Shown here: piece by piece, positions 1 to 33,135 of the stretch
Numbering within the stretch: the first letter of the stretch is position 1
Layout: every line of letters starts with the position of its first letter
Assembly: GCA_938049125.1 (NCBI GenBank)
Contig: CALICR010000154.1
Span: 1-33,135 of the forward strand
Source: an uncultured Clostridia bacterium
Lineage (GTDB): Bacteria > Bacillota > Clostridia > Oscillospirales > Oscillospiraceae
Length of the DNA stretch: 33,135 bases
Reading direction: 5' to 3'
Position numbers and translations under genes: made by a program
Notes under the pieces: model-generated
Databases searched by the model: none
Seen by the model: the letters and a program-made list of their open reading frames with translations, nothing else
Told to the model about the DNA's origin: nothing

Positions 1-175
1 GTTCCGTGAGGTGGTGTTCGGTGTGGGCTTTGCCCTGCTGCTGCCGGTGTTCTTCGGCCTGGACGGCGTACTGTATTCCATGCCGGTGTCGGACGTTCTG
101 ACCTTCCTGATCTCGACGGTCATCATTGTGAAGACCGATCGCGAGCTGCGTTCGGAAGGGGGCCAAAAGGCCTGA
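1..175 (+). CDS. 3' end of a polytopic membrane transporter gene (MATE-efflux-like C-terminus), truncated by the window start
   Basis: The frame is open from nt 2 to the TGA at 173-175. It translates to FREVVFGVGFALLLPVFFGLDGVLYSMPVSDVLTFLISTVIIVKTDRELRSEGGQKA*: hydrophobic helices, then a short charged tail, followed directly by a terminator. The family call rests on resemblance only. Confidence 0.45.
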   Translation, partial: FREVVFGVGFALLLPVFFGLDGVLYSMPVSDVLTFLISTVIIVKTDRELRSEGGQKA

Positions 176-210
176 AAACCGGCGGAGCCTCGGCTCCGCC
201 GGTTTTTTTC
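175..210. terminator. Bidirectional rho-independent terminator between convergent genes
   Basis: Perfect 10-bp stem CCGGCGGAGC (179-188) / GCTCCGCCGG (193-202) with loop CTCG. An A-run lies on the left and TTTTTTT (203-209) on the right. It sits between the + gene stop (173-175) and the - gene stop (215-217). Confidence 0.85.
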
Positions 211-214
211 GGTG

Positions 215-1255
215 TTATTCCGCGGGCGTGCTGCTTTCCACGGCGGGGGCGAGGTGGCCGTAGGTGTCGAAGCGGGTGTCGTGGGACTCGGTCAGGAAGA
301 CGATCTGCACGTCCGGCGTGGCCACGGTGGCGGCCTGGGTCGTGACGATGGAGTCGATCTGCGCGCCGTCGTCCAGCTCGAAGTAGAGCCGTCCCTCGGT
401 CAGCATGGAGGCGAAGGGCTGGTCCGCCTTGATGCCCAGCGAGACCTTGAGCGGCAGGCTGGAGAGGTCGGACTGGAGCGTCGCCGCGGTGTTCGAGAGG
501 ACCTGGTCCTTCGTGACCTCGGACTCATTGTAGACGATGGCGTCGGTGTCCGGGAACTGGTAGTCCTTGAGGACGACCTCCTGGAAGCCCATGGACTGGA
601 GCTCCGTGCAGATGCTCTCGAGGTAGTCGATGACCTGCGGATTCGCCGGGTCCATCCAGTAGCAGCCGCTGCTGTCGGCCCAGAGCGCGCCGCTGGAGAG
701 AGGCAGGCCCAGGTCCGTATTGTTCAGGCAGTGGCGCTGGTCCGCGAAGGCGGGGATCCTGGCGATGAGGTAGACGCCCTTCCGCGCCAGCGTGTCGATG
801 AGGGAGCGCACGGCCTGGGTGTCCACGGAGGCGGCGGTCTGTGCTCCGCTGACGGAGGAGGGGTAGTAGAAGTTGCCGTAGCTGTCCCGGAGGTCCAGCA
901 GCACGGCGTAGTAGCTGCCGGTGCTGAGCACGGACTCCACGGCGTCGAGGTTCTTGAGCATGTCCGTGGTGACATAGTAGCCCGTGACTTTTCTGGTGCC
1001 CGTAAGGGCGGCGTCATCGTCGGCAGAGACGTAGGAGATCTGCGCGTCCACCGAGGGGGCCGTCACGTCGGGGGCGGTGCTGCCGAGGTCCTGCCAGTGG
1101 AAGTCGAGGTGCGCGCCGTCGTGGTCGTAGACAATATAGCGGTCGAGGTAGACCAGCACGCCCCAGCTGATGAGCGCCAGGGCCAGCAGCAACGAGAGCA
1201 GGCCGGCGAGGAAGCGGCGCAGCCGGGTCCGGTTCCGATAGGAGAAAAGACGCAT
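215..1255 (-). CDS. Membrane-anchored putative glycoside-hydrolase-like protein (DUF4015 / GH-like TIM-barrel type)
   Basis: 346-aa ORF with AAGGAGG 8 nt upstream of the ATG. It has an N-terminal TM anchor (FLAGLLSLLLALALISWGVLVYL). The core pattern GVYLIARIPAFAD...GCYWMDPANPQVIDYLESICTELQSMGFQEVVLKDYQFP resembles the DUF4015 family. It lies 3 nt downstream of prmA, so the two are probably co-transcribed. Confidence 0.6.
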   Translation of the reverse strand: MRLFSYRNRTRLRRFLAGLLSLLLALALISWGVLVYLDRYIVYDHDGAHLDFHWQDLGSTAPDVTAPSVDAQISYVSADDDAALTGTRKVTGYYVTTDMLKNLDAVESVLSTGSYYAVLLDLRDSYGNFYYPSSVSGAQTAASVDTQAVRSLIDTLARKGVYLIARIPAFADQRHCLNNTDLGLPLSSGALWADSSGCYWMDPANPQVIDYLESICTELQSMGFQEVVLKDYQFPDTDAIVYNESEVTKDQVLSNTAATLQSDLSSLPLKVSLGIKADQPFASMLTEGRLYFELDDGAQIDSIVTTQAATVATPDVQIVFLTESHDTRFDTYGHLAPAVESSTPAE

Positions 1256-1258
1256 GGT

Positions 1259-2236
1259 CTAGGCCTCCTTCCGGACGGCGGTGATGCGGCACCAATCGTT
1301 CTCCTGCCGCGTAGACTCCACGGCAAGGCCTGCAGCGTCCAGGGCCTCCAGCACCTCGGGGAGTCGGGTGTTCAGCACGCCGGAGCAGACGAAGTGCCCC
1401 CGGGGTGCCAGCAGGGCCGGGACCTTCGGAGCCAGCGGGATGATGACGTCGGCCACGATGTTGGCCAGCACCAGGTCGTTCTGCCCGGGGCCGAGGGAGG
1501 CATAGAAGGCCTCGTCGCCCAGGACGTTGCCGGTGCGGGCGGTGAAGACCGCGCCGTGCAGGTCGTTGAAGGCGGCGTTCTCCCGGGCAATGTCCTCGGC
1601 CTTGGGATCGATGTCCACGCCGGTGGCCCGGGCCGCGCCCAGCAGCAGGGCTGCAATGGAGAGAATGCCGCTGCCGCTGCCGAGGTCGAGCACCTGCTCA
1701 CCGCCGTGGACCAGCCGCTCCAATTCCATCAGGCACATCCGCGTCGAGGCGTGGCTGCCGGTGCCGAAGATCATGCCGGGGTCCAGCCGGACCGGGATGC
1801 GGTGCTCCGGGTTCTCCGGGTGCAGCCACTCGGGCACCACCAGGAGCCGGGTCCCGATGGGGATGGGCTGGTAATACTGTTTCCAGTTGTTCTCCCAGTC
1901 CTCCTCCCGGAGGTTTGCCAGCTCCACGGCGAGGGAGCCGAAGTCCACGCCGGGGTACTGCCCGGGCAGCGTATGGAGCTCCGAGCGGAGCTGGGCGACC
2001 TGCTCCATGGCCTCCGGCCCGTTCTCGAGGTAGAGCCGAATCTGGGAGACACCCTGCATCTCCCGGGCGAGGTCCTCGTCCACATAGTCCCAGTAATCGT
2101 GATTCTGGTCCAAAAATTCTTCAAATTCCGCCTGGTCGTCCACCACAAAGCTGTCATAGCCCCAGAGGGTCAGCGAAGCGGCGACCAGCTCGATCCCGCC
2201 GGAGGCGGTCTTGATCGTCAATTCCAACCATTCCAT
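1259..2236 (-). CDS. prmA: Ribosomal protein L11 methyltransferase
   Basis: 325 aa with AGGAGG 9 nt upstream. The N-terminal PrmA domain begins MEWLELTIKT. It carries the conserved IDPGMIFGTGSHASTRMCL motif and the SAM-binding VLDLGSGSGILSIAA motif. Confidence 0.92.
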   Translation of the reverse strand: MEWLELTIKTASGGIELVAASLTLWGYDSFVVDDQAEFEEFLDQNHDYWDYVDEDLAREMQGVSQIRLYLENGPEAMEQVAQLRSELHTLPGQYPGVDFGSLAVELANLREEDWENNWKQYYQPIPIGTRLLVVPEWLHPENPEHRIPVRLDPGMIFGTGSHASTRMCLMELERLVHGGEQVLDLGSGSGILSIAALLLGAARATGVDIDPKAEDIARENAAFNDLHGAVFTARTGNVLGDEAFYASLGPGQNDLVLANIVADVIIPLAPKVPALLAPRGHFVCSGVLNTRLPEVLEALDAAGLAVESTRQENDWCRITAVRKEA

Positions 2237-2390
2237 GTTTCAGTTCCTCCTGGTCATTTCTTTATTTTACATGAATTCCCGGATAAATACAAGGAAATCT
2301 TTTCAGCCCTTTTCCTTTCCGGAAAAATGTAGTATAATACCTCCAAGAAGCCGCGCGGCCCCGCCGCCGGATGTAAAGGAGAAGACCGCC

Positions 2391-3275
2391 ATGCTGTCTG
2401 CAATTTCATTCCCCGGCCTCGGAATCACCGTGGACCCGTCGCCGGTGGCCTTCACGGTCCTGGGTAAGGACATCTACTGGTACGGCATCATCATCGCCAT
2501 GGGCTTCCTGCTGGCTTACATTTATATGGACCGCCGCGCACCCCGCTTCGGCCTGAACGGGGACCAGGTGCTGGATATGCTCTTCTGGGCCGTGCCCATC
2601 GGTATCGTCTGTGCCCGCATCTATTACTGCGTGTTCTACTGGGATGGCTATCGGGACAACCCCATTTCCTGCCTCTACATCTGGGAAGGTGGCCTGGCTA
2701 TCTACGGCGGCGTTCTCGGCGGGATCTTGGGACTGTTCTTATGCCACAAGGTGAAAAAGCTGCCCTTCTGGACGGAGCTGGACCTGGCGGCCTACGGTGT
2801 GCTCCTCGGCCAGATCTGCGGCCGCTGGGGCAACTTCATGAACCGCGAGGCCCACGGCAGTGAGACTGCCTCCTTCCTGCGCATGGGCCTCACGGACCCG
2901 GACGGTGTCGTGCGGTACTACCACCCGACGTTCCTCTACGAGTCCCTCTGGAACCTCGTGGGCTTTGTGCTCCTGCACTTCTACGCGAAAAAGCGGAAGT
3001 TCGACGGCGAGATCTTCCTCTGCTACCTCTTCTGGTACGGCCTCGGCCGGGTCTGGATCGAGGGCCTGCGGACGGACAGCCTCTACCTCTTCGGCACCGG
3101 CATCCGGGTAAGCCAGCTGCTGGCGCTTCTCTGCGTGCTGGGGGCCGGGACGGCGCTGGCCGTCATCCGCCTCCGGAAGAAGCCGGACCCCGCCCGGCTC
3201 TACGTCAATCGGAAGGCCGCGGAGGCCGCCGCCGAGGCGGAGCGTGCCGCATCTTCGGACGAATCTTCACAATAA
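2391..3275 (+). CDS. lgt: Prolipoprotein diacylglyceryl transferase
   Basis: The ATG at 2391 is preceded by AAAGGAGAAG. The tracked ORF start at 2211 has no RBS and would overlap the prmA leader. Lgt hallmarks are present: IYWYGIIIAMGF, GGLAIYGGVLGG, GRWGNFMNREAHG and GLGRVWIEGLRTDSL. Confidence 0.92.
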   Translation: MLSAISFPGLGITVDPSPVAFTVLGKDIYWYGIIIAMGFLLAYIYMDRRAPRFGLNGDQVLDMLFWAVPIGIVCARIYYCVFYWDGYRDNPISCLYIWEGGLAIYGGVLGGILGLFLCHKVKKLPFWTELDLAAYGVLLGQICGRWGNFMNREAHGSETASFLRMGLTDPDGVVRYYHPTFLYESLWNLVGFVLLHFYAKKRKFDGEIFLCYLFWYGLGRVWIEGLRTDSLYLFGTGIRVSQLLALLCVLGAGTALAVIRLRKKPDPARLYVNRKAAEAAAEAERAASSDESSQ

Positions 3276-3300
3276 GTTTACGATTTCCCCGGAATGGAAA

Positions 3301-3329
3301 TTGAAATTTGGAGAAATCCGTGCTATACT
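3301..3329 (+). promoter_or_regulatory. Putative sigma-A promoter for the 3383-3850 gene
   Basis: TTGAAA (3301-3306), a 17-nt spacer, then TATACT (3324-3329), about 55 nt upstream of the ATG. Confidence 0.5.
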
Positions 3330-3382
3330 AGCTGATAATCAGAGCAAATTCTGCACCACATTTTGGAAAGGAGTTTATCGAT

Positions 3383-3850
3383 ATGGGCATCAACGTCGAT
3401 TTTGAAAGCATCAAGGGTATGGCGGCCAATGTGGCCACCACGGCAAAGAAGAAGGCCTCCACGCTGGCGGCCATCGCCAAGGCCAATGTCGCCATCTACG
3501 CGGAAGAGGACAAGGTGAAGAAGGCAGAGGCCGAGCTGGGCCGCCTGTACTACAACGATTTTGTGGCCGGCAACGGCGCGGACACCGAGGCCTATCTGCC
3601 CATCTGCGACCGGATCACCGAGTCCAAGAACACGATTCAGGAGCTGAAGGCGCAGGTCGCCAAGCTGAAGACCCAGTCCGCCTCCGAGCGCGAGAGCGCC
3701 GTCTACGACGTCACCGACGCCGACTTTGTCGTGTCCGGTGAGGACGACGTGGAGCCGGTCCGGGAGGACACTGCCCCCGAGGCCGCCGGTGCCGAGAGCT
3801 TCGCCGTCAAGCAGAACGGCGAGATCAAGGAAGCCACCAAGGAAGAATAA
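3383..3850 (+). CDS. Hypothetical small coiled-coil protein with an acidic C-terminal tail
   Basis: 155-aa ORF with a GGAAAGGAG RBS. It has its own promoter-like motif and a downstream hairpin. The sequence is K/A/E-rich and helical (AKANVAIYAEEDKVKKAEAELGRLYYNDF). I recognise no family. Confidence 0.75.
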   Translation: MGINVDFESIKGMAANVATTAKKKASTLAAIAKANVAIYAEEDKVKKAEAELGRLYYNDFVAGNGADTEAYLPICDRITESKNTIQELKAQVAKLKTQSASERESAVYDVTDADFVVSGEDDVEPVREDTAPEAAGAESFAVKQNGEIKEATKEE

Positions 3851-3861
3851 GCCGGGAATCC

Positions 3862-3904
3862 AGACCTGCCCGCCTGAGCCAGTCTCAGACGGGCAGTCTT
3901 TTTC
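3862..3904 (+). terminator. Probable rho-independent terminator
   Basis: CTGCCCG (3866-3872) pairs with CGGGCAG (3890-3896), with flanking AGA/TCT pairs and then a TTTTT run. The 17-nt loop is large, so confidence is moderate. Confidence 0.55.
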
Positions 3905-4023
3905 CCGGGCGGCCCCGGCGGAAAAGCGATGGACAAGCGCGCCCGCCTGTGGTAAACTTGGCTTAGACCCGGGCGCAGTACCGGCCCGGGATCAAATACC
4001 GGAGGGAACAGAAGGAGGTCAGG

Positions 4024-4971
4024 ATGAATACTGCACTGGTCATTCTTGCAGCAGGCATCGGCAGCCGCTTCGGCGGCGGGATCAAGCAGCTCACGCCCGT
4101 AGGACCCAATGGAGAACTCATCATCGACTATTCGATCCATGACGCGCTGGAGGCGGGCTTCAACGAGATCGTGTTCATCATCCGCCGGGAGCTGGAGCCG
4201 GAGCTCCGCGCCCTGCTGGGCGACCGGCTGGAGCGTGGGATCGGGACCGTCCCGAATCTGTGCGCCGTGCGCTATGTCTATCAGGAGCTGACGGACCTGC
4301 CGCCGGGCTACGATGCGGCGGCCCTGGCTGCGGCGCGGAAGAAGCCCTGGGGCACCGGCCAGGCGCTGCTCAGCTGCCGCGGCGCGGTGGACTGCCCCTT
4401 CGCGGTCATCAACGCCGACGATTACTATGGGAAGCAGGCCTTCCGGTCGGTCCACGCCTGGCTCACGGCGCATGGCCGGGAGCGCGGCGCGGGCTGCATG
4501 GCGGGCTTCGTGCTGAAAAATACGCTCTCGGACTACGGCAGCGTGACCCGTGGCCTGTGCAGCGTCGGCGCGGACGGGACCCTCACGGGAATCAAAGAGA
4601 CCCGGAATCTGGTCCGTACGCCCGGCAGCGCGGCCCATGACGGCGTGGCCGTGGACCCGGAGACGCCGGTGTCCATGAACTTCTGGGGCTTCAGCCCGGA
4701 CCTGCTGGAGGGGCTGGAGGCAGACTTCCGGTCGTTTCTGGAGACCGGCGACCGCGTGAACGGGGAGTTCCTGCTGCCCGAGGCCGTGGACCGCAGGCTG
4801 CGGGCCGGGACGCTCCGCGTCCGCTGCCTCCCGACGGAGGACCGCTGGTTCGGCGTCACTTATAAGGAGGACCGCCCCATCGTAGAACAGGAGATTCGCG
4901 CGCTGGTGGCGCGCGGCGTCTATCCGGCACGGCTGCCGGAGCTTGAGACCCCGGCCGGGGACCCGGCCTGA
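4024..4971 (+). CDS. Sugar-1-phosphate nucleotidyltransferase family protein
   Basis: 315 aa with a GAAGGAGG RBS. The N-terminal signature is VILAAGIGSRFGGGIKQL (G-rich NTP-binding loop), and KPWGTGQA and INADDYYG motifs are also present. The sugar specificity cannot be determined here. Confidence 0.8.
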   Translation: MNTALVILAAGIGSRFGGGIKQLTPVGPNGELIIDYSIHDALEAGFNEIVFIIRRELEPELRALLGDRLERGIGTVPNLCAVRYVYQELTDLPPGYDAAALAAARKKPWGTGQALLSCRGAVDCPFAVINADDYYGKQAFRSVHAWLTAHGRERGAGCMAGFVLKNTLSDYGSVTRGLCSVGADGTLTGIKETRNLVRTPGSAAHDGVAVDPETPVSMNFWGFSPDLLEGLEADFRSFLETGDRVNGEFLLPEAVDRRLRAGTLRVRCLPTEDRWFGVTYKEDRPIVEQEIRALVARGVYPARLPELETPAGDPA

Positions 4972-4986
4972 CAGGAGGCACAGAAT

Positions 4987-6675
4987 ATGGAAATTCAGGA
5001 ACGATACGAGCAGTGGGTCCGGGAGACCCGGGACAACGCGGAGCTCTCCGCAGAGTTGGCCGCCATCCGCGGCAAGGACGCGGAGATCGAGGATCGATTC
5101 TACCGCGAGCTGGAGTTCGGCACGGCGGGTCTGCGCGGCATTCTCGGCGCGGGTACGAACCGTATGAATGTCTACACGGTCGGACGTGCGACGCAGGGCT
5201 ACTGCGACTATCTGCGGGAGGCATCGGACGCGCCCTCTGTGGCGATCGCCCATGACAGCCGCCACAAATCCCGCGAATTTGCAGAAGAAGCGGCGTCCAT
5301 CTTCGCTGCCAACGGCATCCGCGTCCATCTCTATCCGAAGCTGATGCCGACGCCCTGCCTCTCCTTCGCCGTGCGCTATTTCGGCTGCACCGGCGGCATC
5401 AACATCACGGCGAGCCACAACCCCGCCGCCTATAACGGCTACAAGGTCTATGGCGGCGACGGCTGCCAGATCACGGAGCTTGCGGCGAAATCCATTCTCG
5501 GAAAAATCGGCGCGACGGACTGCTTCACCGGCGTCCGCCGGATGCCTCTCGCTGAGGCGCGGGCGCAGGGACTGGTGCAGGATATCGGCGCGGACTGCGT
5601 CGAGGCCTATCTGACCGCCATAGACGGCGAGTCTCTGCTGCCGAAGGACGCGCCGCGGGAGCTCAGGATCGTCTATACGCCGCTCAACGGCGCGGGCATC
5701 AGCTGCGTGCCGGACTGCCTTGCGCGCAACGGCTTCCACAACATCACCATCCCGGCGTCCCAGCGCGACCCGAACGGCGATTTCCCGACCTGCCCTTATC
5801 CGAATCCGGAGATCCGGCAGGCGCTGGATGAAGCCATCGCCTGCGCGGAAAAATGCGGCGCAGAGTTTGTGCTGGCGACGGATCCGGACTGCGACCGTGT
5901 CGGCACCGCCATCCGGAAGGACGGTGAGTTCCGCCTCATCACGGGCAATCAGATGGGTGTGCTGCTGCTGGACTTCATCTGCCGCATGAAGCGGGAGCGG
6001 GGAACCATGCCGGAGCACCCCGTCGCGGTCAAGACCATCGTGACCACGAAGCTCTGCGAGCGGGTCGCGGACTATTACGGCGTCGAGCTGCGCAACGTGC
6101 TGACGGGCTTCAAATATATCGGCGAGCAGATCCGCGGGTTGGAGGCGCACGGCGAGACGGCGCGCTTCCTCCTTGGCTACGAGGAGAGCTACGGCTACCT
6201 GACCTGTCCGCAGGTGCGCGACAAGGACGCGGTCAACGCCTCGCTCCTCATCTGCGAGATGGTCTGCTGGTACAAGAATCAGGGACGCAGTCTGCTCGAC
6301 GGTCTGGAGGACATCTTTGCCCGCTTCGGCTACTATACGGACAAGGTCATGAGCTTCACCTTCGAGGGCGCCGCGGGCTTTGAGACCATGCAGGGCATCA
6401 TGAAGGCGCTGCGCGCCGACCCCATCCGCGAGGCAGCGGGCTTTGCTGTCGAAAGCTGTACGGACTACCTCGGAGACGACACCGGTCTGCCGAAGTCCAA
6501 CGTTATGCAGTATCACCTCACCGGCGGCACCGTCGCCACTGTGCGGCCCTCCGGCACGGAGCCGAAGCTCAAGGTCTACCTCTCCGTCTGCGGCGCGACC
6601 CGCGGGGAGAGTGAGTCGACCGTTGCAATCCTCTCGGATTTTTTCACGAAGTGGATCGACGCGCATCGGAACTGA
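4987..6675 (+). CDS. Phosphoglucomutase/phosphomannomutase-family phosphohexomutase
   Basis: 562 aa with an AGGAGG RBS. It has the active-site phosphoserine loop ITASHNPAAYNGYKVY, the metal loop ATDPDCDRVG, the sugar loop GYEESYGY and the phosphate loop RPSGTEPKLKVY. Confidence 0.92.
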   Translation: MEIQERYEQWVRETRDNAELSAELAAIRGKDAEIEDRFYRELEFGTAGLRGILGAGTNRMNVYTVGRATQGYCDYLREASDAPSVAIAHDSRHKSREFAEEAASIFAANGIRVHLYPKLMPTPCLSFAVRYFGCTGGINITASHNPAAYNGYKVYGGDGCQITELAAKSILGKIGATDCFTGVRRMPLAEARAQGLVQDIGADCVEAYLTAIDGESLLPKDAPRELRIVYTPLNGAGISCVPDCLARNGFHNITIPASQRDPNGDFPTCPYPNPEIRQALDEAIACAEKCGAEFVLATDPDCDRVGTAIRKDGEFRLITGNQMGVLLLDFICRMKRERGTMPEHPVAVKTIVTTKLCERVADYYGVELRNVLTGFKYIGEQIRGLEAHGETARFLLGYEESYGYLTCPQVRDKDAVNASLLICEMVCWYKNQGRSLLDGLEDIFARFGYYTDKVMSFTFEGAAGFETMQGIMKALRADPIREAAGFAVESCTDYLGDDTGLPKSNVMQYHLTGGTVATVRPSGTEPKLKVYLSVCGATRGESESTVAILSDFFTKWIDAHRN

Positions 6676-6691
6676 ACCGAAAATCAGAGAG

Positions 6692-6730
6692 AAAAACCGC
6701 GGCAGAACGCCTCTGCCGCGGTTTTTCTTT
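6692..6730 (+). terminator. Strong rho-independent terminator
   Basis: 12-bp stem AACCGCGGCAGA (6695-6706) / TCTGCCGCGGTT (6712-6723) with loop ACGCC, followed by TTTTTCTTT. Confidence 0.9.
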
Positions 6731-6758
6731 CCAATTGGGAGAAGCGGGAAGAAATTGC

Positions 6759-6787
6759 TTGCAACGGGTCGGCATCCTTAGTATAAT
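6759..6787 (+). promoter_or_regulatory. Putative sigma-A promoter at the head of the glycopolymer locus
   Basis: TTGCAA (6759-6764), a 17-nt spacer, then TATAAT (6782-6787). It sits 34 nt upstream of the ATG at 6821 and directly after the terminator. Confidence 0.55.
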
Positions 6788-6820
6788 GATACGGAAAAGG
6801 AAATAAGGGGGAATCGTCAA

Positions 6821-8899
6821 ATGGCAGATCAGAACGCCCCAAATCGTCGGACGCAGTGGGGGAATTGTGCGCTCATTGGGCTCTTTACTGCGGCAACGTT
6901 TTTTTTGTTCGGGCCGCTGAACCTCTATGTGAGCAATAAAAATGAGTTTTCTTTTTATCTTCGGGACATTTTGCCGTGGATCCTCGGGTGCTTTTTGCTT
7001 GCGGCTTTGGTCCTGACGGTTATCCCCGCCGCAATCCGGAATAAAAGGGCGCGGGATATCGTGCTTGCGGTGATTCTGGGGCTCGGCATCGGGTTTTATG
7101 TGCAGGGGAATTTTATGTCCGGCGGCTATGGGCAGCTGAACGGAAAGAGCATCGACTGGGACGCGATGACCGGACGCGGCATTGTCAACACGGTCGTGTG
7201 GGCGCTCTGCATTCTGCTGCCGGTCGCGGCGGTCCTGTTTGTGAAGGGATGGAAAACGGCGTTCCTGCGCGATGCCGCTCTGGCACTGACGGCGGTGCAG
7301 CTGCTGGCAACGGTGATCGCTTGTGTGGCGGCACCGGCCAAGCAGGACGTAGACTTCACCATCAATACCGACGGAGCCTTCACGCTGGCAGAGGAAAACA
7401 ATGTTGCCGTCTTCCTGACGGATACCTTTTATTCGGAGCTGTTCGAGGAGATCATCACAGAGGATCCCTCCTATTATGACGTTTTTTCCGGTTTTACGTT
7501 TTTCAAGGATACCTCCGGCGTCGGCTGCTCAACAAAGGGCACGTTGCCGTATATCCTGACGGGTGTCTGGAATGAGAATAAGATGCCGTTCCATGATTAC
7601 ATTGACCATGCCTATGATCACAATACACTGTATGAGACACTGCTGGATCGGCAGTATGACACGAGACTGTACGTGACAACCCGCTTTGTCAGCGCGAAGC
7701 ATACGCAGTATTTCGCCAACATTACCGGCGGCTCCGGACTTGCGGACCCGGCGGCGACAGCGGGCCTCATGTATAAATTTACGGCATTCACCTATATGCC
7801 GCATTTTCTGAAGCCGCAGTTCTGGTTCTATTCCGGTGATTTCTCCGCGGTTGACAGCGGAGAACGCGCGGATCATTCCCTGCGCCTCTCGCCGGACAGC
7901 GCTTTTTATTCCAGCCTGTGTGAGGCCGGGATCACGGTCGATCCGTCCTATGCGGGAACCTATCGCTTTTACTATCTGAACGGTCCCCACGCGCCCTACG
8001 TGATGGATGAGCACGCCCAGGCGGCAGAGGAGGGAACGGTGACACAGCGGCAGCAGGCGATCGGAACGCTTGAGATTCTCCGCACGTATCTGGAGCAGCT
8101 GCGCGAAACAGGGCTTTACGACAGTACGACGGTCATGATTCTGGCCGACCACGGCGCGGAGACAAAGAATTATATCAATCCGATGCTCTGCGTCAAGCCT
8201 GCGGGCGCGGCGGACGAACCGCTGAAGGTCTCCTCCGCGGAGATTGCGTTCTCGGACCTGCAGCCGACCCTGCTGAAGGCGATCACGGGCGACGAGTCCC
8301 TGACGAGCGTTTTTGATATCCCGGAGGGCGAAAGCCGGGAGAGAAGAGCGATTTGGTACGTGTGGAACCATGCCGCCTGGCAGGAGGATTACCTTCCGGA
8401 CCTGAGCGAGATCTTGATCACAGGAGACGTCCGCGACCTGTCCACCTGGCGCCCCACGGGGCATATGTATACTGCGAGCGGAGAAAAAGTGACGGATTAC
8501 AGCTATGAGTTGGGGACGGAGCTCTACTATAACGGTTCGCAGTTTGACGAAGAACACTATTTTATTGGCCTTTCCTATCCGGAGGAAAATTTCACCTGGA
8601 CCGATGGGGAATGGGTGAACTGGAATTTCCGCCCTGTGCAGTACGAAGGGGAAGACCTTGTATTCCGCGTAAATTACGTTGCCGCGCTGGATAATCAGAA
8701 GGCGATCCTGCATGTCAATGGATATGAACAGGAGCTGACGGTCGGGGATGGAGAGACGCTGGAGTATGTGATCCCGGAGGAATATATTTTGGACGGGACA
8801 CTCTCCCTGTTTTTACAGCTCCCCAATTACCGGCGCGGGGATGGGGATGCGAGAGATATCGCGGTGGCCATCCGTAGTATCTCGCTGAACGCGGAATAA
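6821..8899 (+). CDS. LtaS/sulfatase-type (alkaline-phosphatase superfamily) membrane phosphotransferase with an extra C-terminal domain
   Basis: 692 aa with an AAGGGGGA RBS. About five N-terminal TM helices are followed by an extracytoplasmic domain with NVAVFLTDTF, STKGTLPYILTG (candidate nucleophile Thr region) and MILADHGAE (the sulfatase-family DHG motif). The last ~150 aa contain GLSYPEENFTWTDGEWV, a pattern recurrent in envelope-glycan proteins. Confidence 0.8.
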   Translation: MADQNAPNRRTQWGNCALIGLFTAATFFLFGPLNLYVSNKNEFSFYLRDILPWILGCFLLAALVLTVIPAAIRNKRARDIVLAVILGLGIGFYVQGNFMSGGYGQLNGKSIDWDAMTGRGIVNTVVWALCILLPVAAVLFVKGWKTAFLRDAALALTAVQLLATVIACVAAPAKQDVDFTINTDGAFTLAEENNVAVFLTDTFYSELFEEIITEDPSYYDVFSGFTFFKDTSGVGCSTKGTLPYILTGVWNENKMPFHDYIDHAYDHNTLYETLLDRQYDTRLYVTTRFVSAKHTQYFANITGGSGLADPAATAGLMYKFTAFTYMPHFLKPQFWFYSGDFSAVDSGERADHSLRLSPDSAFYSSLCEAGITVDPSYAGTYRFYYLNGPHAPYVMDEHAQAAEEGTVTQRQQAIGTLEILRTYLEQLRETGLYDSTTVMILADHGAETKNYINPMLCVKPAGAADEPLKVSSAEIAFSDLQPTLLKAITGDESLTSVFDIPEGESRERRAIWYVWNHAAWQEDYLPDLSEILITGDVRDLSTWRPTGHMYTASGEKVTDYSYELGTELYYNGSQFDEEHYFIGLSYPEENFTWTDGEWVNWNFRPVQYEGEDLVFRVNYVAALDNQKAILHVNGYEQELTVGDGETLEYVIPEEYILDGTLSLFLQLPNYRRGDGDARDIAVAIRSISLNAE

Positions 8900-8939
8900 A
8901 TCTCTGCGTGAACGACAAGGATGGCGAAAGGGATAGCGA

Positions 8940-10820
8940 ATGAACAAACTCTTGGAACTTCTGGGCGTACCGCTTTGTGCGCTGATGACGGTTTGCTATG
9001 ATCTGGTACACAACTATGTGGTCGCCATTGTGATCTTCACGGCACTGACGAAGATCATTCTGCTGCCGGTCTCCATGTGGGTGCAGCGGAACGGCATTGC
9101 TATGGTGCGCATGATGCCGGAGCTGAACAGGCTGAAGATCAAGTATTTCGGCGATCAGGAGACGATCGCCGAACAGCAGCAGGCACTTTACAAAAAGGAG
9201 CACTACAGCCCACTGGTCAGTACGGTGCCGATGATCATTCAGATCGTCCTGCTGATGGGTGTCATCGGTGCGGTCAAGACGCTGCTTGGCAGTGCCGAGA
9301 GCACACTGAACCTCATTCCGATGCAGGCGGGCGGCGCAACGCTGCTGATGCCGCTGGGGGCAGGGCTTGCGGCGCTCTGCCTGACGCTGGCGCAGAACAA
9401 GATTGGCCCGCTGCAGCGTGAGCAGGTGAAGGCGGAGCAGATCATGACCGGTGCCGTTTCCGTGTGCATCTCGCTGTTCCTCGGCGCATTCGTGTCGCTG
9501 GGAACCGGCGTGTACTGGATCGCAAGCAATCTTTGGTCGATCCCGCTTCAGCTCCTGCTGAACATTCTCGTCAATCCGAAAAAGTACATCGACTATGAAG
9601 CGCTCGAAGCCAGCCGCAAGGAGCTGGCAACGATGACCAGCCTCGGCACCACGGTCTCCAAGGAGGACAAAAAACGCGAGAAGGCGGACTACAAGCGCTT
9701 TTTCTCTGTGGCGAACAAGCATCTTGTGTTCTATTCCGAAAAGAGCGGCTTCTATAAGTATTTCCAGAACGTCATCGAATATCTGCTTTCTCACTCGAAT
9801 GTCATCATTCACTATGTGACGAACGATCCGAACGACAAGATCTTTGAGCTGGCGAAGGAGCAGCCGCGCATCCGTCCCTATTATATCGGGCCGAAGAAGA
9901 TCATCACGCTGATGATGAAGATGGACGCGCAGATTGTCGTTATGACGACGCCGGATCTCGAGAATTACTACATCAAGCGCAGCTATGTCCGCAAGGACAC
10001 CGAGTACATCTACCTCTGCCATGGCGTGATGAGCACGACCATGTGCATGCGCAAGGGCGCCTATGACCACTTCGATACCGTCATGTGTGTCGGTCAGCAC
10101 CAGATCGACGAGATCCGGGAGACCGAGGCGATGTACCATTTGCCCGCCAAGAATCTCGTGCCCTGCGGCTACGGCATGCTCGACAATATGCTTGCTGCCT
10201 ATGAGAAGATGCCGGAGGAAGCGCACGCGCAGAAGCGTATCCTGATCGCGCCGTCATGGCAGGAGGGCAACATTCTGGAGAGCTGCATCGAGGAGCTGGT
10301 GCAGCAGCTCTACGGCGAGGGACACTTCGTGGTCGTCCGTCCGCACCCGGAATTCATCAAGCGGTTCCCCGGCAAGATGGAAGCCATTGCGGCGAAGTTC
10401 CAGAATCTTGATCCGAAGCTCTTCAGTCTGGAAACGGACTTCTCCTCCAACGTGACAATCTACACGGCGGACATCGTCATCACCGACTGGTCCGGCATCG
10501 CGCAGGAGTTCGCGTTCACGACCAAGCGCCCCGTCCTGCTCATCAACACGCCGATGAAGGTGCTGAATCCTGAATATGTCAAATATGAGCACCAGCCGCT
10601 CGACATCACGCTCCGTCCGGAGCTTGGCAGGACGCTGGAGCTGGATGAAATTTCCAAGGCGGGCGCGGCGGTCGAGGAGCTGCTTGAAAACCGCGCCTAC
10701 TATGCGGAAAGACTGGATGAAATCACGCGCCGCTGTGTGTTCAATCTCGGCTCCAGCGGTGCTGCTGCGGGACGCTATATTCTGAAGAAGATCAGCAAGC
10801 CCGTGAAAACAACGAAATAA
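8940..10820 (+). CDS. Fusion protein: N-terminal YidC/Oxa1-like insertase domain plus C-terminal TagB/TagF-type CDP-glycerol glycerophosphotransferase domain
   Basis: 626 aa in one uninterrupted ORF. The N-terminal part (~aa 1-215) reads VAIVIFTALTKIILLPVSMWVQRNGIAMVRMMPELNRLKIKYFGDQE..QQALYKKEHYSPLVSTVPMIIQIVLLMG, matching the YidC TM1/coiled-coil/TM2 pattern. The C-terminal part (~aa 255-620) has ILIAPSWQ, VVVRPHPEF and ADIVITDWSGIAQEFAFTTKRPVLLIN, all typical of TagF-family enzymes. Confidence 0.8.
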   Translation: MNKLLELLGVPLCALMTVCYDLVHNYVVAIVIFTALTKIILLPVSMWVQRNGIAMVRMMPELNRLKIKYFGDQETIAEQQQALYKKEHYSPLVSTVPMIIQIVLLMGVIGAVKTLLGSAESTLNLIPMQAGGATLLMPLGAGLAALCLTLAQNKIGPLQREQVKAEQIMTGAVSVCISLFLGAFVSLGTGVYWIASNLWSIPLQLLLNILVNPKKYIDYEALEASRKELATMTSLGTTVSKEDKKREKADYKRFFSVANKHLVFYSEKSGFYKYFQNVIEYLLSHSNVIIHYVTNDPNDKIFELAKEQPRIRPYYIGPKKIITLMMKMDAQIVVMTTPDLENYYIKRSYVRKDTEYIYLCHGVMSTTMCMRKGAYDHFDTVMCVGQHQIDEIRETEAMYHLPAKNLVPCGYGMLDNMLAAYEKMPEEAHAQKRILIAPSWQEGNILESCIEELVQQLYGEGHFVVVRPHPEFIKRFPGKMEAIAAKFQNLDPKLFSLETDFSSNVTIYTADIVITDWSGIAQEFAFTTKRPVLLINTPMKVLNPEYVKYEHQPLDITLRPELGRTLELDEISKAGAAVEELLENRAYYAERLDEITRRCVFNLGSSGAAAGRYILKKISKPVKTTK

Positions 10821-10833
10821 AAGGAGAATCATC

Positions 10834-11091
10834 ATGAAAAAACTGCTCGGACGTCTTTATTTTGTGATCTGCTTTGTGCTGATCCTTTCTCTCAGCGCTT
10901 CTGCGTATCTGGACCCCTCCGTCATGACCTATGCGATCCAGATCATCGCCGGCATTGCCGTTGCGGTCGGCGCGGTGGTCGGTATTTACTGGCGCAAGGC
11001 GAAGAAAAAGGTGCAGGATAAGCTCGGCATCGACGAAAACAGCAAAAAGGAACAGGAAGAGGACGTCATCGAGATCAGAGAAGAGGACTGA
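10834..11091 (+). CDS. Small membrane protein, unknown function
   Basis: 85 aa with an AAAAGGAGAA RBS. It has a signal/TM segment, then AYLDPSVMTYAIQIIAGIAVAVGAVVGIYWRKAKKK (a second TM), and a K/E-rich tail. Confidence 0.7.
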   Translation: MKKLLGRLYFVICFVLILSLSASAYLDPSVMTYAIQIIAGIAVAVGAVVGIYWRKAKKKVQDKLGIDENSKKEQEEDVIEIREED

Positions 11092-11109
11092 AGACCTTTC
11101 TAAGCTGCA

Positions 11110-11146
11110 GCACGACGGTCTCGCGGCCGTCGTGCCATATTCTTTT
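11110..11146 (+). terminator. Intra-locus hairpin, a possible weak terminator or attenuator
   Basis: Perfect 9-bp stem GCACGACGG (11110-11118) / CCGTCGTGC (11127-11135) followed by CATATTCTTTT. The T-tract is short and interrupted. Confidence 0.4.
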
Positions 11147-11163
11147 CGGAATGGAGGAAGCCT

Positions 11164-12987
11164 ATGCAGGCAGTTATCCTGGCCGCCGGAATGGGAAAGC
11201 GGCTGAAAAGCCTGACCGCCAACAATACAAAGTGCATGGTGAAGGTCAACGGCGTGACGCTGATCGAGCGGATGCTGCGCCAGCTGGACCGGCTGAAGCT
11301 GCGGCGGATCGTCATCGTCGTGGGGTATCAGGGACAGAAGCTCATCGACTTTATCTCGACGCTGGACGTAGAGACGCCCATCGAGTACATCGACAATCCC
11401 ATCTACGATAAGACGAACAACATCTATTCCCTGGCACTGGCCCGCGGCGTGCTGGTGGAGGACGACACGCTCCTGCTGGAGTCCGACCTCATCTTTGCGG
11501 ATGGTACGCTGGAGGCCCTGGTCTCCGACCCGTATCCGACGCTGGCACTCGTGGACCGCTACGAGAGCTGGATGGACGGCACCGTTGTCACGCTGAACGA
11601 GGACAATTCCATCCGGAAGTTCATCCCCGGCAAGCAGTTCCGCTTCGAGGATATCCCCGGCTATTATAAAACGGTCAACATCTATAAGTTCAGCAGGCGT
11701 TTTTCGAAGGACATCTATGTGCCCTTCCTGACTGCCTATTCCTCCGCGCTGGGTGACAACGAGTACTACGAGCAGGTGCTCCGCGTGATCGCCATGCTGG
11801 ACCATCCGGAGATCCGCGCCAAGTGCATGGACGGGCGCGTCTGGTACGAGATCGACGATATTCAGGACCTCGACATTGCAGAGTCCATGTTTGCGCCGCC
11901 GGAGGAGAAGGTCAAGAAGCTCGGCAGCCGCTACGGCGGCTACTGGCGCTATCCCAAGCTGCTCGATTTCTGTTATCTTGTCAATCCCTATTTCCCGCCC
12001 AAGCGGCTGATGGACGAGATCAAGGCGAACTTTGAGACGCTGCTCACCCAGTATCCCTCCGGGATGCGCGTCAACTCGCTGCTGGCGGCGAAGGATTTCG
12101 GCGTGAAGCAGGAGCACATTCTCGTCGGCAACGGCGCGGCGGAGCTGATCAAGGCGCTGATGGAGGGCGAGACCGGCAAGGTCGGTTTTGTTCGCCCGAC
12201 ATTTGAGGAATATTATAACCGCTGCGACCCCGCGCAGCGCGTGGTCTATCAGCCCGAGGGATTCACCTACACGGCGGATGACCTCATGCGGGAGTTTTCC
12301 GGAAAGGGAATCTCGACGCTGCTGTTCATCAATCCGGACAACCCCTCCGGCAGCTACCTGCTGAAGGCGGAGGTCTGCCGCCTTGCGGACTGGGCGGAGA
12401 CAGAGGGCATCCGGCTGGTGCTGGATGAATCCTTTGCCGACTTCTCGGACGAGCTGGACAATACGCTGATCCTCGATGAGATGCTGGAGCGCTATCCGCA
12501 CCTCGTGGTGGTCAAGAGCATCTCAAAGTCCTACGGCGTGCCCGGTCTGCGCCTCGGCGTGTTGGCATCCGCGGATGAGGCGATGATCGCCGCCATGAAG
12601 AAGAATGTGGCGATCTGGAACATCAATGCCTTCGCGGAATTCTACCTCCAGATCGAGGAGAAATATAAAAAGGATTATGCGCTGGCACTGGAGAAGTTCC
12701 GTGCGGCGCGTGCGGAGTACGTCGCCGCGCTGCGGGACATTCCCGGTCTGCGGGTCCTGCCGTCGCAGGCAAACTATGTCATGGCCGAGCTGACCGGCGG
12801 CATCACCGCAGCGGAGCTGACGGCGCGGCTCCTGAGCGAATACAACATCCTCATCAAGGATCTCACGGCAAAGGTACAGGGTGGGCAGTATATCCGCCTT
12901 GCCGTCCGGGACGAGAAGGACAATGCGAGACTGGTGCAGGCGCTGCGCGCGGTCTGCGGCGGAGCTTTGGAGGGAAAGAATCCATGA
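11164..12987 (+). CDS. Bifunctional LicC-type (CTP:phospho-X) cytidylyltransferase / CobD-HisC-type class I/II PLP enzyme (FrbH-like architecture)
   Basis: 607 aa with a GGAGGAAG RBS. The N-terminal ~245 aa read MQAVILAAGMGKRLKSLT..KCMV, NNIYSL and VWYEIDDIQDLDIAE, which aligns with pneumococcal LicC motifs. The C-terminal ~360 aa have VGNGAAELI, FINPDNPSGSYL, LVLDESFADF, the PLP-lysine motif SISKSYGVPGLRLGVL, and WNINAFAE. Confidence 0.8.
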   Translation: MQAVILAAGMGKRLKSLTANNTKCMVKVNGVTLIERMLRQLDRLKLRRIVIVVGYQGQKLIDFISTLDVETPIEYIDNPIYDKTNNIYSLALARGVLVEDDTLLLESDLIFADGTLEALVSDPYPTLALVDRYESWMDGTVVTLNEDNSIRKFIPGKQFRFEDIPGYYKTVNIYKFSRRFSKDIYVPFLTAYSSALGDNEYYEQVLRVIAMLDHPEIRAKCMDGRVWYEIDDIQDLDIAESMFAPPEEKVKKLGSRYGGYWRYPKLLDFCYLVNPYFPPKRLMDEIKANFETLLTQYPSGMRVNSLLAAKDFGVKQEHILVGNGAAELIKALMEGETGKVGFVRPTFEEYYNRCDPAQRVVYQPEGFTYTADDLMREFSGKGISTLLFINPDNPSGSYLLKAEVCRLADWAETEGIRLVLDESFADFSDELDNTLILDEMLERYPHLVVVKSISKSYGVPGLRLGVLASADEAMIAAMKKNVAIWNINAFAEFYLQIEEKYKKDYALALEKFRAARAEYVAALRDIPGLRVLPSQANYVMAELTGGITAAELTARLLSEYNILIKDLTAKVQGGQYIRLAVRDEKDNARLVQALRAVCGGALEGKNP

Positions 12988-13928
12988 AAATCGTATCCTT
13001 CGACCAGATCACGAGGCTGAATATTTCGCCGTACACCTGCTATGAGTGGGTCAGCGAGGGCATCCGGCGGAAGCACGAAGCACTGCTGCCGGCAAAAATC
13101 AGCCTCAAGCCGGATATTCCGGGCGTGTTTTACAATACGATGCCGTCGATCCTGCCCTTTGCGGGCTATGCCGGCGTCAAGCTGGTGACGCGCTATCCGG
13201 AGCGCGCGCCGAGCCTCGACAGTGAGATCCTGCTCTATGATCTCGAGAGCGGCAAAAATCTGGCGCTGCTCGACGGAAACTGGATCACGACCATGCGAAC
13301 CGGCGCCGTTGCGGCACATTCGGTCAGGCTCCTGGCAAAGCAGGATTTCTCGACCATCGGTATGATCGGGCTCGGCAACACGGCACGCGCGGCATTCCTT
13401 GTGCTGCTGTCTCTCTATCCGGAGCGGCAGTTCACGGTGAAGCTGAAGCGCTACAAGGATCAGCATGAGCTGTTTGCAGCACGCTTTGCAGCGTATGCCA
13501 ATGTGAAGTTTGTCTACTGTGACAGCTATGAGGAGCTTGTGCGTGGCAGCGAGGTCGTGCTTTCTGCCGTCACAATGTTTGAGGATGACATCTGTCCCGA
13601 TGACTGCTTTGAGGAGGGCGTCCTGCTGGTGCCGATCCACACGCGCGGCTTTACCAACTGCGACCTGTTCTTTGACAAGGTGTTTGCCGATGATGTGAAC
13701 CATGTCAAGGGCTTCAAGAATTTCGGCAAATTCCGCAGCTTTGCGGAGGTGTCGGACGTTGTAAACGGCAAGGTGCCCGGACGCACGGACGATCGCGAGC
13801 GCATCCTCGCCTACAACATCGGAATTTCCCTGCACGACATCTATTTTGCAGGCAAAATCTATGAGCTGCTGGCAGCGCACTGCCCGGAGGCAGACCTGCG
13901 CGCACCGACGGAAAAATTCTGGATCTGA
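12984..13928 (+). CDS. Ornithine cyclodeaminase / mu-crystallin family NAD(P)-dependent enzyme
   Basis: 314 aa. Its ATG overlaps the upstream stop (ATGA at 12984-12987), and GGAGGGA lies upstream. It carries LLDGNWITTMRTGAVAAHSVRLLA and the Rossmann motif IGMIGLGNTARA, both typical of the OCD family. Confidence 0.8.
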   Translation: MKIVSFDQITRLNISPYTCYEWVSEGIRRKHEALLPAKISLKPDIPGVFYNTMPSILPFAGYAGVKLVTRYPERAPSLDSEILLYDLESGKNLALLDGNWITTMRTGAVAAHSVRLLAKQDFSTIGMIGLGNTARAAFLVLLSLYPERQFTVKLKRYKDQHELFAARFAAYANVKFVYCDSYEELVRGSEVVLSAVTMFEDDICPDDCFEEGVLLVPIHTRGFTNCDLFFDKVFADDVNHVKGFKNFGKFRSFAEVSDVVNGKVPGRTDDRERILAYNIGISLHDIYFAGKIYELLAAHCPEADLRAPTEKFWI

Positions 13929-13959
13929 GTGCCCGGCAGCCGTTTGGAGGAGTACTTCC

Positions 13960-14751
13960 ATGATACGCGGCTATCTCAATACCGTTAAAAAATACCGGTT
14001 TCTCTTGAATCAGCTTGTAGCGCGGGACTTTAAGACGCGCTACAAGCGGAGCATCCTCGGCGTGCTCTGGAGCATGCTGAACCCGCTTCTGACCATGTGC
14101 GTTCAGTATCTGGTCTTTGTCAACATCTTCCGGTGGCAGATCGACAACTACGCGGTCTACCTCCTGATCGGTACGGTGAGCTTCAACTTTTTCTCGGAGT
14201 CGACCCAGGCGGCGCTATCCTCCGTCACGGGCAGCGCCTCGCTCATCACCAAGGTCTATATCCCGACCTATGTGTTCCCGGTGGCGAAGGTGCTCTCCTC
14301 GTGCATCAACCTGTTTTTCTCGACGCTGGCGCTCTATCTCATCATCTTCATTCAGGGCGTACCGCTCAACTGGTGCCATCTGCTGATCCCGGTGCTCTAT
14401 CTGGCGCTGATCGGCTTCAGCATGGGCGTCGGCATGATCCTTGCGGCGGTCATGGTCTATTTCCGGGATACCCAGTTCCTCTACGGCGTGCTGATCGTGC
14501 TGTGGATGTACCTGACGCCGCTGTTTTATCCCGTCAGCATCATTTCGGACAGCGCCTCGCCCCTCGTCTGGGGTCTCTATCAGTGCAACCCGATGTACCA
14601 GTATGTGACGTTCTTCCGCACGCTGGTGCTGGACGCTGCAGTGCCGACGGCGGCGCAGTTCGCCTGGTGCTTCGGCTATGCGGCGCTCTTCCTGCTCATC
14701 GGCTTCCTGGTGTTCAGGAAGCTCAAGAAGAACTTTATCCTGTATATCTGA
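13960..14751 (+). CDS. ABC-2 type polysaccharide/teichoic-acid export permease (TagG/Wzm-like)
   Basis: ATG at 13960 with GGAGG 9 nt upstream. The tracked start at 13846 lies inside the upstream gene. Its N-terminus is family-typical: YRFLLNQLVARDFKTRYKRSILGVLWSMLNPLL. It has six predicted TM helices. Confidence 0.88.
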   Translation: MIRGYLNTVKKYRFLLNQLVARDFKTRYKRSILGVLWSMLNPLLTMCVQYLVFVNIFRWQIDNYAVYLLIGTVSFNFFSESTQAALSSVTGSASLITKVYIPTYVFPVAKVLSSCINLFFSTLALYLIIFIQGVPLNWCHLLIPVLYLALIGFSMGVGMILAAVMVYFRDTQFLYGVLIVLWMYLTPLFYPVSIISDSASPLVWGLYQCNPMYQYVTFFRTLVLDAAVPTAAQFAWCFGYAALFLLIGFLVFRKLKKNFILYI

Positions 14752-14760
14752 GGTAGCGCT

Positions 14761-15867
14761 ATGGCAGACGCAATGATCGACATCCGCGAAGCGACGATGG
14801 ATTTCCACCTCGAACATGAGAATATCAACAGCTTCAAGGAGTTTTTTGTCAACCTTCTGAAGGGAAAAATTCATTATGACCATTTCCGCGCGGTAGACCA
14901 TGTCAATCTGCAGGTGAAGCCCGGCGAGGTCTGCGGCATCATCGGCAGAAACGGCGCGGGCAAGAGCACCCTGCTCAAGATGATCGCCGGCGTGCTGACG
15001 CCGACGGGCGGCTCAATTAAAATTCACGGCAACATCGCGCCGATGCTGGAGCTTGGCGCGGGCTTTGACCAGGATCTGACGGCGCGGGAGAATATCTTCC
15101 TGAACGGTGCGATCCTCGGCTACAGCAAGGAATTTCTGGAGAAAAAATTCGACCATATCGTAGAATTCGCGGAGCTGAAGGACTTTATCGACCAGCCGGT
15201 GCGGACGTTCTCCTCCGGCATGATGATGCGACTCGCATTTTCCATCGCCACGCAGGTGGACCCTGAAATTCTGATCGTTGACGAGATCCTCTCCGTGGGC
15301 GACAGCCACTTCCGCCAGAAGAGCGAGGGGCGGATGCGCGAAATGATGAGCGGCGGCACCACAGTGCTGATGGTCTCCCATGTGCTCGCGCAGATCCGCA
15401 GCATGTGCAACCATGTCATCTGGCTCGACCATGGCAAGGTCATCATGGACGGCGATGCCAAGACGGTCTGCGACGCCTACGAGGGCCTTATCGACTTCGA
15501 CAACGCGCCGAAGTTCGAGATCGGCCGCACCATGGACGACATTCAGCGCATCACCATGTACCCGGACAACTGGCTGCCGCCGCAGGGCTCGTACAAAATC
15601 AAAACCGGTCCGATGGGGCTGGTTTCCGGCGTGCTGCTCTGCCCGTTTCAGGATCTGACCGGGAAGGAAAAGGTAAAAATCTCACTCGACTGCAACGGCG
15701 ATGAAGAGCCGGTCTCCATCGCGATCACCGAGGAGCACACAAGTTTTGAGCTTCAGGGAAAACCAAACACCGTCGTTACCGTCTATATAGATAGCAACTT
15801 TTCCCGCTCACCGGGCAACGACCAGCGCGCGCTTTCGGTCGTTCTGGAGGATACGGACGGGAATTAA
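14761..15867 (+). CDS. Polysaccharide/teichoic-acid export ABC ATPase (TagH/Wzt-like) with a ~120-aa C-terminal extension
   Basis: 368 aa. It has Walker A GRNGAGKST, signature SSGMMMRLAFS, Walker B ILIVDE and the H-loop VSH. Residues ~250-368 are a non-ABC, beta-rich domain. Confidence 0.88.
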   Translation: MADAMIDIREATMDFHLEHENINSFKEFFVNLLKGKIHYDHFRAVDHVNLQVKPGEVCGIIGRNGAGKSTLLKMIAGVLTPTGGSIKIHGNIAPMLELGAGFDQDLTARENIFLNGAILGYSKEFLEKKFDHIVEFAELKDFIDQPVRTFSSGMMMRLAFSIATQVDPEILIVDEILSVGDSHFRQKSEGRMREMMSGGTTVLMVSHVLAQIRSMCNHVIWLDHGKVIMDGDAKTVCDAYEGLIDFDNAPKFEIGRTMDDIQRITMYPDNWLPPQGSYKIKTGPMGLVSGVLLCPFQDLTGKEKVKISLDCNGDEEPVSIAITEEHTSFELQGKPNTVVTVYIDSNFSRSPGNDQRALSVVLEDTDGN

Positions 15868-15888
15868 ATCAAATTGGGAGTATCAGAT

Positions 15889-18800
15889 ATGGAGTTTCAG
15901 AGAGAACACCCCCCGCTGATCAGTGTTGTGATGCCGCTTTTTAACACAGCGCAATTTCTGCCTGCCGCGCTGGAAAGCGTTCTGAACCAGACCTATCAGA
16001 ATTTGCAGGTCATCGTGGTGGACGACTGCTCTACGGACGGCAGCGCGGAGATCCTCGCGTCCTATGACGACCCGCGGCTGGAGATTTTCCGCATGGAAGA
16101 AAACAGCCATGTCTGCGCGGCCCGGAACGAAGGATTCCGCCATGTGCGCGGTGACTATGTTGCGACCATTGACAGCGATGATGTTTGGCTGCCCGAAAAA
16201 CTGGAAATGCAGCTGTCCTGGATGGAGATACATCCGGACTGCGGCGTCTGTTTTACCTGGAGCGATATGATCGATGAGAACGGCGCGCTGGCCAATCACG
16301 AGAATGCATGGTTCTATGAGATGTTTCGCCAGCCGAACCGGACGCAGCGGGAGTGGCTGCTGCATCTGCTGGAGCATGGAAACTGCCTGAATAACTCCTC
16401 ACCGTTGATGCGCCGCGCGGTATTGGACCAGGTGGGCGGCTACAACCTGACGCTTGTTCAGCTTCAGGATTTTGAGTATTGGATCCGCGTCGTTTCAAAG
16501 TTCCCAATCAGCGTTCTCCCGGCGAAGCTGGTGCAGTACCGCCGCGTGCGGGAGAATAACCGTTCGGTCAGTGCAAATAATGTGACCAATAAGCTCCGCA
16601 GCGAGAACGAGGAGATCTTTGTCTGCTCTCACTTCTTTGATTGGATCTCGGATGAGCTATTCTGCGAGCTGTTCCGTTCAGATTTTCATGATTCGAACGC
16701 TTCTGCGGCGGCAGAGCTGCAATGTGAACGGGTATTCCTGCTCCGACGTGCCTACTGTGCGCCGGAACCGTATCTTTCGAGGATGCAGATGCTTCTGTGT
16801 GAGCCGGAGACAACGGCGGTCCTGCGGGAAAACTATCACTATAGGCCGAAGGACTTTTATGGAGAGAATCGCGTTAAGCGCTATTTTGGCCGAGGTCTGC
16901 AGCTTCGCCAGCGCGAAGAAATCGAGATTGAGAAAGCGACCCTGTGCTTTGCGCTCCCGGATGGCGCGTCGGAGACCATCGAATTTGAAAAAGACCCCTA
17001 CGTCTACGAACGGGCGGGGGACCGACTCATATGTGACGCAAAGATTCCGGCTGGGGCGGTCGCTGTGACATTCCGGCCGATACAGTGCGGAAGCTGTATC
17101 CTCAGCGAACTGCATATCTGTGCCGATCGAGAGTCGCTTCTGGCGGAAGAGTTTACGTGCACCAGGATCGGGGACCACTGGGTCTATGAGGCGGGAAAAG
17201 ATACGATTTTTTATCCGCTGCCTGCGCAGGCAGAACGACTGACGGTCTCTATGCGGCGCACTCTGATTCGCGCAGAAAACGAGTTTCTGCTGGGTGCGGG
17301 GGAGCACGCTTTTCCGACGGAGCTTCAGGTATGCATGAAGCAAGCCAGGCAAACCCAGGAGGAGATGACGGAGCGGCACCGTGCGCGCCTCCGCACCATG
17401 GCCCAGGAGCAGCGGGAGCAGCGCCGCCGCATGAATGAGGCGCATCAGCAGGAGCTTGCACAGCTCCGGCAGGAGAAGGCGAACGTGGAAGGCGAGTGCC
17501 GCCAGCTCCGCGATACGGAAAACCGGCTCCTGAACGATCTTGATGCCATTCATCACAGCCGGTCGTGGCGCATTGCGCAGTTTTTCTCGAGAATTCTGCG
17601 CTTTTTCATCCCGATCGGAAGCAAGCGGGCACTGTTTTGCCGGATTTTGTGGATGCTTATCCGCCATCCCGTGATCTTCTTCCGGAACCTGACTCCGCGG
17701 AAGATCAAAAAAGCGCTCCGTATGATGCGTCGCGGCGACACAGAGGGCGTCCGCCTGCTGATGCGCGGCAAGGTGACGGGAGAACCTGCGCCATCCTCCA
17801 TTGTGACTGCGGTGCCGGAGCTGGCAGCCGTGGACATGCGGGAAAAGACGATTGATGATTATCAGCCGCTCACCGTTCCGCAGTGGGACGATCCGACGGT
17901 GTCCATCGTCGTCCCGGTCTACAACCAGTTCGAATTCACCTATCACTGCGTGGAGTCTATTCTGAAGCACAGCGGCGACGTGACCTATGAGATCCTCATC
18001 GCCAACGACTGCTCCACGGACCTCACCACGGAGATCGACAAAATCCTGCCCGGTGTCCGCTGCATCACGAACGAGCAGAACCTGCGCTTCCTGCGCAACT
18101 GCAACCGCGCGGCGGGCTTCGCCAAGGGCAAGTATATCCTCTTCCTCAACAACGATACCCAGGTACAGCCGGACTGGCTCCGGCCGCTGGTGACGCTCAT
18201 CGAGAGCGCGCCGGACGTGGGACTCGTCGGCTCCAAGCTGATCTACCCGGACGGCAAGCTGCAGGAGGCGGGCGGCATCCTCTGGCGCGACGGCTCTGCG
18301 TGGAATTTCGGAAACCGCCAGAATCCGGCGCTGCCGCAGTTCAACTATGTCAAGCAGGTGGACTACATTTCCGGCGCCGCCATTATGCTCTCCCGCAAGC
18401 TCTGGGAGGAGATCGGCGGCTTTGACGAGACCTTCGCCCCCGCCTACTGCGAAGACAGCGACCTCTGCTTTACGGTCCGGAAGCTGGGCTACCGCGTGCT
18501 CTATCAGCCGCTTTCCGTGGTCGTCCACTTTGAGGGCGTCTCCAACGGCACGGATACCTCCTCCGGACAGAAGAAATACCAGATCGAAAACTCAAAAAAA
18601 TTCCGCGAGAAGTGGGCAGAAGAGCTTGCAAAACACCCGGAAAACGGCGAAAATGTGTTTCAGGCACGGGATTATTCCTATGGAAAAAAGACGCTGCTCA
18701 TGGTGGATCACTATGTGCCGCAGTTCGACAGGGACGCGGGCAGCCGCACGGTCTTCCAGTATCTCAAGCTCTTTGTTTCGCAGGGCTTCAACGTCAAGTT

Positions 18801-19788
18801 CATCGGCGACAACTTTTATCAGCACGAGCCGTATACCACGGTGCTTCAGCAGCTGGGCATTGAGGTGCTCTACGGCCCCGAGTGCGCGGCACACTGGAAG
18901 GACTGGATCATCGACAATGCGGAGCACTTCGACTATGTGTTCCTGAACCGTCCCCACATTGCGCCGAAATACCTTGATTTCCTGCGGCTGTACACGCACG
19001 CCCGCATCATGTACTACGGCCACGACCTCGCCTTCCTGCGTGAGATGCGCGAATATGAGGTCACCGGCGACGCCTCCTTCCGTGACTCCGCCAAAGAGTG
19101 GATGCCCAAGGAGCTGGCGCTGATGCGCGAGGCGGACATGGCGTATTACCCCTCCTATGTGGAGGTGGATGAGATCCACAAGCTTGACCCGGATATCCGT
19201 GTCAAGGCGATTCCGGCCTACCTCTTTGAGAACGTCGAATGGGAGGGCTACGACTTCGCGGCGCGGAAGGACATCATGTTCATCGGCGGCTTCGGACACC
19301 GTCCCAATGTGGACGCGGTCAAGTGGCTGGCGGAGGACATCCTGCCCGCCCTGCGGAAGCTGCTGCCCGGCGTCAAGATCCATGTCCTCGGCTCCAACCC
19401 GCCGAAGGAGGTGCAGGCGCTGGCATCCAGTGACCTTATCATCGAGGGCTTTGTGACCGACGAGCAGCTTGATGCCTTCTACCGCGAGAGCCGGATTTCT
19501 CTGGTTCCGCTGCGCTACGGCGCGGGCATCAAGGGCAAGGTCATTGAGGCGATGCGCAATGGCACGCCGGTCGTGACCACGCCGACGGGTGCCGAGGGCA
19601 TCAAGGACGCCGAGTCGGTCATGGCAGTGGAGGAGACGGCGGAGGCGCTGGCAAAGCGCATTGCGGGGCTCTACAACGATGAAGCAGCGCTCACCGAGCT
19701 GAGCCGGAGGAGCGTGGAGTATGTGAAGAAGAATTATTCGCCCGCCAATGCAATTCAGGTCATCGGACCGGAATTTGATCTCACTTAA
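15889..19788 (+). CDS. Multidomain glycosyltransferase: GT2, unknown region, coiled coil plus amphipathic segment, GT2, GT4/GT1-like
   Basis: The ATG at 15889 has GGGAG 8 nt upstream, and I prefer it over the tracked TTG at 15874, giving 1299 aa.
- First GT2 domain: ISVVMPLFNTAQFL..VIVVDDCSTDGS..IDSDDVW.
- Heptad-like charged stretch: nt ~17355-17555 (QEEMTERHRARLRTMAQEQREQRRRMNEAHQQELAQLRQEKANVEGE), then SRSWRIAQFFSRI.
- Second GT2 domain: from ~17897 (VSIVVPVYNQ..ANDCSTD..LNNDT..EDSDLC).
- C-terminal GT4-like part: GGFGHRPNVDAV..EGFV..GAGIKGKVIEAMRNGTPVVTT. Confidence 0.85.
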   Translation: MEFQREHPPLISVVMPLFNTAQFLPAALESVLNQTYQNLQVIVVDDCSTDGSAEILASYDDPRLEIFRMEENSHVCAARNEGFRHVRGDYVATIDSDDVWLPEKLEMQLSWMEIHPDCGVCFTWSDMIDENGALANHENAWFYEMFRQPNRTQREWLLHLLEHGNCLNNSSPLMRRAVLDQVGGYNLTLVQLQDFEYWIRVVSKFPISVLPAKLVQYRRVRENNRSVSANNVTNKLRSENEEIFVCSHFFDWISDELFCELFRSDFHDSNASAAAELQCERVFLLRRAYCAPEPYLSRMQMLLCEPETTAVLRENYHYRPKDFYGENRVKRYFGRGLQLRQREEIEIEKATLCFALPDGASETIEFEKDPYVYERAGDRLICDAKIPAGAVAVTFRPIQCGSCILSELHICADRESLLAEEFTCTRIGDHWVYEAGKDTIFYPLPAQAERLTVSMRRTLIRAENEFLLGAGEHAFPTELQVCMKQARQTQEEMTERHRARLRTMAQEQREQRRRMNEAHQQELAQLRQEKANVEGECRQLRDTENRLLNDLDAIHHSRSWRIAQFFSRILRFFIPIGSKRALFCRILWMLIRHPVIFFRNLTPRKIKKALRMMRRGDTEGVRLLMRGKVTGEPAPSSIVTAVPELAAVDMREKTIDDYQPLTVPQWDDPTVSIVVPVYNQFEFTYHCVESILKHSGDVTYEILIANDCSTDLTTEIDKILPGVRCITNEQNLRFLRNCNRAAGFAKGKYILFLNNDTQVQPDWLRPLVTLIESAPDVGLVGSKLIYPDGKLQEAGGILWRDGSAWNFGNRQNPALPQFNYVKQVDYISGAAIMLSRKLWEEIGGFDETFAPAYCEDSDLCFTVRKLGYRVLYQPLSVVVHFEGVSNGTDTSSGQKKYQIENSKKFREKWAEELAKHPENGENVFQARDYSYGKKTLLMVDHYVPQFDRDAGSRTVFQYLKLFVSQGFNVKFIGDNFYQHEPYTTVLQQLGIEVLYGPECAAHWKDWIIDNAEHFDYVFLNRPHIAPKYLDFLRLYTHARIMYYGHDLAFLREMREYEVTGDASFRDSAKEWMPKELALMREADMAYYPSYVEVDEIHKLDPDIRVKAIPAYLFENVEWEGYDFAARKDIMFIGGFGHRPNVDAVKWLAEDILPALRKLLPGVKIHVLGSNPPKEVQALASSDLIIEGFVTDEQLDAFYRESRISLVPLRYGAGIKGKVIEAMRNGTPVVTTPTGAEGIKDAESVMAVEETAEALAKRIAGLYNDEAALTELSRRSVEYVKKNYSPANAIQVIGPEFDLT

Positions 19789-19809
19789 TTAAAAATAAGG
19801 AGGAATCCG

Positions 19810-20820
19810 ATGATTATCACCAAGACGCCGTTCCGGATGTCGTTTTTCGGCGGCGGCACCGATATGCCGCAGTTCTTCCGGGAGCACGGCGGCGCAGTCC
19901 TCTCGACCACCTTTGACAAGTACTGCTATGTGAATGTGCGCCATCTGCCGCCGTTCTTCGACTACCGTACGGAGCTTTCCTATGCAAAGACGGAGCGGGT
20001 CGTGGATCCGGCGGAGATCGAGCATCCTGCCATCCGCGAGGCAATGAAGCTGCTCGACATGTACGACATCCGCCTGACCTACGAGGCGGATCTGCCCGCC
20101 CGCACGGGACTCGGCACCAGCTCGTCCTTCGCGGTCGGCATGCTGAATGCATTCTATGCCCTCAAGGGCAAGTATGCGGACAAGAAGAAGCTCGCCAATG
20201 AAGCGATTTACCTCGAACGCACGCTCTGCAACGAGGCCGGCGGCTGGCAGGATCAGATCGCTGCGGCGTATGGCGGCCTCAACCGCATCAATTTCCACGA
20301 GGACAGCTACGATGTGCTGCCGGTCATCGTTTCGCCGGAGCGCAAGCAGCAGCTGAATCGGAATCTCATGCTTTACTTCACGGGCTTTACCCGCTTTTCC
20401 TCGGCGATTCAGCAGTCCACCAGCAAGACCATGAAGGACAAGACCACGCAGCTCCTCGAAATGCTGGCGCTGGTCGATCAGGCGGAGCGGGTCCTGACGG
20501 ATAAGACCGCCGATCTCGACGATTTCGGCAGGCTGCTCCACGAGAGCTGGATGCTCAAAAAGCAGACCGGCACGAAAATTTCGACGGGCGGCATCGATTC
20601 CATCTATGAAAAGGGGATGCGTGCGGGCGCACTGGGCGGCAAGCTGCTCGGTGCGGGCGGCGGCGGCTTCCTGCTCTTCTATGTGCGCGAGGAGGATCAG
20701 AGCGCGGTGCAGCGCGCCATGGGCGACCTGATGCGCGTGCCCTTCGCCTTTGAGGACGGCGGCACACGGGTCATCCACTACACGCCGGAAACCTATATTC
20801 CGAGAGGGGAAACGCAATGA
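19810..20820 (+). CDS. hddA: D-glycero-alpha-D-manno-heptose 7-phosphate kinase (GHMP kinase)
   Basis: 336 aa with an AAGGAGG RBS. The HddA-typical N-terminus is MIITKTPFRMSFFGGGTDMPQFF. The GHMP motif PARTGLGTSSSFAVG and GAGGGGFLLFY are present. It sits next to the other heptose pathway genes. Confidence 0.85.
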   Translation: MIITKTPFRMSFFGGGTDMPQFFREHGGAVLSTTFDKYCYVNVRHLPPFFDYRTELSYAKTERVVDPAEIEHPAIREAMKLLDMYDIRLTYEADLPARTGLGTSSSFAVGMLNAFYALKGKYADKKKLANEAIYLERTLCNEAGGWQDQIAAAYGGLNRINFHEDSYDVLPVIVSPERKQQLNRNLMLYFTGFTRFSSAIQQSTSKTMKDKTTQLLEMLALVDQAERVLTDKTADLDDFGRLLHESWMLKKQTGTKISTGGIDSIYEKGMRAGALGGKLLGAGGGGFLLFYVREEDQSAVQRAMGDLMRVPFAFEDGGTRVIHYTPETYIPRGETQ

Positions 20821-22109
20821 AAACGGTCATTATGGCAGGCGGCAAGGGGACGCGGATCGCCTCCGTCAATTCCGAGGTGCCGAAGCCGATGATCCCGATC
20901 CTCGGCAAGCCGATCCTCGAATACCAGCTGGACTGTCTGCGCCGCCAGGGCTGCACCGATATTATTCTGGTGATCGGGCATCTCGGTCACATCGTCCGGG
21001 ATTACTTCGGCGACGGCAGCGGCGTTTCTCCTGCAACGGGGGAGCCGTTTGGCGTCTCCATCGCATATATCGAGGAGACGGAGCCGCTCGGCACCGCCGG
21101 GGCGCTCTATCTCCTGAAGAACGAGCTGACGGAGGACTTTCTGCTCCTCTGCGGCGACGTCATCTTTGACATCGACGTTGGGCGCTTCGCCCGCTTCCAT
21201 AAGGAACACGGCGGACTCGCCACCCTGTTTACACACCCGAACAGCCACCCTTATGACAGCGGCATCATCATGGCGGACGGGGACGGGCGCGTCACGAACT
21301 GGCTCCACAAGGAGGAGTCGCGCAAATGGTATCGCAACCGCGTCAATGCGGGGCTGCACTTCCTCTCACCGGAGCTCTTCCGGCAGCCGGGACTGTTTGA
21401 AGAACTCAAAAAAGTCGACCTTGACCGCGAGGTGCTCAAGCCGCTGATCCCCACGGGACAGCTCTTTGTCTACGACAGTCCCGAATATGTCAAGGATATG
21501 GGCACGCCGGACCGCTTCTATGCCGTCACCGAGGACATCCGCAGCGGTAAGGTGCAGGCAAAGAACCTTGCCCATAAGCAGAAGTGCGTCTTTCTCGACC
21601 GGGACGGCACCATCAACCGCTATGTCGGCTTCCTGCGCAGAATCGACGAATTCGAGCTGCTGCCCGGTGTCGCCGAGGCCATCCGCAAGATCAACGAGTC
21701 CGGCTATCTCGCCATCGTTGCAACGAACCAGCCGGTCATCGCCCGCGGCGAGGTGACGGAGGCGGAGCTGCGGGAGATTCATAATAAGATGGAGACGCTT
21801 CTGGGGCAGGAGGGTGCCTATCTCGATGCCATCTACTACTGCCCGCACCATCCGCACAAGGGCTACGAGGGTGAGATCCCGGAACTGAAATTTGACTGCG
21901 ACTGCCGCAAGCCAAAGCCCGGCATGCTGCTGCAGGCTGCGGCGGACTTCAACATCGACCTCTCCGCGTCCTACATGGTGGGAGACGGTGAGAACGACGT
22001 GGAATGCGGCAAAGCCGCCGGCTGCACGCCGGTGCTGCTGACCGGAGAGGCGCGGACGGACGTGCGGTGCTGTCCCACGCTTCTTGATTTTGTGAACGAA
22101 ACATTCTGA
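20817..22109 (+). CDS. hddC-gmhB: Fused D-glycero-alpha-D-manno-heptose 1-phosphate guanylyltransferase (HddC-like) / D,D-heptose 1,7-bisphosphate phosphatase (GmhB)
   Basis: 430 aa with an ATGA overlap onto hddA. The N-terminal NTase domain has VIMAGGKGTRI..PKPMIPILGKPILEYQL. The C-terminal HAD-IIIA domain has VFLDRDGTIN, ATNQPVIARG, the Zn-site pattern CPHHP...CDCRKPKPGM, and MVGDGENDVE. Confidence 0.85.
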   Translation: MKTVIMAGGKGTRIASVNSEVPKPMIPILGKPILEYQLDCLRRQGCTDIILVIGHLGHIVRDYFGDGSGVSPATGEPFGVSIAYIEETEPLGTAGALYLLKNELTEDFLLLCGDVIFDIDVGRFARFHKEHGGLATLFTHPNSHPYDSGIIMADGDGRVTNWLHKEESRKWYRNRVNAGLHFLSPELFRQPGLFEELKKVDLDREVLKPLIPTGQLFVYDSPEYVKDMGTPDRFYAVTEDIRSGKVQAKNLAHKQKCVFLDRDGTINRYVGFLRRIDEFELLPGVAEAIRKINESGYLAIVATNQPVIARGEVTEAELREIHNKMETLLGQEGAYLDAIYYCPHHPHKGYEGEIPELKFDCDCRKPKPGMLLQAAADFNIDLSASYMVGDGENDVECGKAAGCTPVLLTGEARTDVRCCPTLLDFVNETF

Positions 22110-22134
22110 CTGAGACCGAAAGGAGAACTGCGCT

Positions 22135-22791
22135 ATGGAAGAACGTGTATCCGCACAGCTTGCACTGCTGCTTCGCCGCTATCCCGCGCTCTGTCCGCTG
22201 GAGGAAGAACTGAAGGCTGCCTATGAGATGCTGAAAGCATGCTATGCGGCGGGCGGCAAGCTGATCGTCGGCGGAAACGGCGGCTCCTGCGCCGATGCCG
22301 AGCATATGGTCGGCGAGCTGATGAAGGGCTTCAAGCTGCCCCGGCGGCTCCCGGAAGGGGAGCAGGCGGCGCTCCGCGCGGCGGACATGAAGCTTGGCGC
22401 GGATCTCTGCGAAAAGCTCCAGGGCGGGCTGCCTTCCATCGCACTCTCCGCACACCCGGCGCTCAATACGGCGTATCTCAATGATGTCTGCGGCGAGACG
22501 ATGTATGCCCAGCAGCTCTATGTGCTGGGTCGTCCCGGCGACGTGTTCCTCGGCATTTCGACCTCCGGCAACGCGCAGAACGTCTGCTATGCCGCCGTCG
22601 CTGCCAAGGCGCGCGGCATGCGGGTGCTCGCCCTCAGCGGCAAGACCGGCGGTGCGCTCAAGGCGCTGGCGGATCTCAGCCTCATCATGCCGAGCAGCGA
22701 GACCTATCAGATCCAGGAGCTGCACCTCCCGGTCTACCACTGCCTGTGCCTGATGCTGGAGGAGCATTTTTTCGGATCGCACCTAGGCTGA
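22135..22791 (+). CDS. gmhA: Sedoheptulose 7-phosphate isomerase (SIS domain)
   Basis: 218 aa with an AAAGGAGAA RBS. It has GGKLIVGGNGGSCADAEHMVGELMKGF and GISTSGNAQNV. Its context completes the GDP-heptose pathway. Confidence 0.85.
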   Translation: MEERVSAQLALLLRRYPALCPLEEELKAAYEMLKACYAAGGKLIVGGNGGSCADAEHMVGELMKGFKLPRRLPEGEQAALRAADMKLGADLCEKLQGGLPSIALSAHPALNTAYLNDVCGETMYAQQLYVLGRPGDVFLGISTSGNAQNVCYAAVAAKARGMRVLALSGKTGGALKALADLSLIMPSSETYQIQELHLPVYHCLCLMLEEHFFGSHLG

Positions 22792-22844
22792 CGGTCCGGC
22801 GGGGAGCGGACAAACGGTTTTGTGAGGGATGGAATGTGACAAGA

Positions 22845-25076
22845 ATGAAACGGACAAAAGGAGAATGGCTGTTCCTGGCACTCTGTATCCTGCTTGGACT
22901 GGCCGGAATGACCTGGTTTGGGGTGGCCATCTGGGACAAGAGCGCGCTGCACTGGAATATGCATCAGCCGGCCTACCTGAAGGGCGTGGCGGAGTTGACG
23001 GTCGTTTTTATCCTGCTGTTTCTCAGCCTTGCGCTACCGCGGCGGCGCATGACGTCGGCGGTGCTGACCGGGCTGATCGCGGCCGCGTCGCTCTTTGCGC
23101 ACGGCTTTCTCTGGGCATTTCTGGCGGGCTGCCTCTATGCCGGCATGATCTGTATGACCGGACGGCTTCTCTGCCGCCTGCTGGTGCGGAAGGATGCAGC
23201 GTCCACGCCGGTGTGTATCCTGCTGGGCATTGCCGGAATTCTGATTCTGGTCGCGGTCTGCTCCGTTTTCAAAATCGGCACGCCGCGGACACTGCGTCGT
23301 GTTTACGCAGTCGTTTTCCTGCTGGAGCTGGCGTTCCACACAAAGCCGCTGCTCGCGCTGCTGCGCACGCAGGGCAGGGAATCGCTGCGCCGCGGCGAAC
23401 GACTGAAGCCGTTCACGGCGCTGCTCCTGACCGGAATTTTTACGGCATTTCTGCTGCAATGCTGCCGCGCAAATCTGGGACTGGACTACGATTCCGTGTG
23501 GTACGGACTGCGCTCCTCGGCGGTGCTTGCGCCCTATACCGGCATCTACGATACCGCCGTGCCGGTGAGCTGCGTCTATGTCTATCCCAAAGGCATTGAA
23601 ACGCTGGCGCTGGCGTTCAACTTCCCGCACACCTACAGCTTCGTCCTTGCAGTCAACCTGATGGCTGCGGCGCTGCTGCTCTATGTGGTCTACAAAACGG
23701 CGCGGCAGCTCTGCGGGCGGGACTGGTCGCTGTTTGCCGTGCTCGGATGCGCCGTGACGGCGGGCATCATGAATATGGCGGTGACGGCGAAATCCGACAT
23801 TGCTACGCTGCTGTTGCAGATGCTTGCAGTGTATTTCGCGGTGCAGGCGCTGCGCGAAAAACGCGCTGCATCGGTCTGGCTGGCGCTGGGGGCACTGGTG
23901 CTCTCCCTCTGCTTCAAGCCGTCGAGCATGATCTTTTCGCTGCTTCTGCTGCTTATTATGCTCGTCTGCTTCCTTTGCAGCCGGGTGCGTATCCGTGCAC
24001 AGGGCATCGGGACGCTGCTGCCGCCGGTGCTGGCGCTGGGCTTCCTGATCGCACGTACCTATCTTCTGACCGGCTATTTCAACACCTCCTTTGCGCTGGG
24101 ACTGCAGGAGGCGCTGGGATGTGCGGCGAAATATCCGCACGCAGGCGGACAGTCCACCGCAATGAACGGACTGGGAAAACTGCTGACGACCTCACTGTTC
24201 GGCGAACGGCTAAAGCGGCTGCTCTGCTTCTTCCTCGCGCCCACGACTGAGGAGCTGGATCACGTCATCATCGCGTGGCCGGGGCTGCTGTTTGCAGCGG
24301 TCTGGCTGTTTGTCGTCATCCGGGTGTTCTCCCATCCGAAACAGACGGTCGCGCGGATGCGGGAAAATCACGCCTATGCGTTCTCGCTGAGCGCGCTGGC
24401 GCTGATCAGCCTTGCCAGCATGGGCAGCATTATGCTCCTGCCCAAGCCGGACGGCAACTACTTTATGTTGATGTACGCGATGACGATGCTGCACGGCGCA
24501 GTGGAGCTGTCCACACTGAAGAATCCGCGTACGGCAAACGCCTGCTTCCTCGGGAGCGTTCCTCTGATCGCCTGCGGCTTTGCGCTGTGCCTGGCGTCGA
24601 GCTGGGCCTGGAGCACCGGGCTGACGCCCATCGACCTGTCCGCGAAGGGGGCCTACGATCACACGGTGGCGCGGCAGCAGACGGCGGCCTCCATGGAGGT
24701 GGATGAACTCTGCGCGGTGCTGGACGCCAGGGAGACCCGGCCGCGCGTCCTCATTGTGGACGGCGAGGTCCGACTGCTGATTGGTACAGATGCTGTCACG
24801 GACAACTGGCGGGATGTGACGGACTGGAGCAACAATGAGTTGATCCATTCGCCGGAGGACCTGCTGCACTACCTGACAGCAAGCGGGATGGATTATCTGC
24901 TGGTGACCGCGGGGTATCTGGGATCGGAGAACATCCGGTCGCTCCTGCGCCCCATGGCGGAGGCAGGACAACTGCAGATCGCCGCGGAGCAGAATGGCAG
25001 CTATCTGCTGCGTTTCGTCCCGGAGGGAGCAGCGCCCGATGCCGCACTGCTGGCGGCATTTTCTGGAATACAGTAA
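22845..25076 (+). CDS. Large polytopic membrane protein, GT-C-like candidate extracytoplasmic glycosyltransferase or ligase
   Basis: 743 aa counted from the ATG at 22845. A GTG at 22836 or the tracked ATG at 22746 are alternative starts. There are at least 12 hydrophobic helices, an acidic loop motif GLDYDSVWYG after an early TM helix, and a ~150-aa soluble C-terminal domain. I recognise no family motif with certainty. Confidence 0.55.
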   Translation: MKRTKGEWLFLALCILLGLAGMTWFGVAIWDKSALHWNMHQPAYLKGVAELTVVFILLFLSLALPRRRMTSAVLTGLIAAASLFAHGFLWAFLAGCLYAGMICMTGRLLCRLLVRKDAASTPVCILLGIAGILILVAVCSVFKIGTPRTLRRVYAVVFLLELAFHTKPLLALLRTQGRESLRRGERLKPFTALLLTGIFTAFLLQCCRANLGLDYDSVWYGLRSSAVLAPYTGIYDTAVPVSCVYVYPKGIETLALAFNFPHTYSFVLAVNLMAAALLLYVVYKTARQLCGRDWSLFAVLGCAVTAGIMNMAVTAKSDIATLLLQMLAVYFAVQALREKRAASVWLALGALVLSLCFKPSSMIFSLLLLLIMLVCFLCSRVRIRAQGIGTLLPPVLALGFLIARTYLLTGYFNTSFALGLQEALGCAAKYPHAGGQSTAMNGLGKLLTTSLFGERLKRLLCFFLAPTTEELDHVIIAWPGLLFAAVWLFVVIRVFSHPKQTVARMRENHAYAFSLSALALISLASMGSIMLLPKPDGNYFMLMYAMTMLHGAVELSTLKNPRTANACFLGSVPLIACGFALCLASSWAWSTGLTPIDLSAKGAYDHTVARQQTAASMEVDELCAVLDARETRPRVLIVDGEVRLLIGTDAVTDNWRDVTDWSNNELIHSPEDLLHYLTASGMDYLLVTAGYLGSENIRSLLRPMAEAGQLQIAAEQNGSYLLRFVPEGAAPDAALLAAFSGIQ

Positions 25077-25146
25077 AACGCGGCACACCCGTGCCGTGGA
25101 ATATAGAAAGGATGATGTACCCATAGGAAAGCAAGAAAGAGAACAC

Positions 25147-25611
25147 ATGGAGATCCGCCAGATCTTTGAGAACAAGAAGCAGTATATGGATCTGCTGTTC
25201 CTGGCGGACGAGCAGGAGGACATGATCAACCGGTATCTGGACAAGGGAGAGATGTTTGTGCTCTTCGATCCGGAGCCGGTGGGGGAGTGCGTGGTCTGCG
25301 ACCTCGGGGACGGCGTCTTCGAGATCAAGAACATCGCCACGTCGCCGGAGGTCCACGGCAAGGGCTATGGCCGGGTGCTGATCGAGTTCCTGGCGGAGCA
25401 CTACCGCGGTCGCTGCCGGCAGCTCTTCGCCGGGACCGGGGACAGCCCGCTGACGCTGCCGTTCTACAAGAAGTGCGGCTTCCGGGAGCACCACCGGCTC
25501 AAGAATTTCTACACGGACAACTATGACCACCCCATCATCGAGGCGGGGGTCCAGCTCGTGGACATGGTGTATCTCTGCCGGGAATTCCCGGATGCCGCGC
25601 CGCAGGAATAA
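25147..25611 (+). CDS. GNAT-family N-acetyltransferase
   Basis: 154 aa from the internal ATG at 25147; the tracked start at 24994 overlaps the upstream gene. The acetyl-CoA motif reads FEIKNIATSPEVHGKGYGRVLIEFL, followed by FYKKCGF. Confidence 0.8.
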   Translation: MEIRQIFENKKQYMDLLFLADEQEDMINRYLDKGEMFVLFDPEPVGECVVCDLGDGVFEIKNIATSPEVHGKGYGRVLIEFLAEHYRGRCRQLFAGTGDSPLTLPFYKKCGFREHHRLKNFYTDNYDHPIIEAGVQLVDMVYLCREFPDAAPQE

Positions 25612-25637
25612 TTTCCGCAAAAATCTGCGCGAGGCCC

Positions 25638-25666
25638 TTGCTTTTTTGAGAGGTGCGTCTTATAAT
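25638..25666 (+). promoter_or_regulatory. Putative sigma-A promoter for the c-di-AMP receptor gene
   Basis: TTGCTT (25638-25643), a 17-nt spacer, then TATAAT (25661-25666). Confidence 0.5.
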
Positions 25667-25710
25667 ACGGTGAAATCAATCCGCCGGACCGGCGGAAGGA
25701 GAGGTGCCAT

Positions 25711-26067
25711 ATGAACGAGACGACCTGCGACAAGCTGGTATTTGCCGTCCTCCAGGGCGACGACTACGGCGAAGTGGTCTACGCGCTGAATCAGGAGGGG
25801 ATCGCCGTCACGATGCTGAACTCCACGGGCGGTTTCCTGAAAAAGCGGAGCGTGACGGTCATGATTGGCGTCGCGCACGACCGGCTGGATACGGTGCTGG
25901 CCGTCCTCAAGCGGACGGCCGGACGCCGGGTCGAGACGGTGTACCAGGGGGTCCCTGCCATGGGATCCTGTGAGATCGATCCGCTGATCGCAGCTGCGCC
26001 GGTGAAGGTGCAGTGCGGCGGCATCGTGGCCTTCATTCTGGACCTGGACCGGATGGAGCGCTTCTGA
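25711..26067 (+). CDS. darA: PII-like cyclic-di-AMP receptor (DarA/PstA, DUF970/YaaQ family)
   Basis: 118 aa with a GGAAGGAGAGG RBS. It aligns along its length with B. subtilis YaaQ/DarA as I recall it: LVFAVLQ, NSTGGFLKK..TVMIGV and CGGIVAFIL..ERF. Confidence 0.82.
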   Translation: MNETTCDKLVFAVLQGDDYGEVVYALNQEGIAVTMLNSTGGFLKKRSVTVMIGVAHDRLDTVLAVLKRTAGRRVETVYQGVPAMGSCEIDPLIAAAPVKVQCGGIVAFILDLDRMERF

Positions 26068-26070
26068 GCG

Positions 26071-26113
26071 TAAAAATGCGGCCTGCGCAGCATGCACAGG
26101 CCGCAGTTTTTTT
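26071..26113. terminator. Bidirectional rho-independent terminator
   Basis: Stem GCGGCCTG (26078-26085) / CAGGCCGC (26097-26104), flanked by AAAAA upstream and TTTTTTT downstream. It lies between the convergent darA and cupin genes. Confidence 0.8.
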
Positions 26114-26115
26114 GC

Positions 26116-26454
26116 TCAGTCCTCGGGGAACACGACGGTGAGGAGCATCTTGAAGTCCTCCTCGGCGAAAACGGCATGGGGCTTCTTGGCGGGCATGACC
26201 AGCGTCTCGCCGGCGTGGAGGTGGTAGACCGTGCCGTCCACGGTGAACTGGCCGAGGCCCTCCAGTACCGTGACCATGGCGTCGCCGGTGGAGTCGTGGG
26301 TGCCGATGGCCTCACCCTTGGAGAAGGAGAAGAGGGTGATACTGACGGCCTCGTTCTGGGCCAGGGTCTTGCTGATGACCTGGCCGGGCTGGACGTCCAG
26401 CTGGGCGGGCAGGGAGAGAACGGTCTCATGGGGGATGTTTTTCAGATAGGTCAT
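26116..26454 (-). CDS. Cupin-domain protein
   Basis: 112 aa from the ATG at 26454, with AAAGGAGAG 6 nt upstream; the tracked start at 26472 lacks an RBS. Cupin motifs are GEAIGTHDSTGDAMVTVLEG and HLHAGETLVMPAKKPHAV. Confidence 0.8.
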   Translation of the reverse strand: MTYLKNIPHETVLSLPAQLDVQPGQVISKTLAQNEAVSITLFSFSKGEAIGTHDSTGDAMVTVLEGLGQFTVDGTVYHLHAGETLVMPAKKPHAVFAEEDFKMLLTVVFPED

Positions 26455-26486
26455 GGAAAGCTCTCCTTTCAAAGTTCGGGCGGCGC

Positions 26487-27203
26487 TCAGTCCGCAATCT
26501 TGCCGTCAATGGTGATGGTGACGACCTGCCAGGGGAGACGCTTGCCGCTGGCCTTCAGAGCTTCCTTGGCGGCGAATTCCAGGCCGCCGCAGCAGGGGAC
26601 CTCCATGCGGACCACAGTGACACTGCGGACGTCATTCCGCCGCAGAATCTCCGTCAGCTTCTCGCGGTAGTCCACGCTGTCCAGCTTCGGGCAGCCCACC
26701 AGGGTGATGCGGTCCCGGATGAATTCCTCGTGGAAGGCCGCGTAGGCGTAAGCCGTGCAGTCCGCGGCGATGAGCAGGTCCGCGCCGTTGAAATAGGGCG
26801 CTGTGGGCGGCACCAGCCGGATCTGTACCGGCCACTGACGGAGCTGGCTCTCCCGTCCCGTGCCCGCGGGCGCTTCGGCGCGGGACACCGGGGCGTCCCC
26901 GTGGGCAAAGAATTTGAGGGCGGAGCCGGGACATCCGTGGGGCTTCTCCGCAGCCGTCGGGGCCTTGGCCGCCTTGGCGGCCAGCACCGCTGCCTCGTCG
27001 TAGGCCGGGGCCTCGCGCTCCTCAAAGGTGATGGCCCCGGTGGGGCAGGCGGGCAGGCAGTCGCCCAGGCCGTCGCAGTAGTGCTCCCGGGCCAGGCGAG
27101 CCTTGCCGTTCACCATCTCAATGGCTCCCTCGTGGCAGGCGGCGGCGCAGGCGCCGCAGCCATTGCATTTTTCTTCGTCGATTCGGATGATCTTCCGGAT
27201 CAT
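26487..27203 (-). CDS. 4Fe-4S dicluster domain protein with a Cys-containing C-terminal domain
   Basis: 238 aa. Two ferredoxin motifs are present, CNGCGACAAAC and CDGLGDCLPACP. The C-terminal part has VGCPKLD and VPCCGG. Its ATG overlaps the upstream stop (ATGA). Confidence 0.8.
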   Translation of the reverse strand: MIRKIIRIDEEKCNGCGACAAACHEGAIEMVNGKARLAREHYCDGLGDCLPACPTGAITFEEREAPAYDEAAVLAAKAAKAPTAAEKPHGCPGSALKFFAHGDAPVSRAEAPAGTGRESQLRQWPVQIRLVPPTAPYFNGADLLIAADCTAYAYAAFHEEFIRDRITLVGCPKLDSVDYREKLTEILRRNDVRSVTVVRMEVPCCGGLEFAAKEALKASGKRLPWQVVTITIDGKIAD

Positions 27204-27487
27204 TTTTTGGTTCCTCCTTGCTTCGCTGCGCGCTCCTCGGCGGCGCGGGCCTTCTGGGCAGCGGCGATCTCCATCATGTGCTCGTACATCTCATCGCCGA
27301 CGCACTTGCGAGCGTATTTGCACCACTGCACGCAGCTCAGCGTGTCGTTGTAGACCGTAAAGCCGCAGTTTTCACAGGTGACTTCCGTGTCCGTGGAAAA
27401 GATCTCGATGGGTGCGCCGCACTGGGGGCATACTTTTTCGGAGATCGTCGGGGTCCGGGGCTTGCCCTGGCATCCGTCCATGATCAT
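27200..27487 (-). CDS. Small zinc-ribbon / Cys-rich protein
   Basis: 95 aa with AAAGGAGG upstream. The ribbon is CPQCG...CENCG, with additional Cys residues (SCVQWCKYARKC) and a basic Ala/Lys tail. Confidence 0.7.
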   Translation of the reverse strand: MIMDGCQGKPRTPTISEKVCPQCGAPIEIFSTDTEVTCENCGFTVYNDTLSCVQWCKYARKCVGDEMYEHMMEIAAAQKARAAEERAAKQGGTKK

Positions 27488-27632
27488 GGTTCATCGGCCT
27501 CCTTTTCGCCCGGCGGGCCGGGCTTCTCTGTTTTCTGCCTCTATCTTAGCAGACAGACCGGAAATTGTATGTTGGAAATCCAACAAACTGAGATTTTTTG
27601 AGGAAATTTGCCCCGGCGGAGGCCGCTTTGGA

Positions 27633-27661
27633 TTTACAGGGCGGCGGTTTCGGGGTATAAT
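27633..27661 (+). promoter_or_regulatory. Putative sigma-A promoter for the DUF218 gene
   Basis: TTTACA (27633-27638), a 17-nt spacer, then TATAAT (27656-27661). Confidence 0.55.
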
Positions 27662-27720
27662 GAGGACGCCGCCTCCGGGCGGCGGCGCACGATACTATTT
27701 ATATAAAAGGATCGGACCAC

Positions 27721-28482
27721 ATGGCAAAGCGCATTCTCCTTCTTCTCCTCTCTGCGGCCTCGCTTGCTTATTATCTCTGGATCGGCAGCAACAATGCATT
27801 CTCCATGTCGCTGCTCTCCGTCTGGCCTGCGCTCTCGGTGCTGTTTCTGGGGCTGGCGCTTCTGCCGAAGCGGGTGCGGCTGCCGCGCTGGCTGCGCTGG
27901 ACGCTGCTTGTATTTCTGCTGCCTGTGCTGATCGCAGCGGGCTGCATCCTCGGCGGCATGACGGCCCGGGGCGGGGAAGACTTCGACTGCCTCGTCGTGC
28001 TGGGTGCGGCGCTGAACGGACGGGAGCCGTCGGCAGCGCTGGAGGCTCGGCTCGAGACGGCGGCGGACTACCTCGACGCGCATCCGGAGACGGACGTCAT
28101 CGTCTCCGGCGGCCAGGGCGTCTCCGAGGTCGTCAGCGAGGCGGAATGCATGCGGGACTGGCTCCTGCGCCGCGGCATCGACCCAGGGCGCATCCGCATG
28201 GAGGACCGCTCCACGGATACGGCGGAGAACCTCCGTTACAGTCTCGCCATGCTGCCCGGCGAGGGTCTGCGCGTCGGCATCGTCACGAGCAATTTCCACG
28301 TGTTCCGCTCCCTCGGCATCGCCCGGGCCGAGGCCGGGGACCGGCTGACGCTCCGCGGGCTGGCAGCTCCCTTTTCACCGCGGCTGTTGCCCCATTTCCT
28401 GCTGCGGGAGCTGTGCGCCGTGGGCGCGGATACCTTGCGGGGCCGAATGTGCTGGTTTTTATGCATTCCTTTCAAAAGTTGA
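27721..28482 (+). CDS. DUF218 (YdcF/ElyC/SanA family) membrane-anchored protein
   Basis: 253 aa. N-terminal TM helices are followed by DCLVVLGAALNG, VIVSGGQG, SEAECMRDWL, EDRSTDTAENL and IVTSNFHVFRS, which are DUF218 hallmarks. Confidence 0.82.
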   Translation: MAKRILLLLLSAASLAYYLWIGSNNAFSMSLLSVWPALSVLFLGLALLPKRVRLPRWLRWTLLVFLLPVLIAAGCILGGMTARGGEDFDCLVVLGAALNGREPSAALEARLETAADYLDAHPETDVIVSGGQGVSEVVSEAECMRDWLLRRGIDPGRIRMEDRSTDTAENLRYSLAMLPGEGLRVGIVTSNFHVFRSLGIARAEAGDRLTLRGLAAPFSPRLLPHFLLRELCAVGADTLRGRMCWFLCIPFKS

Positions 28483-28504
28483 AGGAAAGACTATATTTTG
28501 TAGG

Positions 28505-28533
28505 TTGACACGGGACGAAAAAAAGGATATAGT
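28505..28533 (+). promoter_or_regulatory. Near-consensus sigma-A promoter driving the riboswitch leader
   Basis: TTGACA (28505-28510), a 17-nt spacer, then TATAGT (28528-28533). Confidence 0.7.
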
Positions 28534-28544
28534 AGAAACGAAAA

Positions 28545-28740
28545 ATCAAGAGCACCAAGTGCCGCCGGTGCTGCCTGAGGGCCGGCGGAGAATAGTGAAT
28601 CGGGTGAGATTCCCGAACGGTACCGCCACTGTGAGCGCGGAGACCGTACACAGGGCGAAAGCCGGTCATTGGGGAGCCATTCCCTGAGAAGGCCGTGTAC
28701 GGTCGGTGAGGCGCGAGTCAGGAGACCTGCTTGGAGGCAT
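28545..28740 (+). promoter_or_regulatory. Cobalamin (B12) riboswitch aptamer
   Basis: The conserved core is AATAGTGAATCGGGTGAGATTCCCGAACGGTACCGCCACTGTGAGCG (GCCACTG at 28624-28630). The B12 box AGTCAGGAGACCTGC lies at 28716-28730. A candidate P1 pairs CCAAG (28555-28559) with CTTGG (28730-34). A promoter lies upstream and a terminator downstream. Confidence 0.85.
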
Positions 28741-28796
28741 TTTCCCCTGCGCGCTTTGCGAGTTATGAGGTGCGTGGTCGATTTTGTGACGCAGAA

Positions 28797-28841
28797 AAAC
28801 GGCTGCGGCAACGATGGTTGCCGCAGCCGCTTTTGATTTTT
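28797..28841 (+). terminator. Rho-independent terminator, the likely expression platform of the B12 riboswitch
   Basis: 12-bp stem GGCTGCGGCAAC (28801-28812) / GTTGCCGCAGCC (28817-28828) with loop GATG, then GCTTTTGATTTTT. Confidence 0.85.
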
Positions 28842-28979
28842 CAGTGAATACGGGCGCGGAACTTCCCCCATTCCCGCCCGCACGTGCGGTGGGGCCGGCG
28901 GTACCGGTCCCCCTGAGATGCCCGGCGTCCCGCTTTCCCCCAGCGAGCGCCGGGCACAGAACCGAAACAGGTGAATGCG

Positions 28980-29129
28980 ATGCAGCAGAACATGGATATC
29001 TCCCCCCAGGAGGCAAAGCTGATCCGGCTCATCCGCTCGATGACGTCCGGAGAGCTCCTGATCATTGTAAAAGATAATCGACCGATCCGTGTGGAACAGA
29101 TCGAACGGGGCATCCCGCTTTCAACGTGA
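28980..29129 (+). CDS. YezD/DUF2292-like small protein (49 aa), not in the supplied ORF track
   Basis: The ATG at 28980 has AGGTGA 6 nt upstream, and the TGA is at 29127-29129. It translates to MQQNMDISPQEAKLIRLIRSMTSGELLIIVKDNRPIRVEQIERGIPLST. The pattern x-G-x-hydrophobic-IIV-x-D-x-x-P/V-x-x-V/I-E resembles the YezD family (..YGSV.I.VQDGKVVQIE..EK.R). Confidence 0.55.
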   Translation: MQQNMDISPQEAKLIRLIRSMTSGELLIIVKDNRPIRVEQIERGIPLST

Positions 29130-29178
29130 GTACCCCGGATTGTGCAGCAGGGACCGACGGAAGAACCGAGGCCCGGGA

Positions 29179-29233
29179 GGCGGAGGCACAGCAGTGCTCC
29201 GCCTATCGGGCGTTTTTTCAATAAGCGCCCGAT
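29179..29233 (+). terminator. Two tandem hairpins, a possible weak terminator or processing structure
   Basis: The first hairpin pairs GGCGGAG (29179-85) with CTCCGCC (29197-203). The second pairs ATCGGGCG (29205-12) with CGCCCGAT (29226-33) and has a T-rich loop. No clean T-tract follows either stem. Confidence 0.3.
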
Positions 29234-29299
29234 TTAATTCTGTTCTGCGCCTCTGCGGCGTTTGAGATAGCAAAGAAAATGGAGAAATGGAGGAAAACC

Positions 29300-32200
29300 A
29301 TGAAGCACAAAAATTTGACGCGGCTGCTTTCGCTGCTGCTGACGCTGGTGCTCCTTTGTTCCGTCTGCCTCCCGGCCTATGCGGCCGGACTGGAAGCAGT
29401 GGGCGAAGCCCAAATGACGGATTCGGCTGCCACGGAGGACCTGGCCGGGACGGAACCGGCTGATACGGAAGCGGCTGATACGGAAGCGGCTGATACGGAA
29501 GCGGCTGATACGGAAGCGGCTGATACGGAACCGGCTGATACGGAACCGGAGGAGGAGCTGCAGAATACCGCAGTTCCGCAGGCGGCATGCACCGTCTCGG
29601 TACTGGAATCTGCCCCCACGACGGCAGAGACGACGACCGGCAGCATTTACACGCTCGATCTCTCGACGGTCTTTACGGACAGCGAAGGGCACACCCTCAG
29701 CTATACGCTGAGCGGCGGCGACTTCGGTCAGCAGACCAAGATCAAGGACGGCGTGCTCTATTTCTCCGTCGGCGCGGCGGGCGACTATACGCCGACCATC
29801 ACTGCGACCTGCGAAAGCGGCGCGACGGCGGCCTATACGCCGACCATCACGGTCAAGGCTGTGAGCGAGGGAAGCCAGGAGCAGTACGGCTACGACGAAA
29901 CACCGGCAAGCTCCGTCACGGTCTATGTGACGGTCAACAGCGACGGCATTCCCATCCGCGGCAACGACGAGAAGCAGACCATCCTTTCCCATCTCAAGGT
30001 CACGGTGCCCTACTTTGACCTGGCGGATTACGGTCTCGGCGATTTCCATCGGTATCACACGGAGAACGGTCAGGGCTCCTATGTGGATGACGTGATCGTG
30101 GAGCGGCCCACGGCGCTGCACCTCTACATCTACCTGCTGGAGCACTACTACATGGGCCTTCCGGACAGCGCCTGCTGCAAGGGCACGTCCGGTGTGCTGG
30201 ACTACGCGACCGAGACGGACGTCTACGACATGAACGGCGACCCTGCCTTCACCGGAACGAACAAGGCGCTGAACATCACCGGCTCCGCCACCTCTCTGTA
30301 TATGCAGCAGTTCTGGGGTCATGACGAAAACCTCATGTACTACCGCAACCATGTCTACCCGCTTATGTCGGCGGGCTGGGGCAGCACGGCGGACTACATC
30401 CTCCTCTCGGATGATGACACCATCGATGTGGCGATGTTCTCCAACTGGAACTTCTGGAGCGACGGCGGCGCATTCGCCCGCTTCGACAAGGACGCCTACC
30501 AGGGACGCGCCGGCGCAGCGCTGGCAGTCCAGACGCTGAAGTATGACACCAGATCCGTTGCGGACGGCGGCACCGAGAGCTTCACGCCGATCTCCGGTCT
30601 GAAGGTCGGTCTCTACGATGCAAACTGGAAGCTGCTTCAGGAGCTGTCCAGCGACAACGGCAGCTACACCGTTACGCTTCCGGAGACGGCGGGCGAGTAT
30701 TACCTCCTCGGCATCGACCCGAACCACGGCACCATGGATGCGCGCTTCGCCTCCGCGACCGCACGTGTCACGGTTCTCGGCGACGAGAATCCGGATCCCT
30801 TCGCGGACACCCTCTTCACCAGCGTGAACTATGCGGACAACAGCGGCAGCACCGCAGTCCTCGACGATTTCACGGCGCTGACCGGCGGCATCAGCGACAC
30901 GGACGGCCTGGGCAACGAATATAAGAACCTGCCCGCCTACACCTTCAAGATCCCGCAGTCCCTGATCGGCAATACGGTCAGCTTCGTCTTCCCGGCGGAG
31001 CAGGGACTTCAGCCCTACGGCATGAGCTGGTCGAAGGGCGATGGCTTCGGCTATGACGCGCCGAACCTCACGCTCAAAACGAATGACGACGGCACGCAGA
31101 CGCTCTCCTTCGACATCACTGAGGACTTCGTCGGCACCGGCAAGTATATCGTCTTTGAGAACGACGAGTTCAAGGGCTTCCTCGGCGTCACCTTTGAGCT
31201 GGGCGGCGCGACCGGCGCAGTCGCCGTCACCGGCGTCAGCCTCGACCAGACCGCGCTGAATGTTCCGCTCGGCACAGCGCCGCAGCTGACCGCAACGGTC
31301 ATGCCAGAGAACGCCACCAACAAGGATGTCGCGTGGAGCAGCAGCAACAAGACCGTTGCGACGGTCTCCGAGAGCGGCGTCATCACTCCGGTGAGCGAGG
31401 GCGCCACGATCATCACCGTCACCACCATGGACGGCAGCTACACGGCGACCTGCCGCGTCACGGTCGTGGACGACCGCACGCCGAACCTGAGCGCGGACGG
31501 CTACTATGAGATCACCTCCGCACAGCAGCTCAAGTGGTTTGCCGACGCGGTCAACAGCGACAAGAGCAGCGCAAACGCGCGGCTGATGAACGACATCGAC
31601 CTGTCCGAGGTGTGCAGCGCGGAGAACGGCTCCTGGGAGCCGATCGGCACCGCAATGAAGTATATTCAGTACTCCGGCACCTTCGACGGGCAGGGACATA
31701 CGATCAGCAACCTCTATATCAATGAGAAGCTGAGCAACACCGCCAACGGCGAGACCAATGACCGCGCCCTCTTCGGCAGGGTCGAGGGCGGCACGATCAA
31801 GAACGTGACCGTGACCGGCTCCGTGACGACCAACGCGCGCTATGCGTCCGGTCTTGTGGGCTATGCCATAAAGGCCACCATTGAAAACTGCCATACAAAC
31901 GTCGCAGTGACCGGAACGGGCACCTGGGGCGCGACCGGCATCATCGGCTTCGCAGCGGCGGGCGTGACCATCCGGAACTGCTCCAACAGCGGCCCCATCC
32001 ACGGTGCGGGCACCTATGTTGCGGGCGTCGTCGGCAGCGGCTACGAGATTACGGTGGACGGCTGCTACAATGACGGCGAGATCGTCTGCAACGATTTCTA
32101 CGGCGAGGGCGCAGTCGGCGGCGTCATTGGCTACCTCAGCTCCCCCAAAGCGAAGATCAGCAATTGCTACAACCTCGGCACCGTGACCACGGATGACTCG

Positions 32201-33103
32201 AATTACCGGGTCGGCGGCGTGGTCGGCATGTTCTACTTCTACTCCGGCGGCACGGCGCAGATCTCCTCCTGCTACAATGCGGGCATGATCAACAGCAAGA
32301 GCAGCAAGGCAGGCTCCCTCGCGGGCAGCGTGGAGGACAGAAACGGCAAGCTCACGGGTCAGACGGCGGAGAACTGCTTCTACCTCCTCGGCACCTGCAC
32401 GTCGGACTTCTTCGGACTTTCGTCCGTGACGGAGGCGTACCTCCGCAGCGCGGCTGCGACTGCGCAGCTCAACGGGGAATCCGGCAGCGCCTACAAGCGC
32501 GGCACCGCGCACCCCATCCTGAGCTGGCAGCCGGACGAGCCCGTTGACACCACCCCGGAGAAGAACGAGCAGGGCTTCTATCAGCTTACCTCTGCGGACG
32601 ATCTCCTCTGGTTTGCGGACAAGGTCAACAACGGCGGACTGAACGCCATCGACGCCGTTCTGATGAACGACATCGACCTCAGCTCCGTGGAGAACTGGAC
32701 GCCCATCGGCAGCTCCGATACGAAGTACCTCGGCACCTTTGACGGACAGGGCCATGCCATCACCGGTCTGACGATCCAGCAGGGCGACGTGTCGGCGACC
32801 CTCACGCTTGGCCTCTTCGGCTATGCCGGCAGCGGCGCGGCACTCAAGAACTTCACGCTGGACGGCGGCGTGACCCTTACCACCTCGCAGCAGATCGCGG
32901 GCGCAGCCGGCGGCATCGGCTCGGTGGTCGGGCATGCCAACGGCGCGACCATCACGGACGTGCAGAGCAGCGTTTCCGTCACGGTCAGCGCACCCTCGAC
33001 CAAGAACGTGGGCTATGTGGGCGGACTCGCCGGCATGACCACGAAAGCAACGCTGCTGCGCTGCGGCACCTCCGGCACGCTGACGCTTACCCTGACGGGC
33101 AGC
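29300..33103 (+). CDS. Large secreted cell-surface protein, 5' complete and 3' truncated (Big_2 Ig-like domain plus two beta-helix/GLUG-like modules)
   Basis: The ATG at 29300 has GGAGG 6 nt upstream. The frame stays open for 1268 codons up to the adapter junction; it is missing from the track because it has no stop.
- Signal peptide: MKHKNLTRLLSLLLTLVLLCSVCLPAYA/AG.
- Tandem repeats: (A/P)ADTE.
- Big_2-like domain: ~31225-31468 (VTGVSLDQTALNVPLGTAPQLTATVMPENATNKDVAWSSSNKTVATVSESGVITPVSEGATIITVTT).
- Two modules begin Y(Y/F)xxTSAxxLxWFAxxVN...NDIDLS...GTFDGQGHxIxxL, as seen in IgA-protease/GLUG-type surface proteins. Confidence 0.85.
29456..29545 (+). repeat. Six tandem copies of a 15-bp unit (SCGGCTGATACGGAA) inside the surface-protein gene
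   Basis: The units run 29456-70, 29471-85, 29486-500, 29501-15, 29516-30 and 29531-45. They are identical except for the first base (C/G). In frame they encode PADTE-(AADTE)x4-PADTE. Confidence 0.95.
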
Positions 33104-33135
33104 AGATCGGAAGAGCACACGTCTGAACTCCAGTC
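33104..33135. other. Illumina TruSeq adapter sequence at the contig end (assembly artefact)
   Basis: AGATCGGAAGAGCACACGTCTGAACTCCAGTC is identical to the start of the standard TruSeq read-1 adapter. It abuts the end of the window. Confidence 0.95.

Follow-up and report, generated by a model that had tools for sequence, protein, structure and literature searches.

Which envelope polymer is made by a long row of genes in a gut Clostridia bacterium, and how was this set of enzymes put together? The row occupies positions 6821-25076 of the window (the whole stretch of 33,135 nucleotides analysed here), and a preliminary description had taken it for an envelope-glycopolymer locus with an unusual mix of functions. 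The first of these views is supported, and the explanation that we favour as moderately probable is that three modules together specify a heptose-containing surface polysaccharide, probably wall-linked, exported in an ABC-transporter-dependent manner and finished outside the membrane. This explanation rests on sequence, structure prediction and synteny. The mix itself is less odd than had been held, because its overall plan is that of the streptococcal rhamnopolysaccharides: in the wall carbohydrates of group A streptococci and S. mutans, cytoplasmic polymerisation and Wzm/Wzt export are combined with GT-C and LtaS-like steps outside (10.1101/337519, 10.1101/180810, PMC9574508). The features of the region are the following.

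4024-4971, + strand: upstream NTP_transferase (Pfam NTP_transf_3/NTP_transferase)
4987-6675, + strand: upstream phosphohexomutase (Pfam PGM_PMM_I-IV)
6690-6728, + strand: intrinsic terminator closing the upstream unit (hairpin of -35.2 kcal/mol, z = -7.2, then a U run)
6759-6787, + strand: sigma-70-like promoter TTGCAA-17-TATAAT (10 of 12 consensus positions; consensus match only)
6821-8899, + strand: module A, alkaline-phosphatase-superfamily membrane ectoenzyme of LtaS/EptA/PbgA architecture (AF2 model, Foldseek)
8940-10820, + strand: module A, YidC/Oxa1-like + TagF-type fusion (PF02096 91 bits, PF04464 35 bits)
10834-11091, + strand: module A, 85-aa single-pass membrane protein with a good ribosome-binding site
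11110-11135, + strand: hairpin separating module A from module B (GC-rich stem of 11 bp, -21.2 kcal/mol, z = -2.7, with a weak U tail)
11164-12987, + strand: module B, LicC/PntC-type cytidylyltransferase + CobD-like fold-type-I PLP domain (Pfam, NCBIfam)
12984-13928, + strand: module B, divergent OCD/mu-crystallin-family NAD(P)-dependent imine reductase/dehydrogenase (PF02423 99.7 bits)
13960-14751, + strand: module C, Wzm ABC-2 permease (PF01061; start revised to the ATG at 13960, GGAGGAG ribosome-binding site)
14761-15867, + strand: module C, Wzt ATPase with a 125-aa C-terminal extension (best PDB matches Aquifex Wzt and TagH/TarH)
15889-19788, + strand: module C, 1299-aa three-domain glycosyltransferase (Pfam and sequence)
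19810-20820, + strand: module C, hddA (NCBIfam HddA 126 bits)
20817-22109, + strand: module C, hddC-gmhB fusion (GmhB 176.5 bits for a cut-off of 178, HddC 83 bits)
22135-22791, + strand: module C, gmhA (GmhA 129-134 bits)
22845-25076, + strand: module C, 743-aa GT-C-fold membrane glycosyltransferase (PMT_2 28.3 bits; start revised to 22845)
25147-25611, + strand: GNAT acetyltransferase (Pfam Acetyltransf_7/1)

By their ORF coordinates, 12 co-directional genes lie within 6821-25076; thirteen had been counted there, and a thirteenth, the GNAT gene, lies just past this interval. All the intergenic gaps (40, 13, 72, 31, 9, 21, 21, 25 and 53 nt, in order) are under 75 nt, as had been said of most of them, and both described ATGA overlaps, at 12984 and 20817, are present with 4 nt each. 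A strong terminator placed ahead of the locus at 6692-6730 is borne out by the fold at 6690-6728, which none of 200 shuffles equalled, and the near-consensus promoter reported after it lies at 6759-6787, with a ribosome-binding site AAGGGGGAA ahead of the ATG at 6821. Transcription as one or two operons is plausible; the hairpin at 11110-11135 is possibly a leaky terminator, which may uncouple module A from the rest of the locus. Nothing but a tail-less hairpin separates the GT-C and GNAT genes, and the latter, absent from the corresponding place in the related locus L108, may, with some uncertainty, be the last gene of the unit. Farther downstream (29279-33133) lies the gene of a giant surface protein. 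The pair upstream of the terminator is a possible candidate for sugar-nucleotide supply from a separate transcription unit. Its phosphohexomutase gene is kept in four congeners (66-78% identity), and in one of them, G003, some 1.1 kb separates it from the end of another glycan locus, of the Wzx/Wzy type, which is oriented towards it on the opposite strand.

All the domain calls of the preliminary description were reproduced by Pfam and NCBIfam annotation: ABC2_membrane and ABC_tran for the exporter pair, GT2 + GT2 + GT4 within one protein for the triple glycosyltransferase, 60KD_IMP and Glyphos_transf in a single ORF, NTP_transf_3 + Aminotran_1_2, OCD_Mu_crystall and PMT_2. [quoted passage not shown] The LtaS/sulfatase-type phosphotransferase, which scores below the Pfam threshold (23.2 vs 25 bits), is borne out by its predicted structure, and the GT-C-like protein by a model of pLDDT 83.6 whose 33 best PDB matches are all GT-C enzymes.

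Module C (13960-25076) holds the exporter and the enzymes that would supply and build the chain. Wzm is 99% identical in L108 and 72% in L109. The PDB matches of Wzt cover the nucleotide-binding domain only; its extension, 75% identical in L109, gave no Pfam match and no similarity to a Wzt_C-bearing Wzt. The 1299-aa enzyme consists of a GT2 and beta-rich module (1-~505), a coiled coil/amphipathic segment (~515-610) and a GT2 + GT4 core; this core (residues 525-1303) shows 74% identity in L109 and 59% in L120, relatives in which the N-terminal GT2 module is replaced by a methyltransferase. Even against the near-identical L108, sharp differences are confined to this N-terminal module and parts of the GT-C gene, DNA 15905-17404 being only 63-78% identical between flanks of 98-99.8%. 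In the large multidomain enzymes of E. coli O9a (WbdA/WbdD) and Klebsiella O12 (WbbB), too, a coiled coil links the N-terminal module to polymerase domains, and the exchange of methyltransferase and glycosyltransferase modules among relatives is also like these systems; in our locus a terminator role of the module is putative. A difference from them is that no Wzt_C similarity is detected in the Wzt extension, which stays 75% identical despite the changed N-terminal module.

The heptose set recurs in L108 (97-99% identity), L109 (70-82%) and, with changed gene order, L120 (33-46%). A GmhA/HddA/GmhB/HddC route into an ABC-transporter-dependent glycan, with WbaP-type priming and Wzm/Wzt, is shared with the Gram-positive slg/S-layer glycan systems. 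The slg clusters of G. stearothermophilus and P. alvei, however, end in a Wzy_C-type O-oligosaccharyltransferase acting on the S-layer protein, whereas the present locus has a GT-C enzyme, a head-group module, an LtaS-like ectoenzyme and a fused HddC-GmhB, and no SLH domain was found. In L108 and L109, too, the GT-C gene stands after the heptose genes. Its product, with a C-terminal alpha/beta domain in the AF2 model, matches STT3, PglB, AglB, AftA, EmbC, ArnT and ALG9/12 in Foldseek at a modest TM of 0.35-0.48.

Module B (11164-13928) probably makes a CDP-amino-alcohol head group. Its fusion protein carries the cytidylyltransferase in residues 1-~245, which matches PntC (6pd1) and LicC (1jyk), and the PLP domain in ~260-600. 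The best PDB match is 6oux, a 'threonine phosphate decarboxylase-like enzyme' (1.6e-47) that we take to be the L-serine-phosphate decarboxylase SMUL_1544, followed by CobD 1lc5 (1.4e-28). The two domains, one for cytidylyl activation and one for PLP decarboxylation of phospho(no)-amino acids, follow the logic known from FrbH (FR-900098 pathway), the decarboxylases CobD and SMUL_1544 and the cytidylyltransferases PntC and LicC; a phosphate ester rather than a phosphonate is indicated here, since no PEP mutase was found in the genome, and the substrate is putative. The OCD gene is, judging by its ATGA overlap, translationally coupled to the fusion gene, and the nearest structures of its product are the Pyr2C reductase 6t3e, 4m54 and an archaeal alanine dehydrogenase. 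The fusion occurs in at least 576 species genomes, and loci were counted from the best 80 matches (63-69% identity, several phyla). Because the OCD gene adjoins the fusion gene in only 20 of these 80 loci, three of which also hold an octopine-dehydrogenase-family gene, the step of the OCD enzyme is in doubt. TagF-like genes are present in 8 of the 80 loci, with the ectoenzyme alongside in seven; the eighth is cut at a contig end, where the next ORF opens with a YidC core. LicD is present in 30 loci, never together with TagF, and the ectoenzyme in only two of these 30. In the congener G003, module B sits in a Wzx/Wzy locus with LicD. The flagellar Type A system of C. difficile (FtaA-D) likewise combines a LicC-like CDP-amino compound, CDP-bound tailoring and TagF-like transfer to a sugar. 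There, however, tailoring is SAM methylation instead of an OCD-type reduction, FtaD is soluble, unfused to YidC and without a partner ectoenzyme, and the acceptor is cytoplasmic flagellin O-GlcNAc.

Module A (6821-11091) would bring the head group to its target. The model of the ectoenzyme (pLDDT 83.7) combines 5 TM helices with a catalytic domain and a C-terminal beta-sandwich, which the homologue P0124 has in three copies; Foldseek places it with PbgA/YejM (6v8q/6xlp), MCR-1 (9nww) and LtaS (2w5q/4uor), and residues D201, T238, H390, D443 and H444 are invariant across 19 homologues. In the second protein a 5-TM YidC-like core (~1-215, with a conserved Lys38 in place of the TM1 Arg) precedes a cytoplasmic CDP-X phosphotransferase domain (~255-620). 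It has more than 7,788 relatives, all of the same architecture among the matches listed; H361, APSW437-440, RPHP467-470 and D516/S518 are invariant, and its YidC part is conserved as strongly as its TagF part. The housekeeping YidC is encoded separately (contig C176), as are three further LtaS-type genes elsewhere in the genome. The 85-aa protein has a signal-like N-terminus, a YLDPSVMTY motif, one TM helix and a charged tail. Homologues (47-74% identity) follow YidC-TagF in L107, L110, L111, L112, L113 and L118; in L006 and L120 the homologue belongs to the same gene cluster but comes after the phosphonate genes and after NT-PLP, respectively, and in L010 a homologous segment is fused to the ectoenzyme N-terminus (E = 9e-13). 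An ectoenzyme gene adjoins YidC-TagF in nine of ten sampled loci, drawn from the order and from outside it, and the small gene usually accompanies the pair; L118 and L120 show the same pairing. L007, by contrast, carries two YidC-TagF genes but lacks an ectoenzyme within 10 kb. Permuted fusions occur in relatives, with YidC joined to the ectoenzyme alongside a TM-TagF, or the small protein joined to the ectoenzyme. A literature search found no publications on modules A and B.

The acceptor and the attachment site had been left undefined for want of a priming enzyme, LCP ligase, Wzx/Wzy or S-layer gene in the window, and a domain search there likewise finds no priming transferase, LCP, Wzx/Wzy or SLH domain. 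The rest of the genome narrows this gap: two WbaP-type phosphoglycosyltransferases and two LCP ligases are encoded on other contigs, and the only Glycos_transf_4 gene on the genome contigs is MraY. The proposed search for tagO/wecA and LCP genes thus gave the latter and none of the former; as the genome is 79% complete, the absences of TagO/WecA, PEP mutase and SLH are provisional.

From these parts we would draw the following pathway. A WbaP-type enzyme encoded elsewhere would prime undecaprenyl phosphate, cytoplasmic polymerisation would fall to the large transferase, whose N-terminal GT2 module perhaps caps or terminates the chain, and Wzm/Wzt would export this chain. At the outer face, the GT-C enzyme would add a sugar from a polyprenyl-phosphate donor, a step against which it counts that the window has no GtrB-type donor synthase. 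Module B would provide a CDP-activated amino-alcohol phosphate, most likely CDP-ethanolamine from phosphoserine, which the OCD enzyme possibly N-alkylates. Module A would then decorate the exported polymer with the phospho-head group: at the inner face the TagF domain would take it from CDP-X and charge a membrane lipid with it, the YidC-like part would anchor the machine and may help the lipid to cross, and the ectoenzyme would transfer the lipid-borne group outside. Against lipid loading, TagF-family enzymes, FtaD included, normally act on the final acceptor directly, in the cytoplasm, and no TagF is known to load a lipid. Finally, LCP enzymes encoded elsewhere would ligate the polymer to peptidoglycan. 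The proposed logic of inner-face loading, aided crossing and outer-face transfer is that of GtrB/GtrA/GtrC, CsbB/GtcA/YfhO and ArnC/ArnEF/ArnT, although by this analogy module A would move a phospho-head group instead of a sugar, with TagF, YidC and alkaline-phosphatase-superfamily proteins.

Precedents exist for several steps. Outside the membrane, GacH and GacL work on a polymer that an ABC transporter has exported (10.1101/337519, 10.1101/180810), FtaD, a TagF-like enzyme, moves a phospho-amino-acid off a CDP donor tailored at the CDP stage (10.64898/2026.02.12.704994), and WbaP-type priming is paired with Wzm/Wzt in Gram-positive slg clusters (PMC2943079). With the streptococcal polymers (gacA-L; SCC) the locus would share a polyprenyl-linked cytoplasmic polymer, a Wzm/Wzt-type exporter (GacD/E), GT-C glycosylation (GacL) and 5-TM LtaS-like phospho-decoration (GacH) outside, and LCP attachment. 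It differs from them in its backbone supply (GDP-heptose instead of dTDP-rhamnose) and in having only WbaP types, with no GacO/TagO-type primer found. GacH takes glycerol phosphate from ordinary phosphatidylglycerol, whereas the ectoenzyme here is tied to TagF-YidC and a dedicated CDP-head-group pathway.

Decoration could instead be direct and cytoplasmic, the TagF domain adding the phospho-head group, perhaps as a terminal cap, to the undecaprenyl-linked glycan before export, with the YidC part as a membrane anchor only and the ectoenzyme doing a separate job, e.g., taking glycerol phosphate or phosphoethanolamine from bulk phospholipid in a GacH- or EptA-like manner. FtaD and TagF act straight on their acceptors (10.64898/2026.02.12.704994), the cytoplasmic C-terminus of the YidC core puts the TagF domain at the nascent chain, GacH needs no dedicated donor pathway (10.1101/337519), and L007 lacks a nearby ectoenzyme. 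We nevertheless regard this as rather unlikely, for it leaves unexplained why the ectoenzyme accompanies TagF-like genes in seven or eight of eight loci and nine of ten, against two of 30 for LicD, and why YidC occurs fused now to the one partner, now to the other; the conservation of the YidC part goes beyond an anchor's needs, and the three other LtaS-type genes are already available for bulk-lipid reactions.

It is improbable, in our judgement, that two unrelated systems are merely neighbours, with modules A and B decorating some other envelope component, be it lipoteichoic acid, a glycolipid or another wall polymer, and module C alone making the heptose glycan. Module A does turn up beside rhamnose loci and other head-group modules (L118, L107, L006), module B in Wzx/Wzy loci with LicD, as in G003, and a hairpin follows module A; yet only 31 nt and no terminator separate the end of module B from wzm, L108 retains the OCD-wzm junction, and modules A, B and the heptose genes are again neighbours, reordered, in L120, which chance adjacency would not keep. 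A glycoprotein product seems more doubtful still: the GT-C enzyme would be an oligosaccharyltransferase moving the heptose glycan en bloc off its lipid carrier and onto a surface or S-layer protein, in keeping with its best fold matches (STT3, PglB, AglB), its C-terminal soluble domain, the giant protein gene at 29279-33133 and the heptose-containing S-layer glycan of the Aneurinibacillus thermoaerophilus slg gene cluster (PMC2943079). However, the Foldseek scores are modest and ArnT, AftA, Emb and ALG match nearly as well, its invariant residues include no WWDYG-type motif, GtrB/GtrA-like or ArnC/ArnE/F-like genes near the GT-C gene in relatives fit single-sugar transfer, LCP ligases were found and an SLH domain was not, and the transferase of known slg clusters is of the Wzy_C type (PMC2943079). 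The explanation that we favour, a heptose polysaccharide finished outside the membrane, has against it the hairpin at 11110-11135, the other contexts of module A and the case of L007.

As to its origin, a reading of the locus as a single invention is ruled out, for its three modules each occur separately with other partners. L108 and L109 keep module C as one block, L120 keeps its heptose-plus-core part, and L112 has modules A and B together. Judged by gene content and order, the locus is thus a mosaic, and since module A also accompanies rhamnose-type and other loci, its target need not be a heptose polymer.

The genome that the window comes from amounts to 1.78 Mb in 227 contigs, one of which (C154) is the window in full, is 79% complete and has ~60% G+C, and its proteins find their closest named relatives in gut Oscillospirales such as Angelakisella massiliensis. 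The glycopolymer locus is composed of three modules, which follow one another on the forward strand:

6821-11091, + strand: module A, with an ectoenzyme (6821-8899), a YidC-TagF fusion (8940-10820) and an 85-aa gene (10834-11091)
11164-13928, + strand: module B, with a cytidylyltransferase-PLP fusion (11164-12987) and an OCD gene (12984-13928)
13960-25076, + strand: module C, with Wzm, Wzt, a 1299-aa transferase, hddA, an hddC-gmhB fusion, gmhA and GT-C

The signals in front of the locus are as first described, with a strong terminator (hairpin 6690-6728, -35.2 kcal/mol, z = -7.2, with a U run behind it), a TTGCAA-17-TATAAT promoter at 6759-6787 and an ATG at 6821 that has a good ribosome-binding site upstream. 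The preliminary description counted thirteen + strand genes in 6821-25076; there are twelve, the would-be thirteenth being a GNAT gene (25147-25611) that lies past that end. The starts of wzm (13960), the large transferase (15889) and GT-C (22845) were moved to ATG codons with better ribosome-binding sites. Every gap measures 9-72 nt, which agrees with the tight spacing noticed before (most gaps under 75 nt), both ATGA overlaps (12984 and 20817) are real, and all the first domain calls were reproduced with Pfam and NCBIfam. From these features of the sequence we infer the operon boundaries. The GNAT acetyltransferase gene stands directly 3′ of GT-C without a convincing terminator between them and may join the unit; it is missing from the corresponding position in L108, the locus of a near relative. 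Elsewhere in the window, three ORFs have no Pfam match (212-2332, 26092-26670 and 27378-28508; 706, 192 and 376 aa), some of which may not be genes given the high GC.

Membership of module C in the Wzm/Wzt pathway is indicated by a permease (PF01061) and an ATPase (PF00005) encoded together, by the NCBIfam matches of this pair (Wzm/RfbD, Wzt/RfbE and TagH), and by the best PDB matches of the ATPase, which are Aquifex Wzt and TagH/TarH. No Polysacc_synt or Wzy_C match occurs in the window, which bears out the earlier statement that it lacks Wzx/Wzy, and the cytoplasmic multidomain transferase expected of such a pathway is present as a GT2-GT2-GT4 protein of 1299 aa. Wzt ends in an extension of 125 aa, which is 75% identical in the distant locus L109 although the N-terminal module of the transferase differs there. 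An O9a-type cap-binding domain was considered for this extension, which has no Wzt_C or other Pfam match, shows no similarity to a Wzt_C-bearing Wzt and does not co-vary with the N-terminal module.

A heptose pathway was recognized at the outset, and all four domain types that it calls for are adjacent, namely the isomerase GmhA, the GHMP-type kinase HddA, the phosphatase GmhB and the guanylyltransferase HddC. Their NCBIfam scores fall below the equivalog cut-offs for HddA (126 of 600 bits), HddC (83 of 300) and GmhA (129 of 209), while GmhB scores at its cut-off (176.5 of 178 bits), so that the assignment rests on family and synteny, which together predict a GDP-heptose route. The module C block is also found in L108 and in L109, the latter with 80% identity to the window for Wzt, 82% for HddA and 44% for GT-C.

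The last protein of the module had been called GT-C-like, a call now backed by its predicted structure. PMT_2 scores 28.3 bits against a cut-off of 26.1, and the best 33 Foldseek matches of the model (pLDDT 83.6) are all GT-C enzymes, among them STT3, PglB, AglB, AftA, Emb, ArnT and ALG9/12. As for the donor type (polyprenyl-P-monosaccharide or polyprenyl-PP-oligosaccharide), oligosaccharyltransferases, Emb/Aft and ArnT all match the model. Gtr/Arn-like donor genes lie near the GT-C orthologues in L108 and L109, and none were found in the window. The single GtrA gene of the genome is on another contig, C113, where a donor synthase beside it was sought and discarded, the neighbours being unrelated (adenylosuccinate lyase and DUF1846). 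Downstream of GT-C, L108 (14424-21010, minus strand) has an Arn-like set without counterpart in the window, which encodes a DegT aminotransferase, a GT2, an epimerase/dehydratase, an ATP-grasp protein and two small EamA proteins and suggests that the GT-C of that strain draws on a polyprenyl-phosphate amino sugar.

Comparisons among relatives reveal a mosaic. The locus is variable at the strain or species level, and the large transferase was found in only one of four congeners. The conserved part of this enzyme in L109 and in a third locus, L120, comprises only the C-terminal residues 525-1303 (coiled coil, GT2 and GT4; 74% identity in L109 and 59% in L120), the N-terminal GT2 module being replaced by methyltransferase domains in both (L109, 2462-6733; L120, 54-3326), a swap of what would be the candidate chain-terminating module. 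Against L108, DNA identity reaches 98-99.8% over wzm, wzt, the transferase core and the heptose genes, and is only 63-78% in 15905-17404 (61% in protein), which covers the N-terminal module of GT2 and beta parts. GT-C (compared over 22845-25099) agrees best in its middle (97-99% DNA identity) and less well towards its start (83%) and its end (70-80%), and L108 carries an extra Acyl_transf_3 gene between gmhA and GT-C. The divergence from L108 looks like recombination-driven antigen variation, and the layout as a whole would fit antigen variation at the strain level and an exchangeable module of WbbB/WbdD type that caps or terminates the chain. In the congener genome G003, a Wzx/Wzy-type locus (L104, C35:13000-32950) lies near the same phosphohexomutase gene and contains WbaP, GT4, two GT2, Wzy_C, Wzx, a module B fusion gene (68% identity), LicD and RmlABCD. 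Which glycan locus lies around this phosphohexomutase gene differs from congener to congener.

The window has no priming enzyme, as already stated in the preliminary description. TagO/WecA was not found in the 79%-complete genome, where the sole Glycos_transf_4 member is MraY. Two Bac_transf (WbaP-type) genes, on C151 and C111, are candidates for a link to the locus, and two LCP genes also lie on other contigs. Priming of the WbaP type combined with Wzm/Wzt has a precedent in Gram-positive S-layer glycan (slg) clusters (PMC2943079). These clusters differ from the present locus in that they use a Wzy_C-type O-oligosaccharyltransferase and an S-layer protein target: the former is not in the window (one is encoded on C107), and no SLH domain was found in the 79%-complete genome. 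A classical wall teichoic acid locus was also discarded, and synthesis of that polymer in the classical sense is unlikely, as TagO/WecA was not found in the incomplete genome, the locus has no TagD/TarIJ and the donor pathway next door is of the amino-alcohol type.

That donor pathway is module B. Its first protein (607 aa) joins a LicC/PntC-type cytidylyltransferase and a CobD-like PLP domain in one chain, the layout of FrbH. The score with TIGR01140 (180.7 bits) is below the equivalog cut-off of 290.55, and the best PDB relative is 6oux, a ‘threonine phosphate decarboxylase-like enzyme’ (1.6e-47), with Salmonella CobD behind it. We take 6oux to be SMUL_1544, an enzyme that Keller et al. reportedly described in 2016 (cited in PMC6461909) as an L-serine-phosphate decarboxylase. 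The fusion is a mobile cassette encoded by at least 576 species genomes. Its 80 best matches, at 63-69% identity, are spread over Lachnospiraceae, Oscillospiraceae, Erysipelotrichales, Spirochaetes, Coriobacteriales, Desulfovibrio and Bacteroides. Cultured bacteria that have module B include Anaerotaenia torta DSM 100431, Sarcina sp. DSM 11001 and Butyrivibrio sp. AE3009, and Angelakisella massiliensis is a cultured carrier of module A. Partner genes in these 80 loci are LicD (30), an octopine-dehydrogenase-family gene (26), OCD (20), or neither dehydrogenase; OCD and octopine-dehydrogenase genes occur together in three of the 80, which weakens the notion that they are strict alternatives by analogous displacement. 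The OCD protein itself is a divergent member of an imine-reductase family, and alkylamination of alpha-keto acids has been described for an enzyme of the OCD family (PMC8446579). From CTP and a phospho-amino acid, most likely phosphoserine, the fusion would make a CDP-amino-alcohol, most likely CDP-ethanolamine, which the OCD enzyme may afterwards N-alkylate. That CDP-amino compounds exist is shown by the Fta pathway of C. difficile, where they are modified in the CDP-bound state and a TagF-like enzyme carries out the transfer (10.64898/2026.02.12.704994). A head group of the phosphonate kind, such as that of the Angelakisella locus L006, is not supported, since no PEP mutase was found in the 79%-complete genome.

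Module A opens with the protein described before as an LtaS/sulfatase-type phosphotransferase. The ‘sulfatase’ part of this call fails by sequence score, Pfam Sulfatase giving 23.2 bits under a cut-off of 25, but stands by predicted structure. NCBIfam LtaS gives 17 bits against 970, and judged by sequence the ectoenzyme is a distant, unnamed branch. The AF2 model (pLDDT 83.7) has five N-terminal TM helices, an extracytoplasmic domain of the alkaline-phosphatase fold and a C-terminal beta-sandwich, and its best PDB matches by Foldseek are PbgA/YejM, full-length MCR-1 and LtaS. Residues D201, T238 (GCTTKG), H390 and D443-H444 (LADHG) are invariant in 19 homologues. T238 would be the threonine nucleophile, equivalent to LtaS T300 and EptA T280, and D201 and D443-H444 would be metal ligands. 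The beta-sandwich, which belongs to no Pfam family, is a candidate carbohydrate-binding module; the window protein has one copy (8440-8899), and some homologues (P0124, 964 aa) have three tandem copies.

The second protein combines Glyphos_transf (PF04464, 35.3 bits over a cut-off of 22.1) with the five-helix core of 60KD_IMP (PF02096, 91.3 bits over 35). In the former, H361, APSW, RPHP and D516/S518 are invariant across the fused family and its unfused relatives, and they would correspond to the TagF catalytic histidines. In the latter, the TM1-groove arginine of YidC is not found: Lys38 (LTK), which in a by-eye alignment to the YidC motif presumably occupies that position, is present throughout the fused family and keeps the positive charge. 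Another YidC gene, on C176, scores higher (143 bits) and is of the housekeeping type, so that the fused copy would be an extra, specialized one. In conservation the YidC part equals the catalytic part, with a mean pairwise identity of 0.62 compared to 0.52-0.71, and lipid scrambling by YidC and other insertases has been published (10.1101/2023.09.01.555937; PMC11997395).

Relatives of the YidC-TagF fusion number more than 7,788, but their distribution is patchy: of the 151 genomes sampled from the order, 8 carry the fusion. An ectoenzyme gene adjoins it in nine of ten independent loci (L006, L107 and L110-L116), in most cases accompanied by a relative of the 85-aa gene, and the same adjacency is seen in L118 and L120. 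Permuted fusions also occur, such as YidC joined to the ectoenzyme (942 aa) with a TM-anchored TagF, or the small protein joined to the ectoenzyme (L010). A counter-example to strict linkage of this triad is L007, with no ectoenzyme within 10 kb. There, two YidC-TagF paralogues (6813-8708 and 10001-11887) point towards each other from either side of an integrase gene; phosphonate genes adjoin one of them, and a TagD-like gene and a gene for a TylF-type methyltransferase adjoin the other. Different donor pathways accompany the triad: PntC-PEP mutase phosphonate genes, a TagD-like cytidylyltransferase, an aminotransferase together with a cytidylyltransferase-oxidoreductase fusion, and module B. 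In L107 (9642-12079) and L118 (14551-17002), a CTP_transf_like and GFO_IDH_MocA fusion (~450 aa) and a class-V aminotransferase lie beside the triad, and the head-group module of L118 additionally has PS_pyruv_trans and an FrhB-like iron-sulfur protein.

Viewed from module B, TagF-like genes occur in eight of the best 80 fusion loci, and an ectoenzyme adjoins seven of these; the eighth locus ends at a contig edge, and its next ORF starts with a YidC core. Among the 30 LicD loci, TagF is found in none and the ectoenzyme in only two. This exclusion of LicD and TagF, together with the pairing of the ectoenzyme, indicates that LicD and the triad are alternative uses of the same CDP donor, and the preference of the ectoenzyme for TagF over LicD argues that the parts of the triad belong together.

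How these parts cooperate can be proposed as a relay, which we favour. The TagF domain would charge a membrane lipid from the CDP donor at the inner face, and on the outside the LtaS/EptA-like ectoenzyme would pass the head group on to the heptose polymer after its export. To our knowledge, the characterized enzymes of the ectoenzyme’s architecture all take their group from a membrane lipid; the relay is favoured because of these lipid donors and because a head group of an unusual kind would call for a lipid donor of its own. The main rival is a direct transfer in the cytoplasm, with YidC as a mere anchor. Modules A and B and the heptose genes appear together again, reordered, in L120, which speaks for the heptose polymer as the acceptor of the head group. 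The relay in its complete form, so far undescribed, with three parts, a fused YidC-like groove through which the charged lipid crosses the membrane and a new opine-like head group (phosphoserine-derived ethanolamine phosphate, N-carboxyalkylated by the OCD reductase while CDP-bound), is put forward as a tentative proposal that we consider rather unlikely to hold in all its elements.

For the locus as a whole, a plan of the streptococcal type (10.1101/337519; 10.1101/180810; PMC9574508; PMC11754754) is the best-supported picture. In the cytoplasm the polymer would grow on a polyprenyl carrier, and Wzm/Wzt would export it; outside, the GT-C enzyme would glycosylate it, the 5-TM LtaS-like enzyme would decorate it with phospho-groups, and LCP enzymes would ligate it. 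In the literature searched, this gene set and order is not tied to any chemically defined polymer, no paper on the module A or module B cassettes was found, and nothing came up on the product of the cytidylyltransferase-decarboxylase fusion, widespread as it is. The plan is a variant of a known one.

In gut Clostridia, susceptibility to phages, recognition by the immune system and colonization all depend in part on surface glycans, of which almost none is chemically defined. The present locus would extend the plan of building inside, exporting through an ABC transporter and decorating outside to high-GC gut Oscillospirales, here with a predicted heptose backbone. The sharp differences between two near-identical strains, confined to the N-terminal module of the transferase and to parts of GT-C, are a pointer to the seat of antigenic variation. 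The locus also adds evidence on the triad of TagF-YidC, LtaS-like ectoenzyme and small protein, and the relay, if true, would explain how cells place head groups missing from their bulk phospholipids on exported polymers.

Follow-up and report, generated by a model that had tools for sequence, protein, structure and literature searches.

A YidC-like domain fused to a TagF-like transferase belongs to a three-gene module that may decorate the cell envelope with phospho-head-groups

We found that the window (the whole stretch of 33,135 nucleotides that was analysed) encodes a real, widespread and undescribed bacterial protein, in which a YidC/Oxa1-like membrane domain and a TagF-like phosphotransferase share one chain. 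This fusion belongs to a three-gene module whose other two products are a membrane hairpin of 85 aa and an LtaS/EptA-like ectoenzyme with 5 TM helices. The two partner genes (6821-8899 and 10834-11091) went unnoticed in the first-pass annotation and are the key to interpreting the fusion. From what is observed, namely architecture, conservation, gene linkage and gene fusions, we infer a series of biochemical steps in which the fusion would be the component working between cytoplasm and membrane in a machine of three parts, adding phospho-head-groups to the envelope, a reading to which we give slightly less than even credence. With more doubt than that, we propose that the YidC/Oxa1 fold may have been recruited here as a lipid-head-group translocase: the fusion would make a phospho-X lipid (by a Kennedy-type reaction, e.g. 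from CDP-X and diacylglycerol), flip it, and feed it to the hairpin-tethered ectoenzyme. This could be the missing route for wall phosphocholine, phosphonates (AEP/HEP) and amino-alcohol phosphates in many gut Clostridia and Coriobacteriia.

The fusion protein and its two domains

The fusion ORF (8940..10820, + strand) has an ATG start and a single uninterrupted frame of 626 aa, which by ORF and Pfam analysis comprises a YidC-like membrane domain, a basic helical linker and a TagF-like GT-B domain. Both domains scored above their Pfam gathering cut-offs: 60KD_IMP (PF02096) matched aa 26-208 with 91.3 bits versus a cut-off of 35 (E 8.7e-26, profile positions 1-162 of 163), and Glyphos_transf (PF04464) matched aa 256-534 with 35.3 bits versus 22.1 (E 8.2e-09), the scores of relatives for the latter profile being 36-52 bits. 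The in-frame fusion claimed in the first-pass annotation, between a complete five-TM core of YidC type and a TagF-like domain, is thus genuine, and the four motifs quoted there are all present in the translation (ILIAPSWQ at aa 433-440, VVRPHPEF at 465-472, DWSGIAQEF at 516-524 and RPVLLIN at 530-536). The AF2 model of the 626-aa protein reached a pLDDT of 87.8 and a pTM of 0.72, and was also confident in the linker region.

The same ORF, identical in sequence and set in the same gene order, was found on at least 8 contigs of independent assemblies. Homologues of the fusion numbered 7788; almost every one of the 120 listed is full length, and almost every one is recorded with the two Pfam domains. 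At least 587 GTDB species representatives encode the fusion, and its architecture is conserved at 46-74% identity. Carriers by name include Lachnospira eligens, Anaerotruncus, Gordonibacter and Raoultibacter, which we take to be gut anaerobes. The fusion also occurs in Angelakisella massiliensis. That two neighbouring genes were merged through mis-assembly, a sequencing error or a lost stop codon in one contig only is a negligible prospect, given the independently assembled identical copies, the conservation across species and the confident linker; the chimeric join or hidden frameshift that had been a concern is ruled out on the first two of these grounds. The ~310-aa N-terminal extension of 940-aa variants of the fusion gave no match in a Pfam search. 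In the databases, these proteins are named only "YidC/Oxa1 family insertase". A full-text literature search combining YidC with TagF-type, teichoic or phosphonate themes returned no description of the architecture, and the phosphonate literature searched, including PMC6697681, does not mention the fusion.

The YidC/Oxa1-like core (aa 26-208; 9015..9563, + strand) consists of TM1, the C1 helical hairpin and TM2-TM5, and is preceded by an EH1-like helix (aa 2-23). The helices of the AF2 model (26-40; 42-68 with 73-86; 91-116; 132-155; 164-184; 187-210) follow the pattern of a five-TM core whose TM1 and TM2 are separated by a coiled-coil hairpin on the cytoplasmic side, and YidC chains in the PDB match the domain with E values from 5.5e-16 to 5.9e-14. 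The NCBIfam YidC equivalog models all scored far under their cut-offs against the fusion, and TIGR03592 (yidC_oxa1_cterm) gave 73.3 bits, below its cut-off of 84.3. The cytoplasmic location claimed at first pass for the TagF-like part follows from YidC topology.

By alignment, K38, Q101, N197 and Q204 of the fusion are equivalent to R366, Q429, N521 and Q528 of E. coli YidC, and T34, Y192/W193 and Q204 match E. coli groove positions (the mapped sites include T362, Y516/Y517 and Q528). K38 (ALTKIILLPV; codon 9051..9053, + strand) provides the groove positive charge, confirming the earlier remark that a Lys replaces the conserved groove Arg. Of 75 family members, 72 have K in this column and 3 have R; across 80 loci the position is K in 72 and R in 1, with 7 unmatched by the search pattern, and in a 77-sequence alignment it is K or R wherever covered. 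Throughout Clostridia and Coriobacteriia, K/R38, Q101 and N197 are invariant. A stand-alone YidC with the usual Arg (LLIRLLLTPL) lies 1.3 kb from the fusion in a related locus (L005), sharing ~30% identity with it over 67 aa. Cytoplasmic loop C2 of the YidC-like domain carries a family-specific motif, P157-L-Q-x-E-Q162 (9408..9425, + strand), which is invariant in 75/75 sequences where E. coli YidC has P-T-T-V-T-D; we propose that it faces the TagF-like domain.

As read from these alignments, the YidC-like groove is under selection. A role as a mere anchor, for which K/R38, Q101 and N197 would not be needed, is disfavoured because, across phyla, the family retains the polar residues that line the groove in true YidC, suggesting that the groove was selected for more than anchoring. 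The first-pass annotation had pictured the groove either as an anchor for the polymerase or as a site serving a lipid-linked molecule rather than proteins; the first half of this idea has thus lost ground, while the second is compatible with our data and is sharpened by the partnership with an LtaS-like enzyme.

The TagF-like GT-B phosphotransferase domain (aa 256-626; 9705..10817, + strand) was identified by PF04464 and Foldseek. The top Foldseek match in the PDB was 8qoy, the Actinobacillus pleuropneumoniae serotype 3 capsule synthesis multienzyme (E 4.4e-10), and 8va1 (TarL) ranked third (E 4.2e-8), with generic GT-B enzymes close behind. As a single sequence, the TagF half had no match in the PDB up to E 10, and an 11-sequence profile of it reached TarL at E 0.002, in the C-terminal half only. 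In the alignment of the family profile with TarL, APSW pairs with APTF, RPHP with KMHP, and DWSG..EYAF..RP with DYSS..EYAV..KP, the fusion-side motifs being invariant in the family. H361 (10020..10022, + strand), a His following a beta-strand (EYIYLCHG) and invariant in 75/75 sequences, is a candidate catalytic base; its region lies outside the HMMER alignment to TarL, which starts at TarL residue 345. In the TagF family the catalytic His is TarL H300, the residue mutated in PDB 8va1, or TagF H444. The columns most associated with head-group class are positions 362 and 364, flanking H361, yet class is nearly the same as clade and phylogeny confounds the association, so that a specificity-determining role for them is only suggestive.

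Partner genes and genomic neighbourhood

The first partner (692 aa; 6821..8899, + strand) has 5 TM helices, an alkaline-phosphatase-superfamily (AP, LtaS/EptA-like) ectodomain and a C-terminal beta-sandwich. Its AF2 model (pLDDT 82) places five helices across aa 9-170, followed by an alpha/beta domain, and its top Foldseek matches are PbgA/YejM, MCR-1 and LtaS. The partner profile matches the LtaS ectodomain 2w5q (E 5e-6), and the score against Pfam Sulfatase, 23.2, is just under the cut-off of 25. Five residues are invariant (D201, T238, H390, D443 and H444). D443-H444 and H390 align with motifs of Staphylococcus aureus LtaS; T238 falls outside that alignment evidence and is a candidate counterpart of the nucleophile Thr of LtaS, T300.

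This partner was found in 53 of the 80 loci, always on the strand of the fusion, and phosphonate-type loci have a second, divergent AP-superfamily partner (hhalign probability 89.8%, E 1.8e-6). Of the 33 loci flanked on each side by 8 kb or more, 26 have a partner; in the other 7, a search with both partner profiles (hmmsearch --max) found no AP-type partner within 10 kb, and it may be located elsewhere in the genome or be dispensable.

The second partner is the 85-aa membrane hairpin (10834..11091, + strand). In its alignment the first segment, H1, varies and ends in AxA; next come the turn YIDPSVxTY, which is invariant, a TM helix with many small residues and a charged tail, basic and then acidic. 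It occurs in 64/80 loci, and directly downstream of the fusion in 47/78. The order of the three genes varies between loci, but the strand is always shared. The 150 best representative hits include many proteins of ~560-840 aa in which the hairpin module is N-terminal; all six of the ~660-840-aa proteins scanned matched Pfam Sulfatase, five of them strongly, and a 563-aa one had no match to that profile. P0148 (386 aa), initially a candidate relative of the hairpin, is a histidine-kinase-type protein and was set aside as unrelated TM similarity or a gene-call fusion. The most complete arrangement is P0272 (1326 aa), a single chain that bears all four parts; their order is consistent with the topology, and the hairpin lies between the TagF-like and LtaS-like parts. 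Triple fusions of this type were found as three distinct sequences in three assemblies.

Genes for head-group activation are neighbours of the module. In the window, a 607-aa protein (11164..12987, + strand) is, by Pfam and NCBIfam, a nucleotidyltransferase fused to a CobD-like PLP decarboxylase: its N-terminal half matches LicC 1jyk and 6pd1, and its PLP half matches 6oux ("threonine phosphate decarboxylase-like enzyme", E 1.6e-47). Full-length homologues adjoin the fusion in ~10 other loci. The variable neighbours of the fusion include Ppm fused to a cytidylyltransferase, Ppd, Fe-ADH, LicA/LicC-like proteins and an NTP-transferase fused to a PLP decarboxylase. Neither a LicD-type transferase nor a dedicated flippase was found among the recurrent neighbours sampled, nor was a stand-alone TagD-like gene seen next to the fusion. 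A ~440-aa single-TM protein encoded upstream of the fusion in four phosphonate-type loci had no Pfam match and no similarity to the partner profile. The stretch 13846..19788 (+ strand) holds, by Pfam, what is probably the machinery for the acceptor polymer: an ABC-2 permease (13846-14751), an ABC ATPase (14761-15867) and a GT2-GT2-GT1 protein of 1304 aa (15874-19788), all on the + strand. These genes are context and are not conserved with the fusion across loci. The setting is that of cell-envelope glycopolymer synthesis rather than general protein biogenesis, in agreement with the first reading of the sequence.

The same neighbours bear on the donor. A CDP-glycerol glycerophosphotransferase or polymerase, as initially annotated, is unsupported: because the adjoining genes make activated phosphonate, phosphocholine or amino-alcohol phosphate head groups, CDP-glycerol is an improbable donor and polymerisation an improbable activity. 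There is no free hydroxyl on choline, AEP or amino-alcohol phosphates from which a chain could be extended, which makes a single transfer of phospho-X likelier than polymerisation. The TagF-like domain is probably a single-transfer enzyme.

A possible head-group relay and its alternatives

The mechanism that we favour would proceed in three steps. In the first, the TagF-like domain would take a CDP- or CMP-activated head group made by the neighbouring genes (probably a CDP-amino-alcohol in the window, CDP-choline or a CMP-phosphonate elsewhere) and make a single transfer of phospho-X, the acceptor being the hydroxyl of a membrane lipid that sits where the groove opens to the cytoplasm; our preferred guess for this lipid is diacylglycerol, which would make the reaction Kennedy-type. 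In the second, the hydrophilic groove with its invariant Lys/Arg would pass the polar head group to the outer leaflet, a step suggested by the scrambling of glycerophospholipids by E. coli YidC in vitro and by Bacillus subtilis MisCB in simulations (PMC11047089). In the third, if it follows the chemistry of its family, the LtaS/EptA-like ectoenzyme would load phospho-X from the lipid onto its catalytic Thr and then pass it to a wall polysaccharide or teichoic-acid-like polymer built by the other genes of the cluster. The 85-aa hairpin would tether the ectoenzyme to the groove domain, and may sit where the substrate helix of YidC would.

In favour of this relay we counted that both domains are real and intact, the selection on the YidC groove, the three-gene linkage, the Rosetta-stone fusions, the activation-pathway neighbours, the scrambling by YidC and MisCB (PMC11047089), the existence of known lipid-donor ectoenzymes, and the class-associated columns at H361. 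Against it we counted the phylogenetic confounding of the 362/364 co-variation, along with points that lend weight to other explanations.

One such explanation, unlikely in our view, is that phospho-X is attached by the TagF-like domain, on the cytoplasmic side, straight to a glycan precursor linked to undecaprenyl, in the manner of LicD in pneumococci, and that ABC/Wzx export of the decorated polymer follows. The YidC-like domain would then only anchor the enzyme, thin the membrane and organise the complex, and the LtaS-like enzyme would catalyse a separate reaction at the outer face. Three of the points counted against the relay are in line with this scenario. TagF-family enzymes are known to act at the inner face on lipid-linked polymers, and to our knowledge those that have been characterised use lipid-linked glycans or polymers, not bare lipids; the window holds an ABC-2 permease and ATPase together with a giant glycosyltransferase, so that decoration could precede export, inside the cell; and 7/33 well-flanked loci have no AP-type partner nearby (within 10 kb). 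What the scenario leaves unexplained is the invariance of the polar groove and its charge, as well as the co-conservation of a cytoplasmic and an extracytoplasmic phosphotransferase and their fusion into one chain.

We find it improbable that the YidC-like domain still works as an insertase or holdase for the procoat-like 85-aa hairpin and, through the hairpin, for the 5-TM ectoenzyme, so that the complex is assembled with no exchange of substrate via the groove. The hairpin is indeed shaped like the classic YidC substrates, H1 being followed by a short acidic turn in which an Asp is invariant, then by a TM helix and a basic tail; some of its homologues lack H1 and are hence Pf3 coat-like. The groove residues of true YidC and the C1 hairpin are also retained, and this role fits groove conservation as well as the relay does, which we again counted against the latter. 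Yet a stand-alone YidC that could do the job is encoded 1.3 kb away in at least one relative; a permanent fusion to an enzyme is stoichiometric, not catalytic; in the triple fusion the supposed substrate is part of the same chain; and the link to head-group activation genes is given no reason.

Still less credible is a synthase-dependent export in which the TagF-like domain polymerises a polyol-phosphate or hydroxyalkyl-phosphonate and the YidC-like groove extrudes the growing chain. The best structural matches are TagF-like polymerases (8qoy and 8va1), and the free hydroxyl of 2-hydroxyethylphosphonate, a compound to which Fe-ADH points in some loci, would allow polymerisation in principle. 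Most loci, however, encode donors lacking an extendable hydroxyl (choline, AEP, amino-alcohol phosphates), the YidC groove is closed at its outer side in known structures, and the ectoenzyme would be left without a role.

If the relay is true, it would be the first Oxa1/YidC fold committed to non-protein cargo; we know of no earlier case of one devoted to such cargo. The in-vitro scramblase activity of insertases (PMC11047089) would then gain a physiological, selectable function. The route of CMP-activated phosphonates to the cell surface has been called enigmatic (PMC6697681), and the module is a concrete candidate for this step because Ppm/PntC-type genes adjoin it in many genomes. The descriptions of thousands of database entries under the name "YidC/Oxa1 family membrane protein insertase" are probably wrong. 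Phosphocholine and phosphonates at the cell surface serve as ligands by which the innate immune system and antibodies of the host recognise bacteria, and the natural triple fusion P0272 offers a ready-made single-chain object for cryo-EM and biochemistry.

Comparison with known systems

With YidC, SpoIIIJ and Oxa1 the fusion has in common the five-TM core, the C1 helical hairpin, a groove with a TM1 positive charge and Gln/Asn, and the N-out C-in topology. It differs in having Lys rather than the canonical Arg as groove charge, an invariant PLQxEQ in loop C2, and a 370-aa enzyme in place of the C-terminal tail; the 626-aa form has neither a lipoprotein signal nor the TM1/P1 domain, and the gene resides in glycopolymer clusters, not with housekeeping biogenesis genes. 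With TagF, TarL, TagB and the 8qoy-type polymerases it shares the GT-B fold, the AP[ST][WF], xHP and D[YW]S...E motifs and a cytoplasmic domain at the membrane; its invariant His after a beta-strand may be a further common feature. The sequence kinship is very distant, though (E 0.002 to TarL by family profile); TagF-type enzymes use amphipathic helices instead of a YidC-like integral anchor, and the neighbours of the fusion imply donors other than CDP-glycerol or CDP-ribitol. The LicD phosphocholine transferases probably use the same donors (CDP-choline) and likewise decorate the surface, but their fold is unrelated and they work alone, at the inner face. For LicD-like proteins, CMP-AEP has been suggested as a donor (PMC6697681).

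The first partner resembles LtaS, GacH, EptA (MCR-1), OpgB and BcsG in its five TM helices and its AP-superfamily ectodomain, and its conserved Thr, Asp and His residues are candidates for the corresponding metal-site positions. These known enzymes work at the outer face, where lipids serve as their phospho-alcohol donors, namely bulk phospholipids (PG or PE). The partner, in contrast, has an extra C-terminal beta-sandwich and is tied, sometimes fused, to a dedicated cytoplasmic CDP-X transferase, which implies a private supply of donor.

MprF, a lysyl-phosphatidylglycerol synthase and flippase for its own product, offers a functional analogy only: as proposed for the fusion, a cytoplasmic head-group transferase is fused to a membrane domain that moves the lipid outward. 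The folds are unrelated, the donor of MprF is an aminoacyl-tRNA, and its lipid product is an end point and not the donor for a third enzyme. Closer in layout are GtrA/GtrB/GtrX, CsbB/GtcA/YfhO and ArnC/ArnEF/ArnT, tightly linked sets in which a lipid carrier is loaded by a transferase at the inner face and moved across by a small membrane protein, after which an outer-face enzyme decorates a polymer. Those systems carry sugar, whereas the module would carry phospho-X; their inner enzyme is a GT2 rather than a GT-B TagF-like protein, their translocator a GtrA or SMR-type protein rather than the proposed YidC fold with hairpin, and their outer enzyme a GT-C rather than an alkaline-phosphatase fold. 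By analogy, the layout of our module matches that of these three-component lipid-carrier systems, with a linkage that is observed in synteny and in gene fusions, and a hand-over of substrate that would follow the same path from the inner to the outer face.

The YidC-TagF fusion and its two halves

Translation confirmed a single uninterrupted 626-aa ORF with an ATG start at 8940-10820 (+). In Pfam, its first part matches 60KD_IMP (aa 26-208, profile positions 1-162 of 163, 91.3 bits against a gathering score of 35) and its second Glyphos_transf (aa 256-534, 35.3 bits against 22.1); NCBIfam YidC matches were all sub-threshold (TIGR03592: 73.3 against a cut-off of 84.3). The four motifs cited in the first-pass annotation are all found in the translation, and alignment pairs K38, the lysine it had reported in place of the groove arginine of Gram-positive YidC, with E. 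coli R366. A 75-member family profile matches the solved YidC of E. coli, B. halodurans and T. maritima (E 5e-16 to 1e-10). With ORF, domains, motifs, profile matches and K38 in agreement, that description was accurate. A chimera or assembly artefact was rejected: the exact 626-aa protein, with unchanged gene order, occurs on at least 8 independently assembled contigs from different assemblers.

A homology search with the fusion yielded 7788 proteins; of the best 120, almost all span 618-644 aa and nearly all have both Pfam domains recorded, at identities down to 56%. Scanning one genome per GTDB species, we found the fusion in at least 587 species, mostly Oscillospiraceae, Lachnospiraceae, Christensenellaceae and other Clostridia, together with Coriobacteriia (Eggerthellaceae, Gordonibacter, Raoultibacter, Ellagibacter, Atopobiaceae) and a few MAGs labelled Lentisphaerae, Planctomycetia or Bacteroidales. 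Its name at NCBI is 'YidC/Oxa1 family membrane protein insertase'. The component families of the module are already known, and full-text literature searches, phosphonate-biosynthesis papers included, found neither the architecture nor the module described.

AlphaFold2 gave a confident model (pLDDT 87.8, pTM 0.72), which runs from an N-terminal amphipathic helix through TM1, a two-helix cytoplasmic hairpin, TM2-TM5 and three linker helices, which bear a conserved basic segment (KREKADYKRFF), to a two-Rossmann GT-B domain. Alongside K38, conserved polar residues align one-to-one with E. coli YidC groove positions: T34 with T362, Q101 with Q429, Y192/W193 with Y516/Y517, N197 with N521 and Q204 with Q528. 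Position 38 is K in 72/75 family sequences and R in 3/75; in a 77-sequence alignment covering both phyla, position 38 (K/R), Q101 and N197 are invariant wherever covered, and Q204 is replaced by L or M in some clades. Cytoplasmic loop C2 carries an invariant PLQxEQ motif specific to the fusion family. With YidC topology, the TagF-like domain would be cytoplasmic, on the side where nucleotide-activated donors occur. The 626-aa form lacks a signal peptide, lipobox and P1 domain. Variants of ~940 aa (P0032, P0054, P0078) carry, ahead of the core, one more N-terminal TM helix plus a repeat domain of ~300 aa, resembling the TM1 + P1 layout of E. coli YidC; the repeat domain has no Pfam match and, should the core retain YidC topology, would be extracytoplasmic.

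A Christensenellaceae MAG (L005) also encodes a stand-alone YidC (335 aa, canonical Arg, 60KD_IMP 151.5 bits) at L005:7675-8682 (-), 1.3 kb upstream of its fusion, to which it shows only ~30% identity over 67 aa. This protein has a ~130-150-aa insertion inside its 60KD_IMP match (aa 19-317 span the 163-position profile).

Judged by sequence, kinship of the second half to TagF is remote: its single sequence found no match in PDB, and a profile built from 11 sequences picks up TarL at E 0.002, pairing APSW with APTF, RPHP with KMHP and DWSG..EY with DYSS..EY. Foldseek against PDB placed TagF-like polymerases first (8qoy, the A. pleuropneumoniae serotype 3 capsule synthesis multienzyme) and third (8va1, S. 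aureus TarL), followed by generic GT-B enzymes. Invariant in 75 sequences are H361, S365, D379, E391, E396, A437-P-S439, N444, R467-P-H-P470, D516-W-S518 and E523. Like the catalytic His in TagF, H361 comes after a beta-strand, in a region that no significant residue-level alignment covers.

The operon and the probable head-group donors

The fusion is part of a same-strand (+) operon. Upstream of it lie a nucleotidyltransferase (4024-4971), a PGM/PMM (4987-6675) and a 692-aa membrane protein that matches Sulfatase weakly (6821-8899). Downstream follow an 85-aa membrane protein (10834-11091), a 607-aa nucleotidyltransferase + CobD-like PLP enzyme fusion (11164-12987), an OCD/mu-crystallin-family (ornithine cyclodeaminase) enzyme (12984-13928), an ABC-2 permease (13846-14751), an ABC ATPase (14761-15867), a GT2-GT2-GT1 protein of 1304 aa in a single polypeptide (15874-19788), a GHMP kinase (19810-20820), a nucleotidyltransferase-HAD phosphatase fusion (20817-22109), a SIS isomerase (22135-22791) and, at the operon end, a 776-aa PMT_2 protein (GT-C, ArnT/PMT-like; 22746-25076). 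The OCD gene, whose start overlaps the preceding stop, neighbours the fusion at just one further locus. The position of the GT2-GT2-GT1 gene directly after the permease and ATPase suggests ABC-transporter-dependent glycopolymer synthesis; the GHMP kinase, nucleotidyltransferase-HAD and SIS genes in a row resemble the nucleotide-activated glycero-manno-heptose pathway, suggesting a heptose-containing polymer. The PMT_2 ORF points to an additional outer-face glycosyltransferase of the polyprenyl-phosphate-sugar-using kind.

A large secreted-protein gene at 29279-33135 (+) runs off the contig end, with at least 1285 aa inside the window (signal peptide, acidic TEAAD repeats, Big_2 and GLUG domains). 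The 1294-aa minus-strand ORF at 29234-33118 is its antisense shadow, since its GC peaks at codon position 1, against position 3 in the confirmed genes of the window. Spurious long ORFs are typical of high-GC DNA. Two more, 212-2332 (+; 706 aa, overlapping the opposite-strand confirmed genes prmA and DUF4015) and 3703-6666 (-; 987 aa, overlapping the opposite-strand confirmed nucleotidyltransferase and PGM), are spurious, as they lack a Pfam match or show antisense-type codon-position GC.

Across loci, the variable neighbours of the fusion are head-group activation genes: a PEP mutase + cytidylyltransferase fusion (~15 loci), a phosphonopyruvate-decarboxylase-like TPP enzyme (13 loci), Fe-ADH or class-V aminotransferase, a LicA/LicC-like choline kinase + nucleotidyltransferase fusion (~10 loci), and the nucleotidyltransferase + PLP-decarboxylase fusion that the window also has. 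Full-length homologues of the window's 607-aa protein lie beside YidC-TagF in ~10 other loci, Lachnospira eligens included. Its N-terminal, LicC/MobA-like half resembles LicC (1jyk) and 6pd1; the closest PDB entry to its PLP half is 6oux, a 'threonine phosphate decarboxylase-like enzyme' (E 1.6e-47), which we take to be a serine-phosphate decarboxylase making ethanolamine phosphate. Its product is probably a CDP-amino-alcohol (CDP-ethanolamine or CDP-aminopropanol). In L005, a 689-aa ORF directly downstream of the YidC-TagF gene (L005:11859-13925, +) joins NTP_transf_3 nucleotidyltransferase, CTP_transf_like cytidylyltransferase and PEP mutase domains.

Choline, AEP (a phosphonate) and amino-alcohol phosphates offer no free hydroxyl for extension, which favours single transfer over polymerisation as the activity of the TagF-like domain. 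The activation genes and this donor chemistry thus go against the initial proposal of a CDP-glycerol polymerase: CDP-glycerol is probably not the donor. The association of alignment columns with head-group class is strongest at 364 and 362, flanking H361: phosphonate loci have H-Y-x-L, choline loci H-[H/G]-x-T and amino-alcohol loci H-G-x-D. It is only suggestive because class largely equals clade. The phosphonate steps after nucleotidyl activation have been called enigmatic (PMC6697681). No LicD-type transferase or dedicated flippase was found among the recurrent neighbours sampled.

Conserved partners and natural fusions

Only two window neighbours are conserved with the fusion across 80 related loci: the 85-aa protein (64/80; immediately downstream in 47/78) and the 692-aa protein (53/80), and when all ORFs of the neighbourhoods were clustered de novo, the same three clusters came out on top. 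Both are always on the fusion's strand in variable order: 692-aa protein, fusion, 85-aa protein in Clostridia; fusion, 85-aa protein, 692-aa protein in Coriobacteriia.

In the 692-aa protein, five N-terminal TM helices precede an alkaline-phosphatase-superfamily domain, and a beta-sandwich lies at the C-terminus. A profile of its family matches the LtaS extracellular domain (S. aureus, Listeria; E 5e-6), HxP and DH motifs included, Foldseek retrieved full-length PbgA/YejM, MCR-1 and LtaS, and D201, T238, H390, D443 and H444 are invariant. It is usually absent from phosphonate-type loci, in five of which a divergent enzyme of the same superfamily replaces it; hhalign relates the two with a probability of 89.8% (E 1.8e-6) and aligns their D, T, H and DH positions. 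Of the 33 loci whose flanks reach 8 kb or more on both sides, 26 have a partner of either type, and in 7 neither was found. Between the divergent enzyme and the fusion, four loci (L002, L009 and L028, phosphonate-type, and L016) encode a conserved ~440-aa single-TM protein (L009:8669-9931, L002:9022-9921, L028:8623-9948, L016:3080-4507) with no Pfam match and no similarity to the LtaS-like profile.

The 85-aa protein consists of a variable hydrophobic segment ending in AxA (absent in some homologues), a near-invariant Y-[IL]-D-P-S-V-x-T-Y, a small-residue-rich TM helix and a basic, then acidic tail. Exhaustive phmmer with this protein against 1.84 billion representatives gave 659 matches at E <=1e-3; among the best 150, many ~560-840-aa proteins bear this module N-terminally. 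Pfam Sulfatase is present in 6/6 scanned carriers of ~660-840 aa, five of them strongly, and was not found in a 563-aa carrier. A triple fusion, P0272 (1326 aa), unites 60KD_IMP (11-210), Glyphos_transf (357-600), the small module (~655-735) and Sulfatase (970-1269), with 49% identity to the window fusion over 627 aa and 28% to the 692-aa protein (E 2e-54); the 90% cluster to which it belongs comprises three distinct sequences of 1326 aa, drawn from three assemblies. The order of its parts is topologically consistent: from the TagF-like domain inside, the first hydrophobic segment (H1) crosses outward to the YIDPS turn, the TM helix returns to the inside, and five TM helices then lead to the ectodomain outside. 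By this order, the small module acts as a membrane hairpin linking the two enzymes.

A proposed head-group relay and its rivals

To our knowledge, all characterised LtaS/EptA-superfamily members transfer from lipid donors. The best-supported reading, we infer, is a relay in which the TagF-like domain would move phospho-X, the phospho-head-group, from CDP-/CMP-X to the hydroxyl of a membrane lipid (whose identity is a guess) where the groove opens to the cytoplasm; the YidC-like groove would let the head group cross the membrane; and the LtaS/EptA-like ectoenzyme would then hand phospho-X on to a polymer of the wall. In vitro, E. coli YidC has scramblase activity on glycerophospholipids, and in simulations B. 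subtilis MisCB scrambles them too (PMC11047089).

The relay jointly accounts for the conserved groove, the pairing of inner and outer phosphotransferases, their fusion in one chain and the link to activation genes. Against it count the seven partner-less loci, the ABC exporter in the window and the groove conservation, which fits an insertase role equally well. One rival is a scaffold or acceptor-presentation role, in which decoration would occur inside the cell; the others are a dedicated insertase or holdase for the procoat-like hairpin and a synthase-export role. The YidC fold may act here as a lipid-head-group translocase; if so, its superfamily would have gained a new function. Precedents for the logic of the module are found in MprF and in three-component Gtr-type systems.

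Follow-up and report, generated by a model that had tools for sequence, protein, structure and literature searches.

The window analysed here, a stretch of 33,135 nucleotides from an uncultured Clostridia bacterium, contains a series of forward-strand genes (Table 1). Among them are a gene joining a LicC-like nucleotidyltransferase to a CobD-like PLP enzyme (the fusion) and a gene for an OCD/mu-crystallin-family NAD(P) enzyme (OCD), both found exactly as originally predicted. The fusion stop and the OCD start overlap in ATGA (12984-12987), and the OCD protein matches PF02423 (OCD_Mu_crystall) with 99.7 bits (cutoff 24), which confirms the claimed coupling to a member of this family. GGAGG-type ribosome-binding sites lie ahead of both starts. 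The small protein encoded upstream was gene-called in loci L081 and L082 as well and has one homologue among the 80 loci surveyed. The hairpin may act as a terminator or attenuator, setting the fusion-OCD pair apart from the genes ahead of it. Judged by sequence, the permease and ATPase downstream make up a predicted TagGH-like exporter of the polymer, and the multidomain glycosyltransferase probably builds the polymer backbone that takes the head group.

Table 1. Genes, domains and sequence features around the fusion-OCD pair.
Position	Strand	Feature	Size	Evidence
6821..8899	+	LtaS/sulfatase-fold membrane protein	692 aa	weak: PF00884 23.2 bits, under cutoff 25
8940..10820	+	YidC/Oxa1 insertase domain plus TagF-like CDP-glycerol-type phosphotransferase domain	626 aa	PF02096 91.3 bits, PF04464 35.3 bits
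10834..11091	+	Predicted small membrane protein between TagF-like gene and fusion	85 aa	ORF list, hydrophobic N-terminal half
11110..11135	+	GC-rich hairpin followed by T-rich tail, just 5' of fusion ribosome-binding site	11-bp stem	consensus scan, pattern match only
11164..12987	+	Fusion of LicC-like nucleotidyltransferase and CobD-like PLP enzyme	607 aa	Pfam, NCBIfam and PDB matches; neighbourhood surveys
11164-11913		Fusion, N-terminal LicC-like nucleotidyltransferase domain	residues ~1-250	
11926-12984		Fusion, C-terminal CobD-like fold-type-I PLP domain	residues ~255-607	
12984..13928	+	OCD/mu-crystallin-family NAD(P) enzyme	314 aa	PF02423, PDB relatives, family invariants, gene contexts
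13960-14751	+	ABC-2 permease	263 aa	PF01061; L081 gene calls; start codon and ribosome-binding site
14761-15867	+	ABC ATPase		PF00005; L081 gene calls
15874..19788	+	GT2-GT2-GT1 multidomain glycosyltransferase	1304 aa	Pfam

The Pfam, NCBIfam and PDB matches uphold the assignment of the fusion as a LicC-like cytidylyltransferase with a PLP enzyme of the CobD/HisC subfamily. Residues 3-121 match NTP_transf_3 (41.8 bits, cutoff 27) and NTP_transferase, and residues 314-594 match Aminotran_1_2 (106.8 bits, cutoff 19.7). The motifs NNIYSL, WYEIDDIQDL and SISKSYGVPGLRLG are all present and at least 97% conserved across 74 homologues, a level reached at 227 of the 607 positions. In alignments with CobD (1lc5) and 6oux, the lysine of SISKSYG falls in their PLP lysine region. 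Of the PDB entries, 6oux, titled 'threonine phosphate decarboxylase-like enzyme', matches the PLP domain best (E 5.6e-48, 167 bits); we take it to be the Sulfurospirillum serine-phosphate decarboxylase SMUL_1544. CobD 1lc5 reaches 105 bits and HisC structures at most 70 bits. Among the NCBIfam models CobD (TIGR01140, 181 bits) likewise exceeds HisC (141 bits), with the equivalog cutoffs of both (290.55 and 276, respectively) missed. By these scores the PLP domain is not a bona fide HisC, which would have taken away the basis of the original prediction. At 32.7% identity the fusion also matches a gene on a Sulfurospirillum plasmid whose annotation reads 'norcobamide biosynthesis serine-O-phosphate decarboxylase'.

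The OCD protein stays below every NCBIfam equivalog cutoff; its PDB relatives have E values from 1e-16 to 1e-10. It shares the fold family of archaeal alanine dehydrogenase (1omo), SbnB (4m54) and Pyr2C reductase (6t3e), at E values of only 1e-16 to 1e-11, and keeps the Rossmann GLGN motif together with the conserved Lys of GxK and Arg of RTGA, which are presumably the carboxylate-binding positions of the family. Unlike the usual OCD/mu-crystallin enzymes it has a Lys in place of the first Arg, and the 'G-T-H-I-N-A-I-G' region of known OCD enzymes is replaced by 'P-x-H-T-x-G-F-x-N-C-D'. Extra invariant basic residues in this OCD family (R70, R74 and others) would fit a phosphorylated substrate.

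The fusion is present in more than 577 reference species at 64-69% identity, and nearly all homologues lie within surface-glycan loci. The pair with OCD was repeated in 20 of 80 independent genomes, in most of which OCD is directly adjacent. Of 42 long-flanked metagenome loci anchored on OCD, 21 have the fusion next to it. This arrangement is not due to chance. A LicC-like nucleotidyltransferase gene, fused or stand-alone, was found within 2.5 kb of OCD in 33 of these 42 loci, and nine had no recognised partner. In some loci the partners of OCD are a stand-alone LicC-like nucleotidyltransferase gene and LicD, and a PLP domain is lacking. In the 62 well-flanked fusion loci, OCD accompanies the fusion 17 times (about 27%), an opine-dehydrogenase gene 21 times, and neither is present in 26. 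The two partners are anticorrelated (opine dehydrogenase only 19, OCD only 15, both 2; odds ratio 0.18, p = 0.034), and an opine-dehydrogenase-family gene occupies the position of OCD in 26 loci. The partner type is scattered across the fusion tree, suggesting that the job of the fusion is the same whichever partner it has. OCD is an optional accessory of the fusion; the trio of activities originally proposed therefore holds as a recurrent pair of genes but not as a fixed unit. In Fusobacterium, a formyltransferase gene adjoins the fusion.

Within 6 kb of the fusion, 31 of 80 loci have a LicD gene and six a TagF-like gene, the latter adjoining it in L019, L028, L077, L023, L054 and L056; a CDP-OH_P_transf gene adjoins it in L084-86. 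Counting all three types, the fusion is flanked in 37 of 80 loci plus L084-86, which makes the earlier claim that a CDP-activated head group is passed to a TagF-type enzyme likely. For the LicD-family protein Mf1, phosphoethanolamine transfer from CDP-ethanolamine has been demonstrated (PMC11982090). The YidC-TagF protein is the sole CDP-alcohol phosphotransferase candidate in the window and thus likely consumes the CDP-linked head group. LtaS-like genes are recurrent in related loci. However, nothing ties the LtaS/sulfatase-fold protein to a CDP donor, and the idea that LtaS-type enzymes use one is not supported.

The substrate is suggested by further neighbours. A DUF1015 gene follows the fusion directly in two loci, L048 and L090 (the latter from Fusobacterium), and the fusion-OCD pair in a third, L118. 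DUF1015 has been proposed to be a serine kinase and SerB substitute, 'SerBK' (bioRxiv 10.1101/2024.10.14.618325). In L146 and L148 the gene order is LicD-fusion-OCD-PGDH, the catalytic part of the short PGDH scoring 420 bits with TIGR01327. An OCD of 62% identity immediately precedes a bona fide serA (TIGR01327 578 bits, cutoff 454), at a locus with no nucleotidyltransferase, LicD or fusion among the called genes; this adjacency comes from one lineage, with the nearest relatives just 63% identical. The 2-hydroxyacid dehydrogenase adjoining OCD in L135 is nearer to D-lactate dehydrogenase than to PGDH. Because the PLP domain is nearest to 6oux and DUF1015 or PGDH neighbours occur in several lineages, the most likely entry metabolite is O-phosphoserine and the most likely product CDP-ethanolamine. 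The original prediction had left the head group open between ethanolamine-P, aminopropanol-P, serinol-P and an N-modified variant; the context (DUF1015/SerBK, PGDH, OCD beside serA) points to phosphoserine as the likely substrate. A corresponding conversion, L-serine phosphate to ethanolamine phosphate for the capsule, is catalysed by Cj1436 of C.jejuni (PMC11800397). The DUF1015, PGDH and serA context also raised a role absent from the original prediction, that of OCD as a phosphoserine-forming dehydrogenase.

From the domains, coupling, conservation and gene neighbourhoods observed, we infer the enzyme activities of the module. Fusion and OCD would make up the head-group module of a locus for a cell-wall glycopolymer that is exported by an ABC transporter. 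Tentatively, this module may convert phosphoserine to an activated decoration of the phosphoethanolamine type, with OCD as the phosphoserine supplier. In the first step, which we propose with some reserve, OCD would reductively aminate 3-phosphohydroxypyruvate with NH3 and NAD(P)H to O-phospho-L-serine, and by this would also recycle the NADH made by phosphoglycerate dehydrogenase. In the second step, homology and context make it quite probable that the fusion takes phosphoserine to CDP-ethanolamine, the LicC-like domain adding CMP from CTP and the CobD-like PLP domain stripping the carboxyl group; the proposed net reaction is phosphoserine + CTP -> CDP-ethanolamine + CO2 + PPi. The order may follow FrbH, i. 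e. cytidylylation before decarboxylation. The TagF-like domain would then, rather probably, move phosphoethanolamine onto the glycan and free CMP, a task that a LicD-family enzyme would fulfil in most other genomes. Finally, the ABC-2 transporter would export the decorated polymer.

A supplier role of OCD is favoured by archaeal alanine dehydrogenase belonging to its family (NCBIfam and PDB matches), and the pairing of OCD with a stand-alone LicC-like nucleotidyltransferase and LicD but no PLP domain fits it too. The presence of both OCD and DUF1015 in L118 counts against it, as they would be redundant if both supplied phosphoserine. So does the anticorrelated opine dehydrogenase in the OCD slot, which suggests an equivalent role: to our knowledge, opine dehydrogenases do not use ammonia.

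In the main alternative, which appears unlikely, the fusion would make (CDP-)ethanolamine phosphate as above and OCD would condense its free amine with an alpha-keto acid, e. g. pyruvate, and reduce the imine, while a non-homologous opine-dehydrogenase-family enzyme would do its job in other genomes. The product would be a CDP-N-(1-carboxyalkyl)ethanolamine donor, giving an anionic or zwitterionic decoration. This is supported by the replacement of OCD by opine dehydrogenase. The opine-dehydrogenase neighbour also retains counterparts of Pecten octopine dehydrogenase His212, Arg324 and Asp329, presumably the catalytic residues of that enzyme. Moreover, SbnB, a member of the OCD family, has an opine-like secondary amine as its substrate, and 2-[(R)-1-carboxyethylamino]ethyl phosphate occurs in a Proteus O-antigen. 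The D-lactate-dehydrogenase-like gene of L135 could give pyruvate, and amine-modifying genes do adjoin the fusion, as the Fusobacterium formyltransferase illustrates. Modification of a CDP-linked head group before transfer has a precedent in FtaC, which N-methylates CDP-threonine (bioRxiv 10.64898/2026.02.12.704994). On the other hand, OCD occurs in clusters without a decarboxylase, and its 62%-identical relative adjoins serA without head-group genes. In about 12% of OCD loci, moreover, OCD and opine dehydrogenase are direct neighbours, and one of them would be superfluous if the two were isofunctional. Nor do we know of any polysaccharide structure from taxa carrying the module.

The serine-phosphate decarboxylase reading of the PLP domain has two competitors. 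It is improbable that the domain is a true CobD-type threonine-phosphate decarboxylase leading to CDP-(R)-1-amino-2-propanol phosphate. CobD is indeed the top NCBIfam model, and 1lc5 aligns over the full PLP domain. However, the CobD score is far under its cutoff, the presumed serine-phosphate decarboxylase chain 6oux is well above CobD, and the DUF1015/SerBK, PGDH and serA context is one of serine metabolism. In an untargeted survey of the neighbourhood, kinase-type domains came up near the fusion only as the choline-kinase-like halves of LicA-LicC fusions (6 of 80 loci). Similarly improbable is a Cj1437-like aminotransferase that makes serinol phosphate from DHAP for subsequent cytidylylation, with OCD as an amino-acid dehydrogenase that restores the amino donor, be it alanine, glutamate or phosphoserine. 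A capsule pathway does have Cj1437 as its characterised DHAP transaminase (PMC11800397), the HisC model still scores on the PLP domain, and alanine dehydrogenase is within the OCD family, but the best matches of the PLP domain are all decarboxylases, the HisC equivalog cutoffs are missed widely, and serine-kinase-like and PGDH neighbours suit a decarboxylase substrate better.

That OCD is a housekeeping amino-acid enzyme (alanine dehydrogenase, proline or pipecolate metabolism) unlinked to the fusion is highly improbable: 73% of fusion loci lack OCD and some OCD loci lack a recognised partner, yet the ATGA coupling, the direct adjacency in most genomes having both and the nearby LicC-like genes in most OCD-anchored loci contradict it. 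The known CMP-2-aminoethylphosphonate or FrbH-type pathway can practically be dismissed, although distant relatives at 31-36% identity are found together with aepX (PEP mutase) in Bradyrhizobium and, in B.cereus, with dxr and an N-acetyltransferase gene, and the nucleotidyltransferase domain matches the T.denticola PntC fusion 6pd1: the PEP mutase motif EDKxxxxxNS, taken as the mark of the pepM that would have pointed to the known route, occurs neither in any neighbour ORF of at least 100 aa within 6 kb at the 80 loci nor in any of the six frames of the window, and the 6pd1 aminotransferase domain, of class V, has no match to the PLP domain.

Among known systems, FrbH of FR-900098 biosynthesis presumably consists of a nucleotidyltransferase and a CobD-like decarboxylase domain, ordered as in the window fusion. 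FrbH decarboxylates the CMP conjugate once it is formed. The compound cytidylylated is L-2-amino-4-phosphonobutyrate, an amino-acid-type phosphorus compound (PMC6697681). FrbH itself is likened by description; a likely FrbH-type fusion beside dxr on a B.cereus plasmid aligns with 99% of the window-fusion query at 32% identity. With such distant fusions lying in phosphonate or natural-product clusters, the FrbH-like logic of the original prediction was retained. Unlike FrbH, the window fusion family resides in glycan loci with LicD or TagF and without PEP mutase nearby, so that a phosphate ester rather than a phosphonate is the expected substrate. Sulfurospirillum 6oux is the nearest solved relative of the PLP domain and shares its PLP-lysine motif. 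However, SMUL_1544 and Cj1436 (the latter likened by description) are stand-alone enzymes whose products enter norcobamide synthesis or amide-linked decoration without cytidylylation. T.denticola PntC-AEPT (6pd1) also joins an N-terminal LicC-like nucleotidyltransferase (E 1.9e-10) to a PLP enzyme, but this is a class V aminotransferase of a PEP-mutase-dependent pathway.

The Lic pathway resembles the module in its LicC (1jyk matches the nucleotidyltransferase domain, E 1.4e-9) and in the LicD genes flanking the fusion. Whereas it imports and phosphorylates its head group (LicB, LicA), the fusion module would make its own by decarboxylation, and in the window a TagF-like transferase stands in place of LicD. 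In C.difficile, FtaABCD proceeds from CDP-threonine via CDP-N-methylthreonine to the TagF-like FtaD (bioRxiv 10.64898/2026.02.12.704994). By description it shares the CDP-activated amino-acid-derived phosphate modified at the CDP level and the TagF-like transfer, but has no decarboxylase or OCD and targets flagellin O-GlcNAc. The layout of L084 is akin to the pneumococcal CDP-2-glycerol genes wchX-gtp1-gtp2-gtp3 (phosphotransferase, dehydrogenase annotated 'glycerol-2-phosphate dehydrogenase', nucleotidyltransferase, then rml genes), where Gtp3 is an annotated phosphotransferase and not a PLP enzyme. A full-text literature search found no paper on the fusion/OCD module, common as the fusion is, in line with the earlier statement that no characterised teichoic-acid or capsule pathway is known to use this trio. 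Overall the original prediction is largely borne out: the module is a genuine and so far uncharacterised variant among CDP-activated head-group pathways, but modular rather than a fixed trio.

The two genes of the pair were found in the ORF list at exactly the positions that the original prediction had given them, in the same orientation. The stop codon of the fusion overlaps the start codon of the gene for the ornithine-cyclodeaminase/mu-crystallin-family protein (OCD) in the tetranucleotide ATGA, and a GGAGG-type ribosome-binding site lies 5' of each start. The motifs that had been quoted for the fusion are present and nearly invariant among 74 homologues; in these sequences, 227 of the 607 positions reach 97% conservation or more. 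According to Pfam, the N-terminus is a MobA/LicC-like nucleotidyltransferase (PF12804, 41.8 bits, cutoff 27; PF00483, 31.3 bits, cutoff 21.2), and this domain matches LicC (PDB 1jyk). The signature of such nucleotidyltransferases is GXG(T/S)RX4-8PK, with the catalytic lysine as the last residue (PMC6697681). The fusion agrees with it in part, reading AAGMGKRLKSLTANNTK at this site: G-x-G, the arginine and the terminal lysine are kept in 74/74 homologues, but lysine stands in place of T/S and threonine in place of proline.

The C-terminus of the fusion has the class I/II aminotransferase fold (Pfam PF00155, 106.8 bits). It contains the Schiff-base lysine motif S-x-S/T-K of fold-type-I PLP enzymes as SISKSYGVPGLRLG, which is invariant across the family and aligns with SLSKDFGIAGVRLG in 6oux and SLTKFYAIPGLRLG in 1lc5. 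The best NCBIfam model for this domain was CobD (TIGR01140, 180.7 bits, cutoff 290.55), followed by HisC (TIGR01141, 141.1 bits, cutoff 276.55); the remaining HisC models scored lower. Since both cutoffs were missed, the PLP domain is a relative of CobD and HisC and a member of neither. This rules out a bona fide CobD as well as a bona fide HisC, the identity that had been named as a possible refutation of the proposed pathway. Among solved structures, the top match at 167 bits (E 5.6e-48) was 6oux, described as a 'threonine phosphate decarboxylase-like enzyme', ahead of Salmonella CobD (105 bits) and the HisC structures (at most 70 bits). We take 6oux to be the serine-phosphate decarboxylase with which Sulfurospirillum makes norcobamide; a plasmid gene of this genus, annotated as norcobamide serine-phosphate decarboxylase, is 32.7% identical. 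Judged by the PDB and NCBIfam scores, the PLP domain is nearer to the decarboxylases than to the HisC aminotransferases. When 1.84 billion protein representatives were searched with the PLP domain, most top matches were fusions of about 600 aa, hence the fusion architecture is ancient and diverse. For the stand-alone matches, cluster look-ups returned generic names only.

The genes beside the fusion and the OCD gene bear on the substrate. A DUF1015 gene lies directly 3' of the fusion or of the fusion-OCD pair in three independent lineages, namely L048 (186 bits), the Fusobacterium locus L090 and L118. DUF1015 proteins substitute for SerB and were argued to be serine kinases, named 'SerBK' (10.1101/2024.10.14.618325, 2026 preprint). 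In the loci L146 and L148, genes for LicD, the fusion, OCD and a short phosphoglycerate dehydrogenase without regulatory domains (TIGR01327, 420 bits) follow each other in this order. In L092 and L093, the gene immediately 5' of a bona fide serA (578 bits, cutoff 454), presumably at the place where serC would be expected, encodes an OCD 62% identical to that of the window, and no nucleotidyltransferase, LicD or fusion was found among the called genes. The OCD-serA arrangement may bypass SerC in the making of phosphoserine; sought more widely it turned out to be a singleton lineage, and the evidence from it is therefore thin. A divergent glutamate dehydrogenase gene lies upstream. Because of the DUF1015, phosphoglycerate dehydrogenase and serA contexts and the closeness to 6oux, the entry metabolite of the fusion is most likely O-phospho-L-serine and its product CDP-ethanolamine. 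Cj1436 is a characterised serine-phosphate decarboxylase of a capsule pathway (PMC11800397), and a LicD-family enzyme transfers phosphoethanolamine from CDP-ethanolamine (PMC11982090).

The fusion family comprises more than 8000 matching database proteins, with 64-69% identity in at least 577 reference species. By their record labels, the carriers include Lachnospiraceae, Oscillospiraceae, Ruminococcus, spirochaetes, Coriobacteriales, Desulfovibrio and one Bacteroides-labelled MAG; the fusion of Fusobacterium vincentii is 48% identical. Anaerotaenia torta DSM 100431 (L001) is a carrier that can be cultivated. The fusions of the 80 surveyed loci (L001-L080) keep 64-69% identity across Bacillota, Spirochaetota, Actinomycetota, Desulfobacterota and Bacteroidota labels and form a star-like tree, which suggests that the module has often been transferred horizontally.

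To survey the neighbours, the ORFs of these 80 loci were clustered, the representatives were annotated, and recurrence was counted within 6 kb of the fusion. A LicD-family phosphotransferase was present in 31/80 loci, mostly immediately 5' of the fusion. The fusion adjoins an opine-dehydrogenase-family gene (PF02317 + PF01210) in 26 loci and the OCD gene in 20. TagF-like genes and LicA-LicC-like fusions were counted in six loci each and YidC-LtaS fusions in five; a PF01066 CDP-alcohol phosphatidyltransferase adjoins the fusion in L084-86. The putative donor-synthesis gene is thus linked to a CDP-alcohol phosphotransferase gene, which encodes the TagF-like domain in the window and, in those related loci that have one, LicD, a TagF-like protein or PF01066. 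The other neighbours are the usual polysaccharide genes (rml, glycosyltransferases, flippases). In L030 and L057, an ORF of about 207 aa lies immediately 5' of the fusion; it looks to us like a cytidylate-kinase-like P-loop protein, which might recycle the CMP freed by the phosphotransferase.

According to the original prediction, cytidylyltransferase, PLP enzyme and OCD act as a trio. As a set unit this trio did not hold: among the 62 fusion loci flanked by 1.2 kb or more on each side, OCD is present in only 17, so the system is modular. It stands alone beside the fusion in 15 of these loci and together with an opine dehydrogenase in 2, whereas 19 have the opine dehydrogenase alone and 26 have neither. 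Each partner tends to be missing where the other is present (odds ratio 0.18, Fisher p = 0.034). On the neighbour-joining tree of the fusion, the partner types are scattered without segregation by partner gene. Therefore the fusion would carry out the same reaction with any partner and be sufficient alone. In the 26 loci with neither partner, the genes adjacent to the fusion are heterogeneous, and no third recurrent partner emerged there apart from DUF1015.

Seen from the OCD side, the picture is similarly modular. Out of 80 metagenome loci, 42 had long flanks; OCD adjoins the fusion in 21 of them and a stand-alone wHTH-LicC-like nucleotidyltransferase without PLP domain, mostly together with LicD, in 12 more, and the remaining 9 have no such partner. 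The partners that OCD keeps are thus a LicC-like nucleotidyltransferase and, in most cases, LicD; the decarboxylase is optional. Several loci (L164, L074, L078, L007, L031, L132, L151) share a conserved gene block after OCD or the opine dehydrogenase. It encodes, in this order, a wHTH-LicC-like nucleotidyltransferase (about 300 aa), an Amidohydro_3 protein (about 520 aa) and a nucleotidyltransferase-choline-kinase fusion, after which L164 has an amino-acid permease. As many as three cytidylyltransferase-like proteins are encoded in a locus with this block, a hint that there may be more than one head group or that the pathway is longer.

OCD belongs to the OCD/mu-crystallin family (PF02423, 99.7 bits, cutoff 24), and the Rossmann GLGN, a lysine (GxK) and an arginine (RTGA) are conserved in 95 sequences. 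It is distant from every characterised subfamily: none of the NCBIfam equivalog cutoffs for AlaDH, SbnB, Pyr2C reductase, BhcD, OCD and EutC was reached (top score 85.9 bits at a cutoff of 417; ala_DH_arch 76 at 409; SbnB 62 at 327), and the best PDB match had an E-value of about 1e-15. The interpretation we tentatively favour, with slightly more doubt than confidence, is that OCD is a phosphoserine-forming dehydrogenase, which would reductively aminate 3-phosphohydroxypyruvate. The archaeal alanine dehydrogenase, which is of the same family, aminates pyruvate reductively. Evidence for this role is the adjacency of OCD to serA and to the phosphoglycerate dehydrogenase gene, and also its pairing with a plain nucleotidyltransferase and LicD, which would yield a phosphoserine head group. 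In addition, OCD has extra invariant basic residues that would suit a phosphorylated substrate. Against it stand the single lineage behind the OCD-serA arrangement and the presence of OCD and DUF1015 together in L118. If true, phosphoserine would be made from 3-phosphoglycerate on a SerC-independent, redox-neutral route, and OCD would be a new enzyme in serine metabolism.

Alternatively, OCD could modify the amine, converting it to an opine-type N-(1-carboxyalkyl) derivative, which we regard as unlikely. This would account for the replacement of OCD elsewhere by a gene of the opine-dehydrogenase family (PF02317, 103 bits), whose product keeps the residues aligned with His212, Arg324 and Asp329 of Pecten octopine dehydrogenase (3c7a), presumably the catalytic residues of that enzyme. 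Modification of the amine also has parallels: a formyltransferase-like gene lies directly 5' of the fusion in Fusobacterium vincentii, which suggests N-formylation, and FtaC N-methylates at the CDP level. However, OCD and opine dehydrogenase are immediate neighbours in about 12% of the OCD loci, and next to serA OCD occurs without head-group genes. It is similarly improbable that the two families are interchangeable, non-homologous opine synthases for head groups. They would then join CDP-ethanolamine (or phosphoethanolamine) and a keto acid to give a CDP-N-(1-carboxyalkyl)ethanolamine donor. In that case the wall glycans of hundreds of gut and rumen anaerobes would bear an opine-like phosphodiester of no known biosynthesis, and surface head groups would gain a new class.

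The window (60% G+C, from a human-gut organism) holds a teichoic-acid-like, ABC-transporter-dependent polymer locus, whose features are listed in the table together with those of related loci. The fusion-OCD pair may be preceded by a terminator or attenuator, formed by the hairpin that lies between the fusion and the gene for the small membrane protein. The GHMP kinase, nucleotidyltransferase-HAD and SIS-domain genes are read as a putative pathway for nucleotide-activated D-glycero-D-manno-heptose, which would feed the same polymer. In the window, a YidC/Oxa1 insertase domain is joined to the TagF-like phosphotransferase, and in 5/80 related loci (e.g. L056) to an LtaS/sulfatase domain; it is unusual for a membrane insertase to be combined with wall-polymer enzymes in this way. 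Two ORFs of the window, of 1294 and 706 aa, had no Pfam match at E <= 0.001.

Coordinates of features in the window and in related loci
Locus	Feature	Position (strand)	Remark
Window	ORF, 706 aa	212-2332 (+)	
Window	LtaS-like protein	6821-8899	weak match
Window	YidC-TagF-like fusion	8940-10820	sole CDP-alcohol phosphotransferase candidate in window
Window	Small membrane protein	10834-11091	
Window	11-bp GC-rich hairpin, then T-rich tail	11110-11135	upstream of ribosome-binding site of fusion
Window	Fusion, 607 aa	11164-12987 (+)	
Window	OCD, 314 aa	12984-13928 (+)	
Window	ABC-2 exporter	13960-15867	
Window	GT2-GT2-GT1 enzyme, 1304 aa	15874-19788	
Window	GHMP kinase, nucleotidyltransferase-HAD fusion, SIS-domain isomerase	19810-22791	in a row
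Window	PMT_2-like membrane protein, 776 aa	22746-25076	after SIS-domain gene
Window	ORF, 1294 aa	29234-33118 (-)	
L030	ORF of about 207 aa	7277-7900	
L057	ORF of about 207 aa	7275-7898	
L048	DUF1015	7683-8939	
L084	Opine-dehydrogenase-family gene	11909-12985	
L090	Region of formyltransferase-like gene, fusion and DUF1015	7225-10869	
L118	DUF1015	7068-8114	
L092	OCD-serA	6001-8681	
L093	OCD-serA	776-3456	
L164	Conserved block	5093-12745	
L056	YidC-LtaS fusion	9862-12690	
L089	Distant fusion and cluster	3443-12741	B. cereus plasmid NZ_CP053657.2

A phosphonate route was rejected for the fusion, as the PEP mutase motif EDKxxxxxNS was found neither in the 80 loci, in ORFs of at least 100 aa up to 6 kb from the fusion, nor in the six frames of the whole window; linkage to pepM/ppd, which had been named as the main finding that would speak against a new pathway, is thus not seen.

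Where bacterial glycans carry zwitterionic phosphodiesters, for example phosphocholine or phosphoethanolamine, these influence how pentraxins, antibodies and innate receptors recognise the glycans. To our knowledge, the source of such groups in Gram-positive gut anaerobes is essentially unstudied. The module would supply a donor of the CDP-ethanolamine type internally, independent of uptake, in at least 577 reference species. Full-text searches found no literature on the fusion or the trio.

Phosphonate and natural-product clusters hold only distant fusions (31-36% identity). The distant relative in Bradyrhizobium is split into separate genes and occurs with aepX, and the Erwinia fusion with CDP-alcohol transferase, HAD and ATP-grasp genes. 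In the B. cereus plasmid locus L089, a fusion with 32% identity lies beside dxr, in a cluster with genes for an AAC(3)-type N-acetyltransferase, an acyl carrier protein, an aminoacyl-tRNA-ligase-like protein and an ATP-grasp enzyme; judged by its gene content, this looks like a phosphonate cluster of the FR-900098/fosmidomycin type with dxr as resistance copy. FrbH cytidylylates L-2-amino-4-phosphonobutyrate (PMC6697681), a precedent that fits the placement of the distant fusions in such clusters. In the PntC-AEPT fusion of T. denticola (6pd1), the nucleotidyltransferase half matches the window fusion, but the aminotransferase half is of class V and does not. Identity of the module with the pneumococcal CDP-2-glycerol genes gtp1-3, with Gtp3 as the PLP enzyme, was considered and dropped, since the published annotation of Gtp3 is phosphotransferase. 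Uncharacterised are the combination and the accessory dehydrogenases, as well as the very wide spread of the combination among gut and rumen anaerobes; known already are CDP-alcohol donors used with LicD or TagF, the FrbH-type fusion and serine-phosphate decarboxylase.

What the first reader, a model, noticed from the sequence alone, without database searches (positions are those of the whole stretch)
28505..29129. A cobalamin riboswitch whose first downstream ORF is a 49-aa YezD/DUF2292-like protein
The region has a near-consensus promoter (TTGACA-17-TATAGT), a canonical B12 aptamer (GCCACTG core, B12 box AGTCAGGAGACCTGC) and a strong terminator as expression platform. No transporter, cob/cbi, metE or nrd gene follows.

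Instead there is a ~135-nt GC-rich structured spacer. It includes the palindrome CCGCACGTGCGG and a long hairpin pairing GCCCGGCG with CGCCGGGC. After the spacer comes a tiny YezD-like ORF that automated callers and the supplied track miss.

As far as I know, a YezD-family member is not an established B12-regulon member. Its function is unknown.
Basis: partly seen in the sequence, partly recalled or inferred. Interest (0 to 1): 0.6.

Follow-up and report, generated by a model that had tools for sequence, protein, structure and literature searches.

The report
B12 riboswitch driving a YezD-like regulator
A genuine vitamin-B12 riboswitch switches on a conserved 49-residue YezD-like protein, which probably lets transcription pass a second stop signal into a giant surface-protein gene, so the region is a two-step switch for B12 scavenging, not an orphan riboswitch.

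Summary
The window has a promoter (28505-28533), a cobalamin riboswitch (28541-28748, 90.7 bits), a terminator (28800-28841) and a conserved 49-aa ORF (28980-29129).

The ORF scores just under Pfam's DUF2292 cut-off (18.4 vs 22 bits), but most of its relatives match that family. In 11 of 16 loci found by unbiased genome sampling, this small gene lies directly behind a B12 riboswitch. It is therefore a B12-regulon member.

Right after the ORF lies a covarying two-helix RNA hairpin (29151-29174) that excludes an intrinsic terminator (to 29218). After that comes a promoter-less giant secreted protein gene (29300 onward). In relatives, these downstream proteins carry DUF4430 (transcobalamin-like) and SLH domains and sit beside ECF-type transporter genes.

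The same hairpin-terminator follows canonical DUF2292 genes. It also stands alone in leaders of other operons, some behind their own B12 riboswitch.

Best reading (inferred, untested): low B12 allows YezD-like protein synthesis, the protein binds the hairpin, and antitermination follows, HutP-style. The GC-rich "spacer" is not conserved.

This scan has noted the YezD-hairpin link and the B12-riboswitch-YezD arrangement before on other DNA. I found no paper on it.

The parts
28505..28533 (+). sigma-70-type promoter TTGACA-17-TATAGT
   Evidence: 11 of 12 positions, and the only such site in 28300-29400. It is conserved in G003.
28541..28748 (+). cobalamin riboswitch aptamer (RF00174)
   Evidence: 90.7 bits, model positions 1-189 of 189. 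One search gives 95.2 bits in the genome search.
28800..28841 (+). intrinsic terminator of the riboswitch expression platform (stem 28800-28829 plus U-run)
   Evidence: 13 pairs, 10 G-C. It forms in the fold. The 5' arm CAGAAAAACGGCTGCGGC is conserved in G003.
28842..28968 (+). GC-rich 5' untranslated spacer with two hairpins; not conserved
   Evidence: z -2.4; the G003 spacer is about 40 nt shorter and lacks the palindrome and the long hairpin; single-copy in the genome, 70% GC; no Rfam family reaches its gathering score.
28980..29129 (+). 49-aa YezD/DUF2292-like gene (AGGTGA at 28969-28974, ATG at 28980, TGA at 29127-29129)
   Evidence: Orthologs behind riboswitches in G003 and G011 are 49% and 47% identical.
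29151..29174 (+). conserved two-helix RNA hairpin GGAC-CGA-CGG-AAGAA-CCG-AG-GCCC (candidate antiterminator and protein-binding site)
   Evidence: Covariation is shown. CM R2 scores 37.1 bits and R3 35.3 bits; the window copy was in the training set of both.
29159..29219 (+). intrinsic terminator that overlaps and excludes the hairpin (core GCCCGG...UCGGGC, inner hairpin 29178-29204, U-run 29213-29218)
   Evidence: the minimum-energy fold of 29145-29219 is the terminator at -36.2 kcal/mol, z -3.7, and it unpairs the hairpin. Terminator-like sites are also listed.
29300..33103 (+). 5' part of a giant secreted protein gene (signal peptide MKHKNLTRLLSLLLTLVLLC; GGAGG at 29289-29293), cut off by the contig end
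   Evidence: - (Big_2, GLUG).
- no promoter lies between the terminator and the gene.
- Its 400-aa N-terminal module recurs in four other riboswitch-led loci, two in G003, one in G425 and one in G232.
- The module has more than 650 relatives, many with a dockerin domain.

Best explanation
This is one transcription unit with two termination checkpoints in series.

1. When B12 is plentiful, the cobalamin riboswitch lets the terminator at 28800-28841 form, and nothing downstream is made.
2. When B12 is scarce, RNA polymerase reads on and the 49-aa YezD/DUF2292-like protein is translated.
3. Just behind its stop codon, a weak conserved hairpin (29151-29174) competes with a strong intrinsic terminator (to 29218).
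4. I infer that the YezD-like protein binds and stabilises this hairpin. That prevents the terminator and lets transcription enter the promoter-less giant surface-protein gene at 29300.
5. I also infer that it acts in trans on other leaders with the same hairpin-terminator, such as contig C82 of this genome.

The layout is that of HutP and the hut operon: regulator gene first, then a terminator, then the structural genes. Here it is additionally gated by a riboswitch.

Shown: the riboswitch, the gene, the hairpin-terminator and its covariation, the genomic linkages, and the lack of a promoter-like site.
Inferred: RNA binding by the protein, the direction of the effect (antitermination), and B12 capture by the surface protein.
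For: - Riboswitch, promoter and terminator are confirmed.
- The small gene is conserved.
- 11 of 16 sampled loci of the family sit directly behind RF00174 or RF01482. A metagenomic subfamily does too.
- 15 of 16 loci have the hairpin plus terminator downstream of the gene.
- Hairpin covariation: 92.9% and 97.6% of cells are paired, 5 of 8 and 3 of 7 pairs show compensatory changes, and slid controls give 17-48% pairing.
- Unpaired nucleotides are conserved: UGA or CGA, AG, and an A-rich loop.
- Hairpin and terminator are mutually exclusive in the window.
- No promoter-like site lies before the surface gene.
- Non-training evidence from canonical DUF2292 genes. In G021 and G554 the hairpin abuts the stop codon. 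In G527 it lies 1.3 kb downstream.
- Orphan hairpin-terminators stand in leaders without an adjacent yezD, in genomes that have the gene elsewhere:
  - G003 C11, directly behind its own 94.7-bit B12 riboswitch and before a homolog of the window's surface module.
  - G766.
  - G554.
  - Own contig C82, before a signal-peptide gene.
- In a 150-genome class sample, the only model hit at E<=0.01 outside DUF2292-positive genomes lay inside mraY, so it is false.
Against:
- The protein's fold prediction is only moderate (pLDDT 73, one helix called). It resembles no solved structure, so nothing marks it as RNA-binding.
- The protein is only weakly basic: 7 basic against 6 acidic residues.
- G032 (96% complete) has riboswitch, a 106-aa ORF, hairpin-terminator and secreted proteins, but no detectable YezD-like gene.
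- The window's own hairpin has CGA instead of UGA, and only 3 of 4 outer pairs in one register.
- The own-genome C82 copy has different internal-loop bases (21-31 bits).
- The own paralog on C216 has a divergent hairpin and no riboswitch within its 3.8-kb contig.
- A series riboswitch makes a second cis checkpoint look redundant unless the protein senses a second signal, and none is known.
Confidence: 0.55

Rival explanations
1. The hairpin-terminator is a switch operated by something other than the YezD-like protein, such as a metabolite, another protein or a general factor. The small protein is merely co-transcribed and does another cytoplasmic job in nutrient scavenging.
For: G032 has the element without a detectable YezD gene. 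The protein shows no recognisable RNA-binding fold.
Against: - A 24-nt hairpin is very small for a ligand aptamer.
- The element abuts DUF2292 genes in B12, sulfur-transporter and prophage-like contexts alike. This argues for a partner common to all of them.
- In all but one case (G032), orphan elements were seen in genomes that encode the protein.
Confidence: 0.2
2. The YezD-like protein acts on the same RNA but promotes termination or limits expression (negative feedback) instead of relieving it.
For: The direction of the effect cannot be read from sequence. PyrR- and TRAP-type proteins do promote termination (established knowledge).
Against: - The conserved, covarying structure is the hairpin that excludes the terminator, and the terminator is already the much more stable fold. 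A factor is therefore needed for read-through, not for stopping.
- The downstream genes have no promoter-like site of their own.
Confidence: 0.1
3. Cis translation-coupled attenuation: the ribosome translating or terminating on the small ORF decides between hairpin and terminator, as leader peptides do, and the peptide itself is unimportant.
For: In several loci the stop codon is only 3-21 nt from the hairpin.
Against: - The amino-acid sequence is strongly conserved over its whole length at 40-57% identity.
- The stop-to-hairpin distance runs from 3 nt to more than 250 nt.
- Orphan elements have no upstream small ORF.
Confidence: 0.07
4. One reading: a stand-alone riboswitch whose only product is the mini-protein. 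The GC-rich spacer is a functional structured element, and no B12-related gene lies downstream.
For: A terminator does follow the ORF. Pfam finds no DUF4430 in the window's downstream protein.
Against: - The spacer is not conserved even within the genus.
- The post-ORF terminator is part of a conserved switch.
- Downstream secreted proteins are conserved partners across the loci. Several carry DUF4430/SLH, and modules homologous to the window's protein sit in other riboswitch-led operons.
Confidence: 0.05

Closest known systems
Cobalamin riboswitch (Rfam RF00174, clan CL00101)
   Same: Full-length aptamer with a B12 box and a terminator expression platform. It is a member.
   Different: Its first gene is a regulator-like mini-protein, not a transporter or an enzyme. 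A second, different termination switch follows in series.
HutP and the hut operon terminator of Bacillus subtilis (established knowledge, not tested here)
   Same: Operon logic: a small regulator gene comes first, then an intrinsic terminator, then the structural genes. The regulator is thought to act on the RNA at the terminator to allow read-through.
   Different: There is no sequence or fold relation to HutP. The RNA site is a two-helix hairpin, not UAG repeats. No ligand is known. RNA binding is unproven.
BglG/LicT/SacY with RAT hairpins, and ANTAR regulators (established knowledge)
   Same: A weak conserved hairpin with specific unpaired bases overlaps the 5' arm of a terminator and would need a protein to win.
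   Different: The protein has 49 residues and no CAT/PRD or ANTAR domain. The hairpin sequence and shape differ.
YezD / DUF2292 (Pfam PF10055)
   Same: Same size and the same helix-then-G-[ED]-hydrophobic-strand pattern. Most relatives hit the model. The same hairpin-terminator follows canonical members.
   Different: The window protein is under the curated cut-off (18.4 vs 22 bits). This subfamily is tied to B12 riboswitches and surface proteins. One canonical member examined here (G021) precedes an ABC transporter operon (a lipoprotein, an ATPase and a membrane-protein gene).
Surface corrinoid capture: BtuG/BtuH of Bacteroides, and predicted transcobalamin-like (DUF4430/SLBB) surface proteins of Gram-positives (Burroughs et al. 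2007, cited through earlier scan notes and not read here)
   Same: B12-riboswitch-controlled secreted or wall-anchored proteins. Relatives at the same operon position carry DUF4430, SLH and an alpha/alpha-toroid, and sit next to ECF-type genes.
   Different: The window's protein shows no DUF4430 by Pfam. Its 400-aa module gave only generic Ig-chain structural matches. B12 binding is untested.

Membership tests
Cobalamin riboswitch RF00174 | Covariance-model score at or above the gathering score, over the full model | tested here: met
   90.7 bits vs 31.5, model positions 1-189 of 189.
Cobalamin riboswitch RF00174 | B12 box and conserved core | tested here: met
   AGUCAGGAGACCUGC and GCCACUG are aligned to the consensus.
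Cobalamin riboswitch RF00174 | Expression platform coupled to the aptamer | tested here: met
   An intrinsic terminator lies 52 nt after the aptamer and is conserved in G003. Ligand-dependent switching was not tested.
Cobalamin riboswitch RF00174 | Binds a corrinoid | not testable with these tools
   Needs in-line probing or ITC.
DUF2292 / YezD (PF10055) | HMM score at or above the curated cut-off of 22 bits | tested here: not met
   The window protein scores 18.4 bits, E 0.0016, and 17.6 bits in the genome search.
DUF2292 / YezD (PF10055) | Family-level relationship: relatives are members | tested here: met
   - 18 of 26 relatives match at E<=0.01, best 1.5e-6.
- The G011 ortholog scores 23.2 bits.
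- G542, G453, G462 and G464 are over the cut-off.
- Many precomputed PF10055 assignments and NCBI names exist for relatives.
YezD-linked hairpin-terminator (not in Rfam; defined by this scan) | Two-helix hairpin with a YGA / AG internal loop and an A-rich loop, supported by covariation | tested here: met
   The window copy is at 29151-29174. No Rfam family matches above its gathering score.
YezD-linked hairpin-terminator (not in Rfam; defined by this scan) | Overlaps and excludes an intrinsic terminator | tested here: met
   the terminator fold at -36.2 kcal/mol unpairs the hairpin. The same design was read in L005, L008, L013-L018 and L043.
YezD-linked hairpin-terminator (not in Rfam; defined by this scan) | Lies next to a DUF2292-type gene, or in a genome that has one | tested here: met
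   15 of 16 loci. Non-training cases are G021, G554 and G527. The one exception is G032.
HutP-type antitermination | Homology to HutP | tested here: not met
   No Pfam or PDB match other than weak DUF2292. It may work like HutP but is not a member.
HutP-type antitermination | Protein binds the terminator-region RNA and raises read-through | not testable with these tools
   Needs EMSA and an in vitro termination assay.
DUF4430 / transcobalamin-like surface B12 binders | DUF4430 domain in the downstream protein of the window | tested here: not met
   Pfam finds only Big_2 and GLUG at E<=0.01. The AF2 model of aa 101-505 (pLDDT 85) gave only generic multi-Ig hits.
DUF4430 / transcobalamin-like surface B12 binders | Same operon position as DUF4430/SLH proteins in related loci | tested here: met
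   L023, L027 and L028 proteins carry DUF4430 plus SLH. L028 is followed by two further genes I read as ECF-type T-component and ATPase; this reading is from their sequence only, and Pfam gave no hit for the one scanned.

The most novel reading that the evidence does not exclude
DUF2292/YezD proteins are a widespread, undescribed family of about 50-residue RNA-binding antiterminators, each paired with a cognate hairpin-terminator. In this lineage one member has been placed under a B12 riboswitch. A metabolite-sensing RNA thereby controls a protein regulator, which then opens several giant surface-protein (corrinoid-capture) operons in cis and in trans, forming a riboswitch-to-antiterminator cascade.
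Probability: 0.5. Interest if true: 0.8.

Novelty: new variant of a known kind. Interest (0 to 1): 0.65.

Why it matters
- It would give a function to DUF2292/YezD, a small protein family found in B12, sulfur-transport and prophage-like contexts.
- It would add a new protein-RNA antitermination pair to a short list (HutP, BglG/LicT, ANTAR, PyrR, TRAP).
- It shows a riboswitch controlling a trans-acting regulator instead of a transporter or an enzyme. This widens the effective B12 regulon: operons with only the hairpin-terminator would also respond to B12.
- It bears on how Gram-positive gut Clostridia (Oscillospiraceae) control the costly surface machinery thought to capture corrinoids.
- The 49-aa protein and 24-nt hairpin would also be compact parts for synthetic gene control.

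Tried and rejected
- The search for related loci with the family alignment failed because no stretch was conserved enough. I used the genome search at relatives, order and class level instead.
- The word-indexed protein search with the single protein found only two near-identical sequences.
- PDB sequence search and Foldseek with the small-protein model found nothing.
- Foldseek with the 405-aa surface module gave only generic multi-Ig chains with TM scores near 0.2.
- Model R1 was too narrow and missed the window's hairpin type. I built R2 and R3.
- Model hits at or below about 29 bits that I inspected inside genes are false: GPR-like, DnaJ-like, NusA and MraY coding regions.
- The GC-rich spacer was rejected as a functional element. 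It is not conserved, not repeated and matches no Rfam family.
- Sub-threshold Rfam matches (ar7, ncS01) are chance matches driven by terminator hairpins.
- The Naville and Gautheret 2010 attenuator survey mentions a shared element before a sulfonate ABC operon. I could not verify that it is this hairpin.
- The 2007 metagenome riboswitch survey does not mention this arrangement.

Full report
**Observation**

- Rfam's cobalamin model RF00174 matches 28541-28748 on the + strand over its full length at 90.7 bits (gathering score 31.5). The GCCACTG core and the B12 box are both aligned.
- TTGACA-17-TATAGT at 28505-28533 is the only sigma-70-like site between 28300 and 29400.
- A 13-pair terminator (28800-28829) with a U-run follows.
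- The palindrome and the long hairpin of the 'spacer' are there too.
- The ORF 28980-29129 encodes MQQNMDISPQEAKLIRLIRSMTSGELLIIVKDNRPIRVEQIERGIPLST. AGGTGA lies 5 nt before the ATG.

**Is the ORF a gene, and is it YezD-like?**

- On its own it scores 18.4 bits against Pfam DUF2292, under the 22-bit cut-off. NCBIfam is silent.
- phmmer against 1.84 billion representative proteins finds 44 relatives at E<=1e-3, mostly 49-60 residues and 40-59% identical.
- These relatives align without internal gaps. R19, G24 and P35 are invariant, and the pattern is L-x-x-x-E-x-x-L-I-x-L-I-R-x-x-x-x-G-E-hydrophobic strand-P-I-R-x-E-E-I.
- 18 of 26 relatives hit DUF2292 at E<=0.01.
- A profile search finds 409 proteins. 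Many have precomputed PF10055, and some are named 'DUF2292 domain-containing protein' by NCBI.
- I conclude that it is a real gene of a DUF2292 subfamily, and that the window protein itself sits below Pfam's line.
- Annotations on matching records place the genus in Oscillospiraceae. P0060 lies on the 75,123-bp contig that is G003:C1.

**Recurrence behind B12 riboswitches**

Unbiased sampling covered 60 relatives, 400 genomes of the order and 400 of the class. It found the family in 16 loci of 15 genomes. The family is rare: 5 of 401 and 9 of 399 genomes, G000 included in both counts.
- Eleven loci have a cobalamin-clan riboswitch directly upstream on the same strand.
  - Ten are RF00174 at 47.6-130.3 bits.
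  - One is RF01482.
- The five without a riboswitch are:
  - three prophage-like loci;
  - G371;
  - a paralog on the short contig C216 of this genome.
- A metagenomic 53-aa subfamily (P0193) also sits behind RF00174, although that match is just at threshold, 31.9 bits.

Printing the DNA after the stop codons shows a shared element in 15 of 16 loci. It has this layout:
- an outer 4-bp stem;
- YGA;
- an inner 3-4-bp stem;
- an A-rich loop (AAAA or AAGAA);
- AG;
- the outer stem again, running straight into an intrinsic terminator.

In the window the element is GGAC-CGA-CGG-AAGAA-CCG-AG-GCCC at 29151-29174, with the U-run at 29213-29218.

Both helices covary.
- 92.9% and 97.6% of cells are paired.
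- 5 of 8 and 3 of 7 pairs show compensatory changes.
- Sliding the partners drops pairing to 17-48%.

The window and G003 conserve this element while the flanks have diverged.

Folding 29145-29219 gives the terminator at -36.2 kcal/mol (z -3.7), and that fold unpairs the hairpin. The two structures are therefore alternatives, and the hairpin is the weaker one. No promoter-like site lies between this terminator and the next gene. No Rfam family covers the element.

**Link between protein and hairpin beyond the training set**

I built covariance models from these copies (R1, R2, R3) and searched other genomes.
- All matches of 32 bits or more lay in genomes that have the gene.
- The models found the element abutting the stop codon of canonical DUF2292 genes in G021 (gene 49.2 bits) and G554 (gene 59.3 bits). 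In G527 it lies 1.3 kb downstream of the gene.
- In G021 the genes after it are an ABC transporter.
- 'Orphan' copies stand in leaders with no adjacent small gene:
  - G766;
  - G554;
  - contig C82 of this genome, before a signal-peptide gene;
  - G003:C11, the most telling case.
- In G003:C11 a 94.7-bit B12 riboswitch is followed by the hairpin-terminator. A 677-aa homolog of the window's surface module comes next, and no yezD lies in between.
- In a 150-genome class sample, the only R3 hit at E<=0.01 outside DUF2292-positive genomes lay inside mraY.
- One real exception exists. G032 has a riboswitch, a 106-aa ORF, the hairpin-terminator and secreted proteins, but no detectable YezD gene at 96% completeness.

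**Downstream genes**

In every non-phage locus the next genes encode proteins with signal peptides, often 1100-2200 residues long.
- Several carry DUF4430 (the transcobalamin-like domain) together with SLH domains. One of them also has an alpha/alpha-toroid.
- The toroid-bearing protein is followed by a DUF4430 membrane protein and two genes I read as ECF-type. The ECF reading rests on sequence only.
- The window's own protein (from 29300; Big_2 and GLUG) has no Pfam DUF4430.
- Its residues 102-501 are 59% identical to the second gene of the G003 operon.
- Residues 207-443 recur in the G425 and G232 operons and in G003:C11.
- This module has more than 650 relatives, mostly dockerin-tagged Oscillospiraceae proteins.
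- It folds confidently (pLDDT 85) into beta-rich domains that match only generic Ig chains.

Another agent of this scan examined this protein on this same window (e1-4105938). I only confirm that it belongs to B12-riboswitch operons.

**The spacer**

The 135-nt GC-rich stretch is not conserved in the same genus: G003's is about 40 nt shorter and lacks both structures. It folds only slightly better than shuffles and is not repeated in the genome. I treat it as an ordinary GC-rich 5' UTR.

**Mechanism**

*Shown*
- There are two terminators in series.
- The first is governed by a B12 aptamer.
- The second competes with a conserved hairpin that travels with DUF2292 genes.

*Inferred*
- The 49-aa protein binds the hairpin and causes antitermination.
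- It acts in cis, and in trans at orphan sites.
- This would make a riboswitch-to-protein cascade that delays or coordinates expression of very large surface proteins under sustained B12 scarcity.

*Caveats*
- The protein's structure prediction is modest (pLDDT 73; one helix at residues 9-20) and matches nothing solved.
- There is therefore no independent sign of RNA binding.
- The direction of the effect is argued only from the RNA energetics and the missing promoter.

**Known relatives and novelty**

The logic is that of HutP and the hut operon, and of BglG/LicT with RAT hairpins (established knowledge). There is no homology to either. Full-text searches found only 2 papers naming DUF2292 and 11 hits for 'yezD'. 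Most of these are B. subtilis papers that use the name once or twice; I did not open them. None combines the family with riboswitches or DUF4430.

This scan has recorded the YezD-hairpin link many times, and the B12-riboswitch-YezD arrangement at least twice, on other DNA. The first of those notes prompted me to inspect the region after the ORF. All of the tests above are my own.

**Limits**

- There are no transcript data.
- The models are small, so scores under about 27-29 bits are unreliable.
- The genomes are mostly MAGs.

Noticed in passing
window 33104-33135: The window and contig end in AGATCGGAAGAGCACACGTCTGAACTCCAGTC, an Illumina TruSeq adapter. The last residues of the surface-protein ORF (...RSEEHTSELQ) are therefore an assembly artefact.
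   Followed up: partly
G000:C216:2035-2184 (-) (loci L006/L012/L031): - This is a second, divergent YezD-like gene (32% identity; DUF2292 at 15.2 bits).
- It lies between two secreted-protein genes.
- It is followed by a variant hairpin (GGAC-AACA-AGG-AAAAA-CCT-CT-GTCC) and a terminator-like stem.
- No riboswitch lies on the 3.8-kb contig.
- It is a possible second protein-RNA specificity pair.
   Followed up: partly
G000:C82:350-385 (-) (locus L033): An orphan hairpin (GGGC-AGT-CGG-AAGAA-CCG-AT-GCCC) plus terminator lies about 100 nt before a signal-peptide gene that runs off the contig. There is no YezD gene beside it and a tRNA-like stretch upstream. It is a candidate trans target (21.2 bits with R2, 31.3 with R3).
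   Followed up: partly
G000:C146:4638-4848 (-) (locus L002): This is the genome's only other cobalamin riboswitch (36.6 bits). It precedes a 180-aa multi-pass membrane protein, possibly an ECF S-component, which I did not scan.
   Followed up: no
L040 (G032:C3) and L008/L024 (G232), L043: An ORF of 106-142 aa of one family (Pfam HNH_repeat in L043) recurs inside these riboswitch/YezD/hairpin cassettes. In G032 it is present although no YezD gene is detectable.
   Followed up: no
L018, L019, L020 (G687, G695, G681): A YezD-like subgroup (…LHEKEKRLLEFIRRLGYGE…) lies in prophage-like gene rows. The same hairpin-terminator sits one or a few small ORFs downstream, just before further genes, and there is no riboswitch.
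   Followed up: partly
window 29440-29520: The N-terminus of the surface protein holds a tandem pentapeptide repeat (AADTE/PADTE, about 6 copies) encoded by a 15-nt DNA repeat.
   Followed up: no
protein P0003: A 2096-aa protein matches residues 5-31 of the small protein in nine separate stretches (E 1.5e-8). I did not examine it; it may be a repeat or coiled-coil artefact.
   Followed up: no
window 26487-28482: The upstream neighbours are a 4Fe-4S dicluster protein (-), a 95-aa zinc-ribbon protein (-) and a DUF218 protein (+, ending at 28482). They appear unrelated to the riboswitch unit.
   Followed up: no

Follow-up and report, generated by a model that had tools for sequence, protein, structure and literature searches.

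A giant surface protein behind a cobalamin riboswitch in Oscillospiraceae carries a candidate module for extracellular B12 capture

Corrinoid competition shapes gut communities, and to our knowledge extracellular corrinoid capture machinery is known only for Bacteroidota, where it comprises BtuG, BtuH and BtuJ. The DUF4465 domain has been shown by experiment to bind B12, and BtuJ1/J2 of Bacteroides thetaiotaomicron are B12-binding proteins of the DUF4465 type (PMC13398666, PMC13616437). BtuH of Bacteroides is built of N-terminal Ig-like PKD domains and a globular B12-binding domain (PMC8941943). According to a 2026 review, extracellular cobamide capture by Gram-positive Firmicutes "remains entirely uncharacterized" (PMC13616437).

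Here we analyzed a stretch of 33,135 nucleotides from an uncultured Clostridia bacterium of the Oscillospiraceae (contig CALICR010000154.1, the window), which ends within a gene for a giant secreted protein (Table 1). Our reading is that this is a cell-surface protein made at corrinoid scarcity, most likely acting directly in extracellular cobamide capture, and we put the probability of this at about 0.6. The genes further upstream in the window are for cell-wall glycopolymer synthesis.

Table 1. Features of the leader and of the giant gene in the window
Feature	Position	Strand	Basis or detail
Sigma-70-type promoter	28505..28533	+	TTGACA, 17 nt, TATAGT; 11/12 consensus positions
Cobalamin riboswitch aptamer, RF00174	28541..28748	+	Rfam, full model covered
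Intrinsic terminator of riboswitch expression platform, OFF switch	28800..28839	+	stem + CTTTTGATTT
Small YezD-like (DUF2292-like) ORF	28971..29129	+	likely start ATG 28980, AGGTGA Shine-Dalgarno
Conserved RNA element, stem-loop overlapping intrinsic terminator	29150..29218	+	at least 15 loci
Giant secreted protein	29300..33103	+	1268 codons present, C-terminus missing
Sec signal peptide, about 28 aa	29300..29383	+	AYA/AG; read from sequence
Acidic linker, TEAAD	29450..29549	+	15-nt tandem repeat, 6.7 copies
Ig-like (PKD/Big_9/cadherin-like) domain, conserved module part 1	29561..29857	+	AF2 + homologues
Conserved 204-aa core domain, candidate ligand-binding head	29858..30469	+	conservation, AF2
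Beta-sandwich domain, conserved module part 3	30470..30778	+	AF2 strands, model residues 304-406
Unannotated domain, residues about 505-640	30812..31219	+	common to 667-aa homologue subgroup
Big_2 domain, residues 642-720	31223..31459	+	PF02368, E 1.5e-14
GLUG-motif repeat region, presumed beta-helix stalk	31487..33103	+	PF07581, 3 stretches
Illumina adapter read-through (artefact, outside gene)	33104..33135		sequence AGATCGGAAGAGCACACGTCTGAACTCCAGTC

The reading frame of the giant gene begins at ATG 29300, 5 nt downstream of a GGAGG Shine-Dalgarno sequence, and stays open up to the end of the window. The final 32 bases are the Illumina TruSeq adapter AGATCGGAAGAGCACACGTCTGAACTCCAGTC, so that the gene is cut short by an assembly artefact and the terminal 'RSEEHTSELQ' of the translation is not protein; an exact-match scan of genome contigs for the missing 3' end gave no match. 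Coding on the + strand is supported by 582 homologues, and an antisense ORF of 1294 aa (29234-33118) was rejected as a gene, being a high-GC shadow. These results confirm what a sequence-only reading of this DNA had claimed, a secreted protein of more than 1268 aa starting 170 nt after the stop of the YezD-like ORF at 29129, and the peptides which that reading quoted (SSVTVYVTVNSDGIPIRG, TALHLYIYLLEHY and ITGSATSLYMQQFWGHDENLMYYRNHVYPLMSAGWGSTADYILLSDDDTIDVAMF) were all found in the translation.

The protein starts with a typical Sec signal (MKHKNLTRLLSLLLTLVLLCSVCLPAYA/AG), and an MKKR-hydrophobic-A.A N-terminus is common to the homologues. It is followed by the acidic linker, whose repeat gave a Tandem Repeats Finder score of 179 with 97% matches, and by the three-part conserved module. 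The Ig-like domain is all-beta in the AF2 model (pLDDT around 90) and in homologues has weak Big_9, PKD or Cadherin_4 matches, and the beta-sandwich of homologues has weak PPC, SpaA or CarboxypepD_reg matches. The domain at residues about 505-640 showed no Pfam match; the homologues of the 667-aa subgroup that share it reach 95-100% query coverage. With its signal peptide, Big_2 domain and Glug matches (E 4.5e-6; at least two long repeats) the protein is a Big_2/GLUG giant surface protein; of the Big_2 plus beta-helix scaffold proposed earlier, Big_2 was borne out, and a beta-helix is the presumed form of the GLUG stalk. The GLUG region shares 34-41% identity with the stalks of the closest full-length relative (locus L025, 1013 aa, with a C-terminal dockerin) and of DUF4465-headed giants in L010 and L034, and for the last 450 aa the best homologue is just 49% identical.

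The core holds the segment that the sequence-only reading had called DUF4430-like. It defines a family of 519 representative clusters at 50% identity, mostly Oscillospiraceae, found in more than 80 GTDB species and in four cultured carriers (Faecousia intestinalis CLA-AA-H192, Brotocaccenecus cirricatena CLA-AA-H272, Hominiventricola filiformis CLA-AA-H276 and Clostridiaceae bacterium Marseille-Q4145), and we found no description of it in the literature. Conservation of the core is far above that of its flanks: in 59 sequences 44 columns do not vary, among them those of FWGHDENLMYYRNH and GWG.T.DY.LLSD.DT.D.AMF. At these positions the core has polar or aromatic residues (W, H, D, E, N, Y, R), of the kind that a specific binding site would be expected to have. 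Scans of the window protein, the isolated segment and 10 homologues placed the core in no Pfam or NCBIfam family, and in sequence searches of the PDB neither the single sequence nor the family profile matched anything but dockerin and PKD. Foldseek with the whole 423-aa module was uninformative, giving only Ig-domain strings at low TM-score, and the core was therefore re-predicted alone (pLDDT 82.8, pTM 0.84). Neither PDB sequence searches nor Foldseek gave a significant match of the core to any proven B12 binder.

Like the DUF4465/BtuJ-type proteins, the members of the core family are secreted, surface-displayed and encoded in B12-riboswitch loci. The uncharacterised DUF4465 giants of Oscillospiraceae share the layout of the core giants, as a signal peptide and the head are followed by GLUG, with or without Big_2, and then by SLH or a dockerin. 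Their genes adjoin core genes on the same strand, with DUF4465 matches of E 1e-36 to 1e-38 in the adjacent giants and of 1e-34 to 1e-38 when fused proteins are counted too; in L054 both heads lie in one chain, and in L010 and L006 the core likewise adjoins or is fused to DUF4465. In the 1267 residues present of the window protein DUF4465 (PF14717) gave no match, and in place of the augmented beta-jellyroll of DUF4465 its head is an unrelated 200-aa core between the Ig-like domain and the beta-sandwich. B12 binding has been shown for DUF4465, whereas for the core we infer it. As in BtuH, Ig-like spacers present a globular head on the surface of a gut commensal from a B12 locus, and we propose an analogous role. 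Homology to BtuH was rejected, as neither sequence nor fold matched: PDB sequence searches gave no match to the C-terminal B12-binding domain of BtuH2, and BtuH was absent from the Foldseek top-50 lists. BtuH is also a lipoprotein of the outer membrane, whereas the core giants have dockerin or SLH anchors on a Gram-positive wall, and the truncated window copy is presumably anchored at the surface as well. With BtuG, a surface beta-propeller of Bacteroides that binds B12, the analogy is one of function, a surface scavenger feeding a transporter; the predicted fold of the core is not a propeller, the two proteins are not homologous, and an ECF-type importer would take the place of the TonB-dependent BtuB as partner. 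Cellulosomes offer a further likeness, since type I dockerin forms the C-terminal end of many family members (SLH that of others) and the L009 operon also encodes cohesin proteins, although here B12 riboswitches control the operons and no carbohydrate-active enzyme serves as cargo.

The promoter in Table 1 is the sole promoter-like site within 28300-29500, and the sequence scan found none in 28534-29500, including 29219-29299 just before the giant gene. With 90.7 bits in Rfam (E 2e-21) the riboswitch is above the gathering score of 31.5, and the terminator of its expression platform has a 13-bp stem with 10 G-C pairs, followed by CTTTTGATTT. The window thus has what defines a cobalamin-riboswitch regulon, an RF00174 aptamer ahead of the genes in the same orientation together with its expression platform, and expression of the window gene is probably repressed by B12. 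The YezD-like ORF matched Pfam DUF2292 below the cut-off (E 0.0019). Small YezD-like homologues lie between riboswitch and module gene or operon in L025, L070, L049, L061, L040, L020 and L052, and in such a position also in 7 metagenome contigs; we found no literature describing DUF2292 in a B12 context.

The gap between this ORF and the giant gene had been described as holding only weak hairpins, which is wrong, as a conserved RNA element with an intrinsic terminator sits there and recurs in 15 or more loci. Its small stem-loop (GGAC CGA CGG-AAGAA-CCG AG GCCC) overlaps the 5' half of the terminator, which consists of GCCCG, a variable hairpin and CGGGC, followed by T6 at 29213-29218. The lower stem of the terminator is 96.7% paired with 2 compensatory pairs, and the alternative P1 helix is likewise 96.7% paired. 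The element matched no Rfam family, and in a metagenome scan, where most matches were due to chance, the full motif was present in just 8 of 120. Judged from its sequence, the element appears terminator/antiterminator-like, and the overlapping stem-loop is the signature of a conditional terminator. Because a conserved terminator lies between, co-transcription of the giant gene with the riboswitch unit would be conditional.

We examined 80 family loci from GTDB species representatives, 73 of them with enough upstream sequence. A match to the cobalamin riboswitch lies at most 750 nt upstream on the same strand in 38 of the 80, a further 11 show one on that strand at 2-10 kb upstream, and about a third have none within 10 kb upstream. 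Rfam at the gathering score confirmed the riboswitch in 15 of 17 tested loci, two of them (L031 and L062) absent from this tally, and in all about 40 of the 73 loci have one within 750 nt. The linkage persists in forms of 500-680 aa without GLUG (L035, L045, L050, L072, L075), and it therefore tracks the module and not the scaffold. The order riboswitch, YezD-like ORF, element and module gene is also seen in L025, L070, L049, L061 and L040, and in over 30 species the module gene comes straight after the riboswitch, without an intervening small ORF. In L023 the giant gene is followed by a second riboswitch, DUF4430, CbiQ, a double ABC ATPase and an ECF S component, and in L064 by DUF4430, CobT, CobU, CobS and CobC; the true DUF4430 neighbours of family genes score 70 bits against PF14478. 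This genomic evidence supports that the family of the window protein belongs to the B12 riboswitch regulon. B12 riboswitches control some non-uptake genes too. Considering the DUF4430 genes, the DUF4465/BtuJ-type giants, the ECF transporter, CobTUSC and the fusion of DUF4465 to the core, surface corrinoid capture is the most likely role suggested by the family context, and the N-terminal module is a strong candidate for extracellular B12 capture by Gram-positive gut bacteria.

How the core would bind is less clear-cut. It may be a divergent true DUF4430/transcobalamin beta-domain with two insertions that would bind the nucleotide-loop face of cobalamin, which we regard as possible, at a little short of an even chance. 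Like DUF4430 and the beta-domain of transcobalamin, intrinsic factor and haptocorrin, the core has a strand, a helix and then the pattern MY..N..P...G.S..Y.L.DGD.I, and genes for the core and for true DUF4430 proteins are found together downstream of B12 riboswitches. In hhalign a 32-column match to DUF4430 (P 0.0028 at a probability of 11%, and 0.00094 at 22%) fell in exactly the register proposed by the sequence-only reading (NLMYYRNH.YP...DY.LLSDGDTID vs GWMY.VNG.FP...Y.L.DGD.I, core residues 153-190). Neither the reversed control nor any of 59 column shuffles reached the score of this match, and it improved once 50%-identity representatives were added, earlier low-diversity alignments having matched LSDGDTI alone (probability 4%). 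In a greedy alignment the long helix (ERPT.LHLYIYLLERYY) and the ITGS strand fall in DUF4430 order. In the PDB, Foldseek ranked 4kki, 8ixt, 5no0 and 8ixu highest for the core, entries for haptocorrin, transcobalamin and the transcobalamin beta-domain, and it placed 3u7z, which we take to be a DUF4430 member, at rank 11. That these rank at the top was as the proposed comparison with transcobalamin and intrinsic factor would have it, but none is significant (E 0.24-2.4, TM 0.18-0.37, about 60 aligned residues for isolated beta-domains), and the remaining matches are generic beta-grasp/ubiquitin-like folds. The profile scan that had been suggested for the segment also speaks against membership: with a limit of E<=1, PF14478 (gathering score 23.8 bits) matched neither the protein of the window nor the core segment, and with E<=10 it matched none of 10 homologues. 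Moreover, the core of about 200 aa is twice the length of DUF4430, with two insertions and sub-threshold similarity, and it rides on a giant anchored scaffold where DUF4430 takes a small secreted or lipoprotein form of 180-220 aa. True members are themselves so divergent that a DUF4430 sequence and the profile, run against the PDB, found neither transcobalamin nor 3u7z, and sequence searches therefore cannot settle family membership. Overall, the resemblance to the transcobalamin beta-domain/DUF4430 is concordant and weak.

The same regulation and context would also fit a surface protein induced by B12 limitation whose core binds no corrinoid and which would act beside the true binders DUF4465 and DUF4430. 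It might be an adhesin that attaches the cell to food particles, to mucus or to producers of B12, or an enzyme that frees B12 from carrier proteins such as haptocorrin or intrinsic factor, or from other cells. The core stands next to or is fused with DUF4465 in the three loci named above and does not replace it, suggesting a division of labour, and fusion or adjacency to true B12-binding domains could equally mean a complementary role and not an identical one. GLUG and Big_2 giants are typical adhesin-like scaffolds, and a metal or catalytic site could be built from the clusters of unvarying His, Asp, Glu and Asn (GHDEN, RNH, ERPT.LH). We nevertheless consider a core that binds no corrinoid unlikely, as Pfam, NCBIfam, PDB sequences and Foldseek gave no match to any enzyme or adhesin-head family, the sole recurring, if weak, resemblance is to the B12-binding transcobalamin beta-domain, and the module is the only head in many members, mirroring the DUF4465-headed paralogues. 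Alternatively, the riboswitch of the window might control the YezD-like ORF alone, with transcripts stopping at the terminator around 29170-29218 and the giant gene, read from an unrecognised promoter of its own, encoding a general surface or S-layer-associated protein. A real terminator with a T6 tract and covariation support does lie between the two ORFs, and the upstream cell-wall glycopolymer genes fit a general surface locus. This is nonetheless highly improbable, given that no promoter-like site was found in 29219-29299, that the terminator overlaps a conserved alternative stem-loop as conditional terminators do, that the gene order is kept in at least five other species, and that more than 30 species have the riboswitch directly before the module gene. 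Hence the earlier placement of the giant gene in the riboswitch unit is supported by synteny across species, despite the conserved terminator.

For the preferred reading, direct surface capture of cobamides, we propose that transcription would start from the promoter at 28505 and meet the cobalamin OFF riboswitch as its first gate, then cross the YezD-like ORF and the second, terminator/antiterminator-like element to enter the giant gene. The Sec signal peptide would export the protein, and the head (Ig-like domain, 200-aa core and beta-sandwich) would be displayed on the Big_2 and GLUG stalk, which in relatives ends in dockerin or SLH anchors. The head would bind corrinoid and pass it to DUF4430 proteins and an ECF-type importer, as expected of DUF4465 (BtuJ) heads on the same scaffold. 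More tentatively, and with the odds leaning against the picture as a whole, the core could be a new corrinoid-binding domain family, at most a very remote transcobalamin beta-domain offshoot, that in gut Oscillospiraceae, together with DUF4465 and DUF4430 on cohesin-dockerin/SLH giant stalks, would form a B12-regulated extracellular corrinoid-capture complex. On the Gram-positive side such a complex would correspond to the BtuG/H/J relay of Bacteroides, and a leader with two stages, the cobalamin riboswitch and a new terminator/antiterminator element travelling with the YezD-like micro-ORF, would gate its expression.

Taken together, our analysis newly defines a concrete, widespread and unannotated family with precise domain boundaries and a conserved regulatory leader, and its four cultured carriers allow a direct test of the question. 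Were the core to bind corrinoids, it would be a new B12-binding module, and cohesin-dockerin assemblies would extend to vitamin scavenging.

Searches with the N-terminal region of the giant protein returned 582 homologues at E<=0.001, and the core alone matched 519 representative clusters (50% identity; 1.84 billion representatives searched), 390 of them at E<=1e-10. The unit common to the relatives is a module of Ig-like domain, core and beta-sandwich, and the C-terminal parts joined to it differ widely (see the table). Within the core 44 of the 204 columns are invariant, among them QY.YDE, ERPT.LH, FWGHDENLMYYRNH and GWG.T.DY.LLSD.DT.D.AMF, and conservation is far lower in the flanking domains. 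Neither Pfam (2025) nor NCBIfam (2026) holds a model for the core. AlphaFold2 models built with a 59-sequence alignment were confident, with a pLDDT of 86.3 and a pTM of 0.79 for residues 88-510, and 82.8 and 0.84 for the core alone, in which residues 164-178 (core numbering) form a single disordered loop. The length of the repeat encoding the acidic TEAAD linker is likely variable between strains. Nearly all carriers are Oscillospirales MAGs from gut samples; cultured carriers are few (Faecousia intestinalis CLA-AA-H192, Brotocaccenecus cirricatena CLA-AA-H272, Hominiventricola filiformis CLA-AA-H276, Clostridiaceae bacterium Marseille-Q4145). Family loci also occur in bins labelled Coriobacteriaceae (L014, L047, L048), Alloprevotella (L053) and Bacteroidaceae (L083). 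These loci are 62-76% identical to Oscillospiraceae copies and the product of L014 (which appears to encode P0002), the only one checked, has a dockerin, so that they are probably mis-binned contigs and not a true cross-phylum occurrence.

Features of the giant gene, its product and its relatives
Feature	Sequence	Position	Remarks
Sigma-70-like promoter	window	28505-28533	11/12 consensus positions
Cobalamin riboswitch	window	28541-28748	90.7 bits
Riboswitch terminator	window	28800-28829	followed by T-run
YezD-like ORF	window	28971/28980-29129	49-52 aa; DUF2292 E 0.0019, below cut-off
Conserved RNA element	window	29150-29218	consensus GAACUGACGGAAGAACCGARGUUCGG, variable GC hairpin, GCCGGGC, U6
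Shine-Dalgarno GGAGG	window (+)	5 nt upstream of ATG 29300	
Giant ORF	window (+)	29300 (ATG) to 33103	1268 codons, no stop reached
Illumina TruSeq adapter AGATCGGAAGAGCACACGTCTGAACTCCAGTC	window	33104-33135	32 nt, read-through from untrimmed reads
Signal peptide	giant protein	1-28	
Acidic TEAAD linker	giant protein	~51-83	15-nt tandem repeat at 29450-29549, 6.7 copies, 97% identical
Ig-like domain	giant protein	88-186	
Conserved core	giant protein	187-390	
Beta-sandwich	giant protein	391-493	
Unannotated domain	giant protein	~505-640	
Big_2	giant protein	642-720	
GLUG repeats	giant protein	730 onward	
C-terminus: dockerin alone	relatives		~500 aa
C-terminus: extra domain + dockerin	relatives		667-692 aa
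C-terminus: SLH repeats	relatives		846 aa
C-terminus: giant stalk	relatives		1700-3100 aa; cadherin-like, Big_2, PQQ-like or GLUG; SLH or dockerin end
RNA element	L020	3357-3425	
RNA element	L025	9716-9789	
RNA element	L049	8434-8498	
RNA element	L052	767-838	
RNA element	L061	9125-9200	
RNA element	L087/L088	9750-9816	
RNA element	L093, L123, L138, L152, L159, L167, L201		metagenome loci
YezD-like micro-ORF	L025	9548-9697	
YezD-like micro-ORF	L070	9337-9459	
YezD-like micro-ORF	L049	8265-8396	
YezD-like micro-ORF	L061	8950-9102	
YezD-like micro-ORF	L040	4516-4632	
YezD-like micro-ORF	L020	3169-3306	
YezD-like micro-ORF	L052	599-742	

Owing to the adapter at the 3' end, the contig end is an artefact of assembly, and "RSEEHTSELQ" at the end of the translation (the last 10-11 'codons') does not belong to the protein. 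An opposite-strand ORF of 1294 aa was rejected as a high-GC shadow, since homology and domain matches all lie on the + strand. Farther upstream are cell-wall glycopolymer genes (Lgt, phosphoglucomutase, glycosyltransferases, ABC ATPase, GHMP kinase, nucleotidyltransferases, DUF218), with no B12-related gene among them. They include an ordinary-looking but unusually large 1304-aa protein (15874-19788) in which two GT2 domains are fused to a single GT1 glycosyltransferase domain, and the cluster around it (Lgt, phosphoglucomutase, a YidC-like/CDP-glycerol transferase fusion, GHMP kinase, NTP-transferase-HAD, SIS) is of the cell-wall glycopolymer type.

The sequence-only reading saw only weak hairpins between the YezD-like ORF and the giant gene. 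This was wrong, as a conserved RNA element lies there, and it was found at the same position in other loci (L020, L025, L040, L049, L052, L061, L070, L087, L088) and in 8 metagenome contigs. It was always downstream of a Cobalamin riboswitch. Where the metagenome contigs have upstream sequence the element comes after both this riboswitch and a YezD-like ORF in 7/7, with differing genes downstream. Pairing of GUUCGG with the downstream CCGGGC completes an intrinsic terminator (GUUCGG...CCGGGC-U6) with a helix 96.7% paired and compensatory changes in two pairs; alternatively, GUUC pairs with the upstream GAAC and closes a small stem-loop (GAAC-UGA-CGG-AAGAA-CCG-AG-GUUC), likewise 96.7% paired, the 3' strand of which doubles as the 5' base of the terminator. 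The strong conservation of the sequence leaves little covariation. Judged from sequence, the element looks like a conditional terminator, with the layout of a terminator/antiterminator switch; no Rfam family matches it. Since no promoter-like site was found between the element and the giant gene, transcription of the gene most likely starts at the riboswitch promoter and passes two conditional terminators, and the YezD-like peptide is an obvious candidate for the effector of the second. The YezD-like (DUF2292-like) micro-ORF of ~50 aa recurs between Cobalamin riboswitches and this second element, and the genes behind it vary (module giants, HNH_repeat small proteins, other secreted proteins). 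Its product may act as a regulatory peptide or bind RNA. No relative was found in the PDB, and the literature searched held no link between DUF2292 and B12; two papers mention DUF2292 by name only.

Linkage to the riboswitch extends across the family. In 80 loci from GTDB species representatives, scanned with an nhmmer profile (seeded with two Rfam-verified Cobalamin riboswitches, two iterations), a match lay on the same strand and no more than 750 nt upstream of the module gene in 38, and 2-10 kb upstream on the same strand, as an operon leader, in a further 11; 31 loci had no match, 7 of which lack upstream sequence. Of the 17 loci tested with Rfam, 15 were confirmed at gathering score; L031 and L062 were confirmed yet are absent from the nhmmer tally, L037 and L054 fell below gathering, and the plus-strand riboswitch of L010, at 30.6 bits, is short of the gathering score of 31.5. 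Clostridial genomes contain perhaps 5-15 Cobalamin riboswitches each, and the chance of finding one in a 750-nt window is thus well below 1%. The linkage is kept in short members without GLUG stalk (L035, L045, L050, L072, L075), showing that it belongs to the module. In L010 two divergent Cobalamin riboswitches, 5250-5453(-) and 5589-5845(+), lie back to back in one intergenic region, as they do in L015, L016, L027, L028, L029, L030, L034 and L057; one of the pair drives the module gene and the other a half-DUF4430 operon.

This half-DUF4430 operon (L010, L016, L027 and others) starts with a 620-690-aa protein matching half of DUF4430 (E 2e-8 to 9e-5) followed by a 315-aa protein whose squalene-cyclase-like (alpha/alpha toroid) match is faint, and then by MoxR, DUF58 and transglutaminase. 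The first two proteins together recall a split transcobalamin. Behind the giant gene of L023 come a second riboswitch, a true DUF4430 (E ~1e-19 for the subfamily), CbiQ, an ABC ATPase of double type and the S component of an ECF transporter; behind that of L064 come a GLUG giant, DUF4430, CobT, CobU, CobS and CobC. DUF4465 is encoded at 9 loci, by the next same-strand gene in 8 and by the module protein itself in L054. DUF4465 is the B12-binding domain of BtuJ, and eight divergent members have been shown to bind (PMC13398666; review PMC13616437). In two of the DUF4465 neighbours, analysed with Pfam, a signal peptide leads into DUF4465 (E 7e-36 and 1.5e-38) and GLUG repeats lead into SLH or dockerin, and one of the two has Big_2 as well; they thus share the scaffold of the window protein, with stalks 34% identical to its own, but carry a different head. 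The L054 product (8855-15412), a single dockerin protein of 2186 aa with DUF4465 (residues 101-283, E 1e-34) and the core, naturally joins a known B12-binding domain to a core of no assigned function. Taken together, the neighbours, DUF4465 and the fusion place the module firmly in a corrinoid-acquisition system. Short dockerin-type members in L009 (2673-4811 and neighbouring genes) and L008 share their operons with genes for a cohesin protein, a Flg_new-repeat protein and a ~685-aa protein that is conserved but unannotated, which suggests a surface complex assembled by cohesin and dockerin and unrelated to carbohydrate degradation.

The C-terminal domain of transcobalamins is DUF4430 (PMC4350170). 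A DUF4430-like segment had been proposed for the giant protein from its sequence; Pfam gave no DUF4430 match, and what stood is a short local profile-profile match in the exact register proposed, between core WGHDENLMYYRNHVYPLMSAGWGSTADYILLSDDDTID and DUF4430 CG..SGWMY.VNG.FP..G.S.Y.L.DGD.I. A diverse core alignment against DUF4430 gave P 0.0028 at a probability of only 11%, and a separate hhalign run P 0.00094 at only 22%. None of 59 column shuffles, nor the reversed control, reached 26.2 (control maximum 18.3), and in greedy alignments the long helix and the preceding strand fall in DUF4430 order. Foldseek of the core against 350,542 PDB chains returned nothing at E<=0.001; the best four matches, all at E>0.001, comprised haptocorrin (4kki), two entries for rat transcobalamin (8ixt, 8ixu) and the beta-domain of human transcobalamin in isolation (5no0; 59 columns, 22% identity). 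Rank 11 was 3u7z, which we take to be a bacterial DUF4430 structure, and the remaining matches were beta-grasp/ubiquitin-like folds. A genuine DUF4430 sequence and profile, searched against the PDB by sequence, also missed transcobalamin and 3u7z, and the missing sequence match is therefore weak evidence against membership. The core is a distinct family of ~200 aa and a DUF4430 member by no accepted criterion; that it is a much-elaborated, remote DUF4430 relative is a tentative reading, to which we give somewhat less than even odds.

We propose that when corrinoid is low the riboswitch terminator would not form and the second element would be read through. The protein would then be exported and held on the wall by an anchor, missing from the window copy, which in relatives is dockerin-cohesin or SLH, and the head would bind corrinoid and hand it on to DUF4430 proteins and an ECF-type importer. 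In the main rival reading, the head would have a complementary, non-binding role, for example adhesion to B12 sources or stripping of B12 off carrier proteins, and this would explain why it is sometimes joined to DUF4465 and does not substitute for it; we consider such a role less likely than corrinoid binding. The literature searched held nothing on the core family or on riboswitch-linked dockerin/SLH proteins, and a review of September 2026 calls the capture of cobamides outside the cell by Gram-positive Firmicutes entirely uncharacterised (PMC13616437). With corrinoid binding as the preferred role of the head, we class the protein as a candidate accessory protein for cobamide capture at the surface, new in its head domain and in its anchoring, which would be of interest to specialists.
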